In this document: positions 1 to 64,000 of the stretch, piece after piece
How positions within the stretch are numbered: the first letter of the stretch is position 1
Layout: the number at the start of each line of letters is the position of its first letter
Assembly (NCBI GenBank): GCA_963713825.1
Contig: CAVQNG010000003.1
Coordinates: 1,280,001-1,344,000 of the forward strand
Direction of reading: 5' to 3'
Origin: an uncultured Acidobacteriota bacterium
GTDB lineage: Bacteria > Acidobacteriota > Thermoanaerobaculia > Multivoradales > JAHEKO01
DNA length: 64,000 nucleotides
Translations under genes and position numbers: made by a program
Notes under the pieces: generated by a model
Databases searched by the model: none
What the model saw: only the letters and a program-made list of their open reading frames with translations
What the model was told of the DNA's origin: nothing

Positions 1-91
1 CACCGGGCACGTCGCGCCTCAGTCGATCTACGAGGCCCTGATAGCCGCCCATGTTCGCCGGGCCCAGGAACGCTGCGAAGAATAGGCGCAT
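1..91 (-). CDS. thpR: RNA 2',3'-cyclic phosphodiesterase (2H family), N-terminal fragment running off the window edge
   Basis: Manual translation from ATG at 91 gives MRLFFAAFLGPANMGGYQGLVDRLRRDVPG. The MRLFFA start is typical of ThpR/LigT. It begins right after the queD stop. Only 30 codons are visible. Confidence 0.55.
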   Translation of the reverse strand, partial: MRLFFAAFLGPANMGGYQGLVDRLRRDVPG

Positions 92-92
92 C

Positions 93-455
93 TCAGGACT
101 GACGTTCCTCGTACTCGGCCCAGGTTCTCGGCGATTCGCTGACTCGCATTTGGACCAGGGTCGGGAAGACTGGCTTGAATCTCTCGTAGAGAAAGCGCGA
201 GATGTTCTCGGCGGTGGTGGCGTCTGGCAACACGTCGTTGAGGTTCCGGTGGTCCAGGTGCTGGTTGATGAAGTCCCTGATTGGCGCGAGCTCGTTGTAG
301 TCCACGACGAACCCCCGGTGGTCGAGCTCCTCGCTCTCGAGCACGGCCTCGACGACGTAGTTGTGGCCATGCAGTCGACTGCACGGGTGATCGTCGGGCA
401 GGAGGTCCAACTGGTGGGCCGCCGAAAAGTGGAACTGCTTGCTGATTCTGTACAC
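93..455 (-). CDS. queD: 6-carboxy-5,6,7,8-tetrahydropterin synthase (QueD/PTPS family)
   Basis: FSAAH, CSRLHGHNY (CxxxHGH), LDHRNLN and TAENIS motifs; 120 aa; GTG start. Confidence 0.9.
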   Translation of the reverse strand: MYRISKQFHFSAAHQLDLLPDDHPCSRLHGHNYVVEAVLESEELDHRGFVVDYNELAPIRDFINQHLDHRNLNDVLPDATTAENISRFLYERFKPVFPTLVQMRVSESPRTWAEYEERQS

Positions 456-466
456 GTGACCTCCGA

Positions 467-3139
467 CTAACTTTCCACCAACTCGAAGCGTCCCTGGAAG
501 AAGCGGAGCTTCTCGGGTTCGTAGACGAACCGCAGGCCGCGGATGTCGTCACGCCGCTCGTAGAGCCGGATGATGCCGTCGGCCACCGCCCGCATGTGAT
601 CGCGGGTGTAGACGCGCCGGGGGATTGTCAGGCGCACGAGCTCCAGGGGGGGGCGGTAATTTTCGCCCGTGTTGGGGTCGCGGCCCTTTGAGACGTTGCC
701 GCGCTCCATGGCCCGGACACCAGTCTCGACGTAGATCTCAGCGGCCAGGCGCTGCGATGGGTACTCGTCCTGGTCGATATGGGGCAGGAAGCGTTTGGCA
801 TCCAGAAAGATGGCGTGGCTGCCCGGGGGCGTGACGATGGGCACGCCGGCATCCAGGAGCATCTGACCGAGGGCTGCGGTCTGTAGCACTCTGGCTCGAA
901 TGTAACGGTCGTCGAGCATCTCCTCGACTCCCTGGGCGATGGCTGCCAGATCGCCAGCCGCCAGGCCGCCGTCGGTAATGTTGCCCTCGTAGACGCGCAG
1001 CAGATCCAGCGACTTCTTGGCCCACTCGGCGTTGTCCCGGTAGGCCAGGAGACCGCCGATGTTGATCAGGAAGTCCTTCTTGCCTGAGACCGTGCAGCCG
1101 TCCCCGTAGAGCAGCATCTCGCGGAGGATGTCGCGGACTTTGGTCTTTGCATAATGCGGATCTCGCTGTTGGATCATGTAGGCGTTCTCGGCCATCCGCG
1201 TGGCATCGAAGAAGACCGGAATGTGGTGGTTGGAGCAGTAGGCGTAGACCTCCCGCATGTTCTCCATCGAGACGGGCTGGCCGCCAGCCATGTTCACCGA
1301 GTGCTCGAAAGAGATGTAGGCGATCTTCTCGGCGCCGTGCTCGTCGACCAGGGCCTCCAGCTTGGCCATGTCGATGTTGCCTTTCCAGGGGAACTCGCTG
1401 CTGGGGTCATGGGCCTCGTCGACAATGACGTCGGCGAAAATTCCACCTGCCATCTCCTGGTGAAGCTTGGTCGTGGTGAAGTACATGTTCCCAGGCACCA
1501 GCTGTCCGGGTTCGATCATGACTTCGGAGAGGATCTGTTCGGCGGCGCGCCCCTGATGCGTCGGGATGATGTACTCGTAGCCAGTGGCTTCCCGAAGGAC
1601 CTCCACCAGGTGCAGGTAGTCATCAGAAGTTGTGGGTGTGGCGCGAGCCGCGTCGTAGGCGGCCCACTGGTCGGTGCTCATGGCCGAGGTGCCGGAGTCG
1701 GTGAGCAGATCGATGGTGACGTCCGCCGAGCGCAGAAGAAAGGTGTTGTAGCCCGCCTCTGCAATGGCCTTGCGGCGCTCTTCCAGGCTGAGCGTGGCGA
1801 TGCGCTCTATGGTGTGGATGACGAAGGGATAGGTCTCGAACTCGAAGGGCTCGAGGTCGGAGTAGACCCAGCGATACTGCATCTCGTCCCTCCAGGTTCC
1901 TTCTTGGAGCAGCTCGAGGGGAGGCACGCTGTCCCGTTGCTTGTAGAGACTGATGATGGCATCGGCCACCTGCTCGAGCTGACGAGTCGTCATGGCGAGC
2001 CGTGGAATCTGGACGGGAACCTGATTGTCGCGGCCGACGAGACCGTGGGCCAGGGCGCGAACCCCGGACATTTCGTAGAGGGCGGCAGAGAAAGCATCCT
2101 GCTGGAAAGTCTCCAGATGCGGCAAGAACTCGTCAGCCAGGATGTAGGCGCCGTCGCAGCCCCTCTCCACCGGCACTGCGGCTTCGCGCAGGCGGTTGTT
2201 GAAGTGCTCGGTCTGCTGCATGACCCACTGCACCTCTTCCTCCAAGCACATCTCCTCGAGGCCGCGGGCAAAGACCTCCATGGTCCTTCCCGCCATGCCG
2301 CCGTAGGTGTGGAGGCCCTCGTAGACCACCACTTCGTTCATGAAGTGTTCATGGTCTTCGGGGTTATCCGTGGCCAGCAGGCCACCGGTGGCGCACTTGG
2401 GGTCCTGGGCTCCGTCGATCTGGAAGATGTGGGCGGTTTTGGCGATCTCCTTGACCAGGGCAGCGATGCTGCGAGCCGCCATCCCCTCTTCGTGCCGCTG
2501 GAGGTACCAGGCATTCTCGATGACACGGGAACCGTCGAGCACCAGGCGCTTGCCGTAACGGTCGGCCAGCGCCCGGACGGCGCGCAGGTTCTCCAAGCTG
2601 AAGGGGTGCTGTCCGTCACCGAAGGCTTGCAGGCCCACGATGGCGACCTGGCCCCCTTTCAGGATCTCCTCGAGCCGTTCGAGGTCCACATTGCCGGTGA
2701 AGACCTCGGCCTTGTGATCCCGGATATCGGGGACCTCCACATCGCGAGGGGTCAGGACGTCGATGCGGGTACGGGCATTGGAAGGCAGCTGTGAACCAGC
2801 CGGCACCATGGTGGAGGTGACCAGCTTGACGCATCCCAGTACGTTGTGGGTCGGGCAGATGTAGGTGTGTCCCAGGACCTCGTGCACGGCCTTTTCCAGG
2901 CGCTCGAAGTTCCGAGCTCCGGCGTAGGCCTCGTCGCCGATGAGCTGACCCGATAGCTGCTCCTGGGTCATGGCACTCGTGCCGAGTGAGCACATGTCGA
3001 AGGCAACCTGGGAGGGAGTCAGGTTGAAGACGTTGAAGTGGGCCTCCGCCAGGTATTTCTTGCGTTCCTCGAGAGTGGGGAAGGAGATCGGTCGGATCGT
3101 CTTGATCTTGTGCGGCTCGTGCGCGAGCATTCGGGTCAT
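467..3139 (-). CDS. tpl: Tandem-duplicated tyrosine phenol-lyase-like beta-eliminating lyase (two fused PLP fold-type I domains)
   Basis: C-half has DLLTDSGT, PTHQGR, GNMYFTTT, VNMAGGQPVS, SGKKD, ERG..S.GR, RLTIPRRVYT and LRFF. N-half has GDEAYAG and VVYEGLHTYGGMAGR. RBS GGAGGAG upstream. Confidence 0.88.
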   Translation of the reverse strand: MTRMLAHEPHKIKTIRPISFPTLEERKKYLAEAHFNVFNLTPSQVAFDMCSLGTSAMTQEQLSGQLIGDEAYAGARNFERLEKAVHEVLGHTYICPTHNVLGCVKLVTSTMVPAGSQLPSNARTRIDVLTPRDVEVPDIRDHKAEVFTGNVDLERLEEILKGGQVAIVGLQAFGDGQHPFSLENLRAVRALADRYGKRLVLDGSRVIENAWYLQRHEEGMAARSIAALVKEIAKTAHIFQIDGAQDPKCATGGLLATDNPEDHEHFMNEVVVYEGLHTYGGMAGRTMEVFARGLEEMCLEEEVQWVMQQTEHFNNRLREAAVPVERGCDGAYILADEFLPHLETFQQDAFSAALYEMSGVRALAHGLVGRDNQVPVQIPRLAMTTRQLEQVADAIISLYKQRDSVPPLELLQEGTWRDEMQYRWVYSDLEPFEFETYPFVIHTIERIATLSLEERRKAIAEAGYNTFLLRSADVTIDLLTDSGTSAMSTDQWAAYDAARATPTTSDDYLHLVEVLREATGYEYIIPTHQGRAAEQILSEVMIEPGQLVPGNMYFTTTKLHQEMAGGIFADVIVDEAHDPSSEFPWKGNIDMAKLEALVDEHGAEKIAYISFEHSVNMAGGQPVSMENMREVYAYCSNHHIPVFFDATRMAENAYMIQQRDPHYAKTKVRDILREMLLYGDGCTVSGKKDFLINIGGLLAYRDNAEWAKKSLDLLRVYEGNITDGGLAAGDLAAIAQGVEEMLDDRYIRARVLQTAALGQMLLDAGVPIVTPPGSHAIFLDAKRFLPHIDQDEYPSQRLAAEIYVETGVRAMERGNVSKGRDPNTGENYRPPLELVRLTIPRRVYTRDHMRAVADGIIRLYERRDDIRGLRFVYEPEKLRFFQGRFELVES

Positions 3140-3383
3140 GAGATTCTCCTCCTGTGACGGTCACGGGGCGAGGCTGTTGCCCGGAGAAAGTGACAATCGT
3201 TGCTGAAATGAAAGGCGGCCCAGAATCCGGCCGCGTGGGTGCTTCTGTTGCCCAACGGGAGCAGATTCCCGCCGGGACCACTTTAGCATGCAGGGGCAGT
3301 GAGAGAGAGGGAGAATCGCGCCCTCGAATCGGAGCAGCAAGTTGTGGCAACGACGGCGGGCGAGTGTCGTATTCTCACGAACG

Positions 3384-4724
3384 ATGAGTCAGAGAAACAA
3401 GGCCCTGCAGATCTTCGAGGCTGCCCTTGCAGCGGTGGATTCTGGTGAGTCTGTTCGGAGGGTTCTGAGTCGCGAGAGTGGCAAATTGACGTTGCAGCAG
3501 GCCGGAACCGAGCTTCGCTTCGATCTCGGTGGAATCGACCGCCTCTGCGTCGTCGGTTGTGGAAAAGCCGGTGCACCCATGGCTCGTGCCGTGGAGGAGC
3601 TGGTTGGTGACCGCATCTCGTCAGGGCTCGTGGTCGTCAAATACGGCCACACCCTGCCTGAAGAGACAAAGCTGGCGCACATTCGGATCGCCGAGGCAGG
3701 GCACCCGGAGCCTGATGCCGCGGGAATGACCCAGGCGAATGAGGTGGTGGAGATTCTGAAAGGAGCATCCGAGAAAGATCTGGTCGTGGCGCTGATGTCG
3801 GGTGGTGGCTCCTCACTTTGGCCCTTACCCGCCTCGCCCATCACCCTGAAGGAGAAAGTCGAGCTCACGCGGCAGTTGCTGGCCTCCGGGGCCAACATCC
3901 ACGAGATCAACGCGGTGCGAAAGCACGTTTCCCAAATCAAGGCGGGTTTGGCGGCCCGAGCGGCCCATCCGGCTCAGGTGCTGGTCCTCTCTATCTCGGA
4001 TGTCATTGGTGACCGACTGGATTCCATCGCTTCTGGTCCCTTCGCGCCGGACACCACCACCTTCGGCGAGGTCCTGGAGATTCTCGAACGCTATGGGCTC
4101 GGCACCGAGGTCCCCGTTTCCATCCAATACCACCTTTGGAATGGAATGGCGGGAAAGATCCCCGAGACTCCGAAGCCGGGAGACGCCGTCTTCGAAGGGG
4201 TTACGCATTGCATTTGCGCCTCGAACGCTCAGGCGCTCGAGGCGGCGAGAGCCGGGGCAGAGTCCATGGGCTACCAGGTGGAGGTCATCGAGCGGCCGAT
4301 CGATGGAGACGTGGAAGCTGCGTCCAAGGTCTTTTGTGAACGGCTGGGGCAGATTGCCGAACGAAGCTCGGAGCTGCCGGTCTGCTTGATCGGTGGGGGT
4401 GAACCGACCGTGATCCTGGGGAGCTCTCCAGGCCGGGGCGGGCGCAATCAGCAGTTTGCTCTGGCGAGCGCCTTCGAGATTCAAGGGAAGGAGGACTTCA
4501 CAATCCTGAGTTGTGGGACCGACGGCACGGATGGGCCGACGGACGCGGCTGGTGCAGTGGTCGATGGTGGCACCATCAGCCGCTGTCAGAGCCTGGGCTT
4601 GGACCCACGCGAAGCGCTCTCGAATCATGATGCCTATCCGCTACTTGATCGGTCTGGATACCTGGTCAAGACCGGGCCGACCAACGCCAATGTCATGGAC
4701 ATCATGCTCGGCATCGTGGCGTGA
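3384..4724 (+). CDS. Glycerate 2-kinase (MOFRL/TtuD family)
   Basis: GCGKAG, EAGHPEPD, SGGGSSL, SDVIGD, GGEPTV, GRGGRNQ, GTDGTDGPTDAAG and TGPTNANVMD motifs. ATG 3384 chosen as start. Confidence 0.92.
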   Translation: MSQRNKALQIFEAALAAVDSGESVRRVLSRESGKLTLQQAGTELRFDLGGIDRLCVVGCGKAGAPMARAVEELVGDRISSGLVVVKYGHTLPEETKLAHIRIAEAGHPEPDAAGMTQANEVVEILKGASEKDLVVALMSGGGSSLWPLPASPITLKEKVELTRQLLASGANIHEINAVRKHVSQIKAGLAARAAHPAQVLVLSISDVIGDRLDSIASGPFAPDTTTFGEVLEILERYGLGTEVPVSIQYHLWNGMAGKIPETPKPGDAVFEGVTHCICASNAQALEAARAGAESMGYQVEVIERPIDGDVEAASKVFCERLGQIAERSSELPVCLIGGGEPTVILGSSPGRGGRNQQFALASAFEIQGKEDFTILSCGTDGTDGPTDAAGAVVDGGTISRCQSLGLDPREALSNHDAYPLLDRSGYLVKTGPTNANVMDIMLGIVA

Positions 4725-4784
4725 CCTTTGTGGCTATACTGCCTAGGAAGCTGTGTAGCTATCCTCTTGGAGGCAAAGACCGAC

Positions 4785-5339
4785 ATGAGCAGCAAGCCGA
4801 GTCGATATAGCCGCGATGAGTTTCTGGCCCGCTCCCTGGACGTGCTGTCGCAGGACGGAGAGTCGAAGCTCCGTATCGATCGTCTGGTCGATCAGTTGGG
4901 TGTTACCAAGGGTAGCTTCTACTGGCACTTCGAGAACAGGGCCGATTTCGTGCGGAGCCTGGCCGACTACTGGGCGCGATCTTCGACCCAGGCGGTTATT
5001 GACGACTTGGAGACCATGGCTGGCAGTCCTGAAGATCGACTCTTCAGTCTCATGAAGCGGCTTGGTCGCCAGGATCTCGCGGGCCACGACCTTGCCATGC
5101 GGGCCTGGGCGTCTCATGAGCCGGAAGTGGCACCGTTCGTCAAGAAAGTCGATCGATTGCGACTGACCTTTGTGAGAGGTCTCTTCAAGGTGATGGGGTT
5201 CGAGGGCGACGAGCTCGAGACCAGGACCCGGATCTTCGTCACGGCCATCAGCCTAGAGCGTGGGATTCTCGTGAGAGAGGCCAAACCGAAGCGTCTGGAG
5301 TCCCTGCGACAGTGGCACGCTTTCTTCGTACGACCCTGA
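4785..5339 (+). CDS. TetR/AcrR family transcriptional regulator
   Basis: N-terminal HTH LRIDRLVDQLGVTKGSFYWHF; GGAGG RBS upstream of ATG 4785. Confidence 0.9.
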   Translation: MSSKPSRYSRDEFLARSLDVLSQDGESKLRIDRLVDQLGVTKGSFYWHFENRADFVRSLADYWARSSTQAVIDDLETMAGSPEDRLFSLMKRLGRQDLAGHDLAMRAWASHEPEVAPFVKKVDRLRLTFVRGLFKVMGFEGDELETRTRIFVTAISLERGILVREAKPKRLESLRQWHAFFVRP

Positions 5340-5446
5340 CGACAGCCATCGGTGACAGGTGGAATCGAGGCCGCTGAGAGCACCCAGTGAAAGGTATAGT
5401 GAGACCTTCCATTGGCGAGGACTGTTTCTCGGGACTGGAGAACATC

Positions 5447-6802
5447 ATGCGAGTCGATTCGATCCGACCCATCGTTGTCGTGTTGCTGGTGGTGCTCTGC
5501 TTGGCACTGGGCGGAGCCCCCTCTACTGGCGCAGAGACCTTGGCGTTGGTGGGAGGAACAGTCATCGACACCGGCGACTGGGGACGTTCAGGGGCGGATA
5601 TCGACGAAGCAGTCGTGATTGTCGAGGGCGGTGAGATCGTAGCGGTTGGCCCGCGTGATGCGGTTGCCGTTCCAGCCGGAGCACGGGTGGTGAATGCTGC
5701 CGGCAAGTACATCGTGCCTGGGCTCGTGGACGGCTTCGCGGCGATCAATAACCAGGCCTACGCCAATGCCTATCTGGCCAGCGGAGTGACGTCCATCATC
5801 TCGGTGGACGGAGGCCGACGCGGCGGCCTCTTTCTCGATGCAGAGCCCGGCCCGGCAGTTCACCGGCTCGACTCCGTGGGGTCTGAGGGGGCGACACTGG
5901 AAGAGCACCTCGCAGAGACGGATCGCCTGGCTGAAGTTGGAGTCGAGATCCTGCTGCTGATGTACAAGCTACCACCGGACCAGTTACAGGCACTGGCCGA
6001 GCGGGCGCGCTCGCACGGCATGGGCACGATCGGTGAGTTGGGGCTCTCTTCCTACCGGCAAGGCATCGACGCGGGTTTGAATGCCTTTGTCCACACGACC
6101 CGATACTCGCTCGACATGGCTCCTGAGGAGATGGCGCAGGCCGTGGTCGAACAGCCGTTCAGCGACGATCTCGATAGCCCGAAATGGACCTACTACAAGT
6201 GGCTGAGTGGGCTGTCGCCCTTCGACGAGCGGCTCGAGAATCATGCCAGGGTGTTGGCCTCGGGCTCGATCGCGCTGATGCCGACGCTTGCCCTGCTCTA
6301 TTTGGACCAGCCGTGGGCCGAGAATCCGTGGGATGAGCCGGTGGCTGACCTGCTGGATCCCGAGGACATCAACCGACCTGCGAATCGGGAGACAGGGCGA
6401 CACGAGGGGAGTGTGGCGCACCAGGTAGCCTACGCCGCCATGGCTCGTAGCGAGCTGATGCTGGAAGAGGCCTACCGCCAGGCCGGAGCGAACTATCTGG
6501 CGGGCAGTGGTACCGACGTATGGGGAACCATGCCGGGGATCTCTCTGCACCAGGAACTGGAGGGCTTGAGCCGGATCGGTATGAGTCCGCGGGAAGCTCT
6601 GGCGGCGGCGACCTCGAACTTCTCGAGGATCTTTCCCAACTGGGGGGCAGCTGGCGAGGTCCGCGAGGGTCAGCGGGCAGATCTTCTGGTCTTGAGCGAG
6701 GATCCTCGTGAAGGGGTCGAGAATCTGCGTTCCATCGAGACGTTGATACTGGCTGGGGAGATCATCGATCTGACAGAGCTGCTATCGGCACGAGGCCGCT
6801 GA
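5447..6802 (+). CDS. Secreted amidohydrolase-family protein with degenerate first metal motif
   Basis: Signal peptide; GKYIVPGLVD, GSGTD, AAATSN and G.VREGQRADLLVL motifs. The usual HxH after PGLVD is replaced by GFA. Confidence 0.8.
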   Translation: MRVDSIRPIVVVLLVVLCLALGGAPSTGAETLALVGGTVIDTGDWGRSGADIDEAVVIVEGGEIVAVGPRDAVAVPAGARVVNAAGKYIVPGLVDGFAAINNQAYANAYLASGVTSIISVDGGRRGGLFLDAEPGPAVHRLDSVGSEGATLEEHLAETDRLAEVGVEILLLMYKLPPDQLQALAERARSHGMGTIGELGLSSYRQGIDAGLNAFVHTTRYSLDMAPEEMAQAVVEQPFSDDLDSPKWTYYKWLSGLSPFDERLENHARVLASGSIALMPTLALLYLDQPWAENPWDEPVADLLDPEDINRPANRETGRHEGSVAHQVAYAAMARSELMLEEAYRQAGANYLAGSGTDVWGTMPGISLHQELEGLSRIGMSPREALAAATSNFSRIFPNWGAAGEVREGQRADLLVLSEDPREGVENLRSIETLILAGEIIDLTELLSARGR

Positions 6803-6806
6803 CAAA

Positions 6807-6839
6807 CCCCTGGCACCGAGAAAAGCCCCTGGCACCGAG
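6807..6839. repeat. Short tandem direct repeat CCCCTGGCACCGAG x2
   Basis: Identical 14-mers at 6807-6820 and 6826-6839 in the intergenic space. Confidence 0.8.
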
Positions 6840-6887
6840 GAAGAGAAGGCCCCGAGTGTAGGGTTGAAAGCCGACGACGGAGGAGTC

Positions 6888-8048
6888 ATGAATGAGATCG
6901 ACCGGAGGAACTTCCTGATGATGAGCTCTGCAGGAGCGGCAGCGCTCGGTTTGGGCGGTGGCACGGCGGGTGCGGAGGAACCCGATGGTGGACCTTCGCC
7001 CGTGGTGCGAATGCACGGCGACGGCCTTGGCTTGACCCCCGGAGAGTACGCGGCATGTCTCGGGCAGCTAGCTGCCGAGGGCAAGGTCGAGCCCGATTAC
7101 TACTCGCGAGGGGGGTGCGTCGAGACTCTGGAACGCCGAATGGCGGAGCTGTTGGGCAAGGAACGGGCCGTCTTCTTTCCGACCGGAACGCTTGCCAATC
7201 AACTCGCGGTCAGGGTGTTGGCCGGAGAGGAGGGCAGGGTTCTCTTGCAGGAGGAGAGCCACCTCTACAACGACTCTGGGGACTGTTGTCAGCGATTGAG
7301 CAATCTACCCGTGATCGGATTGGGGCCAGGTGAGGCGTCGTTTTCGCTGCAGCAAGTCAAGGCCGAGGTGGCGAGGGCCGCCAGCGGCAGAGTTAGCACC
7401 CCAATCCGCGTCATCAGCATCGAGTCGCCCGTCCGCCGGCTCTGGCAGGAGGTCTTCGACTACGAGGAAATGAAGGGCATTTCGGCCTTTGCGCGTGAGG
7501 AAGGCATCGGCATGCACCTCGATGGTGCCAGGCTCTTTCTGGCGCCGCCCTACACTGGGGTGGGCGTCAAGGAGTATGCGGCGCTCTTCGACACCGTCTA
7601 CATTTCACTTTGGAAGTACTTCAACGCGGGGTCTGGCGCGATTCTGGCGGGCCCGGATGCTCTGCTGAAAGAGATGTTCCATACGCGCCGCATGTACGGT
7701 GGCAGCCTGCCCTATGGCTGGGCCTTCGCAGCGGTGGCAGGCCACTACCTCGAGGGCTTCTCGGACCGATTCCAGGAGGCGGTCAATGGGTCGGAGGAGG
7801 TCCTCCGGCGCCTGGAACAGCAATCGGGCTTCGAGATCGAGCGCGTCCCCAACGGCACCAACACTTCCCGCCTAAAAGTGGCTGGCACCAATGCGCAGGA
7901 ATTTCGGCGGCGGCTGGCTGAGAGGAACATCGACCTCCCCAAGCCACTGGAAGAGGGCGCGGAATTCAAGATCCAGGTCAACGAGACCTGGCGCTTCATG
8001 GCGCCAGAACTGTTGTTCGAGGCGCTGGTCGAGGCCAGGTCCGGCTAG
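6888..8048 (+). CDS. Low-specificity L-threonine aldolase-family PLP enzyme with Tat signal peptide
   Basis: DRRNFL twin-arginine leader ending AGA; FFPTGTLAN, HLDGAR and SLWKYF (PLP Lys) motifs. GGAG RBS before ATG 6888. Confidence 0.85.
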   Translation: MNEIDRRNFLMMSSAGAAALGLGGGTAGAEEPDGGPSPVVRMHGDGLGLTPGEYAACLGQLAAEGKVEPDYYSRGGCVETLERRMAELLGKERAVFFPTGTLANQLAVRVLAGEEGRVLLQEESHLYNDSGDCCQRLSNLPVIGLGPGEASFSLQQVKAEVARAASGRVSTPIRVISIESPVRRLWQEVFDYEEMKGISAFAREEGIGMHLDGARLFLAPPYTGVGVKEYAALFDTVYISLWKYFNAGSGAILAGPDALLKEMFHTRRMYGGSLPYGWAFAAVAGHYLEGFSDRFQEAVNGSEEVLRRLEQQSGFEIERVPNGTNTSRLKVAGTNAQEFRRRLAERNIDLPKPLEEGAEFKIQVNETWRFMAPELLFEALVEARSG

Positions 8049-8063
8049 GAGGCCGAGCGGTCG

Positions 8064-11060
8064 CTACTGAACTTCGGCACTCTCCAGACGGTCGATCGCT
8101 TGGGCGAACAACTCGCGTTGCGGCTCGGTGGGCGGGGCGTCGGTGCTTTCCAGGTCCGAGGCCAGTGAGGTCAATACCCTGGCAACGGATCGAACCTCAT
8201 CGTCGGCTTCGCCGCCAGCCTCCTCGGTCTGGGCCACCAGGGCTACCACCCTCTCCAGTGCAGCCGCAATCTCGTTCTGGAGCTCCAACAAGTTCGACAA
8301 CTCGGCCGAGGTGACCTCGACGCGTGGATCCATGGCCACCTCGAGCTTTTGCGAGACAGTCTGGCCGCCGGCTGTAAGCCGGACCTCATAGGTGCCAGGT
8401 AGCACGAAAGCGCCCTCGGGTCGGGCAGGCGTCGCCCGGCCGGGCACAGCGGCGATGGAGTAGCTCGAGCTGAGGGTCTGGGGCGCCGGGTAGCGCAGAT
8501 CCCAAACGAACCGATGGTGTCCAGGTCCCGTAGTTGGCGTTGGAGGTTCGCCTAGCCAGATGTCGGCGAAGTAGATGCGCGCATTGGGCGGCTCGATCTC
8601 GTCGTCGCTGCCGAAGCGCCTGACCAGCGTGCCCTTGGAGTCGAGAATCTCGAGAACCACAGGGCCGGTTCCGTTGGACGGCAGGATGTAGTCCAGGATT
8701 GCTCCTGCCGGCGGGTTTTCACCTGTCGGCTCCTCTGGGGGCAACGGCGTGTCCTTGTTTTGATTGAAGCGAAGGCGCCAGGCGGCAGAAGGCGGCACCA
8801 GGACTGGTTCATCCCCGAGGTCGGCGGCCGCCAGCCGCCGTAGGGGAGCCACGGCGTCCAGGACCCAGATCGCCCGACCTTCGGTGGCCACGATCACATC
8901 GTCCTCATGGACCAGAAGGTCGTTGATGCCGGTCGTTGGAAGATTGAGCTTCAGGCTTTGCCAGGTCTCGCCGTCGTCAAAAGAAACGTGGACCCCGCGA
9001 TTCGTGCCTGTGAAGAGCAGGCCCGCTTGCTCCGGGTCCTGCCGTATCGCACCGACCCATTCGTTGGGTGGCAGACCATTCCCGATCTCGGTCCAGGTGG
9101 CCCCAAAGTCGTGGGTGCGGTAGGCCATCGGCCTTGGGTCGTCGACTCGGTGACGATCGACAGCCACGTAGGCGGTCCCGGGGTCCGAGGCGGAGGCGTC
9201 GATGATGTTGACTTTGCTCCAATCGGGCAGGCTCGGCGGAGTGACGTCGCTCCAGGTGGCGCCGTCATCTCGTGTGAGCTGAATCCGGCCATTGGTTGTC
9301 CCTATCCAGATCAGGCCGTCCGCGGCCGGTGACGGGGCAATCGCGAAGATCACGCCGTAGCCGCACTCGGTGGCTCGCTCCATGGGGACGTCGCCATCGC
9401 AATCGCCGGCCTCTTCGACAGCTCCCGTCAGATCGGGACTGATGGTGTCCCAGCTGGCGCCTCCGTCGAGAGATCGGAACAGGACCTGAGCGCCGACGAA
9501 GATGGGGTGTGGTGAGCGCGGGGATATGGCCAAGGGTGTTATCCAGTCGTAGCGGTAGCGCGTCGTTCCGGGGCGTGCCGCATAGCTCGACAGCGGCCAA
9601 GGAGAGACGTTCTGTACCTGCCCGGTACGTCCGTTCCATTTGGAGACCCTGCCGCCCAGACCGGCGCCGTAGACAATGTCGGGATCGGCAGGATCGGGCA
9701 CATCACCATCTCGCTCGTCGCCGCCTACTGGGCTCCAATCGCGAAACGTGATCTGGCCATAGTCGCTGCGGCTGGCGATACCCACCGTGCCGCTGTCCTG
9801 TTGTCCGCTGTAGATGCGATAGGGGAATCGATTGTCCACGGCCAGGCGATAGAACTGTCCGGTCGGTTGGTTGTACCAACTACTCCAACTCTTGCCGCCG
9901 TTGAAGGTAACGACTGCGCCCTGGTCGGCGCCGGTGATCATGCGTTGGGAATCGGTGGGGTCGATCCACAGGGCGTGGTAGTCATCGCCGCCGGGTGAGC
10001 TACGGACGATCTGAAAAGTCGTGCCTCCGTCAGTGGAGCGGCGGAGGGGCTGTCCTCCCGCCCAGACCGTGTTGGAATCCGAGGGGCCGGGCAAGAGCCA
10101 GCCCATGTAGCTCCCCACCAGGCTGGAATCGTCGTTGACCAGTTCCCAGGTGACCCCACCGTCTTCGGAGCGATAGAGACCACCGCCATCGGCAAGCTCC
10201 AATCCTGCCCAGACCCGTTGGCCGTCAGTACCTGGCGCGACTGCCAGCTCGATGCGACTGGTTGGTTCTTCCGGCAATCCGGTGCCAGCCACTTTTGTCC
10301 AGGTGCGGCCGGCGTCGTCGGATCGGTAGATGCCACTATTCGGCCCGACTGTGGGCTGAAAGTAGTCCAGCCAAGGGTAGCGACGGACCTGCCAGAGAGA
10401 GGCGTAGAGAAGGTCTGGAAGCTCGGGTGTGCCAGCGATGTCAGCAGCCCCTGAATCGGCATCCAGATAGAGGACCTTGTCCCAGCTGTGACCACCATCC
10501 TCGGTGCGGAACAGTCCACGCTCTTCGTTGGGTCCGAAGACGTGTCCCAGGGCCGCGACGATGGCGGTGTCGGCGTTCCTGGGATCCACCCAGAGGGCTC
10601 CGATGTGTTTCGTATCCTCGAGCCCGAGATGCATCCAGGTCTCTCCACCGTCGGTGGAGCGGTAGACGCCGTCGCCATCGACAATGTCCCAGCGTTGATG
10701 GATCTGTCCGGTGCCGACCCAGATGACCTGCGGGTCGCTGGGCGCGATCGTCAAGGCGCCGATGGAGGCGCTCCCCTGGTCATCGAAGAGCGGCTGCCAC
10801 GTCGAGCCGGCGTCGGTAGTTCTCCATACGCCACCGTCAGCGCCGCCGAAGTAGTAGGTTGCCGGATCGCCTGGGATGCCGGCTACAGCTGTCGCCCAGC
10901 CGCCACGAAAAGGTCCGACGAGCCGCCAGCTGAGAGCGGAGTAGGCTGATTCGGGAACTGCCATCTGGGCGGCGACTGACGCCCCCGCACCGAGCATGGC
11001 CAGTCCTGAGATTGCAAGAATTGAGCTGATAGAGACGAACCTTCGACTGAGATCGATCAC
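8064..11060 (-). CDS. Secreted VPS10/BNR-repeat beta-propeller (glycosyl hydrolase-like) protein
   Basis: WRLVGPFRGG start, many S/T-x-D-x-G-x-T/S-W Asp-box repeats, NQPTGQFY and GQQDSG. GTG start after AGGAGG. Confidence 0.85.
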   Translation of the reverse strand: MIDLSRRFVSISSILAISGLAMLGAGASVAAQMAVPESAYSALSWRLVGPFRGGWATAVAGIPGDPATYYFGGADGGVWRTTDAGSTWQPLFDDQGSASIGALTIAPSDPQVIWVGTGQIHQRWDIVDGDGVYRSTDGGETWMHLGLEDTKHIGALWVDPRNADTAIVAALGHVFGPNEERGLFRTEDGGHSWDKVLYLDADSGAADIAGTPELPDLLYASLWQVRRYPWLDYFQPTVGPNSGIYRSDDAGRTWTKVAGTGLPEEPTSRIELAVAPGTDGQRVWAGLELADGGGLYRSEDGGVTWELVNDDSSLVGSYMGWLLPGPSDSNTVWAGGQPLRRSTDGGTTFQIVRSSPGGDDYHALWIDPTDSQRMITGADQGAVVTFNGGKSWSSWYNQPTGQFYRLAVDNRFPYRIYSGQQDSGTVGIASRSDYGQITFRDWSPVGGDERDGDVPDPADPDIVYGAGLGGRVSKWNGRTGQVQNVSPWPLSSYAARPGTTRYRYDWITPLAISPRSPHPIFVGAQVLFRSLDGGASWDTISPDLTGAVEEAGDCDGDVPMERATECGYGVIFAIAPSPAADGLIWIGTTNGRIQLTRDDGATWSDVTPPSLPDWSKVNIIDASASDPGTAYVAVDRHRVDDPRPMAYRTHDFGATWTEIGNGLPPNEWVGAIRQDPEQAGLLFTGTNRGVHVSFDDGETWQSLKLNLPTTGINDLLVHEDDVIVATEGRAIWVLDAVAPLRRLAAADLGDEPVLVPPSAAWRLRFNQNKDTPLPPEEPTGENPPAGAILDYILPSNGTGPVVLEILDSKGTLVRRFGSDDEIEPPNARIYFADIWLGEPPTPTTGPGHHRFVWDLRYPAPQTLSSSYSIAAVPGRATPARPEGAFVLPGTYEVRLTAGGQTVSQKLEVAMDPRVEVTSAELSNLLELQNEIAAALERVVALVAQTEEAGGEADDEVRSVARVLTSLASDLESTDAPPTEPQRELFAQAIDRLESAEVQ

Positions 11061-11302
11061 AGGGTACTCCCTCCTTGGTGTGATGATAGCTCTGCTGGAT
11101 TGCGATCCAGGCGGTGTTGGTTGATATGAGTGCCGAGAACCTGCGACCTTGGACGCACACACCTCACCTTAATTCGGGTTGAGAGGTTGGTCGGGCTGCT
11201 CTCGAGCGAACTCTGGGCCGTCGGTCAGACCAGGTGCCAGGGGAATTGCGAAGCGGACCAACGCACCTCGTTGTCTGGCAATCGAGGTCCTGTCGTCAGT
11301 AG

Positions 11303-12067
11303 CTACCAGCGTAGCCGGAGAAGCTCGTCGTGTGTGAGATGGACCTTGTTCCTCTTGGCGTTGACCAGCTGTGGCCGCTCGAACAGCTTGATGAGAGCCA
11401 GACCCGCAACGAAGCCACCGATGTGAGCCCAGAAGGCGACACCGCCACCTTCTGCTCCCAGGGCTCCCGCCCCTGACACCAATTGGATGACGAACCACTG
11501 GGCCAGGAGAACCCACGCCGGCAGCAGAAAGATCCGAATGTAGAAGACAAGAAAGATCAGCGTTTGAACCCTTACCTTGGGATAGAGCAGCAGATAGGCG
11601 CCCATGACGCCACTGATTGCACCAGAAGCTCCGACAGTGGGGACCGCACTGGCTGGGTCCGTCAGGATATGCGCGGCCGATGCGAGGATTCCACAGAGCA
11701 GGTAGAAAATCACGAATCGGATGTGGCCCATGGAGTCTTCGATGTTGTTGCCGAAGACCCAGAGAAACCACATGTTGCCGATCAGATGCATCCAGCTGCC
11801 GTGCATGAACATGGAAGTGAGGATGGTCATCCATCCCAGGCCTCCGACGGTGCAGGTTGCATCGGGACCCAGAGGAATCACGGCCCCCGGGTTGATGGAG
11901 CCCGTGATATCGGCCGGAATCGCTCCGAAAGTGCAAAGCGAGCTCAGGAATCCTTGCCCGCCACCTCCTTGCTGGACGACGACCCAGACCAGCACGTTGA
12001 TGGCGATGAAGATGAACGTGACGACCGGCGTGAGCTCGGTGGGGTTCTCGTCTCTGAGCGGAAACAT
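11303..12067 (-). CDS. Rhomboid family intramembrane serine protease
   Basis: SMFMHGSWMHLIGNM, GASGAISG (catalytic Ser), WAHIGG (catalytic His); several TM helices. Confidence 0.93.
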   Translation of the reverse strand: MFPLRDENPTELTPVVTFIFIAINVLVWVVVQQGGGGQGFLSSLCTFGAIPADITGSINPGAVIPLGPDATCTVGGLGWMTILTSMFMHGSWMHLIGNMWFLWVFGNNIEDSMGHIRFVIFYLLCGILASAAHILTDPASAVPTVGASGAISGVMGAYLLLYPKVRVQTLIFLVFYIRIFLLPAWVLLAQWFVIQLVSGAGALGAEGGGVAFWAHIGGFVAGLALIKLFERPQLVNAKRNKVHLTHDELLRLRW

Positions 12068-12139
12068 CGGAGCTCAGATTCTACAGGAAGGTCCACGAGT
12101 CGGTGACCGACGACGGTGGGCCTGACAACAGCGATCTGG

Positions 12140-13480
12140 CTAGAATGCTTGCCCCGCCATTGCCCAGATGTGGAATCCTTCTTCGGAGTACGCAGCGTCT
12201 CCTCTAACGACGACCTTGGCGGTCATAAGGCGCAAGCCAAGACCCACATCCCACTTCATATCGGAGTGAAGCTCTGTCAGGTTCCAGTGGTCGGCAACGC
12301 GTCCGACCTCGGCGAAGGGTACCCACTGCCACCAATCGACCTGGAGCCAGCGCAGCCAAGCGATGCTCCCCAGGGGATTCCATTCTGGGATCACCCGGTA
12401 CTCGAGAGCGTAGTAGACGGCCGACTTGTCGCTGAAGCGATATTGCGGGAAGCCTCGCATCCGCAGGTAGCCACCGAGAGTCGGGCCCAGATAGGGAGGA
12501 GGTCGGTGGTCATAGACCGTGCCTTCGTCGGTTTCCTGTTCTTCCCAGGTCGGACTGTCAGCGGTCCAGAAATTGAACGCCAGAACCCGCTGCCGGGTCA
12601 GCCGCGACGAGCCCAGGAAGAAGTACTTGCTGAACTTGCCGTCCATCGACGTCCAGGAGCTCGTGCTGCCGAACTGGCCGAAGTCCCGCACCAGCCTGAA
12701 TGTCGTTGTGGTGCCGCGCGAGGGGTTGGGCGAAAAGTCCCTGTTGTCGTGCAGTACTGAGAAGGCCAGGCCGTTCGTTCTCCCCATCTCGTCACTGCCG
12801 GGAATGTCGAATGTCCGCTGGATCATGAAGGGCTCGAACTGCAGTAGGGTTCGACCGCTCCGCAACGGATTCCAGCTCTCGGCACCTGTGGCACCTGAAG
12901 CCAGGAGTCCACGATCGAGAACGTAGGTGGCGATCGCCGACTGCCGGGAGTGTCCGATGGGCAGTACGTACTTGAAGTTGGTAATCAGCCAATCATGCTT
13001 CCCTTGGCCGCTGATGAAATCGTTGGGGTCGGAGTCGTTGGAGCCCGCTCGGCTGTTGGGATAGTCCGGGTTGCCGTCGACGTAGGCACGCTGATCCGTG
13101 TACCGCCCCAATGAGGCGCTGATATCGAGAAAGAGGCGCCTTCCGGCGGGAATCTGGAAGCTGGTGCCGACGAAATAGAGACCCCAGGATCTGTTGGTGG
13201 TGCCGAGAACAGCGCTGAAGAGGCTCGATTGTTCTTGAGGCCACGCCGAAGCTCCGAGAGCGGCGCCCATTGCAACATCGAGAGTCTCCGTGGCGAAGAT
13301 GTAGGGCAGGATGAGCTTGCGGGACTCGACCTGACCGGTGTCGCCCACCTCGCGCAGGATGGCTGGAGGTTGGGTCAAGTCACTCCCCGAGGAGGGCTGT
13401 GAGGCAGCCAAGAGGCCGAGGAGCAGGAGAAGAGACCTGGCGCCGGAGTTCATGTAGGAGACCCTGTTCATTCTGACCAC
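12140..13480 (-). CDS. BamA/TamA (Omp85)-like outer-membrane beta-barrel protein
   Basis: Signal peptide; DNRDFSPNPSRG, LGG..RMRGF...RF, alternating beta-strand pattern, terminal GQAF. No obvious POTRA domains. Confidence 0.75.
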   Translation of the reverse strand: MVRMNRVSYMNSGARSLLLLLGLLAASQPSSGSDLTQPPAILREVGDTGQVESRKLILPYIFATETLDVAMGAALGASAWPQEQSSLFSAVLGTTNRSWGLYFVGTSFQIPAGRRLFLDISASLGRYTDQRAYVDGNPDYPNSRAGSNDSDPNDFISGQGKHDWLITNFKYVLPIGHSRQSAIATYVLDRGLLASGATGAESWNPLRSGRTLLQFEPFMIQRTFDIPGSDEMGRTNGLAFSVLHDNRDFSPNPSRGTTTTFRLVRDFGQFGSTSSWTSMDGKFSKYFFLGSSRLTRQRVLAFNFWTADSPTWEEQETDEGTVYDHRPPPYLGPTLGGYLRMRGFPQYRFSDKSAVYYALEYRVIPEWNPLGSIAWLRWLQVDWWQWVPFAEVGRVADHWNLTELHSDMKWDVGLGLRLMTAKVVVRGDAAYSEEGFHIWAMAGQAF

Positions 13481-13566
13481 CCAGAGTATGGGCTGGATCG
13501 ATGCGAAGCTCGTATGGTGTCGGATTGAGAAGGGGATTTCAACGGCACGAGGCCCGAGTCGGGTCT

Positions 13567-14163
13567 TCAGAGCCCGATCCCGAAACCGACCCGAAACACC
13601 CAGGGCTCATCGTAGGGGTTGGGGCCACCGCTGTTGTAATTGACGTCGTAGAGGAGAGCGATGTAGGTGGCCGCTCGTGGACCCATGCTGAGGGCGAATC
13701 CCGGACCGACCAGGATCCCGGTGTGGGTGGCATCGATCTGGGTCAAGTCGTCTTGGAACGGGTCGTAGTACTCCCAGGACAGGTGCTCAACCCCCAGCTG
13801 CAGGAAGATGGGTGCGTACACGAAGTAGCGACCGAAGAGTGAACCGCCCAGGTCAGTCGAGGTCAAGTCGGGGTCGAAGCGCTTGTCGTTGCGGTACCGG
13901 TAGACGAGGCTTCCTCCCAGCTGGATCTTGGGTGTAACTTGGAATCCGATCTCGGGAGCCATCTCGACGCTGTCGACTGCGCTGCTCGACGAAGCTCCGA
14001 GCCATCCGCCCACGTGCATTCGGTTTCGCAATGGCTTTCGGTGTTGGTACGGTGGTGGAGGGGAGGGTTCGGCCTCTTCCGCAGTCTCAGGGGCGCCTTC
14101 TTGCTGGGCCAGGACCGGAACCGAAAAGAGGCAGATCAGGACAGGAACGACGAATTTATTCAT
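13567..14163 (-). CDS. Hypothetical outer-membrane beta-barrel protein
   Basis: Signal peptide MNKFVVPVLICLFSVPVLA; amphipathic strands; ends FRVGFGIGL. Confidence 0.6.
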   Translation of the reverse strand: MNKFVVPVLICLFSVPVLAQQEGAPETAEEAEPSPPPPYQHRKPLRNRMHVGGWLGASSSSAVDSVEMAPEIGFQVTPKIQLGGSLVYRYRNDKRFDPDLTSTDLGGSLFGRYFVYAPIFLQLGVEHLSWEYYDPFQDDLTQIDATHTGILVGPGFALSMGPRAATYIALLYDVNYNSGGPNPYDEPWVFRVGFGIGL

Positions 14164-14320
14164 GGTGGGCGTGTTCTCTTTCCGGAAGACAAGATATGCG
14201 CGGCCATCGACAGGTTGTTGCGCTGCAACTTTGAGAGCCCGAGAGCGTAACCTCCTCTGGAGCAATCGAAGGAGTGGAAGTGCGACTCGCCGCTGAAATC
14301 CGCTTCCACTGCAGATTGTC

Positions 14321-16372
14321 ATGATCTCCCTTGGTCGAATACTGAAGCTCGCGACGGTTGCCATCGTCCTGTTTATTGGACAGCCGGTGAGCGCGCAGTT
14401 GTCCGAAGGCTGGACGGAAGTCGTCGTTCTCGACAGAGCCTGTCCAGAGTGTTCGGTCGTTCTGGCGAGAGATTGGCGCTATCACCCTGGTGACGATCCC
14501 TCTTGGGCCGAGCCAGACTTCGATGACACAGAGTGGGCTCTCGTCCTCCCTTCTCTTCGTAATACCGAAGCCATGCCTGGTGGATGGCCTGGAATTGGCT
14601 GGTTTCGACGCAAGATTCGGACCAGCGAGGAGTTCGGCAACACTGTCGGGATCCATGTCGCTCAGGCTGGTGCGTCCGAGATCTACCTCGACGGTCGCAA
14701 GGTGGCTGAATTCGGCACGGTGTCGACGGATCCGGACGAAGAGAAGCCTTTCCTCCCGCAGTACGTCTCGACAATCACGCTGGATCCGGGTGTCGACCAC
14801 CTTCTGGCCGTCCGCTATTCGAACGTCACGGGCAACGTCTTCCAGAGAGATTTCCAGGGATTCGAGATCACGGCGGGAGAGACCCAAAGTCTCTCCGCGT
14901 TTCGACTCCGGTTGGTCAGGCAATACACAACCGTCATGGCGACGGCCCTGGGGGTATTCGGAGCCTTCACTCTCCTGCACCTGCTGCTCTTCGCGTTCCA
15001 GCCAAAAGGTACCGAGAACCTGTATCTCGCCATCCTCACCGGATCGATGGTGGGAATGTTGCTGGCCGAACTGCAGATGGGCACGATCGGTGATCTGGGG
15101 AGGGTCCTCGTCTATTACAAGTGGTTTCTGACGGGTGTGGTGACGATGGGGATGTCAGCCCTGCTGGTGGAGCACAGGGTGTTCAAGCAGCGGCTGAGTC
15201 CGACCTTCTACGTTCTGGCCGCTGCGGCGGTGGGGATTCTGTTTTGGGTTTGGACCCGCCCGGCTTTTGGTGGCAACGTGCCAACGGCCATCTTCATCGC
15301 CGCTGTGTACCTGGTGACTCTCTGGTGGGCGATTCTCGCCTTGGTGGATCGGCAGCCCGATGCGTGGGTCATCGGTCTGGGTCTGCTTGTCGTGACTCTG
15401 TGTGTCTTTGCCATTCTGCTTCGCCAGGCCGGGTGGCTAGAGGTTCCACATGAGCTGACCGCCCTCTTGGGAGTCGGTTCACTGGCGCTGTCCTTCTCCG
15501 TCTATTTGACCCGGAGGATTGCGAGTACGAATCGCGAGCTCGAATCGAGGCTTCAGGAGATCGACGTGCTGACGGAAAGGGCGATCGATCAGGAGCGACG
15601 GGTGGCGCGAGAGGAAGCCGATCGTCGCTTGCTGGAGGCTGACAACGACCGCAAGACGGCGGAGTTGGAGGAGGCACGACAGCTGCAATTGGCGATGCTT
15701 CCGAAGCAGGTGCCGGATCTCGAGGGCTTTCGAATTGCTGTTCACATGAGCACGGCCAACGAGGTGGGAGGCGACTACTATGACTTCCACACGAATGGGA
15801 ATGGCTCGTGCACGTTGGTGATGGGCGATGCGACAGGGCATGGGCTGCATGCTGGAATGGTGGTGGGCGTTGCCAAGAGCCTGTTCCAGACGTGTGGGCA
15901 GGAGCCGAATCTGGCCGCGGCCCTGGGGCGAATTGGCGAGGGCCTGAGTAGCATGCATCGGCGACAGGCGAGCATGGCGATGTTGCTGGCTCGGCTCGAG
16001 GGGCATCGGGTGCGGCTTGCGTCTGCCGGGATGCCGCCCGTGCTTGTCTGGCGCCAAGCGAACGGGTTGGTGGAAGAGGTGATGCTGCCGAGCGTCCCGC
16101 TTGCGACTTTGGCAGACGTGCGGTTCCAGGAGACGGAGATCGACCTTCGAGTAGGCGATTCGGTTCTGTTGATGACCGACGGCCTGGCAGAGGTGGCGAA
16201 CCCGGACGGCGACCCCCTCGGTTACGATCGTGCCACCCGTTTTTTTGCCGAGTCGGCGGATCTCGAGCCCGAGTCGGCCATCGAGCGCCTGCTGGAGTTG
16301 GCGGCGGAGTACAACGAAGGAACCCCGCTGCAGGATGACATGACCCTGATGGTCCTGAAAGTCCAACCCTAG
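14321..16372 (+). CDS. Membrane sensor PP2C/SpoIIE-family phosphatase (extracellular sugar-binding-like domain, multi-TM region, coiled coil)
   Basis: WRYHPGDD and GIGWFR in the N-domain; multiple TM helices; GGDYYDF, GDATGHG, MTDGL and DDMT catalytic motifs. Confidence 0.88.
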   Translation: MISLGRILKLATVAIVLFIGQPVSAQLSEGWTEVVVLDRACPECSVVLARDWRYHPGDDPSWAEPDFDDTEWALVLPSLRNTEAMPGGWPGIGWFRRKIRTSEEFGNTVGIHVAQAGASEIYLDGRKVAEFGTVSTDPDEEKPFLPQYVSTITLDPGVDHLLAVRYSNVTGNVFQRDFQGFEITAGETQSLSAFRLRLVRQYTTVMATALGVFGAFTLLHLLLFAFQPKGTENLYLAILTGSMVGMLLAELQMGTIGDLGRVLVYYKWFLTGVVTMGMSALLVEHRVFKQRLSPTFYVLAAAAVGILFWVWTRPAFGGNVPTAIFIAAVYLVTLWWAILALVDRQPDAWVIGLGLLVVTLCVFAILLRQAGWLEVPHELTALLGVGSLALSFSVYLTRRIASTNRELESRLQEIDVLTERAIDQERRVAREEADRRLLEADNDRKTAELEEARQLQLAMLPKQVPDLEGFRIAVHMSTANEVGGDYYDFHTNGNGSCTLVMGDATGHGLHAGMVVGVAKSLFQTCGQEPNLAAALGRIGEGLSSMHRRQASMAMLLARLEGHRVRLASAGMPPVLVWRQANGLVEEVMLPSVPLATLADVRFQETEIDLRVGDSVLLMTDGLAEVANPDGDPLGYDRATRFFAESADLEPESAIERLLELAAEYNEGTPLQDDMTLMVLKVQP

Positions 16373-16425
16373 GTGCCAGCCACTTTCTTGAAAGGTTCTC
16401 TCCTGCCATTCCGTCTCTTGTTGGT

Positions 16426-17361
16426 ATGGGACGACGTCTTCGCTTCATACCACCGGGTGGCTGCCTCGTCGAGGTCACCAATCGTACAATTCAAGGCCGC
16501 TTTCTTCTGAGGCCAAGCACTGAGCTCAATGAGTTGGTCGTGGGCGTCCTAGGGAGAGCCCAGCGGCTCTACGGTGTCGAGATTCACGCCTGTATCGTGC
16601 TCTCGAACCACTTTCATATGCTCATGACGGTACGGTCTGCGTTCCAGTTGGCGCAATTTATGGCCTATTTCCAGGGGAATTTGGCGAAGGAGGCTGGGAG
16701 GCTTCATAGGTGGCGAGGCCCTTTCTGGCATCGCCGATATCAGCATGTTCTGGTCAGCGACGAGGAGGTAGCCCAGGTGAGCCGGTTACGGTATCTCCTG
16801 GAGAATGGATGCAAAGAGGGTCTGGTGTCGAGCCCAATCGAGTGGCCTGGTGTGAGCTCAGTTCAGAGTCTCCTCGGCGGACAGGCGCTCAGAGGTGTGT
16901 GGATCGATCGAACTCGAGAGCGTCAGGCATCTGTCGGATTGGACGCTGAGGCTGGCGTTCAGTTTCAGGAAGACGAGGTGGTGGACTTGAACCCCCTACC
17001 CTGCTGGGAGGGGCAGGAACCAGGTGCGGTCCGCGAGCGAGTGCATGAACTGGTAGCCGAAATAGAAAGCGAGACTGAGTCTCGTCATCGGGCAGACAGC
17101 ACGAGGCCCATTGGGGCTCGACAAGTGAGCCTCCAGGATCCGCACGAGAAACCGTCACATTCCAAGTGGTCTCCCGCTCCCATGTTCCACTGTTCCTCGA
17201 AGGAGGCCCGCGGCCTGCTATGGGACGCGTACGTGGCCTTCTGCGATATGTATCGGAGTATGGCGGAAAGATGGCGAACAGTCGGCTTCAGGCCAGGCTT
17301 CCCTGATGGAGCCTTCCCGCCACCCTTTCCTTCCCATTGCCTCTATCAGATTCTTGAATAG
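16426..17361 (+). mobile_element. HUH Y1 transposase, REP-associated tyrosine transposase (RAYT)-like
   Basis: EVTNR, SNHFHML (HUH), FWHRRY, LRYLLEN and P.EWPG.S motifs; C-terminal FP.GAFPPP. Flanked by inverted AGGTGCCA motifs at 16371 and 17590-17597. Confidence 0.85.
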
Positions 17362-17666
17362 GCAGCTTCGTACTTCCCAGTAGGCCAATTGAGCCCTGAA
17401 ATTGGGCGGCAGGTGATGCTGTGCGCAGCTGTCTGAGAGACGCCGAGTCTATGGTACTTGGAAAAGCGTGAAGGCTATCCTGGGCTCGAAATCGACGAGA
17501 GTAAAGCCCAGGTCGAGACGGTTTGCTGAGGGAGGGGAGTTGGCACAAAGAAAAGTGCCAGTCGATCTCTGGGCGACCAGGAATACGGGTGGCACCTTGA
17601 CCAAGGGGTCGCATTCCATAGTGCTTCCAGTCGCTTCTGTGATATTCGAGTGCCGAGGTGTGATCC

Positions 17667-19475
17667 ATGCGAGTGGGTAACCTGAGACCCGGGCTTGGGG
17701 TGTCGTTGGCGCGCTTTTTCCTATGCGTTTGCGGCACTCCTCTGCTTGCGGGAAACGACGTGGTGCCAGGGGCTTTGAGGGTCGACTCTACCTATGAGCA
17801 TATTGGAGCTCTTTGGTCGATCGAGGGCGACAACGATCTCGACAGTTGGCTTCAGATGGAATTCCGCCTTGAGGGAGAAGCGCACTGGAGCCCTGCGGCG
17901 CCAGCCATGCGGGCTCATCCCGCACTGGTAGTTGATGGTTCACCCCTGGGCCTCAACTTTTGGGCCGCCAGCGCTCTTTTTCTCGAACCTGGCAAGGCCT
18001 ACGAACTTCGCCTGACCATGAGTGACCCGGATGGCGGTGCCGAGACGAAGACCGTGTCCGCTGCTACCCGGAAACTCCCACTGGGAACTTTCTCCGGGCG
18101 CCATCTCTACGTCGTCCCTGGATCAAGTGGTGGAGATGGGAGTCCGGCGGCCCCGTTTCAGGGTCTCCAATCGGCTGCTAGTAATGCCGTAGCAGGCGAT
18201 GTCTTTCACATTTCACCTGGCACCTACGAGCCGTTTCAGCTTCTGAGTAGTGGCACTCCCCTGGCACCAATCGTGTTTTCGGGCCCGGGAAGCGGACTTG
18301 CGATTGTCGATGGCAAGGCAACCGACCGGGGGATCATCACGCTCGGGGAATGGAACCAAACGATCAGTCACGTCGTGATCGAGGGCCTCACTCTCGACAA
18401 CGGTCGGTGGGGGATCGATGCGCAGCACAGCCACGATCTTGTGATCCGTCACAACCGGATTCGAGATGTCGACTATGGCGTCGTCAATCGACGGGGAGAC
18501 GGTCTTGAGGGCAATCAGACTATCTGCGACAACGTGATCGAGGGGCGAGTATCGTGGCCTGGAGTGGGTATTCCCTCGGAGCGAGGGATCGATCTCCGGG
18601 GTCACGGAAACGTGGTTTGTCACAACACGGTGCGCTATTTCGGAGACTGTCTCTCCCTACAGCCTTCGACGGGGCCTTCCTATGGAAACGATGTCTTCGG
18701 CAACGATGCCGCATTCTGTGTCGATGACGGCATCGAGATCGACTACAACCAGGCCAATGTCCGAGTTTGGCGAAATCGAGTGACGAACGCCCGCATGGGA
18801 GTCAGCGTCCAACCCATCCGTGGCGGGCCGGCCTATATCTTTCGCAATGAACTCTTCAATCTCGAAAGCGTTCCCATAAAGATGCATAACGACACTACTG
18901 GCTTCTTCGTCATCCACAATTCCGGTGCAAAAAATGGCGATGGGCATGGCGACAATGGCGCTATGTGGCGCAATGCGGTCTTTCGAAACAACCTCTTTCT
19001 CGGAACCCGCTTTGCGTTCGAATTCACGACCGTCGCCGACGAAGGCTTCAGAGACTTAGACTACAACGGTTGGGGCACTACGCGAGCCTTAGGCTCACCC
19101 AGTGACCCCCACTTCAAGTGGAACAATGTGCGCTACAGCAGGCTTCCAGATCTTCAAGCGATTGGAGTAGAGCTCCACGGAGTCGTGGCAACTTTCGATG
19201 ATCTTGTGGATGCATCGTTGCCAGTCACCTGGGACACTCCGGTGATCCCCGGCAGCCGCGATCTCCGTCTCTCGCCAGGAACCCCAGAAGTGGACGCCGG
19301 TGAGGAGATCGATAACCTGAATGACGCCTTCGCTCTTCAAGGCCTTCCTGACCTGGGAGCCTTCGAACTCGGCCAGCCGTTGCCGAACTACGGTCCACGC
19401 CCATGGCCTAGGTTGCTGTTTGCGGATGGGTTTGAAAGCGGCAGCACCTCGGGTTGGTCGACTTCGACTCCGTGA
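17667..19475 (+). CDS. Secreted right-handed parallel beta-helix repeat protein with C-terminal FADGFESG tail
   Basis: Signal peptide; Asn-ladder PbH1 repeats; DLRLSPGTPEVDAG..PDLGAFE; ends LFADGFESGSTSGWSTSTP. Confidence 0.8.
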   Translation: MRVGNLRPGLGVSLARFFLCVCGTPLLAGNDVVPGALRVDSTYEHIGALWSIEGDNDLDSWLQMEFRLEGEAHWSPAAPAMRAHPALVVDGSPLGLNFWAASALFLEPGKAYELRLTMSDPDGGAETKTVSAATRKLPLGTFSGRHLYVVPGSSGGDGSPAAPFQGLQSAASNAVAGDVFHISPGTYEPFQLLSSGTPLAPIVFSGPGSGLAIVDGKATDRGIITLGEWNQTISHVVIEGLTLDNGRWGIDAQHSHDLVIRHNRIRDVDYGVVNRRGDGLEGNQTICDNVIEGRVSWPGVGIPSERGIDLRGHGNVVCHNTVRYFGDCLSLQPSTGPSYGNDVFGNDAAFCVDDGIEIDYNQANVRVWRNRVTNARMGVSVQPIRGGPAYIFRNELFNLESVPIKMHNDTTGFFVIHNSGAKNGDGHGDNGAMWRNAVFRNNLFLGTRFAFEFTTVADEGFRDLDYNGWGTTRALGSPSDPHFKWNNVRYSRLPDLQAIGVELHGVVATFDDLVDASLPVTWDTPVIPGSRDLRLSPGTPEVDAGEEIDNLNDAFALQGLPDLGAFELGQPLPNYGPRPWPRLLFADGFESGSTSGWSTSTP

Positions 19476-19487
19476 GGTGCAGCGACC

Positions 19488-21281
19488 ATGGATAGACCTC
19501 TGAGCGATCTTCGAAAAAACGGCTGGCACCTCTGTGGGGGCGTGGGCTTCGTGGTGGCGCTGATGCTCTCGGCGGTGCCCGGGCGAGGTGAGCTGCCCGC
19601 ATGCGGGCTCGGCAGCAGTGCGGGCCCGGTGCAGGAACCTGTGTTTGTCCGCAACCTCACGGGCCAGACGAGTTGGTATGCGTCACCCGTCGTCCGCGAC
19701 CTGGATGGGGACGGCTCCAATGAGCTCATCGCTGCCTACTACGACACCTACGTCTTCTCGAGCTCGGGGATCCTGCTCGACCGCGCGGAGGTAGGTAGTG
19801 GCAGGGTCTATTCGCCCCACGTCGTGATCGATCTGGACTTCGACGGCATCATCGAAGTCGTTGTTGGCCGAGGACATGAAGTGATCGCCCTGGAATGGGA
19901 TGGCACCCAACTCCAACTCAAACAGGGATGGCCGGCCGATACGACAACGGGTGGCAACTCACCTGAGGTCAGAGGCCTCGCAGCGGCAGACCTGGATGGA
20001 GATGGCATGGTCGAGGTCGTGGCGACAACTACCCAAACGGTTCCGACCTCTCAAGGCGGCGCCCAGGTCTTTGTCTTCAGCCCGGATGGCACGGTGTACC
20101 AGCCTGCCAGCGGTCACGACCCGGCCTGGCCCCGCTATAACGACCTGGCCGGGCCCGGCAACGATGCCGACCGCAACGGCCAGGGTCACAGTGGCTTTGG
20201 CTGCTACGGCCTCAACCCAGGCATCGGAGACATCGACGACGACAGACAACTGGAGATTCTGGTCACTTACGACAACCACCACATCCAGGCGTTCAATCTT
20301 GATGGAGTCGCTATCGATGCCTCGGACTACTACACGAATCGCGACCCCAACTACGCTGGCAATCGGCTCACCTGGGGTCAGTTCATCCGCTGGGCCGATC
20401 CGCAGGTGGAACACGATCACTATCATCTCCACACGGGCCAGTGGCCCCATCCTGACTGGGCAGAATGGTTGCAGTGGACAGCCTCGCCGCCCTCGGTTGC
20501 CGACCTCGATGGTGACGGGAAGAACGAGGTCATCGGTGTTCCCAACATCGAGATGCACGTGCCATACGTCACTCAGGCCTATGGAGTCATGGTTCTGGAG
20601 GGCTCATACGGTGATGGCAGTCGCTCAGCCCGGCGCAAGGCAGGCTGGGAGCAGCTACCACGCGGCGATGCCCCGATCGATGTCGATGGTTGGTATCCCC
20701 CCAATGGCGTTCCCGCTCCGACAGTTGTCAGTATCAGCGGTGACTCGCGGCCCGAGGTCGTCGTCTCGCTGAACGACGGCTACCTGTACGCCTTCTCCCC
20801 TTCGGGCCAGCGCCTGTGGCGAACCAACTATCGCCACGGCAAGTCGATCCTCTTCAGCTCTGAAGCGACCGTGGCCGATTTGAATCAGGACGGGTCGCCT
20901 GAGATTCTCATTGCCACCTATGGCGAGCCGGATGTCCACGATTCGGGCAATCTCATGATCCTTGCCGCCGATGGCTCCGTGTTGCACGACATTCCACTGC
21001 CGAACCCGGGCCACAACGGCAACGGCAACGGCGCCCCGGCAGCCCCGGCCGTCGGAGACCTGGATGGAGATGGCCAGTTGGAGGTTTTCGTCCAGACCTT
21101 CGACCACGGGCTGGATCAGTTCACGGTCCCTGGATCTGCAACGAACTGTCTCCTTTGGGAAACGGCTCGAGGCGGCCCGCTCAGGATGGGTCAGCAGAAC
21201 GGTCCATGGATGCTGGGCAGGGTGTTCGCCGATGGCTTCGAAACGGGTGGCACCTCTGCGTGGTCGTCGGCAGTTCCATGA
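19488..21281 (+). CDS. Secreted FG-GAP/VCBS-repeat protein with C-terminal FADGFETG tail
   Basis: Multiple DLDGDG..E repeats; signal peptide; ends VFADGFETGGTSAWSSAVP. Confidence 0.85.
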   Translation: MDRPLSDLRKNGWHLCGGVGFVVALMLSAVPGRGELPACGLGSSAGPVQEPVFVRNLTGQTSWYASPVVRDLDGDGSNELIAAYYDTYVFSSSGILLDRAEVGSGRVYSPHVVIDLDFDGIIEVVVGRGHEVIALEWDGTQLQLKQGWPADTTTGGNSPEVRGLAAADLDGDGMVEVVATTTQTVPTSQGGAQVFVFSPDGTVYQPASGHDPAWPRYNDLAGPGNDADRNGQGHSGFGCYGLNPGIGDIDDDRQLEILVTYDNHHIQAFNLDGVAIDASDYYTNRDPNYAGNRLTWGQFIRWADPQVEHDHYHLHTGQWPHPDWAEWLQWTASPPSVADLDGDGKNEVIGVPNIEMHVPYVTQAYGVMVLEGSYGDGSRSARRKAGWEQLPRGDAPIDVDGWYPPNGVPAPTVVSISGDSRPEVVVSLNDGYLYAFSPSGQRLWRTNYRHGKSILFSSEATVADLNQDGSPEILIATYGEPDVHDSGNLMILAADGSVLHDIPLPNPGHNGNGNGAPAAPAVGDLDGDGQLEVFVQTFDHGLDQFTVPGSATNCLLWETARGGPLRMGQQNGPWMLGRVFADGFETGGTSAWSSAVP

Positions 21282-21303
21282 GGCGAGTGCTACGATCCTG
21301 CGA

Positions 21304-23955
21304 GTGAGTATCGAGGCCCCCGGCGACCGACCCCACGGTGCCGGATTCCGACTTGCGGCCCTGGCCGCGATTCTCGTCATTCCCGCCTGGATCCTGCGGT
21401 TTCTGGCCTTGCGAGAGCTCGGCCTGGGCCAAGGTCCCACCCTTTTTCGGGGTTTCGCGGCCGATCTGGCAGTGGCCCTTTGTCTCCTGGTTGCAGTCTT
21501 GGTGGCAGCTGGGTGGCGACGCTGGGCGGCCGTCGCCGTCGCCGCGTTCTGGGTGCTGCTCCAGTATGCCAACTATGAGCACGTCCTGGCCCTCGACGCG
21601 CCACTGAGCTTCACGTACGCGGGCTACCTGCTGGATCGGACATTCCTGTTGGGATCCGGCGTGGCTCTGTCCCATCCCATCCTCCTGTTGTTCCTGCTCG
21701 TAGCTGTTGGAGTCTCCATCTGGCAGATTCTGAAGCGGCCATTCCGCGGGCGAGCCATCGCAGCGGCGATCTTCCTAGCCTTGGCAGCCTGCGCGGCCCT
21801 CTGGATGTGGCCTGCCAACCCTCGGTCGTTGGCCTGGAAGCGCAGTCATTTTCTGATCGATGAGATCCGGCGGCACTCGCCGGTTGGAGAGGCGAGCTCG
21901 CCCGCCCCTGAACCGAGTCGCGCGATCACCGAGGAGTTGGCGCGACTCTGGAGCGTTGATCTGTCTGGCGAACCGTGGATGGGAGTAGGGCAGGTCGAAA
22001 AGAACATCCTGGTAGTCGTGCTAGAGGGAGTCTCGGGGGCCTATCTACCTATGCTCGCCGAGTTGTCCGGTGTCGAGTCCTCGATCAAAATGCCGCGCCT
22101 CGACCAGGTGGCTCGGAGCCATTCAACGGCCACCCGGTTTGTCGGGCAGCAGCGCCAGACGAATCGGGGTTTGTATGCTTTGCTCTGCGGTCGGTCGCCA
22201 AGGCTGGGCTCGTCCGCCCCGCGGCTCAACGATTACGCAGTCGGCCCCTCGGCCCCTTGCCTGCCTGAGGTCTTGGCCGGCGAGGGGTATCACACGGTCT
22301 TCCTGCAGGCGAGCCCCTTGTCCTTCATGATGAAGGGGCAGGCCATGCCCCGACTCGGGTTCGAGACCGTGATCGGAGAGCGAGGAGACGAGCCCGCGAA
22401 CCTCAGGAGCAAGTGGGGCATCGACGATCGCGCCTTCCTGGAGTTGAGCCTCGAGCAGATTCGACAGCTCGAAGCGGACGGCAAGCCGTGGTTCCTGACG
22501 TTGCTGACCGTCGGCACGCATCACCCGTATACCGTGCCTGAACTGGCAGAGAACCCTGGCGAAGACGGGTTGCAAAGGGCGATCGCCTATCTGGATGAGG
22601 CGGTCGGGGAGTTCATCGACCAGCTGGAGAACGAGGGAGTCCTCGACAACACTCTGGTCGTGCTGACCAGTGACGAGTCGGCAGGCTTGCCTCACAACAC
22701 GGACGACTTCGTTCGGACTCTCAGCCAGAACTGGAGTCTGGCGATTCTGATGCCACCAGGCGAAGGCCCACGACTTCTCGAAGAGCCTTTCCTCCAGAGC
22801 GATCTAGCCGTGAGTCTTCTGGACTACCTGGGAGTTGCCGACCAAGACAGCCTCTTTACCGGCCGCAGTCTGTTTCGCAGCTATCGAGACGATCGCCCGT
22901 TGTTTTTCGCCAACACACACCAGGGGCGGGTCTATGGGTTCTTTCCCCCCGACCGGCTTGTAGCGTGTGGCGAAGGCCCGGCTGAGTGTGAAACCTTCGA
23001 GCTATCCCCTGACCGGCTGTTCTCGGGCAGCGTGGGATCGGGTCGGGAGGCGCAGCGCGAGACGGAGATGCTGCAAGCCGCGACGCGACTCTCGCTCCAG
23101 GATCAGGCCGCTGATTCCGGCGTCCGGACCTATGAACTGGTCGATGCTCTCGAGGTGCCAGTGATGGCCCGGCATCGCAAGATCTTCGATGGGCAATACC
23201 TCGATGTACCCGACTCCATGGTGGTCGAGGTGGAGATCGAAGGCGAAATAGTTGGCGAGCAGGGTTGGTTGCACTTGCGCCATGACCTGGTGAGCCGCGA
23301 AGACAAGCATTTCCTGGCCCGGCTGCCGGTCTTGGGTCCTGGGGACAGATTTCGCCTTCGGTACCGTCTGCATCCCAGCGGCCCTCTTTCCGGCCTGATC
23401 TGCCGCGGATCCGCGGATCTGCTCGACACCGATCGACTCGACCTACACCTCGATGTCGCCGAGTTGCGAATCCTGCCGGAGGAGGGCGAAGCCCTCGGAG
23501 TAGGAGTCGAGGTGCTCGAGGAGTCGGTGGAGAGGCGCGTCGAGCCGCAGCCTCTTCACCTTCGATCACGGCCAACCGGTCTAGTTCTTGCGCCTTGTGC
23601 CACCTTGGATGACAAGAATCGGGTCGTGGCAGAGGCCTGTCCCGCTGGGCAGGTGACCGTTGGACCGCGTTTCTACGCCCCTCTGGGCACGCAACTCGAG
23701 GTCGTGCATCGCCTGGAAGGTGTTACTGGATCCAGTCGACTCTTCAGCGCGGTGGGCTCCCAGGGTCCGCCGATGGTTCTGGCCCAGAGCCCGGTCGAGA
23801 CGCTGGAGGAGGGAGAGACCTTGGACATTGTCCTGTCGTTCGAGGTGACAGCCGTTCTCAACGAGATTGTCGTCGGCCTGGCTCTCGAAGAGGGCGTACC
23901 GGAAGACTCCTCGTTTCGGATCCTCGACACCAGCGTCACGATGATGCTTCCCTGA
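21304..23955 (+). CDS. LTA synthase family / alkaline-phosphatase-superfamily membrane phosphotransferase
   Basis: About 5 N-terminal TM helices, then NILVVVLEG, QTNRG (candidate Thr nucleophile), TVGTHHPY and TSDE. Start uncertain; in-frame GTG 21304 chosen because the ORF-track start overlaps the upstream gene. Confidence 0.75.
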   Translation: MSIEAPGDRPHGAGFRLAALAAILVIPAWILRFLALRELGLGQGPTLFRGFAADLAVALCLLVAVLVAAGWRRWAAVAVAAFWVLLQYANYEHVLALDAPLSFTYAGYLLDRTFLLGSGVALSHPILLLFLLVAVGVSIWQILKRPFRGRAIAAAIFLALAACAALWMWPANPRSLAWKRSHFLIDEIRRHSPVGEASSPAPEPSRAITEELARLWSVDLSGEPWMGVGQVEKNILVVVLEGVSGAYLPMLAELSGVESSIKMPRLDQVARSHSTATRFVGQQRQTNRGLYALLCGRSPRLGSSAPRLNDYAVGPSAPCLPEVLAGEGYHTVFLQASPLSFMMKGQAMPRLGFETVIGERGDEPANLRSKWGIDDRAFLELSLEQIRQLEADGKPWFLTLLTVGTHHPYTVPELAENPGEDGLQRAIAYLDEAVGEFIDQLENEGVLDNTLVVLTSDESAGLPHNTDDFVRTLSQNWSLAILMPPGEGPRLLEEPFLQSDLAVSLLDYLGVADQDSLFTGRSLFRSYRDDRPLFFANTHQGRVYGFFPPDRLVACGEGPAECETFELSPDRLFSGSVGSGREAQRETEMLQAATRLSLQDQAADSGVRTYELVDALEVPVMARHRKIFDGQYLDVPDSMVVEVEIEGEIVGEQGWLHLRHDLVSREDKHFLARLPVLGPGDRFRLRYRLHPSGPLSGLICRGSADLLDTDRLDLHLDVAELRILPEEGEALGVGVEVLEESVERRVEPQPLHLRSRPTGLVLAPCATLDDKNRVVAEACPAGQVTVGPRFYAPLGTQLEVVHRLEGVTGSSRLFSAVGSQGPPMVLAQSPVETLEEGETLDIVLSFEVTAVLNEIVVGLALEEGVPEDSSFRILDTSVTMMLP

Positions 23956-23984
23956 AGCATCACCGAAGACGGGGCTTTGTGGCT

Positions 23985-25757
23985 CTATCGCCCCGCCAAT
24001 TCCGATAGTTCCAGTTGTAGCGATGCCGCCAGGCGACAGTCGGGATCTTCGCGGAGTCGTCTCTCCACCTCGCGGAGGGTGCTCTTCAACCTCGCCGGAT
24101 CGTCGTTGGCCGCCTGCAGCGTGGCTTCAGGATCCTCGGGATTCACGAAGTGGTATTCGAGCTCCTCGAGAAGTTGTCGGCGAGCAGGTCGGCGGGCGAG
24201 GTAGACCATTCCCAGGTCGTCCCAGTAGACGAGAGCGAAGCGGTCCGGTGTGAAGAGGATCGAGTTCGAGGTCAAACGAACGACCCTTGGCTCACCTCCG
24301 GCGACCATGGGTGGCTCGAGCACGGGCCTTCGTCGACGGTCGTAGCGCACCAGAGCACCGTCGATCTGGTATCGATCCAAGAGGGCATTCCAGGCCTGAC
24401 TGTTCTTGCGGGCTGTAGCCAGCTCTCGCAGGAAGTTGGGGTTCAGCTCGTTGCGGCCGTCGTTGAAAATCTGGCGAGGTGGGAAGAGACGCCACAGGAG
24501 ATAGCCGCCAAAGGCCACGTTGTTGTAGAGGTTCCCAAGCTCCGGAACCTGCTCTATGAAATCGACGGCCTTGTCCGGAAAGCGCCCAGGCTCCAGTCCT
24601 GAACCGAAGGTGTATCGGCCCTGCCGGGGCGCGAGAGGACCGCTGGTCGGTGGCCACAAGCACCAGGCGATACCCAGGAAGCAGGCGAGTACGGGCAGCA
24701 GTCTGGCTCTCGAGGAGCGTACGGGTGGCCTCCAGCCACAGGTGGCCAGCTCGGCCATGCACTCGGAGGCCAGGAAGAAGGCCCCGACAAAGAGTGGCGC
24801 TTGATGCCGCATCGAGGTGCTGGTCAAAGCCATGAGAGCCAGGGTGACCAGTCCTGTAGCCGGATCGAGCCGACGAGCGCAGCGGTACGTTTGCACGACC
24901 AGGAGTGCGAGTAGTGCCAGGCCGACGAAAAGAAACGGCTGAGGGGCTTTCCATACAGGCAGCCACTCGGGATTGACTCCCGGTACGCTCTCCAGGGCGC
25001 CGGAGATCTCTACGGGTACCGCGAAGAGCCTCCACCCGGAGGGGTTGAAGAGCATCACGAGCACAATGGCGAGGGGCAGACCGAGCACCCACTTCCAGGG
25101 CATGGGACTCGCCCCCCTGCGTGGCCCGCCCCAGCCGCCAGGTAGACGCGACCCCAGCAAGAACGCTCCACACAGAATCGGAGCCATCAGGGAGCCCGGG
25201 TGGGAGTTGGCCCAGAACAGGGTCAGGAGCAGCACCAGAGCGATCGGCCACCGCTGCCTGCCGCGCCGAAACTCGGAAAGCAGCGCCAGTAGCAGAGCGA
25301 GGGCCACGAGCGTCGGGAATTCGGGGCGTAGAAAAAAGCGCGGGCGCGCGCCGAGAATGGTGAGGAAGAGGACCATTCCGGTGCCGACAACAGGAGCACC
25401 GGCCCGCCTTGCCGAGAGCCACAGAATCAGAGCCAGGACCAGTGTCAGGCAGATTCGAATCACCCAAAGTCCCGTCAGCCCACCGACGCTCTCGATCGCC
25501 GCCAAGGCGACCTGGAACAGCCACTCATGGTCGACCCACGGGGCGCCGGCGGCGGTGAATCGAAAGGGATCGGGATCGGGAAGGGCGCGATTCTGGAGAA
25601 TCCAATGCCCGGCTGTCAGATGCCAGAAGACATCGTAGGCGCGAATCTTGAAGGCTGCCGCGATGGCGGAAAAGGCCAGAACCGCAGCGAGAATCACGCC
25701 CTTCCGGGCTTCGCTGCCTCTTGCCGTCGTAACTCCAGCCTCACCTTCCGGCATCAT
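23985..25757 (-). CDS. Multi-pass membrane protein, possibly GT-C-fold glycosyltransferase-like
   Basis: DVFWHL..GHWI, DPFRFT, WVDHEWLFQ, RPE, WANSHPG and GGYLLW..FNDGR motifs; about 10 TM helices. Confidence 0.55.
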   Translation of the reverse strand: MMPEGEAGVTTARGSEARKGVILAAVLAFSAIAAAFKIRAYDVFWHLTAGHWILQNRALPDPDPFRFTAAGAPWVDHEWLFQVALAAIESVGGLTGLWVIRICLTLVLALILWLSARRAGAPVVGTGMVLFLTILGARPRFFLRPEFPTLVALALLLALLSEFRRGRQRWPIALVLLLTLFWANSHPGSLMAPILCGAFLLGSRLPGGWGGPRRGASPMPWKWVLGLPLAIVLVMLFNPSGWRLFAVPVEISGALESVPGVNPEWLPVWKAPQPFLFVGLALLALLVVQTYRCARRLDPATGLVTLALMALTSTSMRHQAPLFVGAFFLASECMAELATCGWRPPVRSSRARLLPVLACFLGIAWCLWPPTSGPLAPRQGRYTFGSGLEPGRFPDKAVDFIEQVPELGNLYNNVAFGGYLLWRLFPPRQIFNDGRNELNPNFLRELATARKNSQAWNALLDRYQIDGALVRYDRRRRPVLEPPMVAGGEPRVVRLTSNSILFTPDRFALVYWDDLGMVYLARRPARRQLLEELEYHFVNPEDPEATLQAANDDPARLKSTLREVERRLREDPDCRLAASLQLELSELAGR

Positions 25758-25787
25758 GCCTCGGATCTTTTCACAGTGCCTTGATGA

Positions 25788-26948
25788 TCACTGCTTCACT
25801 GCCTCATCGCTGCCCCTGTATTCGATCCGGTAGATCGCTCCGGCCCGATCGTCTGACACCAGAAGCGCACCCTCCGGTGTGACGTGCAAATCCACGGGTC
25901 GCCCCCAGGCGTCGTCGCCTTCCAGCCAACCTTCTGCGAAGACTTCGTACGAGGTCACCTCGTTGCCGTCGAGCCGAGCCAGGGTTATGCGATATCCAAT
26001 AGGAGTGCTGCGGTTCCAGGATCCGTGTTCGGCAATGAAGATCTGATGTCGATACTCGTCCGGAAAGGTCTCGCCGGTGTAGAAACGCATGCCGAGCGAG
26101 GCGACGTGGGGGCCGAGCTTGGCGGCGGGTGGTACGGTGTCGCCGCAGTCTCGTTTGTCGCCGAACTGCGGATCGGGAATGTCGCCACCATGGCAGTAGG
26201 GGAAGCCGAAATGGAGTCCCTGAGAGGGGGCTCGATTCAGCTCGTCGGGCGGCAGGTCATCGCCCAACATGTCGCGGCCGTTGTCGGTGAACCAGAGCTC
26301 GCCTGTCTCCGGATGCCAGTCGAAACCGACGGTATTGCGGACACCATGGGCGTAGATCTCATGGTTCTCGCCGTCGGCATCCAGGCGAGTGATGGAAGCG
26401 TAGATCGGCTCCTCTTTCTCACAGACATTGCACGGGGCACCCACCGGCACGTAGAGCTTGCCGTCCGGGCCGAATCGAATGAACTTCCAGCCGTGATGAG
26501 TGTCAGTCGGAAAATCGGCGCTCACGATGACGGGCTCCGGTGGATTCTCCAGCCGCTCGTCGATCTCGTCGAAACGCAGCACCCGATGAATCTCGGCCAC
26601 GTAGAGGGAGCCATTCCTCCAGGCAACACCGTTGGGTGCGTTCAGATCTGCAGCGATTTGGACGACCCGATCCGCAGAATGGTCGCCATCTTTGTCGATG
26701 ACGGCGTAGACGTTGCCCCCGCGGCGACTACCCACATACAGGATGCCCTTCGGGCTTTGTGTCATGGCACGAGCCCCGGGAACCTGATCGGTCAGTAGGG
26801 TGATCTCGAATCCCTCGGGTAGCTGGATTCGGTCGAGGTGGAGACCCTCCATCTTGCCAGCCGGTAGGCAAGAAGGAAGGGTGAGGAGGATGCCGAGGAC
26901 GAGAACGGTGGTGACGGCAAGCGCGGGTCCAATTCTGGTCGAGCTCAT
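25788..26948 (-). CDS. PQQ-dependent sugar/sorbosone dehydrogenase family (lipo)protein
   Basis: HHGWKFIRFGPDGKLY, GAPCNVC, GVRNTVG, TDNGRD, HGSWNR, GRPVD and SDD motifs; possible lipobox LPSC. Confidence 0.88.
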   Translation of the reverse strand: MSSTRIGPALAVTTVLVLGILLTLPSCLPAGKMEGLHLDRIQLPEGFEITLLTDQVPGARAMTQSPKGILYVGSRRGGNVYAVIDKDGDHSADRVVQIAADLNAPNGVAWRNGSLYVAEIHRVLRFDEIDERLENPPEPVIVSADFPTDTHHGWKFIRFGPDGKLYVPVGAPCNVCEKEEPIYASITRLDADGENHEIYAHGVRNTVGFDWHPETGELWFTDNGRDMLGDDLPPDELNRAPSQGLHFGFPYCHGGDIPDPQFGDKRDCGDTVPPAAKLGPHVASLGMRFYTGETFPDEYRHQIFIAEHGSWNRSTPIGYRITLARLDGNEVTSYEVFAEGWLEGDDAWGRPVDLHVTPEGALLVSDDRAGAIYRIEYRGSDEAVKQ

Positions 26949-27104
26949 GACCTTCCGAACATAGCGCTCGGGAGTCGACACCGCAAGGTGCCAGGTACTT
27001 TATTGGCCGAGGAGGGTTGGCCGGACGCTCTCACGCCAGTCGAGCGGGGAATCCTGGCTGCAGGCATGGGACAATAGGCCGTCGCACCATCGAAGGAGGT
27101 TCGA

Positions 27105-27812
27105 ATGACCGATGACGTACAGCAATTCCTGGCCACTGTAGGCATCTTTTCGGATCTGGAGCCCGATGAGCTGGCTCTCATCGCCGAGCTGGCAGAGGAG
27201 GTCATCTGGAAAGCAGGGGACGAGGCCTATGCCGTGGGAGATGAAGGCAGTTCCATGATCGTCGTCCGAGAGGGCCTCATCGAGCTCTACGGCGTGGCGG
27301 GCGGAGTCGACAAGCATTTCATGACCGTGCGTCCTGGCAACGCCTTCGGCTTGCTGGCGCTGATCGACCCGGGGCACCGGCCCGCGACCGCTCGAGTCGT
27401 GGAGCAGACTACAGGCCTGCGATTCGAAGGCGCGAAGCTCGATGGTCTGGTCGAGGCGCATCCCGCCACGGGCATCAAGCTGTTCAGGGCGCTTCTGGGA
27501 GTGTTGGGTGAGAGAGTTCGGATGCTGTCGGATCAGTACCGTGACACCGTGGCCTGGAATCTCCAGGTGACCGGGCTCGCCAGCCTCAACCTCGAGCACC
27601 TCATGAGCGAGCAGGTCCAGGTGGTCGTCGAGACGCTGCGAGGACAGCCGGTGCAAGGGACCTTGGTGCGGTTCGAGCAGAGTGCCGCTGGCCACGAGAT
27701 CTATCTCGAAGACGAAGACAAGCAGATTCACCTGATTCCCTACCACGCGATCGTGAGAATCTCAGTCGAGCGCAACAGGGTAGCTGGGGCCGAGGATACC
27801 CCCAACCTCTAG
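27105..27812 (+). CDS. Cyclic-nucleotide-binding domain protein with C-terminal Hfq/Sm-like domain
   Basis: cNMP domain (IFSDLEPDEL, GDEGSSMIVVREG, FGLLALID..RPATA). The C-terminus VVVETLRGQPVQGTLVRFEQ...HLIPYHAIVRI resembles Hfq Sm1/Sm2. RBS AAGGAGG. Confidence 0.75.
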   Translation: MTDDVQQFLATVGIFSDLEPDELALIAELAEEVIWKAGDEAYAVGDEGSSMIVVREGLIELYGVAGGVDKHFMTVRPGNAFGLLALIDPGHRPATARVVEQTTGLRFEGAKLDGLVEAHPATGIKLFRALLGVLGERVRMLSDQYRDTVAWNLQVTGLASLNLEHLMSEQVQVVVETLRGQPVQGTLVRFEQSAAGHEIYLEDEDKQIHLIPYHAIVRISVERNRVAGAEDTPNL

Positions 27813-27823
27813 GAGCCAAGACG

Positions 27824-28912
27824 ATGGCGGAAATAGACAAGCTGCTGAAGTTCGCTGTGATGAAGGGCGCCTCGGATCTCCATCTTGCTGCCAAGACCCG
27901 CCCCATGCTCCGCGTCGATGGTTCGATGGTTCCCGCCAAGGAGAGCGACACCGAGCCGCTTTCGGTCCAGGAGATGACGCAACTGGTCGGTGAGATCATG
28001 CCGCCCCGGGCCAAAGAGGAGCTGCAGCAGAACCTCGACACGGATTTCGCCTACGCCGTCGCCGGTCTGGGCCGCTTTCGAGTCAACGTGTTTCGGAACA
28101 ATCTCGGGATTGGGGCTGTCCTACGACATATCCCTGGGGAGATCCTGACCTTCGAAGACCTGAAGTTGCCAGCCACTCTCGAGCAGTTCTGCAGGCTCAA
28201 CAAAGGACTGGTGCTGGTGACGGGGCCGACAGGCAGTGGAAAATCGACCACGCAGGCCGCCATGATCGACTTCATCAATCGGACTCGTCGGGACCATGTC
28301 ATTACCGTCGAAGACCCCATCGAGTTCGTCCATCAGGACAAGCAGTGCCGGATCAGTCAGCGGGAGGTCAAAGAGCACGCGCAGAGCTTCAAACGCGCCC
28401 TGCGGGCGGCGTTACGTCAGGACCCCGACATCGTGCTGGTAGGGGAGATGCGGGATCTCGAAACCACAGAAACGGCCATCGAGACCGCGGAGACCGGCCA
28501 CCTGGTGTTCGGAACGTTGCACACCTCGACGGCAGCCAGCACGGTGGATCGGATCATCGATCAGTTTCCGCACGAACGGCAGGAGCAGATCCGGACCATG
28601 CTGGCCGCTTCGCTCAAAGGGGTTGTCTGCCAGACTCTCTGCAAGCGTAAGGAGGGCAGCGGCCGGATCGCGGCGCTCGAGATCATGGTGGTGACCCACG
28701 GCATCGCAGCCAACATCCGAGAGGGTCGGACTCACCAGATCGTCACCTCGATCCAGACGGGCAAGAGCCTGGGGATGCGCCTGCTGAACGATGACCTTCT
28801 GCGTCTCGTGAAGGACCACTCCGTCGATGCCGAGGAGGCCTACAGCAAGGCCATGGACAAGACGGATATGGCGAACAAGCTGCGAACAGCGGGCTTTAAC
28901 GTGGCCAGCTAG
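27824..28912 (+). CDS. pilT: Type IV pilus twitching-motility retraction ATPase
   Basis: ASDLHL, GRFRVNVF, GPTGSGKSTT, TVEDPIEF, ALRQDPD, GEMRD and ETGHLVFGTLHT motifs. Confidence 0.95.
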   Translation: MAEIDKLLKFAVMKGASDLHLAAKTRPMLRVDGSMVPAKESDTEPLSVQEMTQLVGEIMPPRAKEELQQNLDTDFAYAVAGLGRFRVNVFRNNLGIGAVLRHIPGEILTFEDLKLPATLEQFCRLNKGLVLVTGPTGSGKSTTQAAMIDFINRTRRDHVITVEDPIEFVHQDKQCRISQREVKEHAQSFKRALRAALRQDPDIVLVGEMRDLETTETAIETAETGHLVFGTLHTSTAASTVDRIIDQFPHERQEQIRTMLAASLKGVVCQTLCKRKEGSGRIAALEIMVVTHGIAANIREGRTHQIVTSIQTGKSLGMRLLNDDLLRLVKDHSVDAEEAYSKAMDKTDMANKLRTAGFNVAS

Positions 28913-28949
28913 TTTCGAACTCGCCTAGAACACGACCACGGACGGTGCC

Positions 28950-29630
28950 TCATGGCACCACCAGCGACCAGGCGCTCAGATCACCCGACTCGAAACCATC
29001 GGTGAAGATCGCGGCCAACGTAGAGCAGTCGGAATCAGCATCGTCATAGGCTAGATCACCGTCGTTGTCGAGGCCGAGACCGTCCGGTGTCCAGTTCTCC
29101 GAGCCGTCTCCGTTGCAGGGGTCCAGGACGTTGACGTTAGTTCCACCGTAGTAGATCGGAACTGCGTCTTCCCCGAGGGGCGCGGGATCGTCGTTGTGGC
29201 AGCCGGCATCGGCGCAGAGGTGCCCGCTGTTGTCAGTGCCCACATTGGCGTTGGCGTGGTGCAACCTGAGTCCCGAGCCCCACCAGGAGTTGTCTGGCGT
29301 GCTGGGATCGGGGTCTACCCCATGGCAGCCCATGCAACTGACGCCCGCCAGTCCTGGTTCGCCACGGGATTCATTGAGTAGCGGATCGTCACCGTTGACG
29401 ATGTGGCAGGTGCCGCAGAGGTTGTTCATCATTTGTCTGCGATGCACATCGTGTTTGTCGTCGGGCCAGGTGTTGTTCGGCTTCGTCGAGGTGGAATCAC
29501 GGAAGCTCCCGTGGCAATCTGTGCAACCGGATGTCCAGCTGTTGTAGGCGCCGGCATCTTCAGGCGTTGCGAGCCACACCGAGGTTGCGAGAAATACAAG
29601 GCCGGACAGGACGAGGTTTCTACGTTGCAT
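28950..29630 (-). CDS. Secreted multiheme c-type cytochrome with C-terminal FTDGFESG tail
   Basis: Signal peptide; CTDCH, CGTCH, CMGCH and non-canonical CADAGCH; acidic DNDGD..DDADSDC segment; ends IFTDGFESGDLSAWSLVVP. GGAGG RBS before ATG 29630. Confidence 0.8.
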   Translation of the reverse strand: MQRRNLVLSGLVFLATSVWLATPEDAGAYNSWTSGCTDCHGSFRDSTSTKPNNTWPDDKHDVHRRQMMNNLCGTCHIVNGDDPLLNESRGEPGLAGVSCMGCHGVDPDPSTPDNSWWGSGLRLHHANANVGTDNSGHLCADAGCHNDDPAPLGEDAVPIYYGGTNVNVLDPCNGDGSENWTPDGLGLDNDGDLAYDDADSDCSTLAAIFTDGFESGDLSAWSLVVP

Positions 29631-29937
29631 TCTTACCTCCAGTCGATCCATGGAACTCCGCCTGCCATGCGAGGCGGAGAATCCGCCCAGCGGTGGCCCT
29701 ATCCTTCGTAACCTTGTCGAGGCCCGGGGATTTGCTCCATTCCCAGGGTGCAAGCTTGATGCCACGCGTTGATGCCTGCGAAAACACGACCTTCTGTCTC
29801 GATTTGGAGTGAACCAGGGAATAATTCCCGGATTTGGGAAGCGCTTCGAGGCTCGCAGTGATCCGAATCGACTCTTGAAGCGTAGTGTCTGCTAAGGTGC
29901 CACGGCACCCGAATTCGCGACAGGAGAGAACATCATT

Positions 29938-31023
29938 ATGTTGAAATCGCTGGTGTTACTTGTGGCCTTCTCAGGCATATTCGCCTTCGCCTGCGCGACC
30001 CGGGCCGAGGACGGCGATTCCGGTTCGCACAAAAAGGCCACGTTCGCCGGGGGTTGCTTCTGGTGCATGGAGCCTCCCTTCGAGAACCTGGACGGGGTCT
30101 TCGAAGTCGTCTCCGGCTATTCTGGGGGGCCGGAAGAGAATCCGACCTACCAGGAGGTATCGGCCGGTGCCACGGGCCACAGGGAGGTCATCCAAGTGGT
30201 CTACGACCCCTCGAAAGTCAGCTATCAAGAGCTCTTGGAGGTCTTCTGGCGACAGATCGACCCGACGGACTCCGGAGGGCAGTTTGCGGATCGCGGGAAT
30301 CAGTACGAAACCGCGATCTACTACTACGATGAGGAGCAGCGGGCGCTGGCAGAGAAGTCCCGCGACGAGTTGGCGCAGTCCGGCCGATTCGACCGCCCCA
30401 TCGTGACCGAGATCCTGGCTGCCGGACCGTTCTATCCGGCCGAGGACTATCACCAGGACTACTACAAGAAGAACTCGACGCACTACAAGCGCTACCGCAA
30501 GGGCTCGGGGCGAGAGGGATATCTGGAAAAGACATGGGGAGGGGAGGACGTGAGCCGGCGCCAGAACGATTCCAGATGGGAGAGCTTCACCAAACCCTCA
30601 GAGGATCAGCTCGAAGCGACATTGACGCCGCTGCAATACAAGGTGACTCAGGAGGACGGTACTGAGCCCCCCTTCAGGAATGAGTACTGGGACAACAAGC
30701 GGCCGGGACTCTACGTCGATGTGGTGTCTGGCGAGCCTCTTTTCAGCTCCAAGGACAAGTACAAGTCCGGCACCGGCTGGCCCAGCTTCACCCGGCCTCT
30801 GGAGCCGGCCAACGTCGTCGAGGAGCAGGATCGGAGCTTGGGAATGGTGCGCACCGAGGTGCGAAGCAAGCATGGGGACTCTCACCTGGGCCATCTCTTT
30901 CCCGATGGTCCGCAGCCCACCGGACTGCGCTACTGTCTCAATTCGGCGTCCCTGAGGTTCGTGCCCGTGGAGGATCTCGAGAAGGAGGGGTATGGAGAGT
31001 ACCTGGAGCTCTTCGGAGAGTAG
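29938..31023 (+). CDS. msrAB: Exported bifunctional methionine sulfoxide reductase MsrA-MsrB
   Basis: FAGGCFWC and AEDYHQDYY (MsrA); [23 protein letters not shown] and RYCLNS (MsrB); signal peptide. Confidence 0.95.
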
Positions 31024-32098
31024 CGAGGATCACCCAACCGATCTGTTTCTCGCCTTGACGCCCGAGAGGGTCTTGGCAGCTGTGGAGACAGGCGGACTGC
31101 AGTGCAACAACCTCTGCTATCCGCTGAACTCCTTCGAAAACCGCGTCTACGAGGTGGAGCTCACTGACGGCAGTCGTGTCATTGCGAAGTTCTATCGGCC
31201 TGGCAGGTGGACTGAGCCGCAGATCTTGGAGGAGCATCTCTTCTTGCGGCAGCTGCACGAAGCGGACGTTCCGGTCTGCACGGTCCGTCCGTTTCCCGAC
31301 GACACCACCCTCAAACAGATCGACAATATCTATTACAGCCTGTCCGATCGTCGAGGCGGTCGCGCTCCCGACGAGCTCAACGCCTCCCTGGCCCAGCGGC
31401 TGGGAATGCTGGTTGGACGCCTACACAACGTAGCGGCGGCGGATCCCGACTCTGGCCGCCGTCCGATCGATGGCGAGTACTACATTCGCCGACCCCTGGC
31501 CTGGTTGAAGGAGCACAGCTCGATCCCGCAGGCATTGGAAGGTCGTTACTTTCGAGCCGCGGAAGGCATTGCCGATTTCGCTGATCGACTGCTGGCCGAT
31601 GTCGACACGCACCGCATCCATGGCGATCTCCACCTCGGCAATATTCTCTTGCGAGAGGACCGTTTCAACGTCCTGGACTTCGACGACATGGCACCTGGGC
31701 CAGCAGTGCAGGATCTCTGGCTCGCTTTACCCGGTCGCGATGAGGAGGCTCTGCGCCTGCGCGAAGGCTTCATCGCGGGCTACAAGCAGTTTCGCCTCTT
31801 CGATCGCTCGAGCTTGCGACTGATCGAAGTACTGCGGGGGCTCCGCCTGGTGCGCTATGCGGTTTGGTTGGCGCGCCGATGGCACGACCCGGCTTTCAAG
31901 AGCGGCTGGCCGCACTTCGGGACCGTCGAGTACTGGGACGGAGAGACCCGTGATCTCGAAGACCAACTGGAGGTCGTCATGAAGGAGAGCGACTCCAGGG
32001 GAGATTCGATTGTGGTGGGAGATCTCGGCGGAGGGACCGAGGCGGAGGAGCTGCTCAGCAACAAGGACTACTTCTTCGATTGGGAGGGCGAATCATGA
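30992..32098 (+). CDS. srkA: Stress response kinase SrkA/RdoA (YihE)
   Basis: [36 protein letters not shown] and GPAVQDLW motifs. Confidence 0.92.
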
Positions 32099-32298
32099 AG
32101 GCGTTCTTTGCCATGCGGCGGAGCGAAGCGGCGGTGCTGCTGTTTCTGATTGCATTCTCTGCCTTCTCCTTCCTGCCAGTCTGGCGGCAAGTCGAAGTCG
32201 CTGGAATTGCAGTCTTCGGCTGGTTGATGGTCGCCCTGATGCTGATCTCTCCTGTACTGACATTGTTGGTCTTTCTCCGCGGCGAGGGCGGGAGCTAG
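32095..32298 (+). CDS. Small 2-TM protein, probable symporter accessory subunit
   Basis: 67 aa, two hydrophobic segments, ATGA overlap with srkA, directly upstream of an SSS transporter. Confidence 0.65.
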   Translation: MKAFFAMRRSEAAVLLFLIAFSAFSFLPVWRQVEVAGIAVFGWLMVALMLISPVLTLLVFLRGEGGS

Positions 32299-32305
32299 GT
32301 AACCG

Positions 32306-33736
32306 ATGCTCGTCGAGCGGATTCTCGTCGTGCTGTATCTGGCCGGCTGTGTCGGTATCGGTATCTTCGCGTCCAAGAAGGTTCTGGGCTCTCGGGACGA
32401 GTACTGGGTGGCGGGTCGTCGCATCGGTACGACGGTCAATGCCATGGCCATCATGGCCAGCCTGGCCAGTGGGGGCTCGATCATCGGTGTGATGGGCCTC
32501 GCCTATTCCCAGGGCATCCCGGCGACCCTGGCTCTGTTCGCCGGCGCCGTACTGGGATTTCCCCTGGCATCCATCCTGGTGGCCCGTCAGCTGCGCAACT
32601 TCGGCAGATACACCATTACCGACTTTCTCGCTTTTCGCTACCCGACAAACGTTGTGCGCTATCTGGTGCCGACTCTGATCGTCGTTGCCTTCACGATATA
32701 CATCGTGGCGCAGCTGAAGGCGGCCGGGATCACGGCCTACGCATTGCTCGGAATCCCCTACGAAACAGCAATCATCCTCGCGACGCTGGTGTTTATCGTC
32801 TACGTCTCCTTCGGGGGCATGGTGGCGATCACCTGGACCGACATGATCCAGGGGGCGCTGATGCTGATTGTGGTGCTGGGCGCGGGTCTGGCGATGGTAT
32901 GGCGCTTCGGCTCGCCCCTCGAGCTGATGCGGCAGGCGACGGCGGCGGCGCCCGAGCTCGGCCAGGTGGCCCATCAGCCCGTCGCCAGCTATCTCGGTTA
33001 CTTCGTGATCTGGGCCACGGCCATCCCGGTGATTCCCCACATCGTGATGCGCGTCTCGACGGCCAAGGATGCCAGGGGTGCCCGCCTGTCGCTCAACCTC
33101 GCCATGCTGGCCTATAGCGTCATGATCCTGGTAGCGGTGCTGGCGATTGTGCCGGTGGGCAAACTGCAATTTCCAGGGCTCGAAGATGCCGACCAGGTCT
33201 TCCTCAAGGTCATGGAATCGGAATTTCCGACGCTCATTCGCGGCGTCGCGGTGGCGGCAGTGCTGGCGGCGGTGATGTCCACCACCGATGCCCTGCTTCT
33301 CGCCTGCAGCTCGGCCATCGCGCATGACATCCTCGGCGGGCTGTTGCAGGACCGGGCGAGCGAGAAGACTCTGGCGGCGATTCGTGTTGGGGCTGCCTGG
33401 GTCGTTGGCCTACTGGCGCTCTATTGGGCTCTGTCGCCTCCCGAGCTCATCAGCAAGTTCTATACGGCAGGCATCGGGCTGCTGAGTGCCAGCCTCTTTG
33501 TTCCGACGATCGCGGGCCTCTGGTGGAAGCGGGCGAATCTGGCAGGTGGAACGGCCTCCCTGGTCGTGGGCGCTGCTACCTATATCCTGGCGCAGCCCCA
33601 AGTGTTCGACCTCGGCATCGCCCCGGTCGTGCTAGCTCTGATCACCAGCTCCATAGCCATGTTGGTAGGCGCCCGCTTCGGCCGCCGCGAAAGCCTCCCG
33701 ATGCTCGAAACGATCAGCGCCCTGCACGATGCATAG
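32306..33736 (+). CDS. Sodium:solute symporter family transporter
   Basis: EYWVAGR, TITDFLAFRY, GGM.AITWTD.IQG and AAVMSTTD motifs; about 13 TM helices. Confidence 0.92.
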   Translation: MLVERILVVLYLAGCVGIGIFASKKVLGSRDEYWVAGRRIGTTVNAMAIMASLASGGSIIGVMGLAYSQGIPATLALFAGAVLGFPLASILVARQLRNFGRYTITDFLAFRYPTNVVRYLVPTLIVVAFTIYIVAQLKAAGITAYALLGIPYETAIILATLVFIVYVSFGGMVAITWTDMIQGALMLIVVLGAGLAMVWRFGSPLELMRQATAAAPELGQVAHQPVASYLGYFVIWATAIPVIPHIVMRVSTAKDARGARLSLNLAMLAYSVMILVAVLAIVPVGKLQFPGLEDADQVFLKVMESEFPTLIRGVAVAAVLAAVMSTTDALLLACSSAIAHDILGGLLQDRASEKTLAAIRVGAAWVVGLLALYWALSPPELISKFYTAGIGLLSASLFVPTIAGLWWKRANLAGGTASLVVGAATYILAQPQVFDLGIAPVVLALITSSIAMLVGARFGRRESLPMLETISALHDA

Positions 33737-33751
33737 GCCCTTTGGGCCTAT

Positions 33752-34178
33752 GGGTTGAGACGCCCGGCTCACCGCCGGGTGTTCTTTGAGGGCTTGGGGC
33801 TGAGAGGGCCGATCCGGACCAGGGATCTCCCTCGTCTGCGGCCTCACCCGACCATACCCCTCCGACGAGGTAGACCCATGGCCCGATCTACCAAGTTCTA
33901 GACACATCGAGAATCGGATTACCGACCTGCCCCCTACGCTCCTATTGCCTCTAACGGTGCCAGAGGTTCGTCCGGGTGGTTCGACAGGGGGCGCCGAGTC
34001 GAGCGCGGCGCAAGGTTCTTGATAGGACACAGGTGACGGGGCGCGATGACGAGACGAGGCGGCGGCCCGCCCGTCATAGTCTGAGTAGCCGACGCCGTCC
34101 CCCGGCGGACCACCACACGAAAATCGTTGTTTCTTCAGGACACAGTACCCAAGCCCCAGGACGGGCGGGAGGGCGGGG
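33752..34178 (+). repeat. Dispersed structured intergenic repeat, copy A
   Basis: Shares long blocks with 46314-46773 and the reverse complement of 61691-62144, e.g. GGGTGGTTCGACAGGGGGCGCCGAGTCGAGCGC and CCCATGGCCCGATCT. Stems at 33811-33888 and 33975-34114. Ends approximate. Confidence 0.9.
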
Positions 34179-35249
34179 CTACACGTTGAAGCGGAAGTGG
34201 ATGACCTCGCCGTCTTGGACCGGGTATTCCTTGCCCTCGAGACGCAAGAGCCCCTTCTCCCGGCAGGCGGTGAGAGTGCCGAGATTCAGCAGGTCCTCCC
34301 AAGGCACCACCTCGGCCCGGATGAAGCCGCGCTCGATGTCGCTGTGAATGGCCCCTCCAGCTTGCCGAGCCAGCGTGCCGAGACGCACCGTCCAGGCCCT
34401 GACCTCGTCCTCGCCAACGGTGAAGAACGAGATCAAACCGAGCAGCTCATAGCTGGCGCGGATAACACGGTTGAGACTCGGCTCCCTCAACCCCAGATCC
34501 ACCAAGAAATGGATCTGGTGCTCGGCGTCGAGATGGGAGATCTCCTCCTCGATGGGAGCGCTCACCGTAACGACCTGCGCACCTGATGGGACTTCAATGA
34601 CGGGGTTCTCGGCAGGGCCTTCTACCAGAACAGCCTCGTCGACGTTGATCACCAGCAGCAGAGGTTTCGCTGAGAGCAGTTGAAATCCCCGCAAGCGCAG
34701 CTCGTCCTCGTTCGAAAGCTCCAGGGAGCGCAGCGGGCGCTCGTCCTCCAAGGCCGGCAGGATGATCTCGGCGAGCAGTGATTGCTCTCGTTTCTCATCT
34801 GTGGACAGACCGCGCTTCGCGCCCTGTTCCAACCTGGCGATACGTCGCTCGACGATCTCGTGGTCGGCCAGAATGAGCTCGAGGTCGATGATCGCGACGT
34901 CCCGAGCCGGATCTACCGCACCCTCCGAGTGCAGGATCTCTGGCTCCTCGAAGGCCCTGACGACATGGGCCAGAGCGTCCACCTCCCGAAGTCTCGCCAG
35001 GTCGAGGCTCTCCGCACTGCCTCCCTTCTTGAGACCGGGAATGTCCACGTAGGTTACCGTGGCAGGAGTGAATTTCTTCGGCTGATAGTGCTCCCGCAAG
35101 CGAATGAGCCGAGGGTCCGGAACCGTCGCGATGCCGACGTTGGTCTTGGTCGAAGTCGAGTACCGGTCGGTGGCCTGATGGGAGGCCGTCAGAATATTGA
35201 ACAGCGTCGTCTTGCCGACCTTGGGTAGTCCGATGATTCCTACTTCCAT
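34179..35249 (-). CDS. ychF: Redox-regulated ATPase YchF
   Basis: GIIGLPKVGKTTLFN, VPDPRL, VDIPGL, FFTVG.DEVRAW, IHSDIERGFIRAEV and ending FRFNV. Confidence 0.95.
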   Translation of the reverse strand: MEVGIIGLPKVGKTTLFNILTASHQATDRYSTSTKTNVGIATVPDPRLIRLREHYQPKKFTPATVTYVDIPGLKKGGSAESLDLARLREVDALAHVVRAFEEPEILHSEGAVDPARDVAIIDLELILADHEIVERRIARLEQGAKRGLSTDEKREQSLLAEIILPALEDERPLRSLELSNEDELRLRGFQLLSAKPLLLVINVDEAVLVEGPAENPVIEVPSGAQVVTVSAPIEEEISHLDAEHQIHFLVDLGLREPSLNRVIRASYELLGLISFFTVGEDEVRAWTVRLGTLARQAGGAIHSDIERGFIRAEVVPWEDLLNLGTLTACREKGLLRLEGKEYPVQDGEVIHFRFNV

Positions 35250-35432
35250 GGGAGAGAACCTCGTTGAGCGGTGTTGTTCGAGGGAGCCTGCAACAGCCGA
35301 GGAGGGCGAAGGATACACCAAACCAGCTCGACACCCTTTTGGACACTGCCTGCTGGAGTCGGTATCCTGACACCAGAAGTTCCTGATCAGACGACCCGCT
35401 CGAGCTCCAAAGACACCGCATAGGGAGAAGTC

Positions 35433-37688
35433 ATGAGAATGAGACCACCAAGCCCCTTTAGGCTTTCAGCCATCACTGTGTTCGTCGTCCTGGCGCTGTT
35501 TGGAGCTCGCTCCGCTCGTACGACCGAAACCGAAGCATGGCCTCGGGAGATCGAGACCCAGAAGGGCCTCGTAGTGATGTATCAACCCCAGATCGACAGC
35601 CTCGAAGGCAACATTTTGCATGGCCGGGCAGCGGTATCGGTGACAAGGACGGGGGAATCCGAACCGATCTTCGGTGCGGTCTGGCTGGAGAGTCGAATAG
35701 CAACCGACCTGGATACTCGGGTTGTCGAGTTCGAAGAGATTCGGGTTCCCAGGGTACGTTTTCCCGATGCGACACCCGATCAGGAGCAGGCACTCATCGA
35801 TTTATTGGTTCAGGAGATGCCCACTTGGAACATCGACCTGTCTCTCGACCGGCTGAGTGCAGCGCTCGATCTCGCCGAGAGGCAGACCCTGACGGCGGAA
35901 GGCTTCGACGACTCTCCCCCGAAGATCCTGTTCAGGCAAGAGCCGACGGTCCTGGTGACCGTTGACGGCGAACCCCAGTTGAGAGAGTTGGGGGACTCAG
36001 GGGTCCAGGGTGTGATCAACAGTCCGTTCCTGATGGCTCAAGATCCCAAGGACAAAGCCTCCTACTACCTCTATGCGGGAGCCGATACCTGGTACAAGGC
36101 GCCGGCTGTCGAAGGTCCCTGGCAGTTGACCTCGAAGGTGCCACAGCAGATCCAGCAGCTCGAGCCCGAGGAGGAGGAGCTGGACTCCGAGGAGGTTGCC
36201 GAAGGCCCAAGCACCCCACCGGCCATCGTGGTGAGCACGGAGCCAGCCGAGCTTATCGTTACCGATGGCCCGATGCAGTTCAGCCCTCTGGCTGGCGGTG
36301 AGCTTCTCGTCGTGACGAACTCGGAGAGCGATCTGCTGCGCGAAGTGGCCAGCCAGGAGATTTATGTCCTCTTGTCAGGCCGCTGGTATTCGGCTCGCTC
36401 CGAGGCAGGGCCGTGGGAGTTCAGGCGCCCCGACGAGCTACCGGAGAGCTTTGCCAGAATCGACCCGGACTCGGACTACGGCTACCTGCTCGTCTGGGTT
36501 GCAGGCACCGAGATGGCGACAGAGGCCGCCCTTGATGCCGCGGTCCCGCAGACCGCAGCCATCAAGCGGGATGCGACGATCCAGGTCGACTACGATGGCG
36601 AACCAAAGTTCGAGCCCGTCGAGGAGACAGCGCTCTACTACGCGGTCAATACGGAGTCTCAAGTCCTTCGATCCGGCAGCCAGTACTTCTGTGTCCAGGA
36701 GGGTGTGTGGTACGTCGCAGGCAGCGCGCAGGGACCCTGGGCGGTAGCCACCGAGGTGCCCGAGGAGATCCGCTCCATTCCGCCTTCGAGCCCGGTGTAC
36801 AACACCAAATATGTCTACATCTACGACACGACCCCGGAAGTGGTCTACGTCGGCTACTACCCCGGGTACACTTCCAGCTACATCTACCACGGAGTTCCGG
36901 TCTACGGCACCGGTTGGTACTACCGGCCCTGGTGGGGCCCCTACCATTACTACCCGAGATACCGGACCTGGGGCTTCAACGTGCGCTACAACCCCTGGTA
37001 CGGCTGGAGCTTTGGCCTGAGCTATTCGACCGGACGCTTCACGTTCTCGATCGGCTACGGTGGACGTGGTTGGTGGGGACCTGGAGGCTATCGGGGCTAC
37101 CGCCACGGCTATCACAGGGGCTGGCACCACGGTTACCGGGCGGGGACCCGAGCCGGGTATCAGGCGGGCTACCGTTCCGCCAAGCGGGATTCAGCCCGCA
37201 ACATGTATCAACGTCAGGGGAATGCCAACAGGGTGGCCCACACTTCGGGAACCAGGCCTGGCGCGGGCACGGCACAAGCTAGATCGCCGAATGTGTCGAA
37301 CCGGGCGAACAACGTCTATACCGACAAGAACGGCAACGTCTTTCGGAAGCAGCAGGACGGTAGCTGGCAGCAACGGGACGGTGGAAACTGGAAGGCAGCC
37401 GACATGAGTGGGGCAGCTGGCTCCCGGGAGGCGGCAAACAAGCCCTCGACCGGCACTCGCCCGACCGATCGGAGCGCCCCTTCCACCGGAGCTGTGGGTA
37501 CTCAACAGCAGAAGCCGAGGACAAGTACCGGGGGCACGAAGCAGCAGAAGCCGAAGACGAGCACTGGACAGTACGGTGGCAGCAGCAATCTGAATCGCGA
37601 CGCCAGTGCGCGGCAGCGAGGCAACCAGCGCGCCAGGAGCGCCCCTCGAGGTGGTGGCGGTCGCGGCGGTGGAGGCCGGCGGCGCTAG
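35433..37688 (+). CDS. Secreted hypothetical protein with Tyr/Trp/Gly-rich segment and disordered Gly/Arg-rich C-terminus
   Basis: Signal peptide; YQPQ, GPW repeats, IPPSSPVYN..YVYIY and YYPGY motifs; low-complexity tail ending GGGGRGGGGRRR. Confidence 0.7.
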   Translation: MRMRPPSPFRLSAITVFVVLALFGARSARTTETEAWPREIETQKGLVVMYQPQIDSLEGNILHGRAAVSVTRTGESEPIFGAVWLESRIATDLDTRVVEFEEIRVPRVRFPDATPDQEQALIDLLVQEMPTWNIDLSLDRLSAALDLAERQTLTAEGFDDSPPKILFRQEPTVLVTVDGEPQLRELGDSGVQGVINSPFLMAQDPKDKASYYLYAGADTWYKAPAVEGPWQLTSKVPQQIQQLEPEEEELDSEEVAEGPSTPPAIVVSTEPAELIVTDGPMQFSPLAGGELLVVTNSESDLLREVASQEIYVLLSGRWYSARSEAGPWEFRRPDELPESFARIDPDSDYGYLLVWVAGTEMATEAALDAAVPQTAAIKRDATIQVDYDGEPKFEPVEETALYYAVNTESQVLRSGSQYFCVQEGVWYVAGSAQGPWAVATEVPEEIRSIPPSSPVYNTKYVYIYDTTPEVVYVGYYPGYTSSYIYHGVPVYGTGWYYRPWWGPYHYYPRYRTWGFNVRYNPWYGWSFGLSYSTGRFTFSIGYGGRGWWGPGGYRGYRHGYHRGWHHGYRAGTRAGYQAGYRSAKRDSARNMYQRQGNANRVAHTSGTRPGAGTAQARSPNVSNRANNVYTDKNGNVFRKQQDGSWQQRDGGNWKAADMSGAAGSREAANKPSTGTRPTDRSAPSTGAVGTQQQKPRTSTGGTKQQKPKTSTGQYGGSSNLNRDASARQRGNQRARSAPRGGGGRGGGGRRR

Positions 37689-39013
37689 GGTATGGCCAAC
37701 GTCCAGCGACGGGTATCGCCGGATTCGACCCCGTCGACGAAAATGACGTCTAGGCCCTCGTAGGCGCCGATATCGAAAGCCGGACCCAAAGGTCGGGGCG
37801 TGCCCTCGAGGTCTGTCAGGACTTGCGTCAGGGTTTCGCCGTTGTCGAGGGCAGGACTACCCTCTCGAAGATGGAAATCACCGCCCGGGTCGATGAAGAG
37901 GGCTGCCGGTGAAGACCGGAGTGAGTCCTGATCGTGGCCGGTCTGTGCTCTCCATTCCGCAAGGCTCAGGACCGTGTCGCCATCATCCACGGTGAAGCGA
38001 TCCATGACCACATTGTGATCGGAGCTGAATCCGGCAAGGGAGTCAGCGGTGACGGAGACGCTGCCACGGAACGAATGGTAGTTGTAGAAGACGTTGTTGC
38101 GCACCCGGTTGTCGGTGGAGCTGTTCTTGATGTTGAGGGCCCACCGACCATCGTCGGCGACGATGACTGTGTTGTTGTAGACGTGGTTGCCTGTCGAAGC
38201 AGCGCCACCATCGATTCTGTAGAGCGAGATGCCACTCGCATGATTGTCGAAGAGCAGGTTGTTGCGGATGATGGAGCTCTGGACCCCATCCATATTGATG
38301 CCAGAGCCTCCCCCCAGACCGTTGCCGTAGATGGTGTTGTTCTCGACTACGGCTTCACTGATGATGCCGTCCCCACCCTGTGAGGCATCTCCATTCATGT
38401 GAATGCCATTGGCGCGGTTGTCCCAGATCCGGTTGCCTCGGATCGTCGGTCTGTCGCCACTATTGCTGACATAGATCCCGTGCTCGTCGCCACTGTTGGA
38501 GGTGTGATTCGACTCGATCAACAGGTCGTCGCAGAATCCGGTGAAGATGCCCCAACGTCCGTTACCGTCCAGGCGATTGCCCCGAAGAACAACGTTCTCG
38601 CATAGAACGGCGCGGATTCCAGCCCGCGTCCGGCCGTTGATGTGCAGGCCCTCGACGACAAAGTGGCTGGCACCTTCGAGGTTGATGCCGTCGGGCGTGT
38701 GCGGATTGTCGTCGTCGATCTCGACGGTCTCGCCAGGAAAGGCCTTTACAGTGATGGGCAGGGCGACCGTACCTGAAGTCGTGAAGTGAGCGCCGGCGAA
38801 ACTTCCCGCTCTCAGAAGTACAGTGTCTCCGGGCTGGATCACGCCGGCTGCGTGCTGCAAGGTCGCCCAGGGACTTCCCAGGGTTCCAGAATTGGAATCG
38901 CCTCCGGCTGGCGGGGGAGCGACGTAGTAGGTGGCGGCGCCGAGGCTCACTGGAGGCAAGGCGGCTACCAGAATTCCTGCCAGCAACGAGAACAACCCCG
39001 TAGAATGCGCCAT
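37685..39013 (-). CDS. Secreted right-handed beta-helix repeat protein with C-terminal FVDGVESG tail
   Basis: Signal peptide; YYVAP..GGDSN.GT..SPWATLQHA; PbH1 repeats; DFHLREGSPALD..DIGAYE; ends IFVDGVESGDTRRWTLAIP. Confidence 0.82.
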   Translation of the reverse strand: MAHSTGLFSLLAGILVAALPPVSLGAATYYVAPPPAGGDSNSGTLGSPWATLQHAAGVIQPGDTVLLRAGSFAGAHFTTSGTVALPITVKAFPGETVEIDDDNPHTPDGINLEGASHFVVEGLHINGRTRAGIRAVLCENVVLRGNRLDGNGRWGIFTGFCDDLLIESNHTSNSGDEHGIYVSNSGDRPTIRGNRIWDNRANGIHMNGDASQGGDGIISEAVVENNTIYGNGLGGGSGINMDGVQSSIIRNNLLFDNHASGISLYRIDGGAASTGNHVYNNTVIVADDGRWALNIKNSSTDNRVRNNVFYNYHSFRGSVSVTADSLAGFSSDHNVVMDRFTVDDGDTVLSLAEWRAQTGHDQDSLRSSPAALFIDPGGDFHLREGSPALDNGETLTQVLTDLEGTPRPLGPAFDIGAYEGLDVIFVDGVESGDTRRWTLAIP

Positions 39014-39178
39014 TTCCGGTCCCCAGCGATGCCTCTTCATCGTACTGTGGGAGAGTCGAAGCGGCAGCGGAGCAAGACACAGAGACGGATGCGCAGAGCT
39101 GGCTCCGAAAGTGGGGCAAGGTAGGCTATGCCATTCAGATCCGATCACAAGGCCGCTCGAGGCCACCAGGAGGAATCA

Positions 39179-39808
39179 ATGGGAACACCGAAGAAAGGCA
39201 TCCAGATCGTCAGCATTGTCGGCACCAGTCGGCCGGGCAATTTCACCGCCAGGGCCGTCGAAGTGGTCAATGACGAGCTGCGGAAGTCTGGCGTCGAAGT
39301 CACGACGATCGATCCGGCGAAGGTCGAGTTGAACTTTCCCGGCCAACCGGTGACCGAGGGTGCGAGAGAGGTGCAGCGTGCCGTTGAAGGTGCCACAGGT
39401 GTTGTCATGGCGACGCCCGAGTACCATGGATCGTTTGCCAGTGCTCTGAAGCTCATCATCGAGAACCTTGGATTTCCTTCAAAGCTCTCTGGCAAACCGA
39501 TCGCCCTGCTCGGAGTTGCGAGCGGGCGCATCGGAGCGATCAAATCTCTGGAACAGCTGCGTAGTGTTTGCTCGCACGTCGGAGGAATCGTGCTGCCTGG
39601 TCCGGTTTCGGTGGCCGCCGTTCACCGGGTCTTCGATGACCAGGGGAAGTGCCTGGACGAGGCCGTGGAGAAGCAGGTGAGAGGGGTGGCGACCCACCTT
39701 CTGGACTATCTGGATCAGAACATCTGTCCGCGCATCGCCCTGGAGGCGATCGTCAGGGCCGGCGGCGAGTCGGACATCCCGGTGCCAACATGCAGCCGTG
39801 GCGCGTGA
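39179..39808 (+). CDS. NADPH-dependent FMN reductase
   Basis: GTSRPGNFT and TPEYHGS..SALK motifs; AGGAGG RBS. Confidence 0.9.
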   Translation: MGTPKKGIQIVSIVGTSRPGNFTARAVEVVNDELRKSGVEVTTIDPAKVELNFPGQPVTEGAREVQRAVEGATGVVMATPEYHGSFASALKLIIENLGFPSKLSGKPIALLGVASGRIGAIKSLEQLRSVCSHVGGIVLPGPVSVAAVHRVFDDQGKCLDEAVEKQVRGVATHLLDYLDQNICPRIALEAIVRAGGESDIPVPTCSRGA

Positions 39809-39863
39809 GTCCTGACTCTTCGCCCCAGATGGGTCACACAGATCTTCTGAACCTGGGCGGGAC

Positions 39864-40955
39864 CTATCGGACCTGAGCCGGTTGGAGCGTCAGCAGGACA
39901 GCCTCGGGGGGACAGCCAATCCGGAATGGGAATCCTGTGGCGCCGAGGCCTCGACTGACGACGAGTTGTGAATTGCCGGCTCGGTAGTGCCCTTCATCGA
40001 GTCGGTAACGGCTCATCCGGACCAGGACTGGTAGACCGGGAAGCCGCCACTGGCCGCCGTGGGTGTGGCCGGCCAGGACCAGGGAGACATCGCGATCCAC
40101 CGCTTCAGGAAATACATCTGGGTTGTGAGAGAGCAAGAGGCTCGCAGCCCCGTCAGGCCTCCCTTGGAGGGCCGATTCGAGCTGCGCTTCGCCGCACAGT
40201 AGGTCGTCGACACCTGCGAGCAAGAGACGGCCGCCGCCGCGTTCGAGCATCACCGAGCGATTCTGAAGGAAGCGGACTCCGCTGGACTCCAGCAGCTCCA
40301 TGAGAGCCTCGGGCTGGCCGGTGTAATGGTCGTGATTGCCGAGAACCCCGTACACACCGAGGGGAGCCGCCAGGGTTTTGTAGGTCGGAGCTGTCGGTTC
40401 CACCTCCTCCAAGCGAACGGTGGCGAAATCACCGGCCAGGAGTATGAGGTCGGGCTCCAGGGTCATGAGCCTGTCGAAGGTGCGTTCGAGCGCTCCGGGA
40501 GCCAGGAAGGGTCCGGCGTGGAAGTCCGAGATCAGCAGCAGCTTCAGGTCGGCAAAGCTGTGGTCGAGTTGTTGGATAGCGATTGAAGCCTCCGAGACCG
40601 TAAGGTCCCGCTCGAGAGCTCGACTATAGGGCCAGGCGATTCCCGGGACTCGCGGGAAGATGCGATGGCTCAGAAACTTGTTTGTGCCGCGCTCGACTCT
40701 GCGAAACCAGCCTTTTGCCGGGTTGAAGAGGTGCCGGAGTCGAAAACTGGTGGCTGAAGGTGGCCCCAGGCTCTCATGGTGAACGCCGGAAGGGTCTGGT
40801 GACGATTCTGATGACCCCTGGGTGTCCGTCGGTCGCTCAGCCGTCGGTGGAGTACTGTCAGTATCCCGCGCCTCCCTCTTGTCTCCAGTCCGAGTCGATC
40901 GAGAAGTCGGCTCTGGCGGTACCTCGCGAGGTGGCGGCAAGTCCGAAAAACGCAT
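39864..40955 (-). CDS. Metallophosphoesterase (YkuE-like)
   Basis: SDFH, AGDF, GNHD, HNPD and GHTHGGQ motifs. Start uncertain. Confidence 0.88.
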   Translation of the reverse strand: MRFSDLPPPREVPPEPTSRSTRTGDKREARDTDSTPPTAERPTDTQGSSESSPDPSGVHHESLGPPSATSFRLRHLFNPAKGWFRRVERGTNKFLSHRIFPRVPGIAWPYSRALERDLTVSEASIAIQQLDHSFADLKLLLISDFHAGPFLAPGALERTFDRLMTLEPDLILLAGDFATVRLEEVEPTAPTYKTLAAPLGVYGVLGNHDHYTGQPEALMELLESSGVRFLQNRSVMLERGGGRLLLAGVDDLLCGEAQLESALQGRPDGAASLLLSHNPDVFPEAVDRDVSLVLAGHTHGGQWRLPGLPVLVRMSRYRLDEGHYRAGNSQLVVSRGLGATGFPFRIGCPPEAVLLTLQPAQVR

Positions 40956-40965
40956 GGTGACGAGC

Positions 40966-42489
40966 CTACAGCTGGGCCTCGGGGCGAAGCGCCTCATCGG
41001 TGGCGCGACCCAGGCGCATGACGACTTCGGGAAAGGCTTCGATGTCCTCCAACGAAGTGCGAAAGTTGACCACGCAGATGCGCAGGGCGAATCGCTCCTG
41101 GATGATGGCGTTGGAAAGATAGATCTCGCCCGAGCGCTCGATGCGAGCCAGGATCTCCTGATTCAAATCGTTGAGATAGGAACGCACCGGCTCTGTCTCG
41201 GAACGGTCGAGGAGATCGTGCGGAACATAGCGAAAAGTCGTAATGCTCAAATTCTGCGACAGGGCCTCGATCTCAGGGTAGTCGGTCAGCAGGTCGTGCA
41301 AGGCTCTGGCCAGTTGGATGTCGTCTCGAATCATCTGCACATAGCCGGAGCGGCCCACCTGCTGCAGAGCGAGCCAGACCTTGAGGGCCCGAAAGCCGCG
41401 CGAGTTCTGCAGTCCGTATTCGAAGTAGTTCGTGGCCAGCTCGCCAAAGTGATAGTACGGCGCACCATGTGCGAAGGCACCTCGTAGCGTTTCGGGATCC
41501 CGCACCAGGGCGCAGCCTGCTTCCAAGGGAGCGTAGAGCCACTTGTGTGGATCCACCGCGACGGAATCGGCCTCCGGCATGCCCGCGAGCAGGTCAGCAG
41601 CCTCGGGAACCGCGGCGGCCAGAGCGCCGTAGGCACCATCGACGTGGAACCAGAGGTCTCTCTCACGGCAGATCTCTGCGAGCTCCGCGAGAGGGTCGAT
41701 TGCCCCAGTGCTGACGGTACTGGCCGTGCCGACCACCAGGAACGGTTGATCACCCTCCGCAACATCCTTGTCGAGTTGGCTTCTCAGATCCGCCAGGTCC
41801 AGGCGTGATTCGTCGTCGACTCGAATCGAACGTAGCGAGTCGGTCCCGAGTCCCGAGATATCCATCGCCTTGTTGATCCAGGTGTGGACCTCGGTCGAGG
41901 CGTAGACGCGCATCGGACCCCCCGGGTTGGCGTCGAGGCCGCGGCCTTGCAGGTCCCAGCTCGCCTTCGAGGTGCGGGCGGCAAGGAAGCAGACGATATT
42001 CGCCAGGTTGCCGCCGCTGACCAGCACCCCGCCAGAGCTCTCGGGATAGCCGATGAGCTCGGCGATCCAGCGCACCGTCTGGGCCTCGATCTCCGTGGCC
42101 ATCGGTGCGATGGGCCAGGCTCCGACATTGGGGTTGACCGCGGCGGCGAGCAGATCTCCCAGCATGCCGATGGGGGCAGGCGCGGAGGTGATGTAGCCGA
42201 GGAAACGGGGATGGCCGTTGAAGAGGGAGTGATCGAAGAGTAGCTTGGTGGTCTCCTCGAGTAGTGCTGTCGCGTCGGTACCGTGCTCCGGAAGTCGACG
42301 AGAGGCCTTCAGCGCGTCACGTATGGTTCCGGGGCTCTCCGCCGGGGTGACGGGTCGGTCTGGCAACGAGCCCAGTAGCTCGGCGATTCGGTCGACGACC
42401 TGATGGCCGACTCGACGGAACTCGTTGGGACTCATATCCAGTGGAGCGCAACGGTTCTTCAGTCGATCCAGTTGATCACTACTCGTCAT
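40966..42489 (-). CDS. PLP-dependent aromatic-L-amino-acid decarboxylase family (group II decarboxylase)
   Basis: HPRFLGYI, SGGNLAN, WFHVDGAYG, DPHKWLYAP (PLP Lys) and SRGFRALKVW motifs. Confidence 0.9.
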   Translation of the reverse strand: MTSSDQLDRLKNRCAPLDMSPNEFRRVGHQVVDRIAELLGSLPDRPVTPAESPGTIRDALKASRRLPEHGTDATALLEETTKLLFDHSLFNGHPRFLGYITSAPAPIGMLGDLLAAAVNPNVGAWPIAPMATEIEAQTVRWIAELIGYPESSGGVLVSGGNLANIVCFLAARTSKASWDLQGRGLDANPGGPMRVYASTEVHTWINKAMDISGLGTDSLRSIRVDDESRLDLADLRSQLDKDVAEGDQPFLVVGTASTVSTGAIDPLAELAEICRERDLWFHVDGAYGALAAAVPEAADLLAGMPEADSVAVDPHKWLYAPLEAGCALVRDPETLRGAFAHGAPYYHFGELATNYFEYGLQNSRGFRALKVWLALQQVGRSGYVQMIRDDIQLARALHDLLTDYPEIEALSQNLSITTFRYVPHDLLDRSETEPVRSYLNDLNQEILARIERSGEIYLSNAIIQERFALRICVVNFRTSLEDIEAFPEVVMRLGRATDEALRPEAQL

Positions 42490-42603
42490 GTCGGGAGTCT
42501 CCTTCTCCGGTGCCTATCGAGCGCGAATATATCCGATCCTCGAAGGAGCGAGGGCGATCGCCATACCTGTCGTTGGTCAGATCCTCCAGTAGAATCCAGC
42601 CTC

Positions 42604-44361
42604 ATGCGCCGCCTATCGCGATTCACTTTGCTGGCTTCGGTCCTACTTGCTTCGGCCTGTGGTCTTGGTGATTCCGCTGAAGAGGGAGTCGCATACTACG
42701 ACTTGGTGGGCAATCGGGGCTCGTGGGCTGCCGTAGGGACGAATCCCTCGCTCCAGCCTGTCGTCGACCCTGCAGAGGGGATTGTCTTTCTGCCGGCTGG
42801 GGCCAGCGTCGACTACCTCTTGTTCGCAGAGCCCAAGAGCACGTTGCGGGTGGAGGGAGTCACTCTGCGAGGTGCCAGCACCCGACTCGATGTGCGATTG
42901 GAGACCGACGGCGATGGAGACCGTGAGTTGGCGTCGTTCCGGCGATCAAAGGAAGGCGTAGCCGTTTCTCTTGAGCTGAAATCGCGGACAGCGGTTCGCC
43001 TCAGCCTGGCCTCAGTGGCGAGCGACGACGAACCAGGTAGTGGTGTGGTTCTCAGAAGCCCCGCGCTGTGGGCGTCTTCCGAGGTAAGGGTCTCCACACC
43101 GGCCCCGGTCGGAGAAGCAAGGCCGCGCCGCGCCAACGTTCTGATCTACCTGGTGGACACCCTGCGGTCCGATCGCCTGGGGATTCTCGGCTATCCACGG
43201 CCGATCACACCGAATATCGATCGTTTTGCCGAGAGCTCCAGCCTGTTTCTCAACGCCATTGGTCAGTCCTCGTGGACCAAGGCGTCCGTAGGATCGATCT
43301 TCACTGGGCTGTGGCCGCCGGCGCATGGCGCTATCGGCTGGAAACACAAGCTGTCGAGTGAGATCGAGACCCTGGCCGAGAGGCTCCAGGCGGATGGTTA
43401 TCGAACGGCCGCGTTCGTTACCAACCCCAATGTGGTCAGAACCTTCGGCTTCACGCAGGGCTTCGATGAATTCACTCGCAAGCTCAAGCGTCCCTCCGAT
43501 GAGGTCAACCAGATGGTCTTCGATTGGTTCGAAGGAAGAAAGGACGAGGATCCGTTCCTGCTCTATGTACACACGATGGATCCCCATGCACCGTATGCTC
43601 CACGCGAGCCCTTCAAATCGAAGTTTGCTCCGACGGCCGACGAGATCCCTCAGTGGCAGCCCCGTTGGCGTTGGCCGATGGAGGCACTGCCCTATCTGTC
43701 CGACCTCTATGATGCGGAGATCGCGTTCAACGATGCGAGCTTCGGCCAGCTGCTCGGCTTTCTCGAAGAGCGCGGGCTCTACGATGACACCTTGATCGTC
43801 TTCGTCTCCGATCATGGAGAGGAGTTCAAGGAGCACGGCCGATGGCGACATGGCGCCAACCTGCATGCGGAGACCCTGAACTTCCCGTTGATCGTCAAAT
43901 TCCCCGACCAACAGGATGGAACCACAGTCGAAACGGCTGTGCAGCACATCGATCTTCTGCCGACGATCCTCGCCAGTGTGGGTCTGGAGATCCCGGAGGC
44001 GTTGGAGGGCCGTGACCTGGCTCCCATCGCAATGGCCGGCTTGGCGCCTGGCGAGACGGTCTCGTCGGGGATCTACTCTCACTTGCGCCTGGGAAGTGGT
44101 CCGCTGAACCACAGCCTCGTGAAGGGACAGTGGAAGCTGATTCGCAAACTGCGAGACGAGGGCTGGGAGACATCGCTGTTCGATTGGCGGCAGGATCCTG
44201 CCGAAACCCGGGACCTGGTGAGTGAAAGGCCGCTTCTGGCAGCCGTGTTGTCAGCGATGATCGACGACAAGGTGGCGAGCCTCGAACAGAGCGCAGCCGA
44301 AGAGGTCGTTCTCAGCGAGGAGCTCGAAGAGGATCTCAGGGCGCTGGGCTATCTGGAGTAG
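42604..44361 (+). CDS. Sulfatase-like alkaline-phosphatase-superfamily lipoprotein
   Basis: Lipobox ASAC; NVLIYLVDTLRSD, WTKASVGSIFTG, DPHAPY and SDHGEEF motifs; ends LRALGYLE. Confidence 0.85.
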   Translation: MRRLSRFTLLASVLLASACGLGDSAEEGVAYYDLVGNRGSWAAVGTNPSLQPVVDPAEGIVFLPAGASVDYLLFAEPKSTLRVEGVTLRGASTRLDVRLETDGDGDRELASFRRSKEGVAVSLELKSRTAVRLSLASVASDDEPGSGVVLRSPALWASSEVRVSTPAPVGEARPRRANVLIYLVDTLRSDRLGILGYPRPITPNIDRFAESSSLFLNAIGQSSWTKASVGSIFTGLWPPAHGAIGWKHKLSSEIETLAERLQADGYRTAAFVTNPNVVRTFGFTQGFDEFTRKLKRPSDEVNQMVFDWFEGRKDEDPFLLYVHTMDPHAPYAPREPFKSKFAPTADEIPQWQPRWRWPMEALPYLSDLYDAEIAFNDASFGQLLGFLEERGLYDDTLIVFVSDHGEEFKEHGRWRHGANLHAETLNFPLIVKFPDQQDGTTVETAVQHIDLLPTILASVGLEIPEALEGRDLAPIAMAGLAPGETVSSGIYSHLRLGSGPLNHSLVKGQWKLIRKLRDEGWETSLFDWRQDPAETRDLVSERPLLAAVLSAMIDDKVASLEQSAAEEVVLSEELEEDLRALGYLE

Positions 44362-45287
44362 GCAGCTCGATCGTTGGCCAGGGCGGGGATTGCCGTCAAC
44401 ACCTGCCGAGCCGCCGGAACCGAGAGGCTGTTACCGACCAGGCGCCAGGCGACCGACGTCGGAAGATCCGGCGGCAGTAGGAAGTCGGCAGGAAATCCCA
44501 AGAGCCGAAGTATCTCCTGTGGTGAGAAGCGACGTAGCCCGGACGGTGTCTCGAGGTAGGAGCCGCTGCGGACCGGCGAACGCCCATAGGCCGAGGTGAA
44601 GCAGGTAGCGACCGCTGCGGAATCCTTGGCGTTCACGATGCTGATTGCGTGACCGTACCTGTCGATCAGTGCCTCATCGACCCAGAGATCGGCTGGGGGC
44701 TCGAGGTCGAGATACGCTTCGAGCGGTCGAGGCTCCCGCGGCATTTGCGACATGGGTCCCAACGGCTCGCGTCCCGCCACGAGGAAGAGGCGCCGCCTCC
44801 GATTGGGAACTCCGAGCTCCGTTGGGCATAGCACAACCTCCTGGACCGCATAGCCGAGATCATCCAGAGCCGAACGCAGCACGGAGTGAGTCTGAGAACC
44901 CCTGAACCCCGGGACGTTCTCGAGTGCCAGGTAGGAGGGTGGAGTTTGGCGGAGGCAGTCGATCAATCGGAGGAAGCTCCGCGTTCTGGGGTCCTCGGTG
45001 TCTCGCTGTAGCCCGCGGACGGTAAACGGCTGACAGGGTGGCGATAGCCACCACAAGTCGGCATCGCGCCGTTGAAGGTCGTCGGCTGATACGAACTCGA
45101 GATTGACCGCCACTGTCGTGTCCGGGAAGTTCGACCGATAGACTTCGAGGCCCGCATCGTTGATGTCCATGGCTGCAACGACTTCGGTACCGCGGGGCAG
45201 GGCAGCGCAGCAACCCCCGATTCCACAGTAGAGCTCCAAGACTCGAAATGGTGGCTTGGCCCCGGTATCCAGATCAGGACTATCCAT
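44349..45287 (-). CDS. C5-cytosine methyltransferase, Dnmt2-like (probable tRNA C38 methyltransferase)
   Basis: LELYCGIGG (motif I), SPPCQPF (IV), ENV (VI), PNRRRR (VIII), CFTSAYG (Dnmt2 CFT signature), RRFSPQEI and GNSL. Confidence 0.82.
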   Translation of the reverse strand: MDSPDLDTGAKPPFRVLELYCGIGGCCAALPRGTEVVAAMDINDAGLEVYRSNFPDTTVAVNLEFVSADDLQRRDADLWWLSPPCQPFTVRGLQRDTEDPRTRSFLRLIDCLRQTPPSYLALENVPGFRGSQTHSVLRSALDDLGYAVQEVVLCPTELGVPNRRRRLFLVAGREPLGPMSQMPREPRPLEAYLDLEPPADLWVDEALIDRYGHAISIVNAKDSAAVATCFTSAYGRSPVRSGSYLETPSGLRRFSPQEILRLLGFPADFLLPPDLPTSVAWRLVGNSLSVPAARQVLTAIPALANDRAAYSR

Positions 45288-45327
45288 CGCTCGACTCTGT
45301 GGCTTGGGAGATCGAGTGGGCACTCCG

Positions 45328-46290
45328 CTACTCCTGAATGCCTGCCACCCCTTGCACCCACGATGCTGTGGTCGGTTCACCTTGAAACAGGGAGCGGTCG
45401 ACATCGCGGGTGATCGCCCAGCGATGCAACCAGGTAAGGCCGCCAGGTCCGGTATAGGTGTCCTCAGAGGAGTACGCGGGGTCCTTGAGAGCCTCGTCCA
45501 GATCGATGAATCGATAGCCACGTTGTCGCAGCGACACCACGAGCTCACCGAGATGATGGGCGTTGAGAGCGTTGGCGTGCAGCAGCAAGACCTGTGGAAT
45601 CTCGCGATCGAACAGCTCCTTGCTTTGGCCCTCGTAGTACCTGACCAGCCGCATCATGTAGTCGATGTACTCCCGAGCCAGGCGGGTCTGGAGCTCTTGA
45701 TCCCGGCGGTCGAGTGCCTCGTCATAGGCGCGGGCGAAGATCCACTCTGAGTTGTCGATAGTGATCGGTGCCACCCGGTAGCCTCGTTGAGCGAGGAAGT
45801 CTTCGACAGCCAACTTCGTTTCGAGGTCTAGCCCTGTGTGGAGGAACGGATGACGAAAATATCGTAACGCGCTGCCTCGCGCTGCTAGGAGCTCACCCGA
45901 TATCTGCTCACCGCGAACCAGGTCCTGCTTGAACTCATCGAGGACTACCCGGTGCAGGTCTGGATGAGAGAAGGTGTGATTTCCCAACTCCAGGCCTGCG
46001 TCCAGCCAAAGCTCCAGCAATCGAACCCGTGCTGCATCCACCGTCTCGTCGACATGGAGCTTGTTCTCGTTGACAAAACCGATGGCCGGTATCCCCTGGT
46101 CGCTCATCAATCTCACGAGGTACTGGTTGATTGCGGAGATCCTCGCCTCTGGAAGGCCATGTGCGCGCTGTGCGGGGAGATCGTCGAAAGTAATGACCAT
46201 CTGCCGATCCACTACCGGCTCGCTGGCGATCACAATTGCTGAACCTGCACCCAGGACTATGAACAATAGAACTGCAGCCGTCGGTTTCAT
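45328..46290 (-). CDS. Polysaccharide deacetylase (CE4) family protein
   Basis: Signal peptide; ITFDDLP, GNHTFSH, YFRHPFL and LLLH motifs. Confidence 0.9.
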   Translation of the reverse strand: MKPTAAVLLFIVLGAGSAIVIASEPVVDRQMVITFDDLPAQRAHGLPEARISAINQYLVRLMSDQGIPAIGFVNENKLHVDETVDAARVRLLELWLDAGLELGNHTFSHPDLHRVVLDEFKQDLVRGEQISGELLAARGSALRYFRHPFLHTGLDLETKLAVEDFLAQRGYRVAPITIDNSEWIFARAYDEALDRRDQELQTRLAREYIDYMMRLVRYYEGQSKELFDREIPQVLLLHANALNAHHLGELVVSLRQRGYRFIDLDEALKDPAYSSEDTYTGPGGLTWLHRWAITRDVDRSLFQGEPTTASWVQGVAGIQE

Positions 46291-46313
46291 GGCTCGTGAG
46301 CCTAGCACTGTGA

Positions 46314-46773
46314 GGGGTTGAGGCAGCTGGGCCTTCCTTCCAGTGGATATTGAGGGCTTGGGGGATCATGAGCCCGTCACTCCTCCGGCCGACCTTCGAG
46401 GCTTGGGGGTCGAGGCGTCCGATCGAACCAGGGATCTCCCTCGTCTGCGGCCTCACCCGACCATGCCCCTCCGACGAGGGAGACCCATGGCCCGATCTGC
46501 CTCCTTCGAGAAATAGTAAGAATCAAATTTCTGTCTAGCCCCCTACGCCCCTTCTGCCTTCAATGGTGCCCGAGGTTCGTTCGGGTGGTTCGACAGGGGG
46601 CGCCGAGTCGAGCGCAGCGCAAGAGCCACGAGAGAGCACAAGAGATGGGGCGCGATGACGAGACGAGATGGAGGCCCCCCGTTGCAGTTTGAGTAGCCTC
46701 CATCGTCCCCTTGCGAACCACTCGGATGGGCCTCTACCCGAAGCGAATTGTCTTTTCAGGACTCAGGGCGCAA
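46314..46773 (+). repeat. Dispersed structured intergenic repeat, copy B
   Basis: Homologous to copies A and C; stems at 46421-46497 and 46585-46721. Ends approximate. Confidence 0.9.
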
Positions 46774-46829
46774 GAAGGGTGGGGGAGAGAGGCCAAGGGG
46801 GCTAGAATCCAGGAACGGAAAGGGGAATC

Positions 46830-47366
46830 ATGGATAGAACACGCAGACGTGAGCACAGATCGAGGCTCGACACGAGCAGAGCCTGGCACGCGCAGGCTGG
46901 TATTGCCGTACTGGTGATAGTCGCTCTCACAGTGACGGGTTGCACTTCGATGGGCTCTCTCGAGCCGCCGGCGGTAACGTTGGCGGGGGTCGAGCTCACC
47001 GAGGTGACCATGTTCGAAACTACGGTGCAGGTGAAGCTACGGATCTCCAACCCGAATCCCGAGCCCATGACCCTGGAGGGTGCCTCGTTCAAGCTCCGAT
47101 TGGAGGGCTACAAGATCGGGCAGGGCTTATCTTCGGAGGCCGTGACGATCGACCGCTTGGACACAGCGATACTGAACGTGAAGTTTCACGTCAACAATGC
47201 AGTTGCTCTCCTGCAGCTCAAGGAGATTCTCGAACAGGAAGCACTGGATTACGGGATACGAGCGGTCCTGTATACCCAGGGTTCATGGGGTACCAAGAAG
47301 TTGAAGGTCGATAAAGAGGGGCGTTTCGAGTTCACGAGTCCTGTTGAGCTCAATCTGGAAGAGTAG
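46830..47366 (+). CDS. LEA type 2 (WHy-domain) lipoprotein
   Basis: Lipobox VTGC; PPAVTL and LRISNPNP motifs. Confidence 0.85.
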   Translation: MDRTRRREHRSRLDTSRAWHAQAGIAVLVIVALTVTGCTSMGSLEPPAVTLAGVELTEVTMFETTVQVKLRISNPNPEPMTLEGASFKLRLEGYKIGQGLSSEAVTIDRLDTAILNVKFHVNNAVALLQLKEILEQEALDYGIRAVLYTQGSWGTKKLKVDKEGRFEFTSPVELNLEE

Positions 47367-47421
47367 CTCACTGGCTGCGCCTGCAACTCAGGGCTCCGCT
47401 CGCGGCACTCCGTCATAAGAA

Positions 47422-47448
47422 AAGGGCTCCGGCAGAACCGGAGCCCTT
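47422..47448. terminator. Probable bidirectional intrinsic terminator between convergent genes
   Basis: AAGGGCTCCGG-CAGAA-CCGGAGCCCTT 11-bp stem, with an A-run before and T-rich sequence after. Confidence 0.75.
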
Positions 47449-47475
47449 GTGGTTTTTGTGCTGTGCGTGCGGCAA

Positions 47476-49398
47476 TTACTGCACCGTTGCGCTCCATGCG
47501 GAGGTGTCGCCGCTCTCGAATCCGTCGGCGAACGGCAAACCTGTACAGAACTGCCCCCAATGGGTGGCCCAGCGCCCTCTCTCGACCGCGCCGCCGTCGC
47601 CTGTGTTTGTGGGGCTGCCCTGCGTCATGGCGTACTGATTGAACACCCAGAAGCAACCGCTCGCTGCCGGGTCGATTGCGATTCCAGACCAGTCGCCCCA
47701 GCGATTGGCATTGCCGTCGCCTAGCCGAGTTCGAACGTAGAAGGCCTCGCCTTCATGGAGTGTCCCGGAGCCCCGGGTGGTCCCCGCGGCATCGGAAACA
47801 CCGCGGAAGGTGAAGTAGGCACCTGGGTTGATGGTCGGGCTGGATGCCGCGAAGCCCACGGCGACCGAGGCGCCATCGAAGGTGATCGACGGGAAGAAAG
47901 TATGTGTACCTGCTGATATGTCCTCGCCATCGACCACGCCCTGATCCGCGGTGGTCAGATTTGCCATGTTGCTGGTGTCGATCTCGTTCCAGTAGGCGGT
48001 GGCCTCACCGTCGTTGCCTGGAAAAGCGGTACCGGTCGGGTTGATCGTCTGAGCGGTAAACAAGGAATTGTCGCGCCAAACTGCTGAGAGCGTGGAACGG
48101 TCGTTGGTTTCGACCCTGACCGTCGTGCCCTTCTGACGGGCGTTGGGCAGCTGTGGAGCGCTCGACAGGTCCTCGATGTCTCCGAGGTTCACGAAATCAT
48201 GTGTGAACGTGGCGGCGCCCAGGGGGTTGTCAACTCGAATCACTTGCAGCAGCTCGGCTTTGGTTCCGTCGCCGCCCGTGTCGAATGTCGTGCCCGAGTA
48301 TCCGACGAGATAAGTTCCGAATCCCGCAGCCGGGGTGCCGAAGACTGCCGCTGGCTGAAGTGCAGCCTGCAGATCCAGGGCCACGCCGGTAGTGCTGTAG
48401 GGCTCAAAGAGATTGACGTCGGCTGTGTCGCAGTCGTAGAAGCCACCGGTCGTACCCTTGTCGATCGTCCAGAGGCGAATCCCACCGAAGGGCAGGGCAG
48501 GGTCTTCGGAGGCGAACTCGAACAAGCTTGCGGTGAGGTAGACAGCTTCTTCGTCGACCACCAGGCCGGGGTAGTCGGCCCACGTGAATACGCCGCCACC
48601 GACATCGGTCTTGGCCTCGATCTCCGCACTGCACCAGGTCCCATTTGGATTCCCATCGTCAGAGACTGCGACAAAGAGGCTCGACTCGTCGGTGGGAGTC
48701 CCATCGAGAATCTGATCCGAGACGCTGAGAATGACCACCACGAAACGATCTTCATACGGGTCGTACGTCACCTTCGGGTCGTAGGTGAAGGCGAGGGGGG
48801 TGAGGCCGAGGTTGGTCAAGAAGCCGTCCAGATCGCCTTGAGAATCGAGAGTCCCATCCTTCTGCCGGATCTCGATGATCTCGTTGATGATGTCGACGAC
48901 ATGATTCTGGCCGACGGCGCCGATCGGATCCGGCGGAATCCGGCCCTCGCCATTGACGATCGGGTTGTCGTCGAAATCGGGACCCTCGAAGGAAGTGAAT
49001 AGGGTTGGAGCATTGGGCAGCGGGGCTCGCGACCCTTCGCTGCTTGACTCGACTGAAGCCTCCGAGCGCTCGGTCGGTGCCGTGCGTGGCTCGCTGCGCC
49101 CCGGGGAATCAATGACCTGAATGAAGCTCAGCAAGTCGGGCTGTGAGACTCGATACTGCGCCCCGGGTTCACGAACGTCGGCCTGTACCGGGACGCCCTC
49201 CACCGAGCCGATGAAAGCACGAGGAGCACCGGAGGCTCTGAGAGGAAGACGGGCTGGTCTCGTGGTATGTGAACTTTCGATACCTGGCTGCGGGAAATCG
49301 GTTTCGTGGCCCGAAAGGACGAGACCCAACCCGACAGCCAATGCGACAGAGAATAGTGCCAGGACCAATACAGTCTTGTGTGATTTGAGAAATTTCAT
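47476..49398 (-). CDS. Secreted hypothetical beta-rich protein with C-terminal FADGFESG tail
   Basis: N-terminal hydrophobic signal; PPDPIGAVG..HVV, DPKV.YD, WADYPGL and RWGDWSG...DP motifs; ends PFADGFESGDTSAWSATVQ. Confidence 0.75.
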   Translation of the reverse strand: MKFLKSHKTVLVLALFSVALAVGLGLVLSGHETDFPQPGIESSHTTRPARLPLRASGAPRAFIGSVEGVPVQADVREPGAQYRVSQPDLLSFIQVIDSPGRSEPRTAPTERSEASVESSSEGSRAPLPNAPTLFTSFEGPDFDDNPIVNGEGRIPPDPIGAVGQNHVVDIINEIIEIRQKDGTLDSQGDLDGFLTNLGLTPLAFTYDPKVTYDPYEDRFVVVILSVSDQILDGTPTDESSLFVAVSDDGNPNGTWCSAEIEAKTDVGGGVFTWADYPGLVVDEEAVYLTASLFEFASEDPALPFGGIRLWTIDKGTTGGFYDCDTADVNLFEPYSTTGVALDLQAALQPAAVFGTPAAGFGTYLVGYSGTTFDTGGDGTKAELLQVIRVDNPLGAATFTHDFVNLGDIEDLSSAPQLPNARQKGTTVRVETNDRSTLSAVWRDNSLFTAQTINPTGTAFPGNDGEATAYWNEIDTSNMANLTTADQGVVDGEDISAGTHTFFPSITFDGASVAVGFAASSPTINPGAYFTFRGVSDAAGTTRGSGTLHEGEAFYVRTRLGDGNANRWGDWSGIAIDPAASGCFWVFNQYAMTQGSPTNTGDGGAVERGRWATHWGQFCTGLPFADGFESGDTSAWSATVQ

Positions 49399-49630
49399 CT
49401 TGATAGCTCCACGAGGCGGTCATCATCGTCGGGTCGACACGCCCGGAAAATGGGGGCAAATCCACCATTTTGAGACCCTCCTGCAGGTCCTTTCTGGGCG
49501 AATCCGCCTGACCCTTCTGAGACCTGCGATTCTCCAGGCTCGGGCCGCCGAAGTCAAATAGAGCGAGATACATATAGGCACAACCTGGGTTGATTCCAAG
49601 GGGTAGAACCCTTTAGGGTCGGGAACTGCC

Positions 49631-50887
49631 ATGGATGGAACCTCGGACATCGTCCTCGAACCGGAAATGCGGGTGCTTCTGCGAACCGCAAGGATCGAGC
49701 TCGGGGTGCAAGATGTCGGAGATTTGACGCAGCTCGTCCACAATGGGTTGGATTGGCGGCGCTTGCTGGAAAGGGCCGAGTGGAATGAGACTGCAGCCCT
49801 TGTGGTGCGTCACCTGGAGGCTGCTGGCCAGATCGAGGTGGTTCCGGAGGCAGTCCTCTCGAGGCTACGGACCATCAAGCTGGAGCAGCGGGTGCGGTTC
49901 TTCTTCTTCCTTCAGCCCGAGTTGCTGCGGGTGCTCGAAGGGATGGAGTCGGCGGGGTTGGAGATCATCCCTCTGAAGGGCGCCTACCTGATGAACAAGA
50001 TCTACCCGGACGTGAGCCTCCGGCCAGTGGGTGACCTGGATCTCCTGGCGCGAGAAGAGGATCTGCCCCGTGCGATGCAGACTCTCTCCCAGCTGGGGTA
50101 TCGATCCAAGGCGGGCGAGGAGCCGCTGCCCAGTGGCGCGATCGACGACCACCATCACTGTCCCAGAGTGCTGAGCCCCGATGGGTCCGTCGAGCTCGAG
50201 CTGCATCGTCATGTCGTCCGACGACGGACTCCTCTCTATTTTCCTGTCGAGCGATTCTGGGAGCGCAGCGCAGTTGGTGAAATCAAGGGGCGAACGGTGA
50301 GAGTGCTGGCCGGCGAGGATCTGGTGACCCACCTCTGCTGCGCCTTCTTTCTCGACCGTCGAAGGAGAGCTCGAGGGTACGGTGCCTTGCGGCAGTTGAT
50401 GGATCTGTCGGAGTCGGTCCGTCATTGCGAGCCCGACATCGATTGGGAGAGGTTGATCCAGGAGAACGCAGGCGGGGCTCTGCAGGCTCCTCTCTACGTT
50501 GCACTGCGAGCGGCACGAGAGTTGCTGGAGGCGCCGGTGCCAGCTGAGTTTCTGGACAACTTCAGGCCGAGGAAGTTCGACGACGACGTATTCGGCCACT
50601 TCCTGCGTTACAAAGTTCTCAACCCTGGAATGTGGTTTTTCCACGAGCTCGTGGACCCGCACGACAATCATTGGTGGAACATGAGCAAAGCCGCCATTCA
50701 CAGGCTATTACCGCCGACTTCCTATCTACAGAACAAGTATGGCCCGGGGGACGACAGGGCGGAAGGGCAATTGCTCCGGAGGCACTTGCGGGATACTTTC
50801 CGCACGGCTCTGGCGACTTGTCGAAGGCCGGGCTCGATGATTCGGGAGCTGCGAGCCGACTTCTGGATGAATCAGATCCAGCTCTGA
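49631..50887 (+). CDS. Nucleotidyltransferase family protein (NTP_transf_5-like)
   Basis: PLKGAYL...YP...RPVGDLDLL and ELH motifs, typical of nucleotidyltransferases in lasso-peptide and PqqD loci. Confidence 0.85.
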   Translation: MDGTSDIVLEPEMRVLLRTARIELGVQDVGDLTQLVHNGLDWRRLLERAEWNETAALVVRHLEAAGQIEVVPEAVLSRLRTIKLEQRVRFFFFLQPELLRVLEGMESAGLEIIPLKGAYLMNKIYPDVSLRPVGDLDLLAREEDLPRAMQTLSQLGYRSKAGEEPLPSGAIDDHHHCPRVLSPDGSVELELHRHVVRRRTPLYFPVERFWERSAVGEIKGRTVRVLAGEDLVTHLCCAFFLDRRRRARGYGALRQLMDLSESVRHCEPDIDWERLIQENAGGALQAPLYVALRAARELLEAPVPAEFLDNFRPRKFDDDVFGHFLRYKVLNPGMWFFHELVDPHDNHWWNMSKAAIHRLLPPTSYLQNKYGPGDDRAEGQLLRRHLRDTFRTALATCRRPGSMIRELRADFWMNQIQL

Positions 50888-50903
50888 TTCTTCAGGTCGG
50901 GTG

Positions 50904-51731
50904 CTAGGTGGCTACCCTCATTGTCTCGAGGACCAGCTCGCATGTCGCGCCGAGTCGGCTAGAGGTCAATTCGAAACAGGGGACTCTGGTGGCGATATCG
51001 ACTGCGACATCCAAGCCGCTGCCTGGGTGGGCCAGTGGATTGAGGGCGTTGGAGTAGAGCCTGACGGCGGCTTTCGCGGTTCCGATCTCCTGGACCCTTG
51101 GCTGTTCAGCGTTGGGATCGAAGCGGGGGAAGAACACACCCGCCAAAGGTACGGGTGTGTCCACAGGCGGTTGCGCCAGGCAACGGACCGGTACGTGCAG
51201 GGGATCCTGACCCTGGAGGAGATCGGCAGGAGCCGCGTAGGGAATCGGCGGATTCGATTTGAGACAGATCGCTCGACTGAAGGGGGCCACGGTCAAGTCT
51301 GTCGGATTGATCGGCCCCAGCTCATCGCTCGAGTAGCGAAGACCGTGCTGTAGAAGTGCCCAGGACAGCGTCGACTTGCCGTGTCCTCGAGGGGCGGGGA
51401 AGAGGAACGATCGTTCGTCGAGAGTCACGACCGCGGCATGCTGGAAGTAGAGGTCCGGTCTCAGGAGTTGCAGCTGCACGACGAGATCGTCATCGAAGTG
51501 CATCAGCAGATCTGCCGATCTCTGGACGCAGATCACATCTGTATTTCGTTGGATGCGAAGCCCTGAAGAGGTCGAGTCATCGATGGAGTAGGACAGGTCG
51601 GGTGTAGCGTCGGGAACCTCGAGGTGCCCGTAGCTTGCCCTGAGCACAGAGATGCCATCTTCGCAGTCGCCACGAGTCTCGATGACTCGATCCAGGATGC
51701 GAATGACCAGGGAGGGTGGTGTGACGCTCAA
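50904..51731 (-). CDS. HPr kinase-related P-loop kinase
   Basis: QHAAVV, Walker A APRGHGKST and YSSDE motifs; TTG start after AAGGA. Confidence 0.82.
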   Translation of the reverse strand: MSVTPPSLVIRILDRVIETRGDCEDGISVLRASYGHLEVPDATPDLSYSIDDSTSSGLRIQRNTDVICVQRSADLLMHFDDDLVVQLQLLRPDLYFQHAAVVTLDERSFLFPAPRGHGKSTLSWALLQHGLRYSSDELGPINPTDLTVAPFSRAICLKSNPPIPYAAPADLLQGQDPLHVPVRCLAQPPVDTPVPLAGVFFPRFDPNAEQPRVQEIGTAKAAVRLYSNALNPLAHPGSGLDVAVDIATRVPCFELTSSRLGATCELVLETMRVAT

Positions 51732-51800
51732 GATCCTTCGCCCTTAAACTCAATGATCGAATCAGGGATCTGGTCTAGGGAATGAAGCGACTCGGACAAA

Positions 51801-51829
51801 GAAAAACCGGCGCGCCGAGCGCGCCGGTT
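51801..51829 (-). terminator. Intrinsic terminator downstream of the small peptide gene
   Basis: AACCGGCGCGC-3 nt-GCGCGCCGGTT 11-bp stem followed by TTTCTTT on the minus strand. Confidence 0.75.
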
Positions 51830-51911
51830 CATGTACAAACCTGCCTTCGCAGGCATCGCTAATCCGAGCCAAACCTGGGCCGTTGATCAGCCCGCGAGGC
51901 GAGATCGTGAT

Positions 51912-52061
51912 CTAGCGAGTCGGTGACGGCTTGTCCGTCCTGGTCGGTGCACCCGAGGACGCATTGGCCTTACCAGGCTTGGCCGCAAGCGTCAGAATTA
52001 CGGGCGTCGCGTAGGCAGCCGCCTTCAGTACCTCTCTGCGTGTTCTCTTCTTTTCTGCCAT
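51912..52061 (-). CDS. 49-aa putative precursor peptide (Tat-like leader plus Ser/Thr/Pro-rich tail)
   Basis: RBS AAAGGAG; MAEKKRTRREVLKAAAYATPVILTLAAKPGKANA-SSGAPTRTDKPSPTR; lies between the PqqD and kinase genes. Confidence 0.75.
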   Translation of the reverse strand: MAEKKRTRREVLKAAAYATPVILTLAAKPGKANASSGAPTRTDKPSPTR

Positions 52062-52140
52062 AACCGCTCTCCTTTCTTCCTTAACAGTACTCCCTCGTAC
52101 TGTTGCTACCTTTTCTAAAAAGGTAGCAGAGCCTACATCA

Positions 52141-52401
52141 CTAGGATAACAGAAGTCCAATCTCCTCGAGCTTCTCGAGCGTATCGGCTACATCTTGCCC
52201 AGCAGTTTCGGCATCGACCTGGAAGGTCGTCGCCAACTCCTCGGCGATCTGCTGCCGGTTGTGTTCGCCGTCACACAGTTGCCAGATGAAGCTCGCTGTC
52301 TGGTTCAATTGATGGATCTGTTCGGACTCTTTGTCCATGACCACCATCTCGCCTTCGACGATGCGTTCTTCGAATTCTGCGCGTCGGGTCGGATTCTTCA
52401 T
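52141..52401 (-). CDS. PqqD family peptide chaperone (stand-alone RRE)
   Basis: 86 aa; IHQLNQTASFIWQLCDG, IAEELATTFQV and DVADTLEKLEEIGLL. Confidence 0.9.
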   Translation of the reverse strand: MKNPTRRAEFEERIVEGEMVVMDKESEQIHQLNQTASFIWQLCDGEHNRQQIAEELATTFQVDAETAGQDVADTLEKLEEIGLLLS

Positions 52402-52443
52402 AACCTTTGTCCCAACTCCGAATGGAGTTCTGACTCAATAGAG

Positions 52444-52474
52444 AGTGTAGGAAGCCAGGGTTGATCGGTCAACC
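52444..52474 (-). promoter_or_regulatory. Sigma70-type promoter for the PqqD-peptide unit with overlapping palindrome
   Basis: Minus strand TTGACC-17 nt-TACACT; GGTTGA-N4-TCAACC palindrome (52459-52474) overlaps the -35 element. Confidence 0.55.
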
Positions 52475-52550
52475 TTATCGAGAACTCTCTATATTGCCTT
52501 TTTTGGTACCCGGTTTTCTCTAGACAGCTTGGCTGGGTGAGACGGTACCG

Positions 52551-53420
52551 TCAACAGGTGTCGTAGGAGAGCCAGCCAATCAGCTCGCCACTGGCTCCAA
52601 CAATCCGCTCGTGCTGGTAGCACTCGCCGGCAGGAGGTCGCCGGCTGCGAGGTGTGAAGATCGGGCTCCAGCCATCGTGAAGGCCAATCGCAGGCCCCTT
52701 GAGAGGGGTCAGGGCCCGGACGACAGATCCTTGACGAGTCGCCACGCATTCGAAGCCTGCGGCCTGAGAATTTACGGTTCGGACCCCAACTCTCTGGTCA
52801 TCGATCGACCACGCCTTGACGGCTTTGGCCGCGGTGCCCGGAGTCTGCGCCAGGCAGCTTTCGATGGCTGGAAGGAGATCGAAGAGTCGTTTCGACCAAT
52901 CGCCAGGGGGCTTCTCGTCGAGAACGGCGATCGGCAGACCGGCGAGGTCGGCGTCGATCTCTTCGATCAGCGCCTGGTCCTCCTCGATCAGCGGCTCGTC
53001 AGTGCTGTCTACCTGCGACTCCGACCAACTCTCGGTACTTGGATCCGAGGTCGAGTCGCAACAGCCCAGAAGAACGCTTCCATCGGGCAGCGAGAGACTG
53101 ACACTGTAGGGGTAATCGCGATCGACCATCGTGTCCGAGCAGGGCCGGTGGGTAACGAAGGCCACCAGGTCTCCTTCACCGAATTTGCCACGCCAGGCGA
53201 AGAGTCCGGCGTAGTCCAGCCGCTGGAAGGTGCCTTCGAGGGTTTGGCCGGCGGGTTCTTCAGGAGTCGCCCATCCGGCGTTCTCGCTATCGATCGCCAA
53301 GCCCCAGAAGGGCTCGTTGCCATTGCATTTGAACTCGGAGGGCATAGAGGCATGAGCCGCCGAGGCCAGCATGATGGCGCAAGACAAGATCGAGGCGGTC
53401 GGAAATGTAATTGAAGGCAA
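52551..53420 (-). CDS. Secreted hypothetical protein with COG3650-like N-terminal domain
   Basis: CNGNEPFWGLAI, CSDTMVDRDYPY and GCC motifs; signal peptide. Start uncertain. Confidence 0.65.
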   Translation of the reverse strand: MPSITFPTASILSCAIMLASAAHASMPSEFKCNGNEPFWGLAIDSENAGWATPEEPAGQTLEGTFQRLDYAGLFAWRGKFGEGDLVAFVTHRPCSDTMVDRDYPYSVSLSLPDGSVLLGCCDSTSDPSTESWSESQVDSTDEPLIEEDQALIEEIDADLAGLPIAVLDEKPPGDWSKRLFDLLPAIESCLAQTPGTAAKAVKAWSIDDQRVGVRTVNSQAAGFECVATRQGSVVRALTPLKGPAIGLHDGWSPIFTPRSRRPPAGECYQHERIVGASGELIGWLSYDTC

Positions 53421-53584
53421 CGGCGAAGGTCCTCTCGTCGGAGTGTGTCTCGTGAATCGTACCGCGTCGATCGCTCCAAGGAAAAGCGGTACGGAGTGGT
53501 ATGTTAGAAAGCCGTGCCTGAATCACAGTTGGGCCGCTGGGCCCTCGTGCCGGGCTCGCCGCCTTTCAAGAAAGGAGACTGCAG

Positions 53585-53788
53585 ATGCCAGTAGCGAAGG
53601 TTACAGAGATCTCGGCCACTTCCAAGACCAGTTTCGACAACGCCATCGCCAAAGGAATCGAACGGGCGAACAAGACTCTCGACGAGGTCAAAGGGGCTTG
53701 GGTCAACGAGATGAAGGTCGATGTGAAGGATGGCAAGATCGTCAGCTATCGAGTCAACATGAAGGTCACCTTTGTCCTGAAAAACTGA
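53585..53788 (+). CDS. Dodecin family protein
   Basis: 67 aa; VAKVTEI.ATS..SFDNAI..GI.RA.KTL, GAWV and YRVNMKVTF; RBS AAGGAG. Confidence 0.9.
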   Translation: MPVAKVTEISATSKTSFDNAIAKGIERANKTLDEVKGAWVNEMKVDVKDGKIVSYRVNMKVTFVLKN

Positions 53789-53858
53789 AACAGAACACTA
53801 GCCAAGCTCTGAACCCACTCGAGTCACTTGGAACTGCACCAGCGAGGAGCGTCAAGAT

Positions 53859-54356
53859 ATGGGCCTATTCGATTTCATCAAGGAAGCCGGCAGCAAGATC
53901 ATGGGTGGGGACGAGGCCGCGGAGCCTCAGTCTCAGACCACGACTTATAGCCCGGAAGAGATTCAGAAGATCAATGAGCGGCGACGGGCCATGGGCCTGG
54001 CCCAGAGTATCGAGACTTTGGGTTTGGAGATCGAAGATCTCGGAATCCGGGTCGATGACGACCTGGCCACGGTCTCCGGGCAGGTGGCGGACCAAGCCAC
54101 CAAGGAGAGGATCGTCCTCGCTCTGGGAAACACCGCTGGGATCGCCAGGGTCGACGACCAGATTGAGGTAGAGGCCGCCGCACCCGAGGCCCAGTTCCAT
54201 TCGGTGGCGTCAGGTGAAACGCTGTCGGCGATCGCGCAGAAGTACTATGGGAACGCGATGAAGTACCCCGTGATCTTCGAGGCCAACAAGCCCATGTTGT
54301 CGGATCCCGACAAGATCTACCCGGGCCAGGTGCTACGAATACCGCCGCTGGAGTAG
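53859..54356 (+). CDS. kbp: BON-LysM potassium-binding protein Kbp (YgaU)
   Basis: MGLFDFIKEAG start, BON domain with LGNTAGI, LysM GETLSAIAQKYYG..YPVIFEANKPML.DPDKIYPGQVLRIP. Confidence 0.92.
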   Translation: MGLFDFIKEAGSKIMGGDEAAEPQSQTTTYSPEEIQKINERRRAMGLAQSIETLGLEIEDLGIRVDDDLATVSGQVADQATKERIVLALGNTAGIARVDDQIEVEAAAPEAQFHSVASGETLSAIAQKYYGNAMKYPVIFEANKPMLSDPDKIYPGQVLRIPPLE

Positions 54357-54362
54357 TGGCGG

Positions 54363-55730
54363 TCAGGGTTCGACGACCGTGAATGTGGTCTGGTGCCGGG
54401 CTATCTGGATCGGTGTGGTCTCCTCTTCCGGTACTTCGAGATACCTGGCGACCGAGGACACGAGCCTCGAATACCAGACCGTGGCGGTGACCGTCACTGG
54501 TCCTGCCTTCAGACCTTCCGGTAGCGTCCAACTGTAGGTTTCGTTGCGGGCCTTCAGCGGGGCCAGCCTGTAGTCAGTGCCGAAAGCGGCTGTATTCCAT
54601 TGGGCAATCGTCATACGACCCTGGGGGTCGAGGTATGGCAAGCGAAAGATGCGCGCACCGGTCGGTACATCACCATCACGGAGCAGTCCGCCGAAGCCGT
54701 CGATGCCGCGAATCTCTCCGATGTCCTGATAGGCCAGGGTGTCTGGGGAGGCGATGGTCATTTCCTCGCCTTCGAACCCCTTGAGATCGACTGGCAGCGA
54801 GTAGCGATTTCCCTTCGCATCTTCCGCGTCGACCTGGATCCAAACGACTCTCTCTTCGGCCGATCCTGTTGGGATCATGTGAGCCGCCTTGGCGTTGACG
54901 ACGGTGGCCTGGAGGGTGACAGATCCTCCTGTCGGGACTTTCCGAATCGATGGGTGGATTCTCACTTCTACCGAGCCCGCGAGCTTGCCGTCGTCATGAG
55001 CGCCGTGGAACAGGTGCTGTCGGACGTCGGGATGATCGAGGCCACCACCATCTGGAGCACTGTTGCCAGACGCCGGTGGCATGTGACAGTCCTGGCAAAC
55101 GATGCCACCTTTTGCCTGTGGACTCTCCTTCCATTCGAGGTGGGTAGCCTTGACCCAGAGTCCCCACGGATCCTTTTCGTTGTGGCAGGTGCCGCAGAAC
55201 TCGGCGGTCATCAGGAAGGGGTTCGCCTGGATCTCGTGATACATGCTCTCAGTGCCAGTGCGAACGCCTTGCTGCACATCGCCGGGCTCGACTTGGAAGT
55301 TGAAATTGAATGGCACCTCTCCCTCGAAGCCGACGATCGAGTGGCACAGATCGCATGAGACTCCTTCGTTGGCTCGCGTGCCCTCGGCCGGTGGCTGCGG
55401 TGGGATGTCGCCGGCCAGAAAAGCCAACGGTGCGTGGCACCCATTGCAGCCGGCCTTGATGCCAGCGACCTTTGGCTCGATGAGGGAATGGGGTAGGGCA
55501 AGCTCGAAGTATTCGATCTCGTCCCAGGCATGGGTGTAGGACTGGGACATCATGGACTGCTTGTGCTGTTGGTAGAAGTGGTCGTGGCACTCGGCGCAGT
55601 CTTCGTCTGTGTCGAAGCTGCTGTAGGGATGCGTGCCCAGGGCAGCATCGCCAGCGGCGCCCGCATGGAGACCCGCAGCCGCGATGGTGTAGATGAGGGT
55701 GCATACGAGGAGCAGCCTTGTTGTCGACAT
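54363..55730 (-). CDS. Secreted pentaheme c-type cytochrome (cytochrome c554-like N-domain plus beta-rich C-domain)
   Basis: CAECH, CNGCH, CDLCH, CGTCH and CQDCH; HMIPTG; signal peptide. Confidence 0.88.
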   Translation of the reverse strand: MSTTRLLLVCTLIYTIAAAGLHAGAAGDAALGTHPYSSFDTDEDCAECHDHFYQQHKQSMMSQSYTHAWDEIEYFELALPHSLIEPKVAGIKAGCNGCHAPLAFLAGDIPPQPPAEGTRANEGVSCDLCHSIVGFEGEVPFNFNFQVEPGDVQQGVRTGTESMYHEIQANPFLMTAEFCGTCHNEKDPWGLWVKATHLEWKESPQAKGGIVCQDCHMPPASGNSAPDGGGLDHPDVRQHLFHGAHDDGKLAGSVEVRIHPSIRKVPTGGSVTLQATVVNAKAAHMIPTGSAEERVVWIQVDAEDAKGNRYSLPVDLKGFEGEEMTIASPDTLAYQDIGEIRGIDGFGGLLRDGDVPTGARIFRLPYLDPQGRMTIAQWNTAAFGTDYRLAPLKARNETYSWTLPEGLKAGPVTVTATVWYSRLVSSVARYLEVPEEETTPIQIARHQTTFTVVEP

Positions 55731-55849
55731 TTCTCTCTCCTGACAGGTCGTGGCCGAGATGAACTGTGTACCGGACCGCACGCATTGCTTCGAGGTCTGA
55801 TTGTGGATGTCGGAGCCATGGTCTGCCACGTACAGAAAGGTGGGCTCGG

Positions 55850-55899
55850 CTACCCGAACGGGTAGCTGGATTGACGCATCCTTTTGGTGACTCTATCCT
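55850..55899 (+). promoter_or_regulatory. Sigma70-type promoter with upstream palindrome
   Basis: TTGACG(55871)-17 nt-TATCCT(55894); GCTACCCG-AA-CGGGTAGC inverted repeat just upstream of the -35 element. Confidence 0.55.
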
Positions 55900-55913
55900 C
55901 GGGTGTGGATTCC

Positions 55914-57251
55914 ATGACCACTTCCCTTTCATCGGTAGTGAAACGCAACGGAGAGGTCGCTTCTTTCGATCGCGAGAAGATCACCGTCGCGATCTACAAA
56001 GCCGCCGCAGCCGTCGGAGGGCACGACCGTGCCCTGACTGAGGAGCTGAGTGAGGCGGTCATTGCAGCTCTCTCGGCTACCTATTCCGACGACTCTCCAC
56101 CGACTGTCGAAGAGGTGCAGGATGTCGTGGAACGGGTGCTGATCAAGGCGGGTCACGCCAGGACTGCGAAGGCCTTCATCCTGTACCGGCACGAGCGCGC
56201 CAAGATGCGCTCCAAGCTGCGTGCCAGGCGGGTCGAGTACATCCCCTATCGAACCATGTGGCAGGCCCTGGACTGGGCGGTCGAGCACGAGTGCAACACC
56301 GTGGAGAAGTTCAACTCCCTGATCACAGACGGTCGGCTGTCAGGGCTCATCGCCGACGCCGACCGCCGCTACGAATCGATGCTGGAAGGAGCGGCCAACG
56401 CGATTCTGGAGAGGCGGGACGAGCTGCGCTTCATCATCGTAGCCGGGCCCAGCTCTTCGGGTAAGACCACCACCACCCACAAGCTTGGCGCGCTGCTCGA
56501 GGCCGAAGGATTGCACGTGATTCCGCTGTCTCTGGATAACTACTTCTTCGATCTGGAGCTCCACCCGCAAGACGAGTTCGGAGACTACGATTTCGAGACA
56601 CCGGAAGCGATGGACCTGGACCTTGTCAACAAGCATCTGGCGAGTCTGGATGAGGGGCGTGGTATCGATATGCCGATCTATGATTTTCGGGCCGGCAAGA
56701 GACTCGCCGAGACGAGTCGTTTCGAACCGGAGCCTGGAAGTCTGATTTTGCTAGATACTCTGCATGGTCTCTACGGCGGTCTCACCGCGAGCGTTCCCGA
56801 GCGCCATAAATTTCGGCTCTATCTGGAGACCATTAGCCAATTGAAGACGGCCGGCGGGCGTTATGCGCGCTGGACCGATATTCGGCTGCTACGTCGAATG
56901 GTCAGGGACCATCAGTATCGTGCCTACTCGCCGGAGAAGACGATCCTACATTGGCACTACGTGCGTCGAAGCGAGTTGAAGCACATCATCCCGAATCAGG
57001 CCATGGCCGACTTCCAGGTCAATACGGCTCTTGCCTACGAGCTGCCGTTCTTGAAGCTGCATCTCTTTCGGTACCTTCCCGACTTTCTCGACAAGTGGCG
57101 AGAGGAAGCGAAGCGCCTCGACGGCTACATTCGGGCTCGCCGGATCTACGACCTTCTGGATTCCATCGATGATGTCGCTGATGACTCGTTGGTACCACCC
57201 ACTTCCCTATTGCGGGAGTTCATCGGCGGCAGTGCATACGATGTTCACTGA
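55914..57251 (+). CDS. ATP-cone domain fused to a uridine/nucleoside kinase-like P-loop domain
   Basis: VVKRNG..FDREKI..AI.KA, VEEVQDVVE and AKAFILYR (ATP cone); AGPSSSGKTT, SLDNYF, DFE.PEA.D, RLLRRMVRD and SLLREFIGGS (kinase). Confidence 0.85.
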   Translation: MTTSLSSVVKRNGEVASFDREKITVAIYKAAAAVGGHDRALTEELSEAVIAALSATYSDDSPPTVEEVQDVVERVLIKAGHARTAKAFILYRHERAKMRSKLRARRVEYIPYRTMWQALDWAVEHECNTVEKFNSLITDGRLSGLIADADRRYESMLEGAANAILERRDELRFIIVAGPSSSGKTTTTHKLGALLEAEGLHVIPLSLDNYFFDLELHPQDEFGDYDFETPEAMDLDLVNKHLASLDEGRGIDMPIYDFRAGKRLAETSRFEPEPGSLILLDTLHGLYGGLTASVPERHKFRLYLETISQLKTAGGRYARWTDIRLLRRMVRDHQYRAYSPEKTILHWHYVRRSELKHIIPNQAMADFQVNTALAYELPFLKLHLFRYLPDFLDKWREEAKRLDGYIRARRIYDLLDSIDDVADDSLVPPTSLLREFIGGSAYDVH

Positions 57252-57394
57252 GGGTCGCACAGGATGAAGAAAAAACTCGTTGGATGGAGCCTCCTGCTCA
57301 CAATGGCAGACAGCATTTGATGGCCTCTAAAAGAAGAAGCCCTGAAAAGCCCAGAGCCGGTTCGGCGCTTCGATTCTGACGACCGCCGAAAAGC

Positions 57395-58399
57395 TCAGCC
57401 CATTGGGTCGATTCCCAGCTCTTTGTACCAGGCGCCGATAGCGACCTCGAAGTAGCTCTCTCGGAAGAGATGCCAGTCTCGGAGCGGCTGCGGGAGGCTG
57501 AACCCAGCCGCCGCCTGAGCCGCTGAATTTCCCTTCTCGATGGCCGTACGGGAGGCCATCTCCACCGAGTCGATGAGGTCGATGAACAGGGCTACATCGG
57601 CCGCCGAGGCGAGGGGGCCGTGTCCAGGAACGTAGTCCGTCGCACTGTCGCGTTGCAGGGAGCGGACGCTTGCCGACAGGGCCGATGGAAGGGTATCTCT
57701 GAAGTTCGGGAACATCTGGTTCCAAACGAGGTCGCCGCAGAAGACGACGCCCGGCTCATCGAGCTCCACAGTCACGTCACTGGCAGTGTGTCCCCTCCTA
57801 GGGTGAATCATCAGGTCGAGGCCGCCCAGCTGCCAATGGATGACCTCTTCGGGGTCGAGCAGCATGGCGGCTTCGAGCAGCTCGCGGCGCAGTGGGGCGG
57901 GTGCTGGATCGCGCTTCGCGTCCTCGTTCCGGATCCATTTCTGGGTCTCTGCTGTCATCCAGAGCGCGGGCCTGTTGTCGCCATCGGCGAAGCCCTCGAA
58001 CCCATTGGCATGGTCACCGTGATAGTGGGTCACGATCACGTCCGTAGGCCAGCGGCCACAGAGCTGTCGAGCCTGCTCTGCTACGAGTCGAGCCCCTTCG
58101 GGACCGGCGAAGCTCTCGATGACGAGGACCCGATTCTCGCCAGCGACGATTCCTCCGTTGCACAGAGTGGTCCAGTCGTCGTGGGCAAGCGGGGTGGAGG
58201 CGACTGCCCAGATGCCTTCACCGAGCTTTTCGATGCGACCCCAGGTGCCTTCGGCGACTGCGATGCTCTCGACCTCGCCTGACGCGCCGAGCCGGCCGGC
58301 GCCAGTGAGAATGCCGAGTCCAGAAGCGCCGGCCAGCTGAACGAAACGGCGACGGCTCAGGGAGCCCGCAGGAAAGCTCTCACCACGAATCATGGGCAT
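57395..58399 (-). CDS. Tat-exported MBL-fold metallo-hydrolase
   Basis: SRRRFV twin-Arg leader; THYHGDHANG, GHT, GDL and PGHG motifs. Confidence 0.88.
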   Translation of the reverse strand: MPMIRGESFPAGSLSRRRFVQLAGASGLGILTGAGRLGASGEVESIAVAEGTWGRIEKLGEGIWAVASTPLAHDDWTTLCNGGIVAGENRVLVIESFAGPEGARLVAEQARQLCGRWPTDVIVTHYHGDHANGFEGFADGDNRPALWMTAETQKWIRNEDAKRDPAPAPLRRELLEAAMLLDPEEVIHWQLGGLDLMIHPRRGHTASDVTVELDEPGVVFCGDLVWNQMFPNFRDTLPSALSASVRSLQRDSATDYVPGHGPLASAADVALFIDLIDSVEMASRTAIEKGNSAAQAAAGFSLPQPLRDWHLFRESYFEVAIGAWYKELGIDPMG

Positions 58400-58438
58400 T
58401 CTCCTCTCTGGATGTTGATCTACGTCCATCCAAAGGTG

Positions 58439-61400
58439 TCAGGGCAGTACGATCACCGCCGGGATTCCCGTTTCTCGCAATGCGTCATCGAACGTCGCTA
58501 AGTCCGAATCCAGGATCTGTTGGATCGCCTCGAGATGGGGACCGATCTGCAACTGGAGGTCTTCGAGTCTCTGATAGGAGCCCTCTGTCGGGCGTCCATA
58601 CGCTTGGTAGACATGGCTGTACAGGTAAGCCAATTGGTCGTCGAGCCGCGGCGGGAAATTGAGCAGATCCTGGTTGGTTTCGGCCCGCGTCTGGATCAAC
58701 TGTTCTTCGACGCTGGTCAGGCTCTCGGCGATCTCTACGCCCTGCTCCTTCCATGCCCCTCCGTAGCCAGCTTTCTCGGCTCGATCCGTCATCGCTTGGA
58801 TCTGCTCACGAACGGAGCGCAGTCTGGCGATCGTGTTGTGGAGATCCTCGAAGGTCGCCGCAACCTCCTCGATCAACGCGCTCTGAGCCTGCAAGTCCTC
58901 GTCCGTGACCCAAGTCAATCGAGGGTCCTTGAGAACCCGGATCGGCTGTGTCCTTTCGGTGTCGCCGACCTTCAGGCGTATCTTGTAGCTGCCGGGCAGA
59001 ACATAGTAGTCACCGGTGTACGCGAGTGAGAACAGAGCCTTGTCCAACACCTCGGGACCAGACCTCTTCAGGTCCCAGACGAAACGGTTCATTCCCTGAG
59101 CGGCTGGTAGCACGGGATCGTCGTCGCCTTCCCCCTTCTTCTCATCGTCTTCGCTGTGGAAAGTGCGGAGGATCTCGCCATCGGGTGCCAGGATCTCCAG
59201 TATGGCTGGCTCTGCAGGTTCTTCGGCGAGCCAGTAGAAGATCGTCGCTCCACGATCGGGTTGCTGAGGGGTCCGAGTTCCACCGAATCGAGCCATGCCG
59301 GCGACCCGGTAAGTGTCTCGAGGTTGGAATAGGTAAAGGTCCGAGTCGGTGAGTTTCTCGTGCAGCTGGTGGAGTGGAGTCAGGTCGTCGAGGATCCAAA
59401 AGGACCTGCCCTGCGTGGCGACGATGAGGTCCTGGTTGTGAGCTCGAAGATCGGTAATCGGTGTCACCGGTAGATTGAGCTGCAACGACTGCCAGTGGGC
59501 TCCGTCGTCGAAGGAGACGAACAGCCCGAACTCTGTGCCGGCATACAGCAGGCCCTTCTTGTCCGGGTCCTCGACAATGGCACGGGTCGGATGGTCGGCC
59601 GGAATTCCATTCACCCCGTCTGTGAGTCGATGCCAGGTGGCGCCATGATCGTCGGTGCGCCAGAGGCCGGGGCGAAAATCATCCATGCGGTAGCGGTGGA
59701 CCGCCAGGAAGGCCCGTCCAGGCTGATGGGGCGATAGCGAGATCACATTGACCGTGCTATCCGGCTCCGTACCGGGAGGGGTGATGTCGCTCCAGGTGGC
59801 GCCGTCGTCCTGCGATAGGTAGACGAGCCCGTCATCGCTTCCGGCCCAGAGCTCCCCGGCCACGAGGGGTGACTCCTCGAAGGCGAAGATCGTATTGAAG
59901 ACCTCCACACCCGTATGGTCATGCTGCACCGGCCCACCCGGGATATTCTGCTTTTCCGGCTCATTGCGGGTCAGATCTGGGCTGATGGTCTGCCAACTCA
60001 TGCCGCCGTCTCGGGAGCGATGAACGAAGTTCGAGGTGTGGTAGATGACTGCCGGATCGTGTGGTGAGAAGCGAATGGGAGCGTTCCACTGGAATCGGTA
60101 CTTGAGGTCCTTGGGAGCGGTTCCATCCTGCATCTGTGGGTAGATCACGACATTGCGACCAAAGCTCGCCCGCCGGTCATAGCGATCGATCATGCCGATG
60201 TAGGTGCCGGCATAGATGATGTCTGGATCGTCGGGGTGAACCGCGATGTGACCACTTTCGCCCCCGCCGGCGTCGAACCACGATTCCTCGGGTGTCAGAA
60301 CGTTGGGTGCCCAGGATGGGACGCTGATGGTGCTGTTGTCCTGCTGCGCGCCGTAGAGACGGTAAGGGAACTGGTTGTCCACCATGACCCGATAGAACTC
60401 GGCAGTCGGCTGATTGTGCTGGCTTGACCAGGTATCGCCGCCATCGAGAGTGACGTTCGCGCCACCGTCGTTAGCCTGGATCATGATTTTGGAGTTGTCG
60501 GGGTTGACCCAGAGGTCGTGGTTGTCGCCGTGTGGCACGCCTCGGCGCTCGAAGCTCTGACCGCCGTCGATCGACTTGAGGAAGTGGACGTTGTTGACCC
60601 AGACCGTTTCTGGATCGACGGGATCTGCATGGACATGGGTGTAATACCAGCCGCGAGTGGTGAGGCGGTTGTCGCTGCTGGTCAGGCGCCAGGCCCCTCC
60701 GCCATCGTCGCTGCGATAGAGACCACCCCGGTCTCCGGTCGCAGTCACCAGCGCCCAGACCCGTTCTGGCCGAGCGGCTGAGATGGAAACGCCGATTCGC
60801 CCCAGCACACCGCTGGGCAAGCCGTTGTCGGCCCCGTCCTCGGTGAGGAGCTCCCAACTCTCGCCACCATCGGTAGTGCGATACAGGCCACTCTCCTCGC
60901 TGCCGTCAATCATGGTCCACGGCTTGCGTTCAGCGCGCCAGATGGCAGCGAACAGTTGTCTGGGATTGGCGGGATTGATGGTCAGGTCCACGGCGCCGGC
61001 CTGGTCGGACACGTACAGCACCTTGTCCCAGGTTCGGCCACCGTCGTGCGATCGATAGACACCGCGGTCCGTGTTGGGTCCGAAGATGTGACCGAGGGCC
61101 GCGACATAGACGAGGTCGGGGTCCTGTGGGTGCACGACGATCTTGCCGATCTGGCCGCTCTCCTCGAGACCGCTGCGCTGCCAGGTCTTGCCGGCATCGG
61201 TCGATCGGTAGACGCCATCTCCGTTGGAGATGTTGCCCCGGGGGCAAGCCGAGCCGGTACCGGCATAGACGACATTGGAGTCGGACGGGGCGACGGCGAC
61301 AGCCCCGATGGAGCCGACACCGAAGAAGCCATCGGAGATGTTCTCCCATGCCTCACCGGCGCTGGTTGTCTTCCAGACGCCACCGCCGGTGGAGCCAAAA

Positions 61401-61621
61401 TAGAACGTGAAGGGTTCGCTTGGAACTCCGGCCACGGTGGTGACGCGACCGCCCCGAAAGGGGCCCACCAGTCGGTACTTCATGGCCGAGTAGAGAGCCG
61501 GGTCGAAAACGGTGTTCGAATCGGTGTCGGCCAGAACTCCTCCGCCGAAAAGACCGAGGCCCATCAGGGTGAGTCCGAGGACAATCCTCTTGAGATGCAA
61601 ACGCGAACGTTCGGTTTTCAT
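58439..61621 (-). CDS. Secreted VPS10/BNR-repeat beta-propeller (glycosyl hydrolase-like) protein, paralog of 8064-11060
   Basis: YRLVGPFRGGR, Asp-box repeats, HGDNHDLW, NQPTAEFY, GAQQDNS and RFQWNAP motifs. Confidence 0.87.
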   Translation of the reverse strand: MKTERSRLHLKRIVLGLTLMGLGLFGGGVLADTDSNTVFDPALYSAMKYRLVGPFRGGRVTTVAGVPSEPFTFYFGSTGGGVWKTTSAGEAWENISDGFFGVGSIGAVAVAPSDSNVVYAGTGSACPRGNISNGDGVYRSTDAGKTWQRSGLEESGQIGKIVVHPQDPDLVYVAALGHIFGPNTDRGVYRSHDGGRTWDKVLYVSDQAGAVDLTINPANPRQLFAAIWRAERKPWTMIDGSEESGLYRTTDGGESWELLTEDGADNGLPSGVLGRIGVSISAARPERVWALVTATGDRGGLYRSDDGGGAWRLTSSDNRLTTRGWYYTHVHADPVDPETVWVNNVHFLKSIDGGQSFERRGVPHGDNHDLWVNPDNSKIMIQANDGGANVTLDGGDTWSSQHNQPTAEFYRVMVDNQFPYRLYGAQQDNSTISVPSWAPNVLTPEESWFDAGGGESGHIAVHPDDPDIIYAGTYIGMIDRYDRRASFGRNVVIYPQMQDGTAPKDLKYRFQWNAPIRFSPHDPAVIYHTSNFVHRSRDGGMSWQTISPDLTRNEPEKQNIPGGPVQHDHTGVEVFNTIFAFEESPLVAGELWAGSDDGLVYLSQDDGATWSDITPPGTEPDSTVNVISLSPHQPGRAFLAVHRYRMDDFRPGLWRTDDHGATWHRLTDGVNGIPADHPTRAIVEDPDKKGLLYAGTEFGLFVSFDDGAHWQSLQLNLPVTPITDLRAHNQDLIVATQGRSFWILDDLTPLHQLHEKLTDSDLYLFQPRDTYRVAGMARFGGTRTPQQPDRGATIFYWLAEEPAEPAILEILAPDGEILRTFHSEDDEKKGEGDDDPVLPAAQGMNRFVWDLKRSGPEVLDKALFSLAYTGDYYVLPGSYKIRLKVGDTERTQPIRVLKDPRLTWVTDEDLQAQSALIEEVAATFEDLHNTIARLRSVREQIQAMTDRAEKAGYGGAWKEQGVEIAESLTSVEEQLIQTRAETNQDLLNFPPRLDDQLAYLYSHVYQAYGRPTEGSYQRLEDLQLQIGPHLEAIQQILDSDLATFDDALRETGIPAVIVLP

Positions 61622-61690
61622 GTTCCCTCCTGAGCCGCATAGTGCGGCAGCCCAAGACTATGGCAGATCACTACAGCCGGATAGACATCT

Positions 61691-62144
61691 TCCCACCCAC
61701 CTGCCCGTCCTGGGGCTTGGGTCCTGGGTCCTGAACAGGTAACCGTTTCTCGAAGAGGTACGTCCGAGTGGCTCGCAGGGGGACAGCGTCGGCTACTCAG
61801 GCTGCAACGGGGGGGCCGCCACCTCGTCTCGTCGTCGCGCCTCATCTGTTGTGCTCTCTCGTGGCTCTTGCGCTGCGCTCGACTCGGCGCCCCCTGTCGA
61901 ACCACCCGAACGAACCTCTGGCACCGATGAGGGCCTAAAGGCTTAGGGGCGTAAGGGCGTAGGGAGCGAGCCAGCAATCCGATTCTTACTGCGTCTCGAA
62001 GGTGGTAGATCGGGCCATGGGTCTCCCTCGTCGGAGGGGCATGGTCGGGTGGGGCCGCAGACGGGGGAGATCCATGGCCCGATCGGGCGTCTCAAATCCC
62101 CAGCCTCAAAGACAGGCTGGTGGTACAACGGACTCCTCAACCCC
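61691..62144 (-). repeat. Dispersed structured intergenic repeat, copy C (inverted relative to A and B)
   Basis: Reverse complement matches A and B; stems at 61768-61905 and 62008-62084. Ends approximate. Confidence 0.9.
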
Positions 62145-62160
62145 TGGTCGGGTGGGTGGG

Positions 62161-64000
62161 TTAGGGCAAGCGGGCCAACTCGGCTCGGGCTTCGGCCACG
62201 AGCGGGATGCCTTCGTCGCCATCCTTCAGGATCTCGAAAAATGCTTCGTAGGACTCCCGAGCCGCTTGGGAGTTTCCCATCGCGGCGCTGGCGCGGGCCA
62301 TCCCGAGGTGGGTGAGCGTGTGCACCGGCAGATCCGGTTGAACGCTGCCGAGATCCTGCAGCTTCAAGAACTCCGCCATCGCCTTGGTCGGCTCGTCCGC
62401 CGTGAGATAGGCCAGGCCTCTGAGGTAGATTGCCCAGGGTCGACCCCGCTGGTAGGGAATGGTCGAGCTCAGCACTTTTACGGCGCCTTGTGGATCCTGC
62501 TGCTGCAGTGCAATTGCGGCCCGAGCGATTGGTGCCTGGACCTTGTTGATGATGGTGTCTTCCGGGAAGCGCTCCGAGAGCTCCTCTAGCAGAGCTTCGG
62601 CCTGCTCGACAGCGCCCGCACGAGCCAAGATGGCAGCCGCGTAGGGCATGGTGTCGCGGCTACGGGTGATCTCGAGCGCTGCCAGGGCGAGCTCTCTGGA
62701 CTGTTGCCCGTTACCGAAGGCGGCTTCGTAGGCTGCAGCCTCGGCGGTGAAGAACGCCGACTGCTCGGTGAAACCGAATTGCAGCGAAACCTCTATGGCT
62801 CGTTTGGTCAGGTCACGCGCCTCGTCCAGGTTCCCCGCGGAGGCGGCGACCTTGGCCTGGGAGGCCAACATCCATGCTTCACCGGGCTTTCCAGTGAGGG
62901 AGTCCGCCATGTGCTGCATGGTTGCCTCATCTCCCTCCAGCAGAGCAATCAAGTAAGGGCCGATGAAGAGCTCGTGATAAGTGAAGCCCCTCTCCAAGGC
63001 CTCTCCGTAGACGTGTTTGGCCTCGTCAAGTTGATTCAAGTTGCGCAGCGCCTCGCCGAGATTGGAGTAGGGGAAGGCATGATTGGGATTGAGCTCGACG
63101 GCAACCCGACTCTCTTCGACGGCTTTCTCGTACCAACCGAGATCGTTGTACTGCACTGCAAGGTTGTTGACCGGGGTCCAGTCGCGAGGATAGGCCTGCT
63201 TGAACTGCTCGTAAGCCTCGATCTGCTTGTCGACGTCGCCAGTCACGTTGTCGTGATAGTGCGCAGTGATGTAGAGCTTTTCGTTTTCGCTCACCTGGTC
63301 GCGCAGCTCGAAGGCTCTGGTGAGGTACTCGCGCGAGATTTCCCATTCCCGCAGATTTCCGTAGATGGTACCCAAGGCTCCATGGGCGCGGGCGAAATCG
63401 GGATCGAGCTCGATGGCCCGCTTGAAAAGCGGAATGGCTTCGTCTTCCTGTCCGCCTTCCCTCAGTTTCTCACCACTGCTGAAAGCCTTCAGCGCCTCCA
63501 GCGAAGAGGTGGTGGTCTGCTCGACGGGAGCGTCATACTTCTCGATCGAGGCCAGAGATTCACCCAGCTTGCGGCGGATCTGTACGGCAGCCGAGCCAAC
63601 TGCCGACAAGACCTCCTCCTTGCTCGAGGCCTCGACCTGCTCCCGTGCCAGTGCTCGGCCGGAGAGACACTCGTCTGCCGTAAGCGTGACAACGTAGTTG
63701 CTTCCTAATGGAGCGATCTCGCCTCGCACCAGGGCTTTGAGTCCCTGGCGCTCGCAGATCTCGTGCGCGATCTCGGGCGTGACGCGGTCCTCGGCCTCGC
63801 GGCCCATGAACCGCAGAGCTTCCTGAACCTGACGCTCTGGCAGTATGTTGAGGTAAGGCGACTCCTCGAGCTTTACGGCCAGGGCCTGCTTGAGAGTGTC
63901 GTCGAAGACGGGGTCACCCGTGGTGTTGGTGAAGTCGGTAAGCAGGAGCACGTCGCTTTCAGTCAAGGCGACGGTGGATGGTTGCTTCAGCAGCAGAAAT
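62161..64000 (-). CDS. TPR-repeat protein, C-terminal part of a probable Ser/Thr kinase-TPR receptor; 5' end lies outside the window
   Basis: DFTNTTGDPVFDDTL, LGESLASI and TTSSLEALKAFS followed by TPR repeats; the frame is open to the window edge. The kinase domain itself is not visible. Confidence 0.8.
   Translation of the reverse strand, partial: FLLLKQPSTVALTESDVLLLTDFTNTTGDPVFDDTLKQALAVKLEESPYLNILPERQVQEALRFMGREAEDRVTPEIAHEICERQGLKALVRGEIAPLGSNYVVTLTADECLSGRALAREQVEASSKEEVLSAVGSAAVQIRRKLGESLASIEKYDAPVEQTTTSSLEALKAFSSGEKLREGGQEDEAIPLFKRAIELDPDFARAHGALGTIYGNLREWEISREYLTRAFELRDQVSENEKLYITAHYHDNVTGDVDKQIEAYEQFKQAYPRDWTPVNNLAVQYNDLGWYEKAVEESRVAVELNPNHAFPYSNLGEALRNLNQLDEAKHVYGEALERGFTYHELFIGPYLIALLEGDEATMQHMADSLTGKPGEAWMLASQAKVAASAGNLDEARDLTKRAIEVSLQFGFTEQSAFFTAEAAAYEAAFGNGQQSRELALAALEITRSRDTMPYAAAILARAGAVEQAEALLEELSERFPEDTIINKVQAPIARAAIALQQQDPQGAVKVLSSTIPYQRGRPWAIYLRGLAYLTADEPTKAMAEFLKLQDLGSVQPDLPVHTLTHLGMARASAAMGNSQAARESYEAFFEILKDGDEGIPLVAEARAELARLP

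Follow-up and report, generated by a model that had tools for sequence, protein, structure and literature searches.

A single-chain double beta-eliminating lyase with complementary residue losses and a probable composite active site

The locus described here raises the question of whether two damaged copies of one enzyme, joined in a single chain, can make up one working active site. The window (the whole stretch of DNA analysed, 64,000 nt) carries a gene for a protein with two halves resembling tyrosine phenol-lyase (TPL). TPL, a textbook example of a PLP enzyme and the industrial catalyst for L-DOPA, is to our knowledge described throughout as a homotetramer, and no description of a fused or two-copy TPL or tryptophanase was found in the literature outside subscription-only papers. 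The reading preferred here, at a rough probability of 0.75, is that of a single-chain pseudo-heterodimer with one composite active site and, most likely, a TPL-like reaction.

Reading frame, halves and motifs

The frame was intact over 890 aa from an ATG start, with a Shine-Dalgarno-like GGAGGAG 7 nt upstream of the ATG (coordinates in Table 1). Two stretches of the protein matched PF01212 (Beta_elim_lyase; 314.7 bits against a Pfam cut-off of 27); scored separately, the C-half gave 232.3 bits and the N-half 88.4 bits. The halves are 29% identical, meet at about residue 434/435 (nt 1838) and both retain an N-terminal arm-like segment. The original prediction of two TPL-like halves joined near nt 1840 was borne out, both halves having matched TPL far beyond chance, and the motifs it named were all found in place when the coordinates were checked by translation. 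Residues were put on TPL numbering by HMMER alignment to PDB 1c7g.

Table 1. Features of the fused gene, with positions in the window and the evidence for each.
Feature	Position	Strand	Evidence
Whole gene, 890-aa fused double beta-eliminating lyase	467..3139	-	stop codon 467-469
N-half, residues 1-434, TPL-like, without cofactor lysine, partner-lent residues kept	1838..3139	-	TPL 9j3u E 3e-60
N-half GDEAYAG loop; Glu70 = TPL Glu69, Tyr72 = TPL Tyr71 (general acid)	2918..2938	-	116/116 close homologues; 238/239 fused proteins
N-half HNVL replacing phosphate-binding HQGR	2837..2848	-	translation, alignment
N-half DGAQD replacing SGKKD; Gln245 at cofactor-lysine position	2402..2416	-	Asp242, Gln245 116/116
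N-half YEGLHTYGGMAGR loop; Leu276 = TPL Met288, Tyr279 = TPL Tyr291	2285..2323	-	116/116 close homologues; Tyr291 238/239
Linker region, about residues 419-437	1829..1885	-	ends of both domain alignments; AlphaFold2 model
C-half, residues 435-890, TPL-like, full cofactor and substrate site, without lent tyrosines	470..1837	-	1c7g E 1.4e-161; TIGR02618 630.5 bits
C-half degenerate loop DAARATPTT at GDEAYAG place; Glu69 to Ala, Tyr71 to Pro	1628..1654	-	Tyr71 in 9/239 C-halves
C-half HQGR (TPL Gln98, Arg100)	1547..1558	-	116/116 close homologues; 239/239 fused proteins
C-half NMYFTTT (TPL Phe123, Thr124)	1469..1489	-	116/116; Phe123 239/239, Thr124 227/239
C-half SGKKD; Lys688 = TPL Lys257, cofactor lysine	1073..1087	-	116/116; 239/239
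C-half degenerate loop YEGNITDGGLAAGD (YEGNITDGG) at Y-G-G loop place; Met288 to Asn, Tyr291 to Asp	950..991	-	Tyr291 in 1/239 C-halves
C-half MERG (TPL Met379, Arg381)	698..709	-	Arg381 224/239
C-half LRFF (TPL Phe448, Phe449)	497..508	-	229/239 and 224/239

The TPL cofactor-site residues (Lys257, Lys256, Ser254, Asp214, Arg217, Asn185, Gln98 and Arg100) are reduced in the N-half to Asp214 and Arg217, the equivalents of Arg100, Lys256 and Ser254 being Leu, Ala and Asp. The motif NMYFTTT is missing from the N-half translation, as are the specificity residues Thr124, Arg381, Phe448 and Phe449. The C-half has the full cofactor set, in all 116 close homologues, and the same specificity residues as Thr555, Arg813, Phe880 and Phe881; counterparts of Thr124, Arg381 and Phe448, put forward earlier as markers of TPL, were thus all present in the 1c7g-based mapping. 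The general acid Tyr71 occurs once per chain, as N-half Tyr72, and not once per domain. Its C-half position is Pro502, which varies among the 116 close homologues (Pro in 68, Ala in 35, Thr in 8 and Ser in 5).

Clustering of 181 flanking ORFs from 70 loci gave no operon clue: the largest cluster of real neighbours covered 3 loci, and the PTPS-like gene downstream of the fused gene in the window recurred at only 2. The largest cluster of all (5) was rejected as a neighbour, being an artefact of ORF picking that contained the fused gene itself. Three RNA libraries contained short contigs matching the gene (of 262, 251, 176 and 155 nt, with 1, 8, 5 and 0 differences respectively). They hint weakly at expression, carry-over of DNA being possible.

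Conservation and selection among fused homologues

The fused set comprised 239 homologues in 17 clusters, and more than 230 full-length homologues shared the two-half architecture. Two long domains were present in 238 of 239 candidates of 840-990 aa, and 116 of the best 120 homologues were 860-920 aa long with the junction at the same place. In other genomes, 70 loci had a complete ORF of more than 800 aa. The 77 genome loci that carry the fused gene all come from metagenome assemblies; the gene is common in sediments and soils, in uncultured bacteria belonging to several phyla.

Glu69, Tyr71 and Tyr291 were each retained by 238 of the 239 N-halves. The C-halves had Lys257, Lys256, Ser254, Asp214, Gln98 and Arg100 in 239 cases each, Tyr71 in 9 and Tyr291 in 1. 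The cofactor lysine persisted in 17 N-halves, and one fused protein (P0276) was of opposite polarity. The four in-trans positions of the N-half did not vary among the 116 close homologues, nor did 23 of the 24 in-cis positions checked in the C-half, the exception being Met811 (conserved at 99%). In comparisons with 12 relatives, dN/dS lay at 0.052-0.152 (N-half) and 0.024-0.115 (C-half). Purifying selection is strong on both, and the reciprocal residue pattern is conserved and not a product of decay. The survey of homologues suggested with the original prediction therefore recovered the pattern across the 239 fused proteins; the random decay of the N-half that would have spoken against it was not seen, since the lent residues are kept and dN/dS is low.

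A proposed composite site and its alternatives

The whole-chain AlphaFold2 model had a mean pLDDT of 93.1 and a pTM of 0.91, the five models spanning pLDDT 93.1 to 75.1. The linker scored about 89-93, with residues 424-438 free of any long secondary-structure element. A wide structural search returned only single-domain matches among the best 50 (top match 8sbg, Z 54.6, covering model residues 431-887), and Foldseek likewise aligned one half only, the C-half with a TM score on the target of 0.94-0.98. When the halves were folded as separate chains together with PLP, ipSAE values of 0.93, 0.93 and 0.92 were obtained, with 0.00 for the best of three controls. Of 157 solved complexes, 116 scored as high, as did 2 of 215 mismatched pairs; this calibration is only rough for a run with a custom alignment and a riding ligand. 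At least 96% of the contacts agreed between the separate-chain runs, and partner pLDDT was at least 93.

The predicted interface is pseudo-symmetric (N-half residues 69-76 and 271-286 against C-half 466-485, 528-532 and 693-694), with loop 69-76 facing C-half 466-472, 482-485 and 528-532. Glu70 is predicted to touch Gly483, Thr484 and Asn693. None of the 25 contact pairs listed involved Tyr72, though it lies inside the predicted interface range; from the second N-half loop, 271-277 and 281-286 take part, and Tyr279 lies outside the listed interface. The halves are thus predicted to be arranged as a TPL-type catalytic dimer. Solved TPL homodimers memorised by the model may account for the high score of the complex.

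In the proposed mechanism, the two fold-type-I domains would be packed in the manner of the subunits in a catalytic dimer of TPL. By homology with TPL, a single PLP would be bound to C-half Lys688 and surrounded by Asp645, Arg648, Gln529/Arg531 and Ser685/Lys687, and the substrate would be held by Arg836, Thr555, Arg813 and Phe880/Phe881. The N-half would contribute Tyr72, as the general acid giving a proton to the leaving ring; Glu70, which through its predicted contacts would complete a monovalent-cation site with C-half Gly483 and Asn693; and the loop from Leu276 to Tyr279, which would wall the substrate pocket. The mirror-image site would be dead on both sides, having neither the lysine nor the phosphate-binding or substrate residues and receiving no tyrosine from the C-half. 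A TPL-like beta-elimination of tyrosine to phenol, pyruvate and ammonia would be the most likely reaction, at one site per chain; two chains would probably form a pseudo-tetramer with two sites, judging from TPL. That the N-half donates in-trans residues to one composite site in the C-half, as first proposed, is supported by the reciprocal pattern in the 239 proteins, the purifying selection, the invariant positions and the predicted interface.

The architecture could be as described and the reaction a different one, on S-alkyl-cysteines or another aromatic amino acid, for example; this we consider unlikely. The TPL equivalog model TIGR02618 (cut-off 720.7 bits) scored 874.2 bits for the whole protein, 630.5 for the C-half and 248.7 for the N-half, so that the cut-off is passed only because two domain scores add up, and the C-half alone falls short of it. 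At TPL position 288 the N-half supplies Leu and not Met, and no conserved gene neighbourhood that would hint at a pathway was found. Four fused lineages (P0132, P0133, P0134 and P0137) have non-TPL residues at 124, 381, 448 and 449, which means that specificity varies within the fused proteins. However, the C-half carries the TPL residues Phe36, Phe123, Thr124, Met379, Arg381, Arg404, Phe448 and Phe449 (for the roles of 124, 381, 448 and 449, see PMC10170061). TPL is also its best NCBIfam model, it is 52-54% identical to solved TPLs versus 35-43% for most tryptophanases in Foldseek alignments, and Leu288 recurs in P0147, a stand-alone TPL-like representative. In sediments and soils, where the gene is common among uncultured bacteria, the fused enzyme may be one of the chief means by which tyrosine is broken down or phenol formed, provided that its reaction is that of TPL.

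A composite site might also be formed between chains, the N-half of one pairing with the C-half of another in a domain-swapped dimer. TPL itself consists of two catalytic dimers interlocked by their N-terminal arms (PMC10170061), the arm-like segment is kept in both halves, and the reciprocal residue pattern fits either topology. The complex prediction cannot separate the two pairings, the halves having been folded as separate chains. The compact whole-chain model and its well-scored linker nevertheless suggest that each N-half pairs with its own C-half, and the between-chain arrangement appears rather improbable.

More doubtful still is a scheme that gives the N-half a regulatory or scaffolding role, with an effector bound in its degenerate pocket and catalysis left to the C-half with little contribution from its partner. 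The N-half positions equivalent to the core of the cofactor site are fixed in their replaced form (entropy 0.458 against an N-half mean of 0.763 over 116 homologues; permutation P 0.03), and Asp175, Asp202, Ser204, Arg205, Asp242 and Gln245 are each conserved at 98-100% of the 116. On the other hand, the C-half loops that would complete the dead pocket are variable (entropy 0.743 against an average of 0.547; P 0.26), and the replacement of Arg100, Lys256 and Ser254 argues, at the level of sequence, against phosphate binding there. The near-universal loss of Tyr71 and Tyr291 from C-halves, with both kept by N-halves, also weighs against this scheme, since a C-half alone or a pair of C-halves would miss the general acid. 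The further suggestion in the original prediction, that the second pocket has been freed for a regulatory or new role, was accordingly not supported: the entropy of the N-half core gives a weak hint, and no ligand is indicated.

An artefact or pseudogene (two neighbouring genes merged through a frameshift or assembly error, or a duplicate in decay) was rejected on the shared architecture and junction of the homologues and their complete ORFs at 70 other-genome loci, the low N-half dN/dS (0.05-0.15), the coverage of the gene by independent metagenome contigs and the 155-nt RNA-library contig that spans the junction at 1730-1883 without mismatch, nothing having been found in its favour.

A possible evolutionary route and known systems

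Within the fused proteins different degrees of asymmetry were seen. The P0132 and P0137 groups keep both lysines and have lost only the C-half Tyr291; the P0133 group has lost both C-half tyrosines with the N-half site still intact; and in the group of the window the loss is fully reciprocal. In a tree of 55 rows, built to ask whether the fusion arose once or more than once, a branch with SH-aLRT 92 set the N-halves apart and the C-halves required at least three changes; the N-half and C-half topologies mirrored each other, with long-branch attraction flagged among the N-halves. The N-half search gave 71 representatives of 400-530 aa, and 66 of these had the cofactor lysine. Among the other five, P0121 is part of a fused gene cut short by truncation, P0142 resembles a frameshifted part of one, a partial match suggests that P0127 is a fragment, and two have Arg at the lysine position. 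A split two-gene form of the alpha/beta type was not seen among these 71 short representatives. Tentatively, a stepwise and repeatable route may be imagined that starts with a symmetric enzyme of two sites and ends with a pseudo-heterodimer bound to use only one, its stages surviving in living lineages (with P0276 as a case of opposite polarity) and, in the fully reciprocal group, the fixed Asp/Gln/Arg core of the dead pocket serving as an effector site that tunes the active site; as a whole this remains a doubtful scenario. The preferred reading of one composite site per chain would in itself provide a natural experiment on why dimeric PLP enzymes retain two sites, and would show a pseudo-enzyme domain kept under selection through the lending of a few residues.

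In TPL (EC 4.1.99.2; Citrobacter freundii, Erwinia herbicola; PDB 2tpl, 2ez1, 1c7g), four identical subunits of 456 aa form a homotetramer that has four equivalent sites. The fused protein belongs to the same family and fold, its C-half aligns with TPL end to end (E 1e-161), and the same chemistry would be expected. It differs in having two diverged copies in one 890-aa chain, with complementary losses, so that one site per chain would be expected. A covalently linked catalytic pair might resist dissociation better, which would be of interest to biocatalysis.

Tryptophanase (EC 4.1.99.1; PDB 1ax4, 2c44) shares the Pfam family and the NCBIfam subfamily NF009709. According to a study of Proteus tryptophan indole-lyase, the tyrosine homologous to Tyr71 is there too supplied by the other chain of the catalytic dimer (PMC11301627). 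Tryptophanase is, however, not fused and has other specificity residues; the stand-alone paralogue in the genome of the window has Asp, Val, His and Phe at positions 124, 381, 448 and 449, of which Asp124 and His448 are tryptophanase-like. The thiocysteine lyase (SH) domain of the guangnanmycin pathway (PDB 9cen) is likewise a domain of the beta-eliminating lyase family in a multi-domain chain, and further lyase domains lie within the large chains P0173 (1552 aa) and P0184 (3002 aa). Chains of the SH-domain type contain one lyase domain and unrelated modules, in contrast to the two complementary copies described here.

The glycine decarboxylase P-protein (GcvP/GLDC) occurs either as one chain of about 1000 aa or as an alpha/beta pair. 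In one report, GLDC has two homologous fold-type-I halves, the N-terminal one with Gln in place of the lysine and the C-terminal one binding PLP, and is called unusual among fold-type-I enzymes for this (PMC7259800). N-half Gln245, C-half Lys688 and a probable single site per pair would follow the same logic. The P-protein is of another family and catalyses another reaction, a decarboxylation with H-protein. None of the searches made showed a relationship in sequence to it, and no GcvP chain was among the PDB sequence matches or the best 50 structural matches, long models being poorly served by structural search. The parallels suggest that a P-protein-like design was reached independently in the TPL/tryptophanase family. 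In serine palmitoyltransferase, LCB1 and LCB2 are a lysine-less and a catalytic paralogue that form one site, and a viral single-chain fusion exists; these enzymes differ in being alpha-oxoamine synthases, of yet another family. If the reading of a composite site is true, the TPL/tryptophanase family would be the second of fold type I to have taken the route of the P-protein, or the third when serine palmitoyltransferase is counted.

Gene architecture and residue complement

The fused lyase gene is preceded by GGAGGAG, and its product was matched twice by Beta_elim_lyase (PF01212, Pfam) and placed in the tyrosine phenol-lyase (TPL)/tryptophanase subfamily (NF009709). The junction between the halves, predicted near nt 1840, was put at about residue 434/435 (nt 1838), and on translation all motifs quoted in the original prediction were found at their positions. 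Residues 435-887 were aligned end to end with solved TPLs (1c7g, E 1.4e-161), whereas tryptophanases scored E 1e-115 or weaker in the same comparison. The N-half (residues 1-434), used as a lone query, also had a TPL as its best match (9j3u, E 3.2e-60), covered over its whole length; the two halves are 29% identical. The C-half alone scored 630.5 on the TPL equivalog, below the cut-off of 720.7, with residues that are TPL-like. As judged from the sequence, the reaction of the fused lyase is probably that of TPL.

Coordinates of the fused lyase gene, its neighbours and its stand-alone paralogue
Feature	Position	Strand	Description
PTPS/QueD-like gene	93-455	-	120 aa; 6-pyruvoyl-tetrahydropterin synthase (Pfam PF01242)
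Fused lyase ORF	467-3139	-	890 codons, uninterrupted; ATG start
Beta_elim_lyase protein gene	6864-8048	+	394 aa; threonine-aldolase-like domain; 4 kb from the fused lyase
Repeat-rich ORF	8064-11162	-	1032 aa; rich in repeated D-G-G-x-T-W-like motifs
Stand-alone paralogue (contig 25)	L001:1348-2769	+	473 aa; complete; same genome

In TPL, Glu69 and the 288-291 loop are, like Tyr71, supplied in trans by the partner subunit. The TPL/tryptophanase active site is described as lying where the two subunits of a 'catalytic dimer' meet (PMC10170061, PMC11512013), and the Tyr71-homologous tyrosine of Proteus tryptophan indole-lyase (Tyr-72*) as entering from the other chain (PMC11301627). TPL numbering was transferred through a gap-free HMMER alignment to 1c7g. 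The C-half retains Phe36, Gly52, Gln98, Arg100, Glu103, Phe123, Thr124, Asn185, Asp214, Arg217, Ser254, Lys256, Lys257, Asn262, Met379, Arg381, Arg404 and Phe448/449, and carries the replacements Glu69 to Ala, Tyr71 to Pro, Met288 to Asn and Tyr291 to Asp. The N-half retains Glu69, Tyr71 and Tyr291 and has Leu at position 288; it is without NMYFTTT, Arg381, Arg404 and Phe448/449, and Gln98, Arg100, Ser254, Lys256 and Lys257 are replaced by Asn, Leu, Asp, Ala and Gln, respectively. The stand-alone paralogue has all the listed shared-site residues, together with tryptophanase-type Asp124 and His448; it passed the subfamily model and fell below both the TnaA and the TPL equivalog cut-offs.

Conservation across fused homologues

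A full-length search among proteins of 489-1558 aa returned 1618 at E <= 0.001, and 116 of the best 120 homologues were 860-920 aa long. Across these 116, mean identity to the query was 80% for the N-half and 85% for the C-half; entropy was zero at the four N-half in-trans positions and averaged 0.003 at 24 C-half positions that serve the site of their own subunit (in cis). Comparison with 12 related loci gave dN/dS (Nei-Gojobori) values of 0.052-0.152 in the N-half and 0.024-0.115 in the C-half. Since the in-trans positions are invariant and dN/dS is low, the N-half is not decaying, and the random N-half decay named in the original prediction as contrary evidence was not seen.

The sample was widened by an N-half-only search of 1.8 billion representatives and a word-based search whose query was a distant fused member. 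The resulting 239 fused proteins (840-990 aa) form 17 clusters by single linkage at 60% identity, and two long domains were detected by HMM in 238 of them. Glu69, Tyr71 and Tyr291 were each kept in 238/239 N-halves, and in 50, 9 and 1 of the C-halves, respectively; Lys257 was kept in 17 N-halves and in every C-half, as were Lys256, Ser254, Asp214, Gln98 and Arg100. TPL-type specificity residues were present in 224-229 of the 239 C-halves. The observation of two halves with complementary residue loss was confirmed; the reciprocal pattern is near-universal among fused proteins, not universal.

The exceptions form a series. In the groups of homologues P0132 and P0137 both lysines are present, C-half Tyr71 is mostly kept and C-half Tyr291 is gone; in those of P0133 and P0275 the N-half cofactor set is intact and both C-half tyrosines are gone. 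These groups (14 proteins in all) have the cofactor lysine in both halves and C-half specificity residues that are neither TPL-like nor tryptophanase-like, and perhaps represent intermediates that bind two cofactors and act on another substrate. Polarity is reversed in P0276 (944 aa, a single sequence labelled Chroococcales cyanobacterium): its C-half carries the cofactor set (Arg217 to His) as well as the lent tyrosines, and its N-half keeps the lysine set, with Phe at 71 and Cys at 291, without substrate residues. Two further proteins, P0173 (1552 aa, match 838-1268) and P0184 (3002 aa, match 85-511), carry a lone beta-eliminating-lyase domain inside a very long protein and are presumably assembly-line enzymes, by analogy with the 9cen thiocysteine lyase domain.

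Predicted structure and the second pocket

The whole chain was modelled with AlphaFold2 from a 58-row alignment (mean pLDDT 93.1, pTM 0.91; the five models span pLDDT 93.1 to 75.1). In a second prediction the halves were folded as two chains with PLP included, giving ipSAE 0.93, 0.93 and 0.92 vs 0.00 for the best of three controls; the ipSAE mark is reached by 116/157 solved complexes and 2/215 mismatched pairs, counts that apply only roughly here. The runs share at least 96% of contacts, with partner pLDDT at least 93. The predicted interface is pseudo-two-fold, as expected for a catalytic dimer, and brings N-half segments 69-76, 271-277 and 281-286 to face C-half segments 466-472, 482-485, 528-532 and 693-694, with mirror contacts also present. 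Predicted contacts of Glu70 with Asn693 and with Gly483/Thr484 match the monovalent-cation site of TPL (Gly52, Asn262, Glu69*). The prediction expresses likeness to TPL dimers rather than proof of binding, and because such dimers are already solved the pass may come from the model's memory of them; as modelled, it fits intra-chain and swapped pairing alike. One composite active site per chain is well supported computationally, with a probability of about three in four.

In the degenerate N-half pocket, the equivalents of the cofactor-site core (Asp175, Asp202, Ser204, Arg205, Asp242 and Gln245) are fixed in replaced form, each 98-100% conserved in the 116 homologues. The 22 N-half positions equivalent to in-cis residues are, as a set, more conserved than the N-half as a whole (mean entropy 0.458 vs 0.763 bits; 3.2% of random sets were as low); the substrate-residue equivalents are variable. 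The pocket has lost Arg100, Lys256 and Ser254 and gained Asp242, changes that speak against phosphate binding. The proposal that the second pocket had been freed for a regulatory role found no support: the C-half loops that would close it are, if anything, more variable (0.743 vs an average of 0.547, not significant), and the data are explained no less well by structural filling of the pocket than by a new ligand site.

Context, distribution and known parallels

No conserved neighbours of the fused gene were found across 70 loci. The PTPS/QueD-like gene begins 12 nt past the fused lyase stop; since this pairing recurs in just 2/70 related loci, the adjacency probably reflects no functional linkage. 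In the 394-aa protein a twin-arginine signal match, weak and below the Pfam cut-off, precedes the lyase domain; were the product exported, it would be an unusual case of an exported PLP enzyme.

In a scan of a genome collection 148 stretches were matched, 125 of them encoding a relative, and 79 distinct loci were kept. Both halves were matched in 77, the other two being stand-alone Bacillus genes. All 77 are metagenome-assembled genomes by record titles, labelled Acidobacteriota, Gemmatimonadota, Planctomycetota, Myxococcota, Candidatus Eisenbacteria and others. An N-half-type match (E <= 1e-60) was found in 8/41 genomes (the source genome and 40 relatives): the source genome, 5/5 others of the genus, 1/19 from other genera of the family and 1/16 from other families of the order. 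Such a patchy distribution, combined with identities of 64-97% (best aligned segment) between proteins under different phylum labels, points to horizontal spread as a likely explanation.

In 17 runs, most of them sediment metagenomes and one possibly the source, at least half of the sampled words of the DNA were present. Short matching contigs in three RNA libraries, one spanning the junction, give a weak hint of expression. A metagenome contig from run X2 links position 1489, at the border of the NMYFTTT codons in the C-half, to position 2918, at the border of the GDEAYAG codons in the N-half, leaving out 1428 nt, its shorter side having just 21 letters. It most likely derives from an ordinary single-domain gene of another organism, matched at the two most conserved motifs, a reading favoured over a deletion variant.

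The literature searched yielded no account of a TPL or tryptophanase in fused form. The closest known architecture is that of the glycine decarboxylase P-protein. This is described as an unusual fold-type-I enzyme, made as one chain of ~1000 aa or as an alpha/beta pair, with glutamine in place of lysine in its N-terminal PLP fold (PMC7259800). The same replacement is fixed in the fused lyase (Gln245). A further parallel is serine palmitoyltransferase, which exists as an LCB1/LCB2 pair and also as a viral single chain.

Follow-up and report, generated by a model that had tools for sequence, protein, structure and literature searches.

An 18-residue C-terminal tail shared by five predicted exported proteins of an uncultured Acidobacteriota bacterium, a candidate tag for outer-membrane or surface placement

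RESULTS

Five cargo genes end in the same kind of tail

We analyzed a stretch of 64,000 nucleotides from an uncultured Acidobacteriota bacterium (termed the window), in which five dispersed genes encode proteins that end in the same kind of 18-residue tail. We refer to the tail as the tag and to the proteins that bear it, all of them exported by prediction, as cargos. The five cargos are:

Cargo 1, 17667..19475, + strand, exported right-handed beta-helix protein, 602 aa (Pfam Beta_helix, 2.9e-6; NosD, 4e-6)
Cargo 2, 19488..21281, + strand, exported FG-GAP repeat protein, 597 aa (Pfam FG-GAP_3, 6.9e-26)
Cargo 3, 28950..29765, - strand, small exported c-type cytochrome-like protein, ORF of 271 aa, probable start Met at 29651
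Cargo 4, 37685..39166, - strand, exported beta-helix protein with a choice-of-anchor Q cap, probable start at 39040 or 39013
Cargo 5, 47476..49398, - strand, exported 640-aa protein of no described family

An earlier note on this DNA had described them as secreted proteins of four different fold types. The two beta-helix proteins and the FG-GAP protein stood. The cytochrome assignment of cargo 3 depends on three CxxCH motifs, read directly from the sequence, together with weak family matches (Cytochrome_C554, 0.0015; DmsE-family decahaem, 2.9e-4), and cargo 5 turned out to be without a family, having no match in Pfam or NCBIfam and only nameless clusters as its nearest neighbors in the ESM Atlas. 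The tail is retained in 7/7 close relatives of cargo 5, and the 3' end of the cargo 2 gene has 72% DNA identity to a Thermoanaerobaculia MAG locus (L109), where the tail is of the same kind. Cargo 4 matches Beta_helix (1.5e-18) and, directly ahead of the tag at residues 431 to 470, NF041518 choice_anch_Q (7.2e-11). It is the sole cargo of the window that passes the choice-of-anchor Q model (42.2 bits for a cut-off of 25), a name given to domains behind which the type of C-terminal anchor varies. Homologues of cargo 4 have 442 to 451 aa.

We evaluated N termini with a simple hydropathy rule made for this analysis, which is no trained predictor. By this rule, four of the five cargos have a signal-peptide-like N terminus, including cargo 1 and, when started at Met 29651, cargo 3. 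Cargo 4 (37685 to 39166) has the hydrophobic core and, with a start at the Met nine codons upstream, gains a basic n-region as well, so that the presence of signal-like sequences in all five proteins, as first described, holds for four and is conditional on the upstream start for cargo 4.

A six-frame search of the whole 64-kb window with the regular expression F.[DN]G[FVILM]E[STAG]G returned exactly five sites, and F lies 18 residues before the stop codon at each of them. They are the five positions given in the earlier note, all correct, with coordinates that take in the stop codon, two on the + strand and three on the - strand:

Tag 1, 19419..19475, + strand, FADGFESGSTSGWSTSTP plus stop; matches positions 2-19 of jelly-roll profile A2 (see below)
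Tag 2, 21225..21281, + strand, FADGFETGGTSAWSSAVP plus stop
Tag 3, 28950..29006, - strand, FTDGFESGDLSAWSLVVP plus stop; top of the five against jelly-roll profile A2 (E = 6e-4, positions 2-17)
Tag 4, 37685..37741, - strand, FVDGVESGDTRRWTLAIP plus stop; Val replaces the second Phe; kept through the homologue family
Tag 5, 47476..47532, - strand, FADGFESGDTSAWSATVQ plus stop; nearest to the consensus; Gln last

As had been reported, F, D-G, E, G, and W are invariant across the five tails, and four of the five have Pro as the last residue; W is followed by five residues in 5/5. With W included, residue frequencies predict 6.9e-5 matches in the 64-kb window versus the 5 observed, and 100 triplet-block shuffles of the window yielded 0 matches versus 5 in the real sequence. 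The five tails are thus far more than chance allows.

A DNA repeat or mobile element as the source of the tails was rejected because the Ser codon families differ and nothing is conserved 3' of the stop; synonymous sites also differ, and the tail regions share first and second codon positions only.

Distribution of the tag and range of its cargos

Scanning bacterial and archaeal genome contigs at the DNA level, without regard to stop codons, gave at least 132 distinct matches; the taxon shares drawn from it describe a sample among the matches listed and are no census. The stop was found 13 to 20 codons from F in 88 of the 132 matches listed (at exactly 18 codons in 58, with 30 further ones at 13 to 20). 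Two features read as fixed in the window were relaxed in this sample: the length of 18 residues, common to all five window tails, extends from 13 to 20 elsewhere, and the spacing of five residues after W is the commonest form rather than a rule.

Acidobacteriota MAGs, mostly from Thermoanaerobaculia and Holophagae, accounted for 76 of the 88 terminal matches listed. Among the matches listed, the motif was terminal in 76/86 Acidobacteriota-labelled records and in 0/32 of the other labelled groups (Chloroflexota, 13; Archaea, 4; Actinomycetota, 4; Armatimonadota, 4; Cyanobacteriota, 3; Verrucomicrobiota, 2; Bacteroidota, 1; other, 1). The tag is found chiefly in these two acidobacterial classes, with several copies per genome.

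The consensus of the tag is [ILV]-F-x-D-G-F-E-S-G-D-T-S-A-W-S-x-x-V-P-COOH. Among the matches listed, the residue preceding F (position -1) is I, L, or V in 79/85, and the 18-residue tails have Thr at position 10 in 39/58 and Pro at the end in 51/58, the last residue being Gln, Asn, Arg, or Gly otherwise. The tag is strictly terminal neither in protein P0027, where a stand-alone copy directly follows the signal peptide, nor in P0020, where a copy lies between domains. A Cys upstream of the tag was mildly enriched among the matches listed (23/85 versus about 12% expected).

A search with tag 5 as the query yielded 30 non-orthologous tagged proteins, which carry S8, M14, M28, reprolysin-like, Kelch, SBBP, FG-GAP, beta-helix, WD40, sortilin, and other domains. 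Signal-like N termini and tag co-occur in these proteins from outside the window: 26/30 have a signal-peptide-like N terminus by the hydropathy rule, and of the four that do not, three are N-terminal fragments. Tagged genome ORFs had a Pfam match in 28/48 cases, covering about 21 families that include peptidases S8, M14, M28, and C25 as well as GH114, GSDH, BNR, and purple acid phosphatase. The tag is borne by predicted Sec-exported enzymes, adhesin-like repeat proteins, and cytochromes, and the original view of the tail as a real module common to unrelated secreted folds (about 20 Pfam families), and a selected one, was borne out.

Selection and inheritance in the cargo 4 family

In an alignment of 88 cargo 4 homologues, F is conserved in 83/84, D in 76/85, G in 76/85, and W in 54/54. 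Among homologues that are 60 to 100% identical, the key residues of the tail are as conserved as the catalytic domain and synonymous sites vary; these comparisons indicate that selection on the protein sequence, not on the DNA, maintains the tag. The tag is inherited together with its cargo gene; tail type switches 5 times on the family tree versus 25 to 35 times under shuffled labels.

Tails in this family comprise 18, 13 to 22, or 6 to 9 residues or are missing. A short form, ...F-x-[DN]-G-F-[ED] followed by 0 to 3 residues, ends 36 of the 120 best homologues, and about four of the 120 are tailless. One large clade retains only ...[IL]F-x-[DN]-G-F-[ED](P), and the short form is conserved across it, with 3 state changes on the tree. 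The short and absent tails can be read as erosion of a remnant.

Structural context of the tag in cargo 4

The AlphaFold2 model of cargo 4 has a mean pLDDT of 92.3, and residues 426 to 437 and 439 to 442 of 442, in the tail, score below 50. In this one case modeled, the tag is predicted to be a free, unstructured extension of its cargo. The alternative that the tail is a structural strand of its own cargo domain, which the earlier note had named as a possible refutation, was rejected for cargo 4 (tail pLDDT below 50 versus 92 overall).

Among 86 scanned representatives of the beta-helix family of cargo 4, the cap is followed by Por_Secre_tail in 4, by Dockerin_1 in 4, and by SLH in 2; other representatives have Ig-like or CARDB modules after it. 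Judged from domain order in these sequences, the tag sits in the slot where cargo 4 homologues bear T9SS, dockerin, or SLH modules. That homologues fill this slot with recognized sorting or anchoring modules supports the idea of a sorting-type tail.

Comparison with known sorting systems

No family in Pfam or NCBIfam matched the tag, either with the five proteins (E≤1) or with their last 29 residues (E≤10), and literature searches found no description of the motif strings in full texts, nothing on C-terminal sorting in Thermoanaerobaculia, and, among the titles and abstracts listed, nothing relevant on choice-of-anchor domains or acidobacterial PEP-CTERM. As far as these models and searches go, the tag is undescribed, in keeping with the earlier note, which knew of no characterized function for it.

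The absence of T9SS, sortase, exosortase, and rhombosortase features from the tail, also stated earlier, held in sequence and profile tests. Like the tag, the T9SS CTD (PF18962 Por_Secre_tail/TIGR04183) is C-terminal, lacks a transmembrane helix, and occupies the same slot in cargo 4 homologues; the hydrolases and adhesins that bear it are exported by Sec and have many folds. However, it is folded, has about 70 to 100 residues with a profile of about 75 positions, and is typical of Bacteroidota, whereas the tag, at 18 residues, matches no profile and is unfolded in the cargo 4 model; we saw no T9SS genes in the window. PEP-CTERM, LPXTG, and GlyGly-CTERM signals resemble the tag in being short, C-terminal, present on unrelated secreted proteins, and often numerous in a genome, but they combine a signature motif, a hydrophobic helix, and a basic cluster, whereas the tag is acidic-polar, helixless, and Pro-ended. 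The five tails have no PEP, hydrophobic run, or basic cluster and no match to PF07589 or TIGR02595; they lack the LPXTG motif, helix, and basic tail and match no family of that type; and they contain no GlyGly-TM signal. A rhomboid gene in the window (11303 to 12067) reaches 35 bits, below the cut-off of 84 for rhombosortase (TIGR03902).

The outer-membrane beta-signal consists of alternating hydrophobic residues with a C-terminal aromatic residue, whereas the tails end in Pro (51/58 of the 18-residue tails listed) or in Gln, Asn, Arg, or Gly, and the cargos are soluble folds. Type I secretion substrates have no N-terminal signal peptide and an uncleaved C-terminal signal, usually beside RTX repeats; tagged proteins have signal-peptide-like N termini by the hydropathy rule (4 or 5 of 5 in the window and 26/30 elsewhere) and no RTX match. 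Dockerin-cohesin pairs and pilus donor-strand complementation, in which a short terminal module inserts into a receptor, are functional analogies only, and neither a cohesin-like nor a strand-deficient acceptor was found in the window, the 132 listed loci, or the 120 best jelly-roll homologues. In the window, we identified neither a receptor, protease, or transporter for the tag nor a gene family that co-occurs with it; an Omp85-family gene, PilT, and an LtaS-like transferase found there are generic, and none is tag-specific.

The tag motif is the head of a jelly-roll domain

In other phyla, a lyase/CBM-like jelly-roll domain of roughly 200 residues invariably opens with the tag motif; among the matches listed, this was seen in Chloroflexota, Actinomycetota, Armatimonadota, and Archaea. 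The earlier note had missed this link, as well as the stand-alone copies and the length variation. The head of these PL20/PL7-like and CBM_4_9-like domains has the same [ILV]F-x-D-G-F-E-x-G-x4-W as the tag. The motif occurs at 114/114 complete domain starts among the 120 best jelly-roll homologues; the 9 head-less copies among these 120 are fragments. We built a 210-position profile (A2) from motif-headed jelly-roll domains. The five tails align to its positions 1 to 20, with nothing more before the stop. None of them matches the full PF14099/CBM_4_9-like domain, and all match its head motif, one with Val. The difference is that the domain is complete (about 200 residues), whereas the tags lack the remaining roughly 190 positions; in addition, position 10 is Thr in most tags and Phe or Leu in most of the jelly-roll copies seen.

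Fold searching with the jelly-roll domain returned PL20, PL36, and PL7 lyase jelly-rolls, and a PDB sequence search with the parent domain gave nothing useful. An AlphaFold2 model of the parent, based on an 8-sequence alignment, is good from about residue 40 and leaves the first 25 residues, including the motif, unplaced. Because of this, the role of the motif in the parent domain is judged from Pfam profile boundaries, CBM_4_9 (PF02018) and PF14099 both beginning inside the motif, and from known CBM4 structures. No head-less jelly-roll acceptor was found with the A2 profile in 3587 ORFs of at least 60 residues from the window and the 132 listed loci, a set with little acidobacterial DNA, in which such a result is not evidence of absence.

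DISCUSSION

The reading that we prefer, tentatively and at slightly less than an even chance, is that the five tails are a lineage-typical C-terminal cargo tag read by a receptor for placement at the outer membrane or surface. A sorting or docking function appears plausible from the sequences compared here. After Sec export and folding, a dedicated protein receptor would read the tag in an extended or beta conformation, and the tag would add a strand to the receptor, in the way that this segment would within the parent jelly-roll domain. Capture by the receptor would bring the cargo to an outer-membrane or surface site or keep it there. Carboxypeptidases would be blocked by the Pro with which most tags end, which fits retention of the tag on the mature protein.

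The same Pro end (51/58 tails), which looks like protection of something lasting, argues against a transient export signal, i.e., a miniature analogue of the T9SS CTD that an outer-membrane translocon would read and cleave, with no anchoring. We consider such a signal unlikely. It would account for a cargo range that resembles T9SS cargo (S8, M14, M28, C25, glycosidases, FG-GAP, Ig-like), for Por_Secre_tail in the same slot in 4/86 family representatives, and for a tag that is predicted by AlphaFold2 to be disordered and accessible in cargo 4. However, we saw no gene for a translocon, T9SS-like or otherwise, in the window, and cleavage at the copies located at the N terminus or between domains would cut the protein.

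We find it very unlikely that the tag, as a miniature sticky end from a carbohydrate-binding-type domain, directly binds calcium-bridged lipopolysaccharide or exopolysaccharide with no protein receptor. Its invariant aromatics (F, F, W) and acids (D, E, often D9) are of the kind found in sugar and calcium sites, the parent domain is similar to polysaccharide lyases and to CBM_4_9, and no receptor was found; yet 18 residues without a fold, for which AlphaFold2 shows no structure in cargo 4, would hardly make a specific site, and the binding face of jelly-roll modules is made of several strands that do not include the head segment.

Just as doubtful is a local element, either a remnant of truncated C-terminal jelly-rolls or a cap or spacer with no addressing role: the identity in kind to the jelly-roll head, the length series of the cargo 4 family (18, 13 to 22, 6 to 9, none), and the lack of machinery found speak for it, but independent truncations would not end at one residue, whereas 58/88 terminal copies listed are quantized at exactly 18 residues and mostly Pro-ended, key residues equal the catalytic domain in conservation while synonymous sites vary, about 20 unrelated architectures carry the tag with several copies per genome, and the short form is itself conserved over a large clade with 3 state changes.

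Other C-terminal address labels (LPXTG, PEP-CTERM, the T9SS domain) each brought a dedicated sorting machine to light. The present tag occurs on diverse secreted enzymes and on a cytochrome, in an acidobacterial branch that is large, mostly uncultured, and common in soils and sediments. If the tag is an address label, it points to a new route to or across the outer membrane and provides a simple sequence rule to predict the surface and secreted proteome of tagged Acidobacteria. As a compact natural tag, it may also be of use in surface display.

The link to the jelly-roll head suggests a concrete way in which a peptide of only 18 residues could be read. A further-reaching form of the receptor reading, which we hold to be improbable, is that tagged proteins are the cargo of an undescribed Thermoanaerobaculia/Holophagae pathway in which an outer-membrane or surface receptor would take up many kinds of exported protein, the tag serving as its missing first jelly-roll strand, making split-domain (donor-strand) docking a general address label. 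One motif-headed jelly-roll protein, L080, itself ends in PEP-CTERM.

Five window proteins of different folds share one C-terminal tail

The earlier note had claimed that five secreted proteins of different folds end in one 18-residue tail, here called the tag, and the five tails are present as claimed, two on the + strand and three on the - strand. A six-frame search of the 64-kb window for F.[DN]G[FVILM]E[STAG]G gave exactly 5 sites, with a distance of 18 residues from Phe to stop in 5/5, against 6.9e-5 sites predicted from residue frequencies, Trp included; none occurred in 100 triplet-block shuffles of the window. Profile searches on the five proteins (termed cargos) confirmed that their folds differ.

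Tagged proteins in the window
17667-19475, + strand: cargo 1, right-handed beta-helix protein
19488-21281, + strand: cargo 2, FG-GAP protein
28950-29765, - strand: cargo 3, small c-type cytochrome-like protein (3 CxxCH motifs and weak profile matches)
37685-39166, - strand: cargo 4, right-handed beta-helix protein with a choice-of-anchor Q domain (NCBIfam, residues 431-470) directly preceding the tail
47476-49398, - strand: cargo 5, 640 residues, no family

Signal peptides were judged by a simple and crude hydropathy rule. The signal-like N termini attributed to all five cargos were found in four, and the fifth gains one when translation is started at a Met nine codons further upstream. The tail marks a subset of exported proteins, since the window also encodes exported proteins without it, among them a GSDH-like protein, another multihaem cytochrome, and two proteins of the sortilin/BNR type. 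The sortilin/BNR proteins (∼1000 aa; 8064-11162 and 58439-61621, - strand) belong to a fold family that mixes tagged and untagged members, tagged ones being found elsewhere (protein P0040 and genome loci L040, L054, and L059). The untagged cytochrome (54363-55829, - strand) is ExtKL-like (3.2e-11) and has a signal-like N terminus.

The five tails agree at the first and second codon positions only, with both Ser codon families in use, which argues that selection acts on the peptide. Past the stop codon, the sequences have nothing in common. A DNA repeat as the origin of the tail was ruled out by the codon-position pattern and the unshared 3' sequence.

Spread and position of the tag

We searched a collection of 5.8 billion proteins with the last 40 residues of cargo 5, which returned 37 proteins out of 73 candidates. 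Seven were close relatives of cargo 5 and 30 were unrelated proteins with many different Pfam domains, including peptidases S8, M14, and M28, reprolysin-like, Kelch, SBBP, FG-GAP, beta-helix, WD40, sortilin, and the purple acid phosphatase N-domain. The motif Phe was located exactly 18 residues from the end in 30/37 proteins and 15, 17, 17, and 19 residues from it in four more; internal copies occurred in 3/37. The tag co-occurs with signal peptides, a point that the earlier note had wanted tested: 26 of the 30 unrelated proteins were signal-like by the hydropathy rule, and 3 of the 4 others were N-terminal fragments. One protein, P0012, carries the motif 50 residues from its end, followed by a second, partial tail at the terminus (...GGDTSAWSATVQ), an arrangement that points to a duplication or to a frameshifted record.

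Because the query held terminal residues, this search favors full-length tails. As an unbiased test, we ran a DNA pattern blind to the downstream sequence, F-x-D-G-F-E-x-G-x4-W, on bacterial and archaeal genomes, one for each species, and obtained at least 132 matches, with flanks of 2 kb for 80 of the 132 listed and of about 300 bases for the rest.

Distance from the motif Phe to the stop codon among the 132 matches listed
Exactly 18 codons: 58
13-20 codons, not 18: 30
21-60 codons: 8
More than 60 codons: 14
No stop up to the end of the locus: 22

The fixed length proposed for the tail thus held for 5/5 window tails but not beyond them, terminal matches among those listed ranging from 13 to 20 codons. 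The tag is concentrated in one acidobacterial branch.

Terminal copies (13-20 codons) by lineage among the matches listed
Acidobacteriota (mostly Thermoanaerobaculia, Holophagae, and unclassified): 76/86
MAGs labelled Deltaproteobacteria: 5/5
Planctomycetota: 1/1
Unlabelled bacteria: 6/8
Chloroflexota, Archaea, Actinomycetota, Armatimonadota, Cyanobacteriota, Verrucomicrobiota, Bacteroidota, and one other: 0/32

Among these listed matches, the last residue was Pro in 51/58 of the 18-residue tails, and Ile, Leu, or Val preceded the first Phe in 79/85 terminal copies. The terminal copies seen all came from MAGs. Several MAGs each held at least 3-4 tagged sites, and neighboring tagged genes were frequent among the matches listed, as at 17667-21281 in the window. 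The organism from which the window comes probably belongs to this branch as well, since the 3' end of the cargo 2 gene has 72% DNA identity to a Thermoanaerobaculia MAG locus. A Cys was present at residues -12 to -3 before the tag, mostly at -8 to -6, in 23/85 terminal copies, compared to about 12% expected and to 5/43 internal motif copies among the matches listed; it may form a disulphide that closes the cargo just before the tag.

The tag is a module separate from the cargo fold

The tag is a selected, modular, and mostly C-terminal peptide carried by Sec-exported proteins of many folds. Pfam matches (E<=1e-6) were found in 28 of 48 tagged genome-locus ORFs and covered about 21 families, among them FG-GAP, beta-helix, peptidases S8, M14, M28, and C25, GH114, GSDH, BNR/sortilin, amidohydrolase, DUF11, DUF1501, Calx-beta, cadherin-like, and purple acid phosphatase; 20 ORFs had no match. 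The tagged peptidase C25 (gingipain-family; PF01364, 7.9e-66) lies at L068, in a Candidatus Multivoradales MAG, and comes from a family in which the characterised members are T9SS cargo.

We then analyzed the best 120 members of the cargo 4 family, which numbers 4256 proteins at E<=1e-10. Those that are named come from Acidobacteriota, Thermoanaerobaculia, and Rhodanobacteraceae MAGs.

Tail forms in the best 120 of 4256 cargo 4 homologues
18-residue tail: 52
Long tail of 13-22 residues, not 18: 14
Motif and short extension: 3
Only ...[ILV]F-x-[DN]-G-F-[ED] plus 0-3 residues: 36
Other or no tail: 15

Since the short tails keep only [ILV]F-x-[DN]-G-F-[ED], this is the conserved core. Within these best 120, the short-tail group takes in Rhodanobacteraceae-labelled proteins, and 14/36 short tails end in Pro. 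In the 88 homologues that were aligned, the key residues of the tail are as well kept as domain residues (F in 83/84 tails, D and G each in 76/85, the second F in 74/84, and W in 54/54). In a tree computed from the 88 domains with the tail columns left out, tail type (long, short, or none/other) changes only 5 times, compared to 25-35 times with shuffled labels, which shows that the tail is inherited with the gene and reaches no further than that.

We also considered whether the tail is simply a strand of its cargo. AlphaFold2 left the tail of cargo 4, the sole cargo modelled, undocked: with the 88-sequence alignment, the beta-helix reached a mean pLDDT of 92.3 and tail residues 426-437 and 439-442 of 442 stayed below 50. 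On its own, the tag is predicted to be unstructured.

Cargo 4 was further searched against 1.84 billion cluster representatives. Its homologues are typically alike up to a ...D-x-G-A-Y-E cap and then diverge. A Pfam scan of 86 of the 149 representatives fetched (the shortest ones fitting the size limit) found after the cap Por_Secre_tail, the T9SS sorting domain (4/86), Dockerin_1 (4/86), SLH (2/86), and also CARDB, Big_5, PKD, Calx-beta, cadherin-like, fn3, and lectin modules. Given the presence of the first three, the tag sits in the slot of the sorting or anchoring modules of other lineages, in agreement with what we take the name of the choice-of-anchor Q domain to mean.

The tag motif heads a jelly-roll domain

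A new observation is that the tag forms the head of a jelly-roll domain. Copies of the motif in Chloroflexota, Actinomycetota, Armatimonadota, and Archaea continue for some 200 residues more, and these domains match Pfam Polysacc_lyase (PF14099, best 2e-9) and CBM_4_9, weakly to clearly, with profile starts that fall inside the motif. Acidobacterial tails align to positions 1-20 only of the domain profile, and the sequence of the tag is of the same kind as the head of this beta-sandwich domain. Among the 120 best domain homologues, the motif was found at 114/114 complete domain starts, and the nine copies lacking it are truncated fragments. Thr occupies position 10 in 39/58 of the 18-residue tails among the matches listed, and Phe or Leu does so in most domain copies seen. 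One motif-headed domain, modelled with AlphaFold2 from an 8-sequence alignment (mean pLDDT, 80.7), resembles PDB structures of jelly-roll lyases from PL20, PL36, and PL7 (e.g., 2zzj and 6kcv); the motif was not placed as a strand in this model.

Stand-alone copies of the motif also occur in proteins with the domain: directly after the signal peptide in P0027, before a Pro-rich linker and full domains with their own heads, and between the N-terminal region and a PF14099 domain in P0020. On one Chloroflexia MAG contig (L012-L014), the motif heads each of several tandem jelly-roll domains; the third copy consists of several short ORFs matching successive parts of the profile and looks frameshifted or decaying.

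Proposed function and relation to known systems

We tentatively favor the idea that the tag is an address or docking label, which a protein receptor would take in extended conformation by strand addition; the Pro in which the tails often end would shield a tag retained on the mature protein. No tag reader was identified among the window genes, and a head-less jelly-roll acceptor was not found in the small acidobacterial DNA sample searched. Both results speak against this idea, as does the AlphaFold2 model of the parent domain, in which the motif is not a strand. We consider it unlikely that the tag is instead a transient export signal, later removed, and quite improbable that it binds calcium or polysaccharide directly in the envelope. 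Just as improbable is a remnant or merely local structural element, a reading weakened by the fixed 18-residue length, the conserved terminal Pro, the conservation of the peptide alongside variation at synonymous sites, and the many unrelated architectures that bear it.

We class the tag among C-terminal cargo tags. It differs from the T9SS domain in size, fold, and profile; it lacks the motif, helix, and basic cluster of PEP-CTERM, LPXTG, and GlyGly-CTERM, as well as the terminal aromatic residue of the outer-membrane beta-signal; and its cargos, unlike those of type I signals, have signal peptides. With PF14099/CBM_4_9-like domains it has the head motif in common, the rest of the domain being missing. 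As to novelty, which the earlier note had left to be checked, no Pfam or NCBIfam model matches the tail, and full-text motif and topic searching returned nothing on the tag at the level of titles and abstracts.

Other genes around the tagged loci

Further genes near the tagged loci
11303-14364, - strand: cluster of a rhomboid protease, an Omp85-family protein (446 aa), and a 265-aa protein, no family, with a C terminus resembling a small beta-barrel
16426-17361, + strand: Y1 (IS200-like) transposase-family protein (PF01797, 4e-6), ending about 300 bases before cargo 1 starts
21400-23955, + strand: membrane-bound sulfatase-superfamily transferase, directly downstream of two adjacent tagged genes
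35433-37688, + strand: 751-aa exported protein, no family

The rhomboid scored 35 bits, below the rhombosortase cut-off of 84, and the transferase is LtaS/phosphoglycerol-transferase-like (best 1.4e-15, far below cut-off); together with the Omp85-family protein and PilT, these are generic. The C-terminal third of the 751-aa protein is basic, of Gly/Tyr/Arg-rich low complexity, and terminates in RGGGGRGGGGRRR; the end of its gene directly adjoins the cargo 4 stop, which is on the other strand. Adjoining cargo 5, at 49631-53420 and 62161-63999, lies what looks like a peptide-modification cassette, comprising an uncharacterised nucleotidyltransferase (PF14907), an HprK-related kinase A (TIGR04352, 5.5e-22), a PqqD-family chaperone that is also hit by TIGR04353, the model for the HPr-rel-A system, and, at some distance, a TPR protein with a match to "putative peptide modification system cyclase" (TIGR04510, 2.1e-58).

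What the first reader, a model, noticed from the sequence alone, without database searches (positions are those of the whole stretch)
27105..28912. cNMP-binding domain fused to an Hfq/Sm-like domain, directly upstream of pilT
Seen: the last ~65 aa (QVVVETLRGQPVQGTLVRFEQ...QIHLIPYHAIVRISV) align by eye with E. coli Hfq ([21 protein letters not shown]...SQMVYKHAISTV), including G-x3-QG, F-(D/E)-Q and HAI. This replaces the HTH found in Crp. pilT starts 11 nt after its stop. Known: Sm folds form hexameric rings, PilT is a hexameric ATPase, and cyanobacterial Hfq acts on type IV pili by binding PilB. The FGE of the phosphate-binding cassette is FGL here, so the ligand may not be cAMP. Inference: either a ligand-gated ring regulator of pilus retraction or a nucleotide-controlled RNA chaperone.
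Basis: partly seen in the sequence, partly recalled or inferred. Interest (0 to 1): 0.75.

Follow-up and report, generated by a model that had tools for sequence, protein, structure and literature searches.

The report
CRP-like sensor fused to Hfq-like domain
A small bacterial protein joins a cyclic-nucleotide-type sensor to a domain related to the RNA chaperone Hfq, and it is almost always encoded directly before an extra copy of the pilus-retraction motor PilT, so it is probably an undescribed regulator of that motor.

Summary
ORF 27105-27812 (235 aa) has a CRP-like cNMP-binding domain and a long helix, and an Hfq-like beta-barrel stands where CRP has its HTH. pilT starts 11 nt after the stop.

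The C-domain model matches Hfq first in two fold searches (Z 9.5-10.4). A profile-profile comparison with 29 acidobacterial Hfq cores gives 96.4% probability; 20 shuffled controls reach at most 6.5%. It scores below Pfam's Hfq cut-off, so databases list only the cNMP domain.

The architecture defines a wider family: about 100 full-length representative clusters, down to 22% identity. In 16 of 18 informative genomes a PilT paralog follows directly, and no other neighbour is conserved.

The domain is acidic (window -6; canonical Hfq cores about +3). It lacks the rim arginines and the distal tyrosine, and the genome has its own hfq. I therefore favour a sensor that acts on the co-encoded PilT paralog over an RNA chaperone. 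The closest precedent is cyanobacterial Hfq, which binds PilB.

Ring formation, PilT binding and the ligand remain untested. In this clade the phosphate-binding cassette is degenerate (FGL, R-P-A).

I found no prior description. I rate it a new variant of known kinds, moderately to highly interesting.

The parts
27092..27099 (+). Shine-Dalgarno sequence GAAGGAGG, 5 nt upstream of the start codon of the sensor gene
   Evidence: Read directly. Homologues start at the same Met (alignment).
27105..27812 (+). Gene for the 235-aa cNMP-binding / Hfq-like fusion protein (stop codon included)
   Evidence: ORF. 70 full-length or partial relatives and 1 unrelated match. About 100 full-length representative clusters.
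27207..27458 (+). Cyclic-nucleotide-binding beta-barrel (residues 35-118)
   Evidence: Pfam PF00027, E 6.5e-11. Foldseek places residues 1 to about 148 on Mtb CRP, GlxR and Thermus CAP, rmsd about 2 A over 135-148 columns.
27345..27395 (+). Phosphate-binding cassette (residues 81-97), F-G-L-L...H-R-P-A-T-A-R. It is degenerate against the canonical F-G-E...R-[ST]-A.
   Evidence: Column counts. Close clade: L83 32/32, R92 25/32, P93 31/32. Wider family: E 51/82, R 68/82, S/T 48/82.
27462..27584 (+). Long C-helix and conserved hinge (residues 120-160, including W151-N-L-x-V-T-G157)
   Evidence: Helix 120-160 in the full-length model. W151, N152 and L153 are invariant in 32 relatives. This is the second most conserved region.
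27582..27770 (+). Hfq-like Sm domain (residues 160-222): N-terminal helix plus five strands. Signature: G180, G185, F190-E191, G196, P212-Y213-H214-A215.
   Evidence: It is the most conserved part of the protein (73% against 58% for the cNMP barrel among 31 close relatives).
27813..27823 (+). 11-nt spacer between the two genes. An AGGAG (27811-27815) overlaps the stop codon and can serve as the ribosome-binding site of pilT.
   Evidence: Read directly. No promoter-like or terminator-like site in 26700-29200.
27824..28912 (+). PilT-family hexameric ATPase paralog, 362 aa (stop codon included)
   Evidence: TIGR01420, 446 bits against a cut-off of 319.1. It is the third best of 4 PilT/PilU-family genes in the genome. 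The conserved ATPase stretches (GPTGSGKST, DPDIVLVGEMRD, TGHLVFGTLHT) are visible.

Best explanation
The gene encodes a CRP-type small-molecule sensor. Its DNA-binding helix-turn-helix has been replaced by an Hfq-derived beta-barrel, and it forms a two-gene operon with a dedicated PilT-family ATPase paralog.

Proposed mechanism (inferred, not shown): ligand occupancy of the N-terminal cNMP-type barrel moves the long C-helix and the conserved W-N-L...G hinge. This changes how the Hfq-like domain is presented or assembled. The Hfq-like domain acts as a protein-contact module on the co-encoded PilT paralog and tunes that motor's activity or its recruitment to a type IV pilus base. Cyanobacterial Hfq works in a comparable way on PilB.

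Shown here: the domain architecture, homology of the C-domain to Hfq, loss of most RNA-binding features, the conserved gene pair, and co-divergence of the two genes.

Inferred: the physical contact with PilT, the direction of regulation, the oligomeric state and the ligand. In this clade the cassette is degenerate, so the ligand may not be cAMP or cGMP, or the domain may no longer bind a ligand.
For: 1. Architecture. The cNMP domain scores above the Pfam cut-off. The N-terminal half superposes on CRP, GlxR and Mtb-CRP including the C-helix. The C-domain matches Hfq first in two independent fold searches, and profile-profile comparison gives 96.4% against at most 6.5% in 21 controls.

2. Gene pair. 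A PilT paralog follows directly in 11 of 11 informative species-representative loci (the 12th is cut by a contig end). The same holds in 3 of 3 further genomes of a second phylum and in 2 of 4 of a third. That is 16 of 18 in total. Flanking genes differ between lineages.

3. Co-divergence. As the sensor falls from 87% to 55% to about 30% to about 25% identity, the adjacent PilT falls from 91-95% to 76-82% to 57-59% to 44-50%. In a quick maximum-likelihood tree of 37 PilT-family rows, 9 of 12 linked PilTs form one clade (SH-aLRT 98). This clade is separate from the genome's best-scoring PilT, which is the only paralog carrying AIRNLIRE (motif name recalled).

4. Against an RNA role, and so in favour of a protein-contact role. 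The domain has net charge -6 and pI 5.0 (family mean -2.2, n = 82), against +3.2 and pI 9.6 for 29 Hfq cores. Where acidobacterial Hfq has R-[KR]-E-[RK], Y (in I-Y-L) and F-K-H, this protein has M-S-E-Q, E176 and P-Y-H. The genome also keeps a canonical hfq (59 bits).

5. Precedent. Cyanobacterial Hfq is unlikely to bind RNA, binds a C-terminal extension of PilB and is needed for pilus assembly (review PMC12288463, passages read).

6. The C-domain and hinge are the best conserved parts of the protein, as expected for the output end.

7. Signalling capacity. The genome has 3 class III nucleotide-cyclase domain matches above cut-off.
Against: - No contact with PilT has been shown by any method here.
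- Two of 18 genomes carry the family without pilT. These are tandem duplicated copies beside a TPR-PPIase gene and parB-parA-rsmG, so the link is a property of a large subfamily and not of the fold.
- In the quick tree, both PilT genes of one linked locus (G645: the one directly downstream and the second in tandem) fall outside the linked group. A third linked PilT (G746) is sister to the 9-row clade together with an unlinked PilT. The careful tree search did not finish.
- The P-Y-H-A motif sits exactly where Hfq has its pore-lining Y-K-H-A. The position of the stacking Phe is H/Y/W/F in 48 of 82 members. A nucleotide or RNA pocket could therefore survive.
- Operon neighbours need not touch each other.
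- The cassette in this clade lacks the Glu and the Ser/Thr, and in 7 of 32 close relatives the Arg as well. 'Ligand-gated' may therefore not apply to this very protein.
Confidence: 0.45

Rival explanations
1. Ligand-controlled riboregulator. The Hfq-like domain still binds RNA, for example the pilT leader or U-rich 3' ends, and the cNMP-type domain switches this binding. pilT would then be controlled in cis at the level of translation or mRNA stability.
For: - True homology to Hfq.
- His at the Hfq H57 position in 59 of 82 members. An aromatic or His at the F42 position in 48 of 82. Tyr in 72 of 82 at the K56 position, which could stack on a base (Hfq numbering recalled).
- The tight 11-nt junction, with the pilT ribosome-binding site overlapping the stop codon, is a natural target for cis control. 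Adjacency would be conserved under this model too.
Against: - The domain is acidic.
- The rim arginines, the distal Tyr and the Lys of Y-K-H are all replaced.
- The His is absent in several PilT-linked members: IPYSAV, VPYSHI and VPYAHI.
- A canonical Hfq and a second Hfq-like gene already exist in the genome.
- No Rfam or structure test of the short spacer was made.
Confidence: 0.15
2. Same pathway but no direct PilT contact. The protein is a second-messenger receptor or scaffold whose Hfq-like domain binds another pilus-base component (PilB, PilC, PilM) or another partner. It is co-expressed with the PilT paralog only because both serve the same appendage.
For: - The conserved operon.
- In cyanobacteria the Hfq partner is PilB, not PilT.
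- The two genomes with the family away from pilT show that the fold can work without a neighbouring PilT.
Against: - Only PilT is conserved next to the gene; no other pilus gene is.
- Co-divergence of the pair and a largely separate linked-PilT clade fit a specific partnership better.
Confidence: 0.22
3. Unconventional transcription factor. A CRP-like dimer uses the Hfq-like barrels, instead of an HTH, to bind DNA. Hfq and WYL-type Sm-like barrels can bind nucleic acids.
For: - The N-terminal half is CRP-like including the dimerisation helix.
- WYL-domain regulators (DriD, CapW, BrxR, PafBC) appear among the fold matches at Z 6.6-7.8.
- Zinc-finger-Hfq fusions have been proposed to target DNA (PMC3710371, passages read).
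Against: - Acidic domain.
- No HTH or other DNA-binding family in Pfam.
- Hfq matches stand clearly above the WYL matches.
Confidence: 0.05
4. Degenerate relic. In this clade the sensor no longer binds any ligand, and the protein is a constitutive accessory subunit of the PilT paralog.
For: L83 in 32 of 32 and P93 in 31 of 32 close relatives, with Arg92 replaced by Q or P in 7 of 32. The cNMP barrel is less conserved than the C-domain.
Against: - The barrel is still under constraint (58% identity across the clade; Pfam hit above cut-off).
- Arg92 is kept in the window protein.
- Epac-type domains bind cAMP without the cassette Glu (recalled, not tested here).
Confidence: 0.1

Closest known systems
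Cyanobacterial Hfq as a type IV pilus motor cofactor (Synechocystis Hfq-PilB; Schuergers et al. 2014, as summarised in review PMC12288463, passages read)
   Same: An Hfq-fold protein with poorly kept RNA-binding features that is tied to a PilB/PilT-family hexameric ATPase. The Synechocystis Hfq structure 3hfo is the top VIA-align match (Z 10.4; within 1 Z unit of the other six Hfq rows, so tied).
   Different: There, Hfq is a stand-alone protein of about 70 aa, the partner is the assembly ATPase PilB through a C-terminal extension, and no sensor domain is attached. Here the Hfq-like domain is the C-terminal output of a cNMP-type sensor and the conserved neighbour is a PilT (retraction-type) paralog. 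Binding is not shown here.
CRP/FNR-family regulators (E. coli CRP, M. tuberculosis CRP, C. glutamicum GlxR)
   Same: N-terminal helices, cNMP-binding beta-barrel and long C-helix. The best structural matches for residues 1 to about 148 are Mtb CRP and GlxR (E about 1e-12, rmsd about 2 A). Sources annotate relatives as 'CRP-like cAMP-binding protein'.
   Different: There is no helix-turn-helix; the C-terminal 75 residues are an Hfq-like barrel. The cassette is FGL...RPA instead of FGE...R[ST]A in this clade.
Canonical bacterial Hfq (PF17209 / TIGR02383)
   Same: Same fold, with one helix and five strands. Homologous by profile-profile comparison. The structural Sm1/Sm2 residues are kept: the two Gly, F-[DE], and H-A-I.
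   Different: - Scores below both curated cut-offs.
- Acidic rather than basic.
- Rim Arg patch, distal Tyr and pore Lys are replaced.
- Fused behind a sensor.
- The genome has a separate genuine hfq.
Second-messenger receptors that act on pilus ATPases (c-di-GMP: FimX/PilZ-PilB; PMC5595344, search listing and abstract only)
   Same: The logic of a small-molecule receptor acting directly on a PilB/PilT-family motor. The accessory module is a small beta-barrel.
   Different: A different messenger class (cNMP-type domain against c-di-GMP domains), a different barrel family (Hfq against PilZ) and a different target (a PilT paralog).
Other Sm/Hfq domain fusions (zinc-finger-Hfq of archaeal plasmids, SmAP3, the MscS middle domain; PMC3710371, passages read)
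   Same: They show that the Sm/Hfq barrel is used as a module in multi-domain proteins, including as a C-terminal domain.
   Different: None of those passages describes a cNMP-binding partner domain or a link to pilus motors ('cyclic nucleotide' and 'cNMP' occur 0 times in that paper).

Membership tests
Cyclic nucleotide-binding domain (Pfam PF00027) | Score above the curated gathering cut-off | tested here: met
   42.5 bits against 27.5, residues 35-118. All 82 of 82 family members scanned match.
Cyclic nucleotide-binding domain (functional cAMP/cGMP site) | Phosphate-binding cassette F-G-E ... R-[ST]-A (motif recalled from the CRP/PKA literature) | tested here: not met
   The window has F-G-L ... 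R-P-A. Gly82 and Arg92 are kept; the Glu is replaced by Leu (32/32 in the clade) and the Ser/Thr by Pro (31/32). The wider family mostly meets the motif (E 51/82, R 68/82, S/T 48/82). Ligand binding itself is not testable with these tools.
CRP/FNR transcription factor family | C-terminal helix-turn-helix DNA-binding domain | tested here: not met
   No HTH family at E <= 1 in Pfam. The C-terminus folds as an Hfq-like barrel.
CRP/FNR transcription factor family | cNMP-type barrel followed by a long dimerisation C-helix | tested here: met
   Helix 120-160 in the model. Superposes on Mtb CRP and GlxR over 142-148 columns at rmsd 2.1-2.7 A. Dimerisation itself was not tested.
Hfq (Pfam PF17209; NCBIfam TIGR02383) | Score above the curated cut-offs | tested here: not met
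   12.8 bits against 27 and 15.5 bits against 61.7. Among 82 members, 10 match Hfq and 14 match Hfq_1 at E <= 1, best E 5.6e-5 and 3.6e-4.
Hfq / Sm fold | N-terminal helix plus a five-stranded bent beta-sheet; homology detectable by profile comparison | tested here: met
   Model. Every listed Foldseek row is Hfq. VIA Z 9.5-10.4 for seven rows containing Hfq, with the next family at 8.9. hhalign 96.4%, against at most 6.5% in 21 controls.
Hfq (functional RNA chaperone) | Basic rim (Arg patch), distal-face Tyr, proximal Gln/Phe/Lys/His pocket (E. coli residue numbers recalled) | tested here: not met
   The rim R-[KR]-E-[RK] is replaced by M-S-E-Q. The distal Tyr is replaced by Glu176 (E/D in 39 of 82). 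The Lys is replaced by Tyr213 (72/82). Only the His (59/82) and an aromatic or His at the Phe position (48/82) remain. Net charge is -6 against +3.2.
Hfq / Sm fold | Assembly into hexameric (or heptameric) rings | not tested
   Both structure-prediction jobs went on monomers and the single complex job went on the PilT pair. SEC-MALS or cryo-EM is needed.
PilT/PilU family type IVa pilus ATPase (TIGR01420), for the downstream gene | Score above the curated cut-off; conserved ATPase stretches | tested here: met
   446 bits against 319.1. GPTGSGKST, DPDIVLVGEMRD and TGHLVFGTLHT are visible.
Canonical retraction ATPase PilT | AIRNLIRE motif (recalled from the PilT literature) | tested here: inconclusive
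   The linked paralog has G-I-A-A-N-I-R-E. Only another paralog of the genome (L052, the best TIGR01420 score) has A-I-R-N-L-I-R-E.

The most novel reading that the evidence does not exclude
The Hfq-like domains assemble into a ring crowned by six cNMP-type sensors. This ring docks coaxially on the hexameric PilT paralog and gates pilus retraction in response to a small molecule. It would be a second, independent case (after cyanobacterial Hfq-PilB) of the Hfq fold serving as a cofactor of type IV pilus motors. It would also be the first direct cyclic-nucleotide-type receptor acting on a PilT, and it would point to an old functional tie between Hfq rings and PilB/PilT hexamers.
Probability: 0.2. 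Interest if true: 0.85.

Novelty: new variant of a known kind. Interest (0 to 1): 0.62.

Why it matters
How pilus retraction motors are switched is only partly understood, and bacteria with many PilT paralogs (4 to 13 in the genomes examined here) have no assigned roles for most of them.

This family offers a testable candidate: a one-protein signalling route from a small-molecule sensor to a dedicated PilT paralog.

It also widens what the Hfq fold is known to do. After cyanobacterial Hfq-PilB, it would be a second lineage in which an Hfq-type barrel has left RNA biology for pilus motors, and the first in which it is the output domain of a CRP-type sensor.

There is a practical point for annotation. 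The C-terminal domain scores below every curated cut-off, so databases label these proteins only 'cyclic nucleotide-binding' or 'CRP-like'. That label wrongly suggests a transcription factor.

Tried and rejected
- Complex prediction of PilT with the sensor returned 'no answer' (score 0.00, controls not run). It counts neither for nor against binding.
- Sequence-only searches of the C-domain against the PDB were weak. phmmer gave a single hit, S. aureus Hfq, E 0.67. The 10-row profile gave Listeria Hfq, E 0.93, beside an acetyltransferase at E 1. The full-length profile was swamped by cNMP domains: all 60 rows shown end by query position 148, and 250 further rows were not shown.
The genome context and taxonomy of the roughly 100 distant clusters therefore could not be read, and the synteny count rests on 18 genomes.
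- One genome search had a wrong 'of' argument and was corrected.
- The ESM Atlas search with the C-domain alone gave no usable hit. With the whole protein it gave a 353-member 'hypothetical protein' cluster carrying only PF00027.
- The promoter and terminator scan of 26700-29200 found nothing.
- Earlier-findings look-up by sequence: nothing.
- Expression. Contigs from two metatranscriptomic libraries of one sample lie on the sensor gene at about 99% identity (records 9, 10, 25, 26). One contig from a relative about 90% identical bridges the gene junction (record 11, 27726-28128). The tool warns that DNA can be present in such libraries and that a contig across two genes shows no single transcript. 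This is at most a weak hint of expression. Parts without cover say nothing.
- The antisense ORF 27000-27746 (248 aa) overlapping the gene is treated as a by-product of the high G+C content; it was not tested further.
- A PilZ-like or PRC-barrel reading of the C-domain was considered. PRC_RimM matches 7 of 82 members weakly, but Hfq stands first in both fold searches.
- Literature searches that found no description of this fusion or gene pair: (0, 0, 0, 1 and 2 papers; one paper from each of the last two was listed, and both are unrelated. For one search this is judged from the listing; for from passages read). Subscription journals are largely outside the library.
Full report
WHAT IS THERE

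The window holds two co-directional ORFs: 27105-27812 (235 aa) and 27824-28912 (362 aa). The first has a strong ribosome-binding site, GAAGGAGG, 5 nt before its ATG. Its TAG stop is followed by 11 nt and then the ATG of the second gene, and an AGGAG overlaps the stop. The gene upstream (25788-26981, a glucose/sorbosone-dehydrogenase-like protein) and the gene downstream (28950-29765, a CXXCH-rich protein) are both on the other strand. The pair therefore stands alone as a two-gene unit. No sigma-70-like promoter or intrinsic terminator was found by consensus scan. The wider surroundings are unrelated to pili: a sulfatase, an MsrA-MsrB fusion, an APH-type kinase and a sodium:solute symporter.

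THE FIRST PROTEIN

Pfam finds a cNMP-binding domain at residues 35-118 (E 6.5e-11). The next hit is Hfq at residues 163-223, which is sub-threshold (E 0.09). NCBIfam agrees (Hfq E 0.012).

The full-length AlphaFold2 model (pLDDT 79) shows three elements: the cNMP barrel, a 41-residue helix (120-160), and a five-stranded domain. Its N-terminal 148 or so residues superpose best on M. tuberculosis CRP, GlxR and Thermus CAP, including the C-helix.

I modelled residues 155-235 alone with an 89-row alignment (pLDDT 85; one helix, five strands). Foldseek against the PDB lists only Hfq entries (best E 6.7e-5; TM on target 0.74-0.85; 20-30% identity). VIA-align does not depend on Foldseek. It ranks seven Hfq-containing entries first (Z 9.5-10.4), ahead of YaeO (8.9), archaeal and eukaryotic Sm proteins (about 7-8.4) and WYL-domain regulators (about 6.6-7.8).

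In the Python box I trimmed the family alignment to the C-domain and compared it by hhalign with 29 Hfq cores. I took these cores from Acidobacteriota genomes; one fetched locus from an unpublished genome was left out. The result was 96.4% probability, E 1.4e-9, over 57 aligned columns. Twenty column-shuffled Hfq profiles and a reversed one gave at most 6.5%.

The domain is thus a true, divergent Hfq homologue and not merely a small barrel. No curated model reaches its cut-off on it, so sources name the relatives 'CRP-like cAMP-binding protein' or nothing at all.

THE FAMILY

A word-indexed search found 71 proteins, 70 of them relatives. Most are 234-235 aa and 50-98% identical over the full length. 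The exhaustive search of cluster representatives found 30 proteins at E < 1e-30 and roughly 100 single-stretch, full-length hits of 220-250 aa, down to about 22% identity. Many longer multi-cNMP proteins also appear, but these match only the sensor.

Across 82 members the signature of the C-domain is V-x-V-x-L-x-x-G-x-x-x-x-G-x-L-L-x-V-E ... G-x-E-L ... I-P-Y-H-A-I. Counts: G185 in 80 of 82, P212 in 79, Y213 in 72, L177, G180 and G196 in 70-71, H214 in 59. Among close relatives the C-domain (73% mean identity) and the helix/hinge (67%) are better conserved than the cNMP barrel (58%).

RNA-BINDING FEATURES

I used the hhalign register against acidobacterial Hfq and recalled E. coli numbering. 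The findings are:
- Structural residues are kept: the two Gly, F39-D40 as F-E, and H57-A-I.
- The rim R16/R17/R19 patch reads M-S-E-Q.
- The distal Y25 is Glu176 (E or D in 39 of 82).
- K56 is Tyr and Y55 is Pro.
- The F42 position is His here, and H/Y/W/F in 48 of 82.
- Residues 160-222 carry a net charge of -6 (pI 5.0). The family mean is -2.2. The 29 Hfq cores average +3.2 (pI 9.6).
- The genome has a canonical hfq (59 bits) and a second Hfq-like gene (30 bits). The fusion is only the third-best Hfq match in the genome.

THE SENSOR SITE

In the 32 close relatives the cassette is F-G-L-L ... R-P-[AG]. Leu83 is invariant, Pro93 is present in 31 of 32, and Arg92 in 25 of 32 (Q in 4, P in 3). 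In the 82-member wider set the canonical residues dominate: Glu in 51, Arg in 68, Ser/Thr in 48.

The family is therefore ancestrally a normal cNMP receptor, and the window's clade has drifted. Either the ligand has changed or binding has been lost. The genome encodes three class III cyclase domains, so cyclic nucleotides are probably made.

THE SECOND PROTEIN AND THE LINK

The downstream gene is a PilT/PilU-family ATPase (446 bits against a cut-off of 319.1) with intact ATPase stretches. The genome has four such genes. Another one (L052) scores best and is the only one with the canonical A-I-R-N-L-I-R-E (motif recalled); the linked one reads G-I-A-A-N-I-R-E.

Scan of one genome per species. 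This gave 12 loci, whose record titles name Acidobacteriota/Thermoanaerobaculia, a Desulfobacterales MAG, a Polyangiaceae MAG and an 'uncultured proteobacterium'. In 11 of them a PilT gene follows directly. The 12th ends inside the sensor gene.

Sampling of whole genomes with a C-domain profile:
- Own phylum: 2 of 301 genomes (the window's genome and one of the same genus).
- The phylum of the 'proteobacterium' MAG: 4 of 301. The three new ones all have pilT next door.
- The phylum of the Desulfobacterales MAG: 5 of 351. Of the four new ones, two have pilT next door, one of them with two PilT genes in tandem.
- The other two new genomes carry tandem duplicated sensor-Hfq-like genes between a TPR-PPIase gene and parB-parA-rsmG, with no pilT.

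These frequencies are lower bounds, because only the best 15-18 first-look candidates per genome were scored. The total is 16 of 18 informative genomes.

Flanking genes are not conserved outside the close relatives. Identity of the two genes falls together.

I built a quick maximum-likelihood tree of 37 PilT-family rows. It used 28 of the 36 rows: six rows had no locus and two were fragments, and these were left out. To these I added the window PilT, its three paralogs and five further linked PilTs. The tree places 9 of 12 linked PilTs in one clade (SH-aLRT 98), apart from the canonical-type PilT. A tenth linked PilT is sister to that clade together with one unlinked PilT. The two PilTs of the tandem locus fall elsewhere. 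The careful search did not finish. Carriers have 4 to 13 PilT-family genes, so the linked gene is always an extra paralog.

INTERPRETATION

The protein is a CRP-type sensor whose output is an Hfq-derived barrel. This barrel has lost most of what makes Hfq an RNA chaperone, but it is the most constrained part of the protein, and the protein is inherited together with a dedicated PilT paralog.

The best-supported mechanism is that the barrel contacts that ATPase, or its pilus base, and that the sensor modulates the contact through the long helix and the conserved W-N-L...G hinge.

The closest precedent is cyanobacterial Hfq. [quoted passage not shown] Sm/Hfq barrels are known as modules in fusions (PMC3710371, passages), but not with a cNMP domain.

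Contact, ring formation, ligand and phenotype are all inferences.

Rivals:
- A ligand-controlled RNA binder. The P-Y-H-A motif sits at the Hfq pore position.
- A partner other than PilT.
- A DNA binder.
- A ligand-blind accessory subunit.

NOVELTY

Five literature searches, combining cNMP or cyclic nucleotide with Sm, Hfq or PilT, found nothing relevant (passages's listed paper were read). Earlier findings of this scan hold nothing similar.

I rate this a new variant of known kinds: a cNMP receptor with a new output domain, and an Hfq-fold pilus cofactor of a new type. It is not a new category.

Two unpublished genomes (G024, G049) are part of the tally only. No claim here depends on them.

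Supplements of the cited papers were not consulted.

Noticed in passing
L020:1473-1848 (own genome, contig C3:511714-511887, outside the window): A second, 125-aa Hfq-like gene beside the canonical hfq. It passes both Pfam Hfq (29.4 bits) and Hfq_1 (28 bits) and has an N-terminal extension of about 55 residues. Similar second copies occur in many of the 61 Acidobacteriota sampled.
   Followed up: partly
L081:2788-4190 and L082:3652-5206: In two genomes of the Desulfobacterales-MAG phylum the sensor-Hfq-like gene is duplicated in tandem. It lies between a TPR-PPIase gene and parB-parA-rsmG (the chromosome-partition locus), with no pilT nearby. The P-Y-H-A motif is degraded in three of the four copies.
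   Followed up: partly
L079:2732-7353: In one locus the sensor gene is followed by two PilT paralogs in tandem. A histidine kinase and an OmpR-type response regulator precede it on the same strand.
   Followed up: no
L069:1045-1713; L017:5001-6799: Two relatives carry frame breaks. In L069 the sensor gene is split into two frames (ORFs 1045-1314 and 1387-1713). In L017 both the sensor and the PilT gene are read in several frames. The cause may be assembly error or pseudogenes; this was not resolved.
   Followed up: no
window 28950-29765 (-): A 271-aa protein with several CXXCH motifs but only weak cytochrome-c family matches (best E 0.0016, below cut-off). It is conserved downstream of pilT in the close relatives, at 62-71% identity.
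   Followed up: no
window 23985-25757 (-): A 590-aa, apparently membrane-spanning protein with no Pfam family at E <= 1e-4.
   Followed up: no
L055 (own genome, contig C25:614380-615411 and downstream): One of the four PilT-family paralogs carries a C-terminal extension of about 100 residues, rich in E, K, Q and L and coiled-coil-like by eye.
   Followed up: no
window 26900-29000: Near-identical DNA (half or more of the sampled words) is held by 11 coded runs labelled as freshwater, marine, salt-marsh or other sediment metagenomes or left unlabelled; the 20 holding rows come from 13 studies. Only X1 and X2 were laid.
   Followed up: partly
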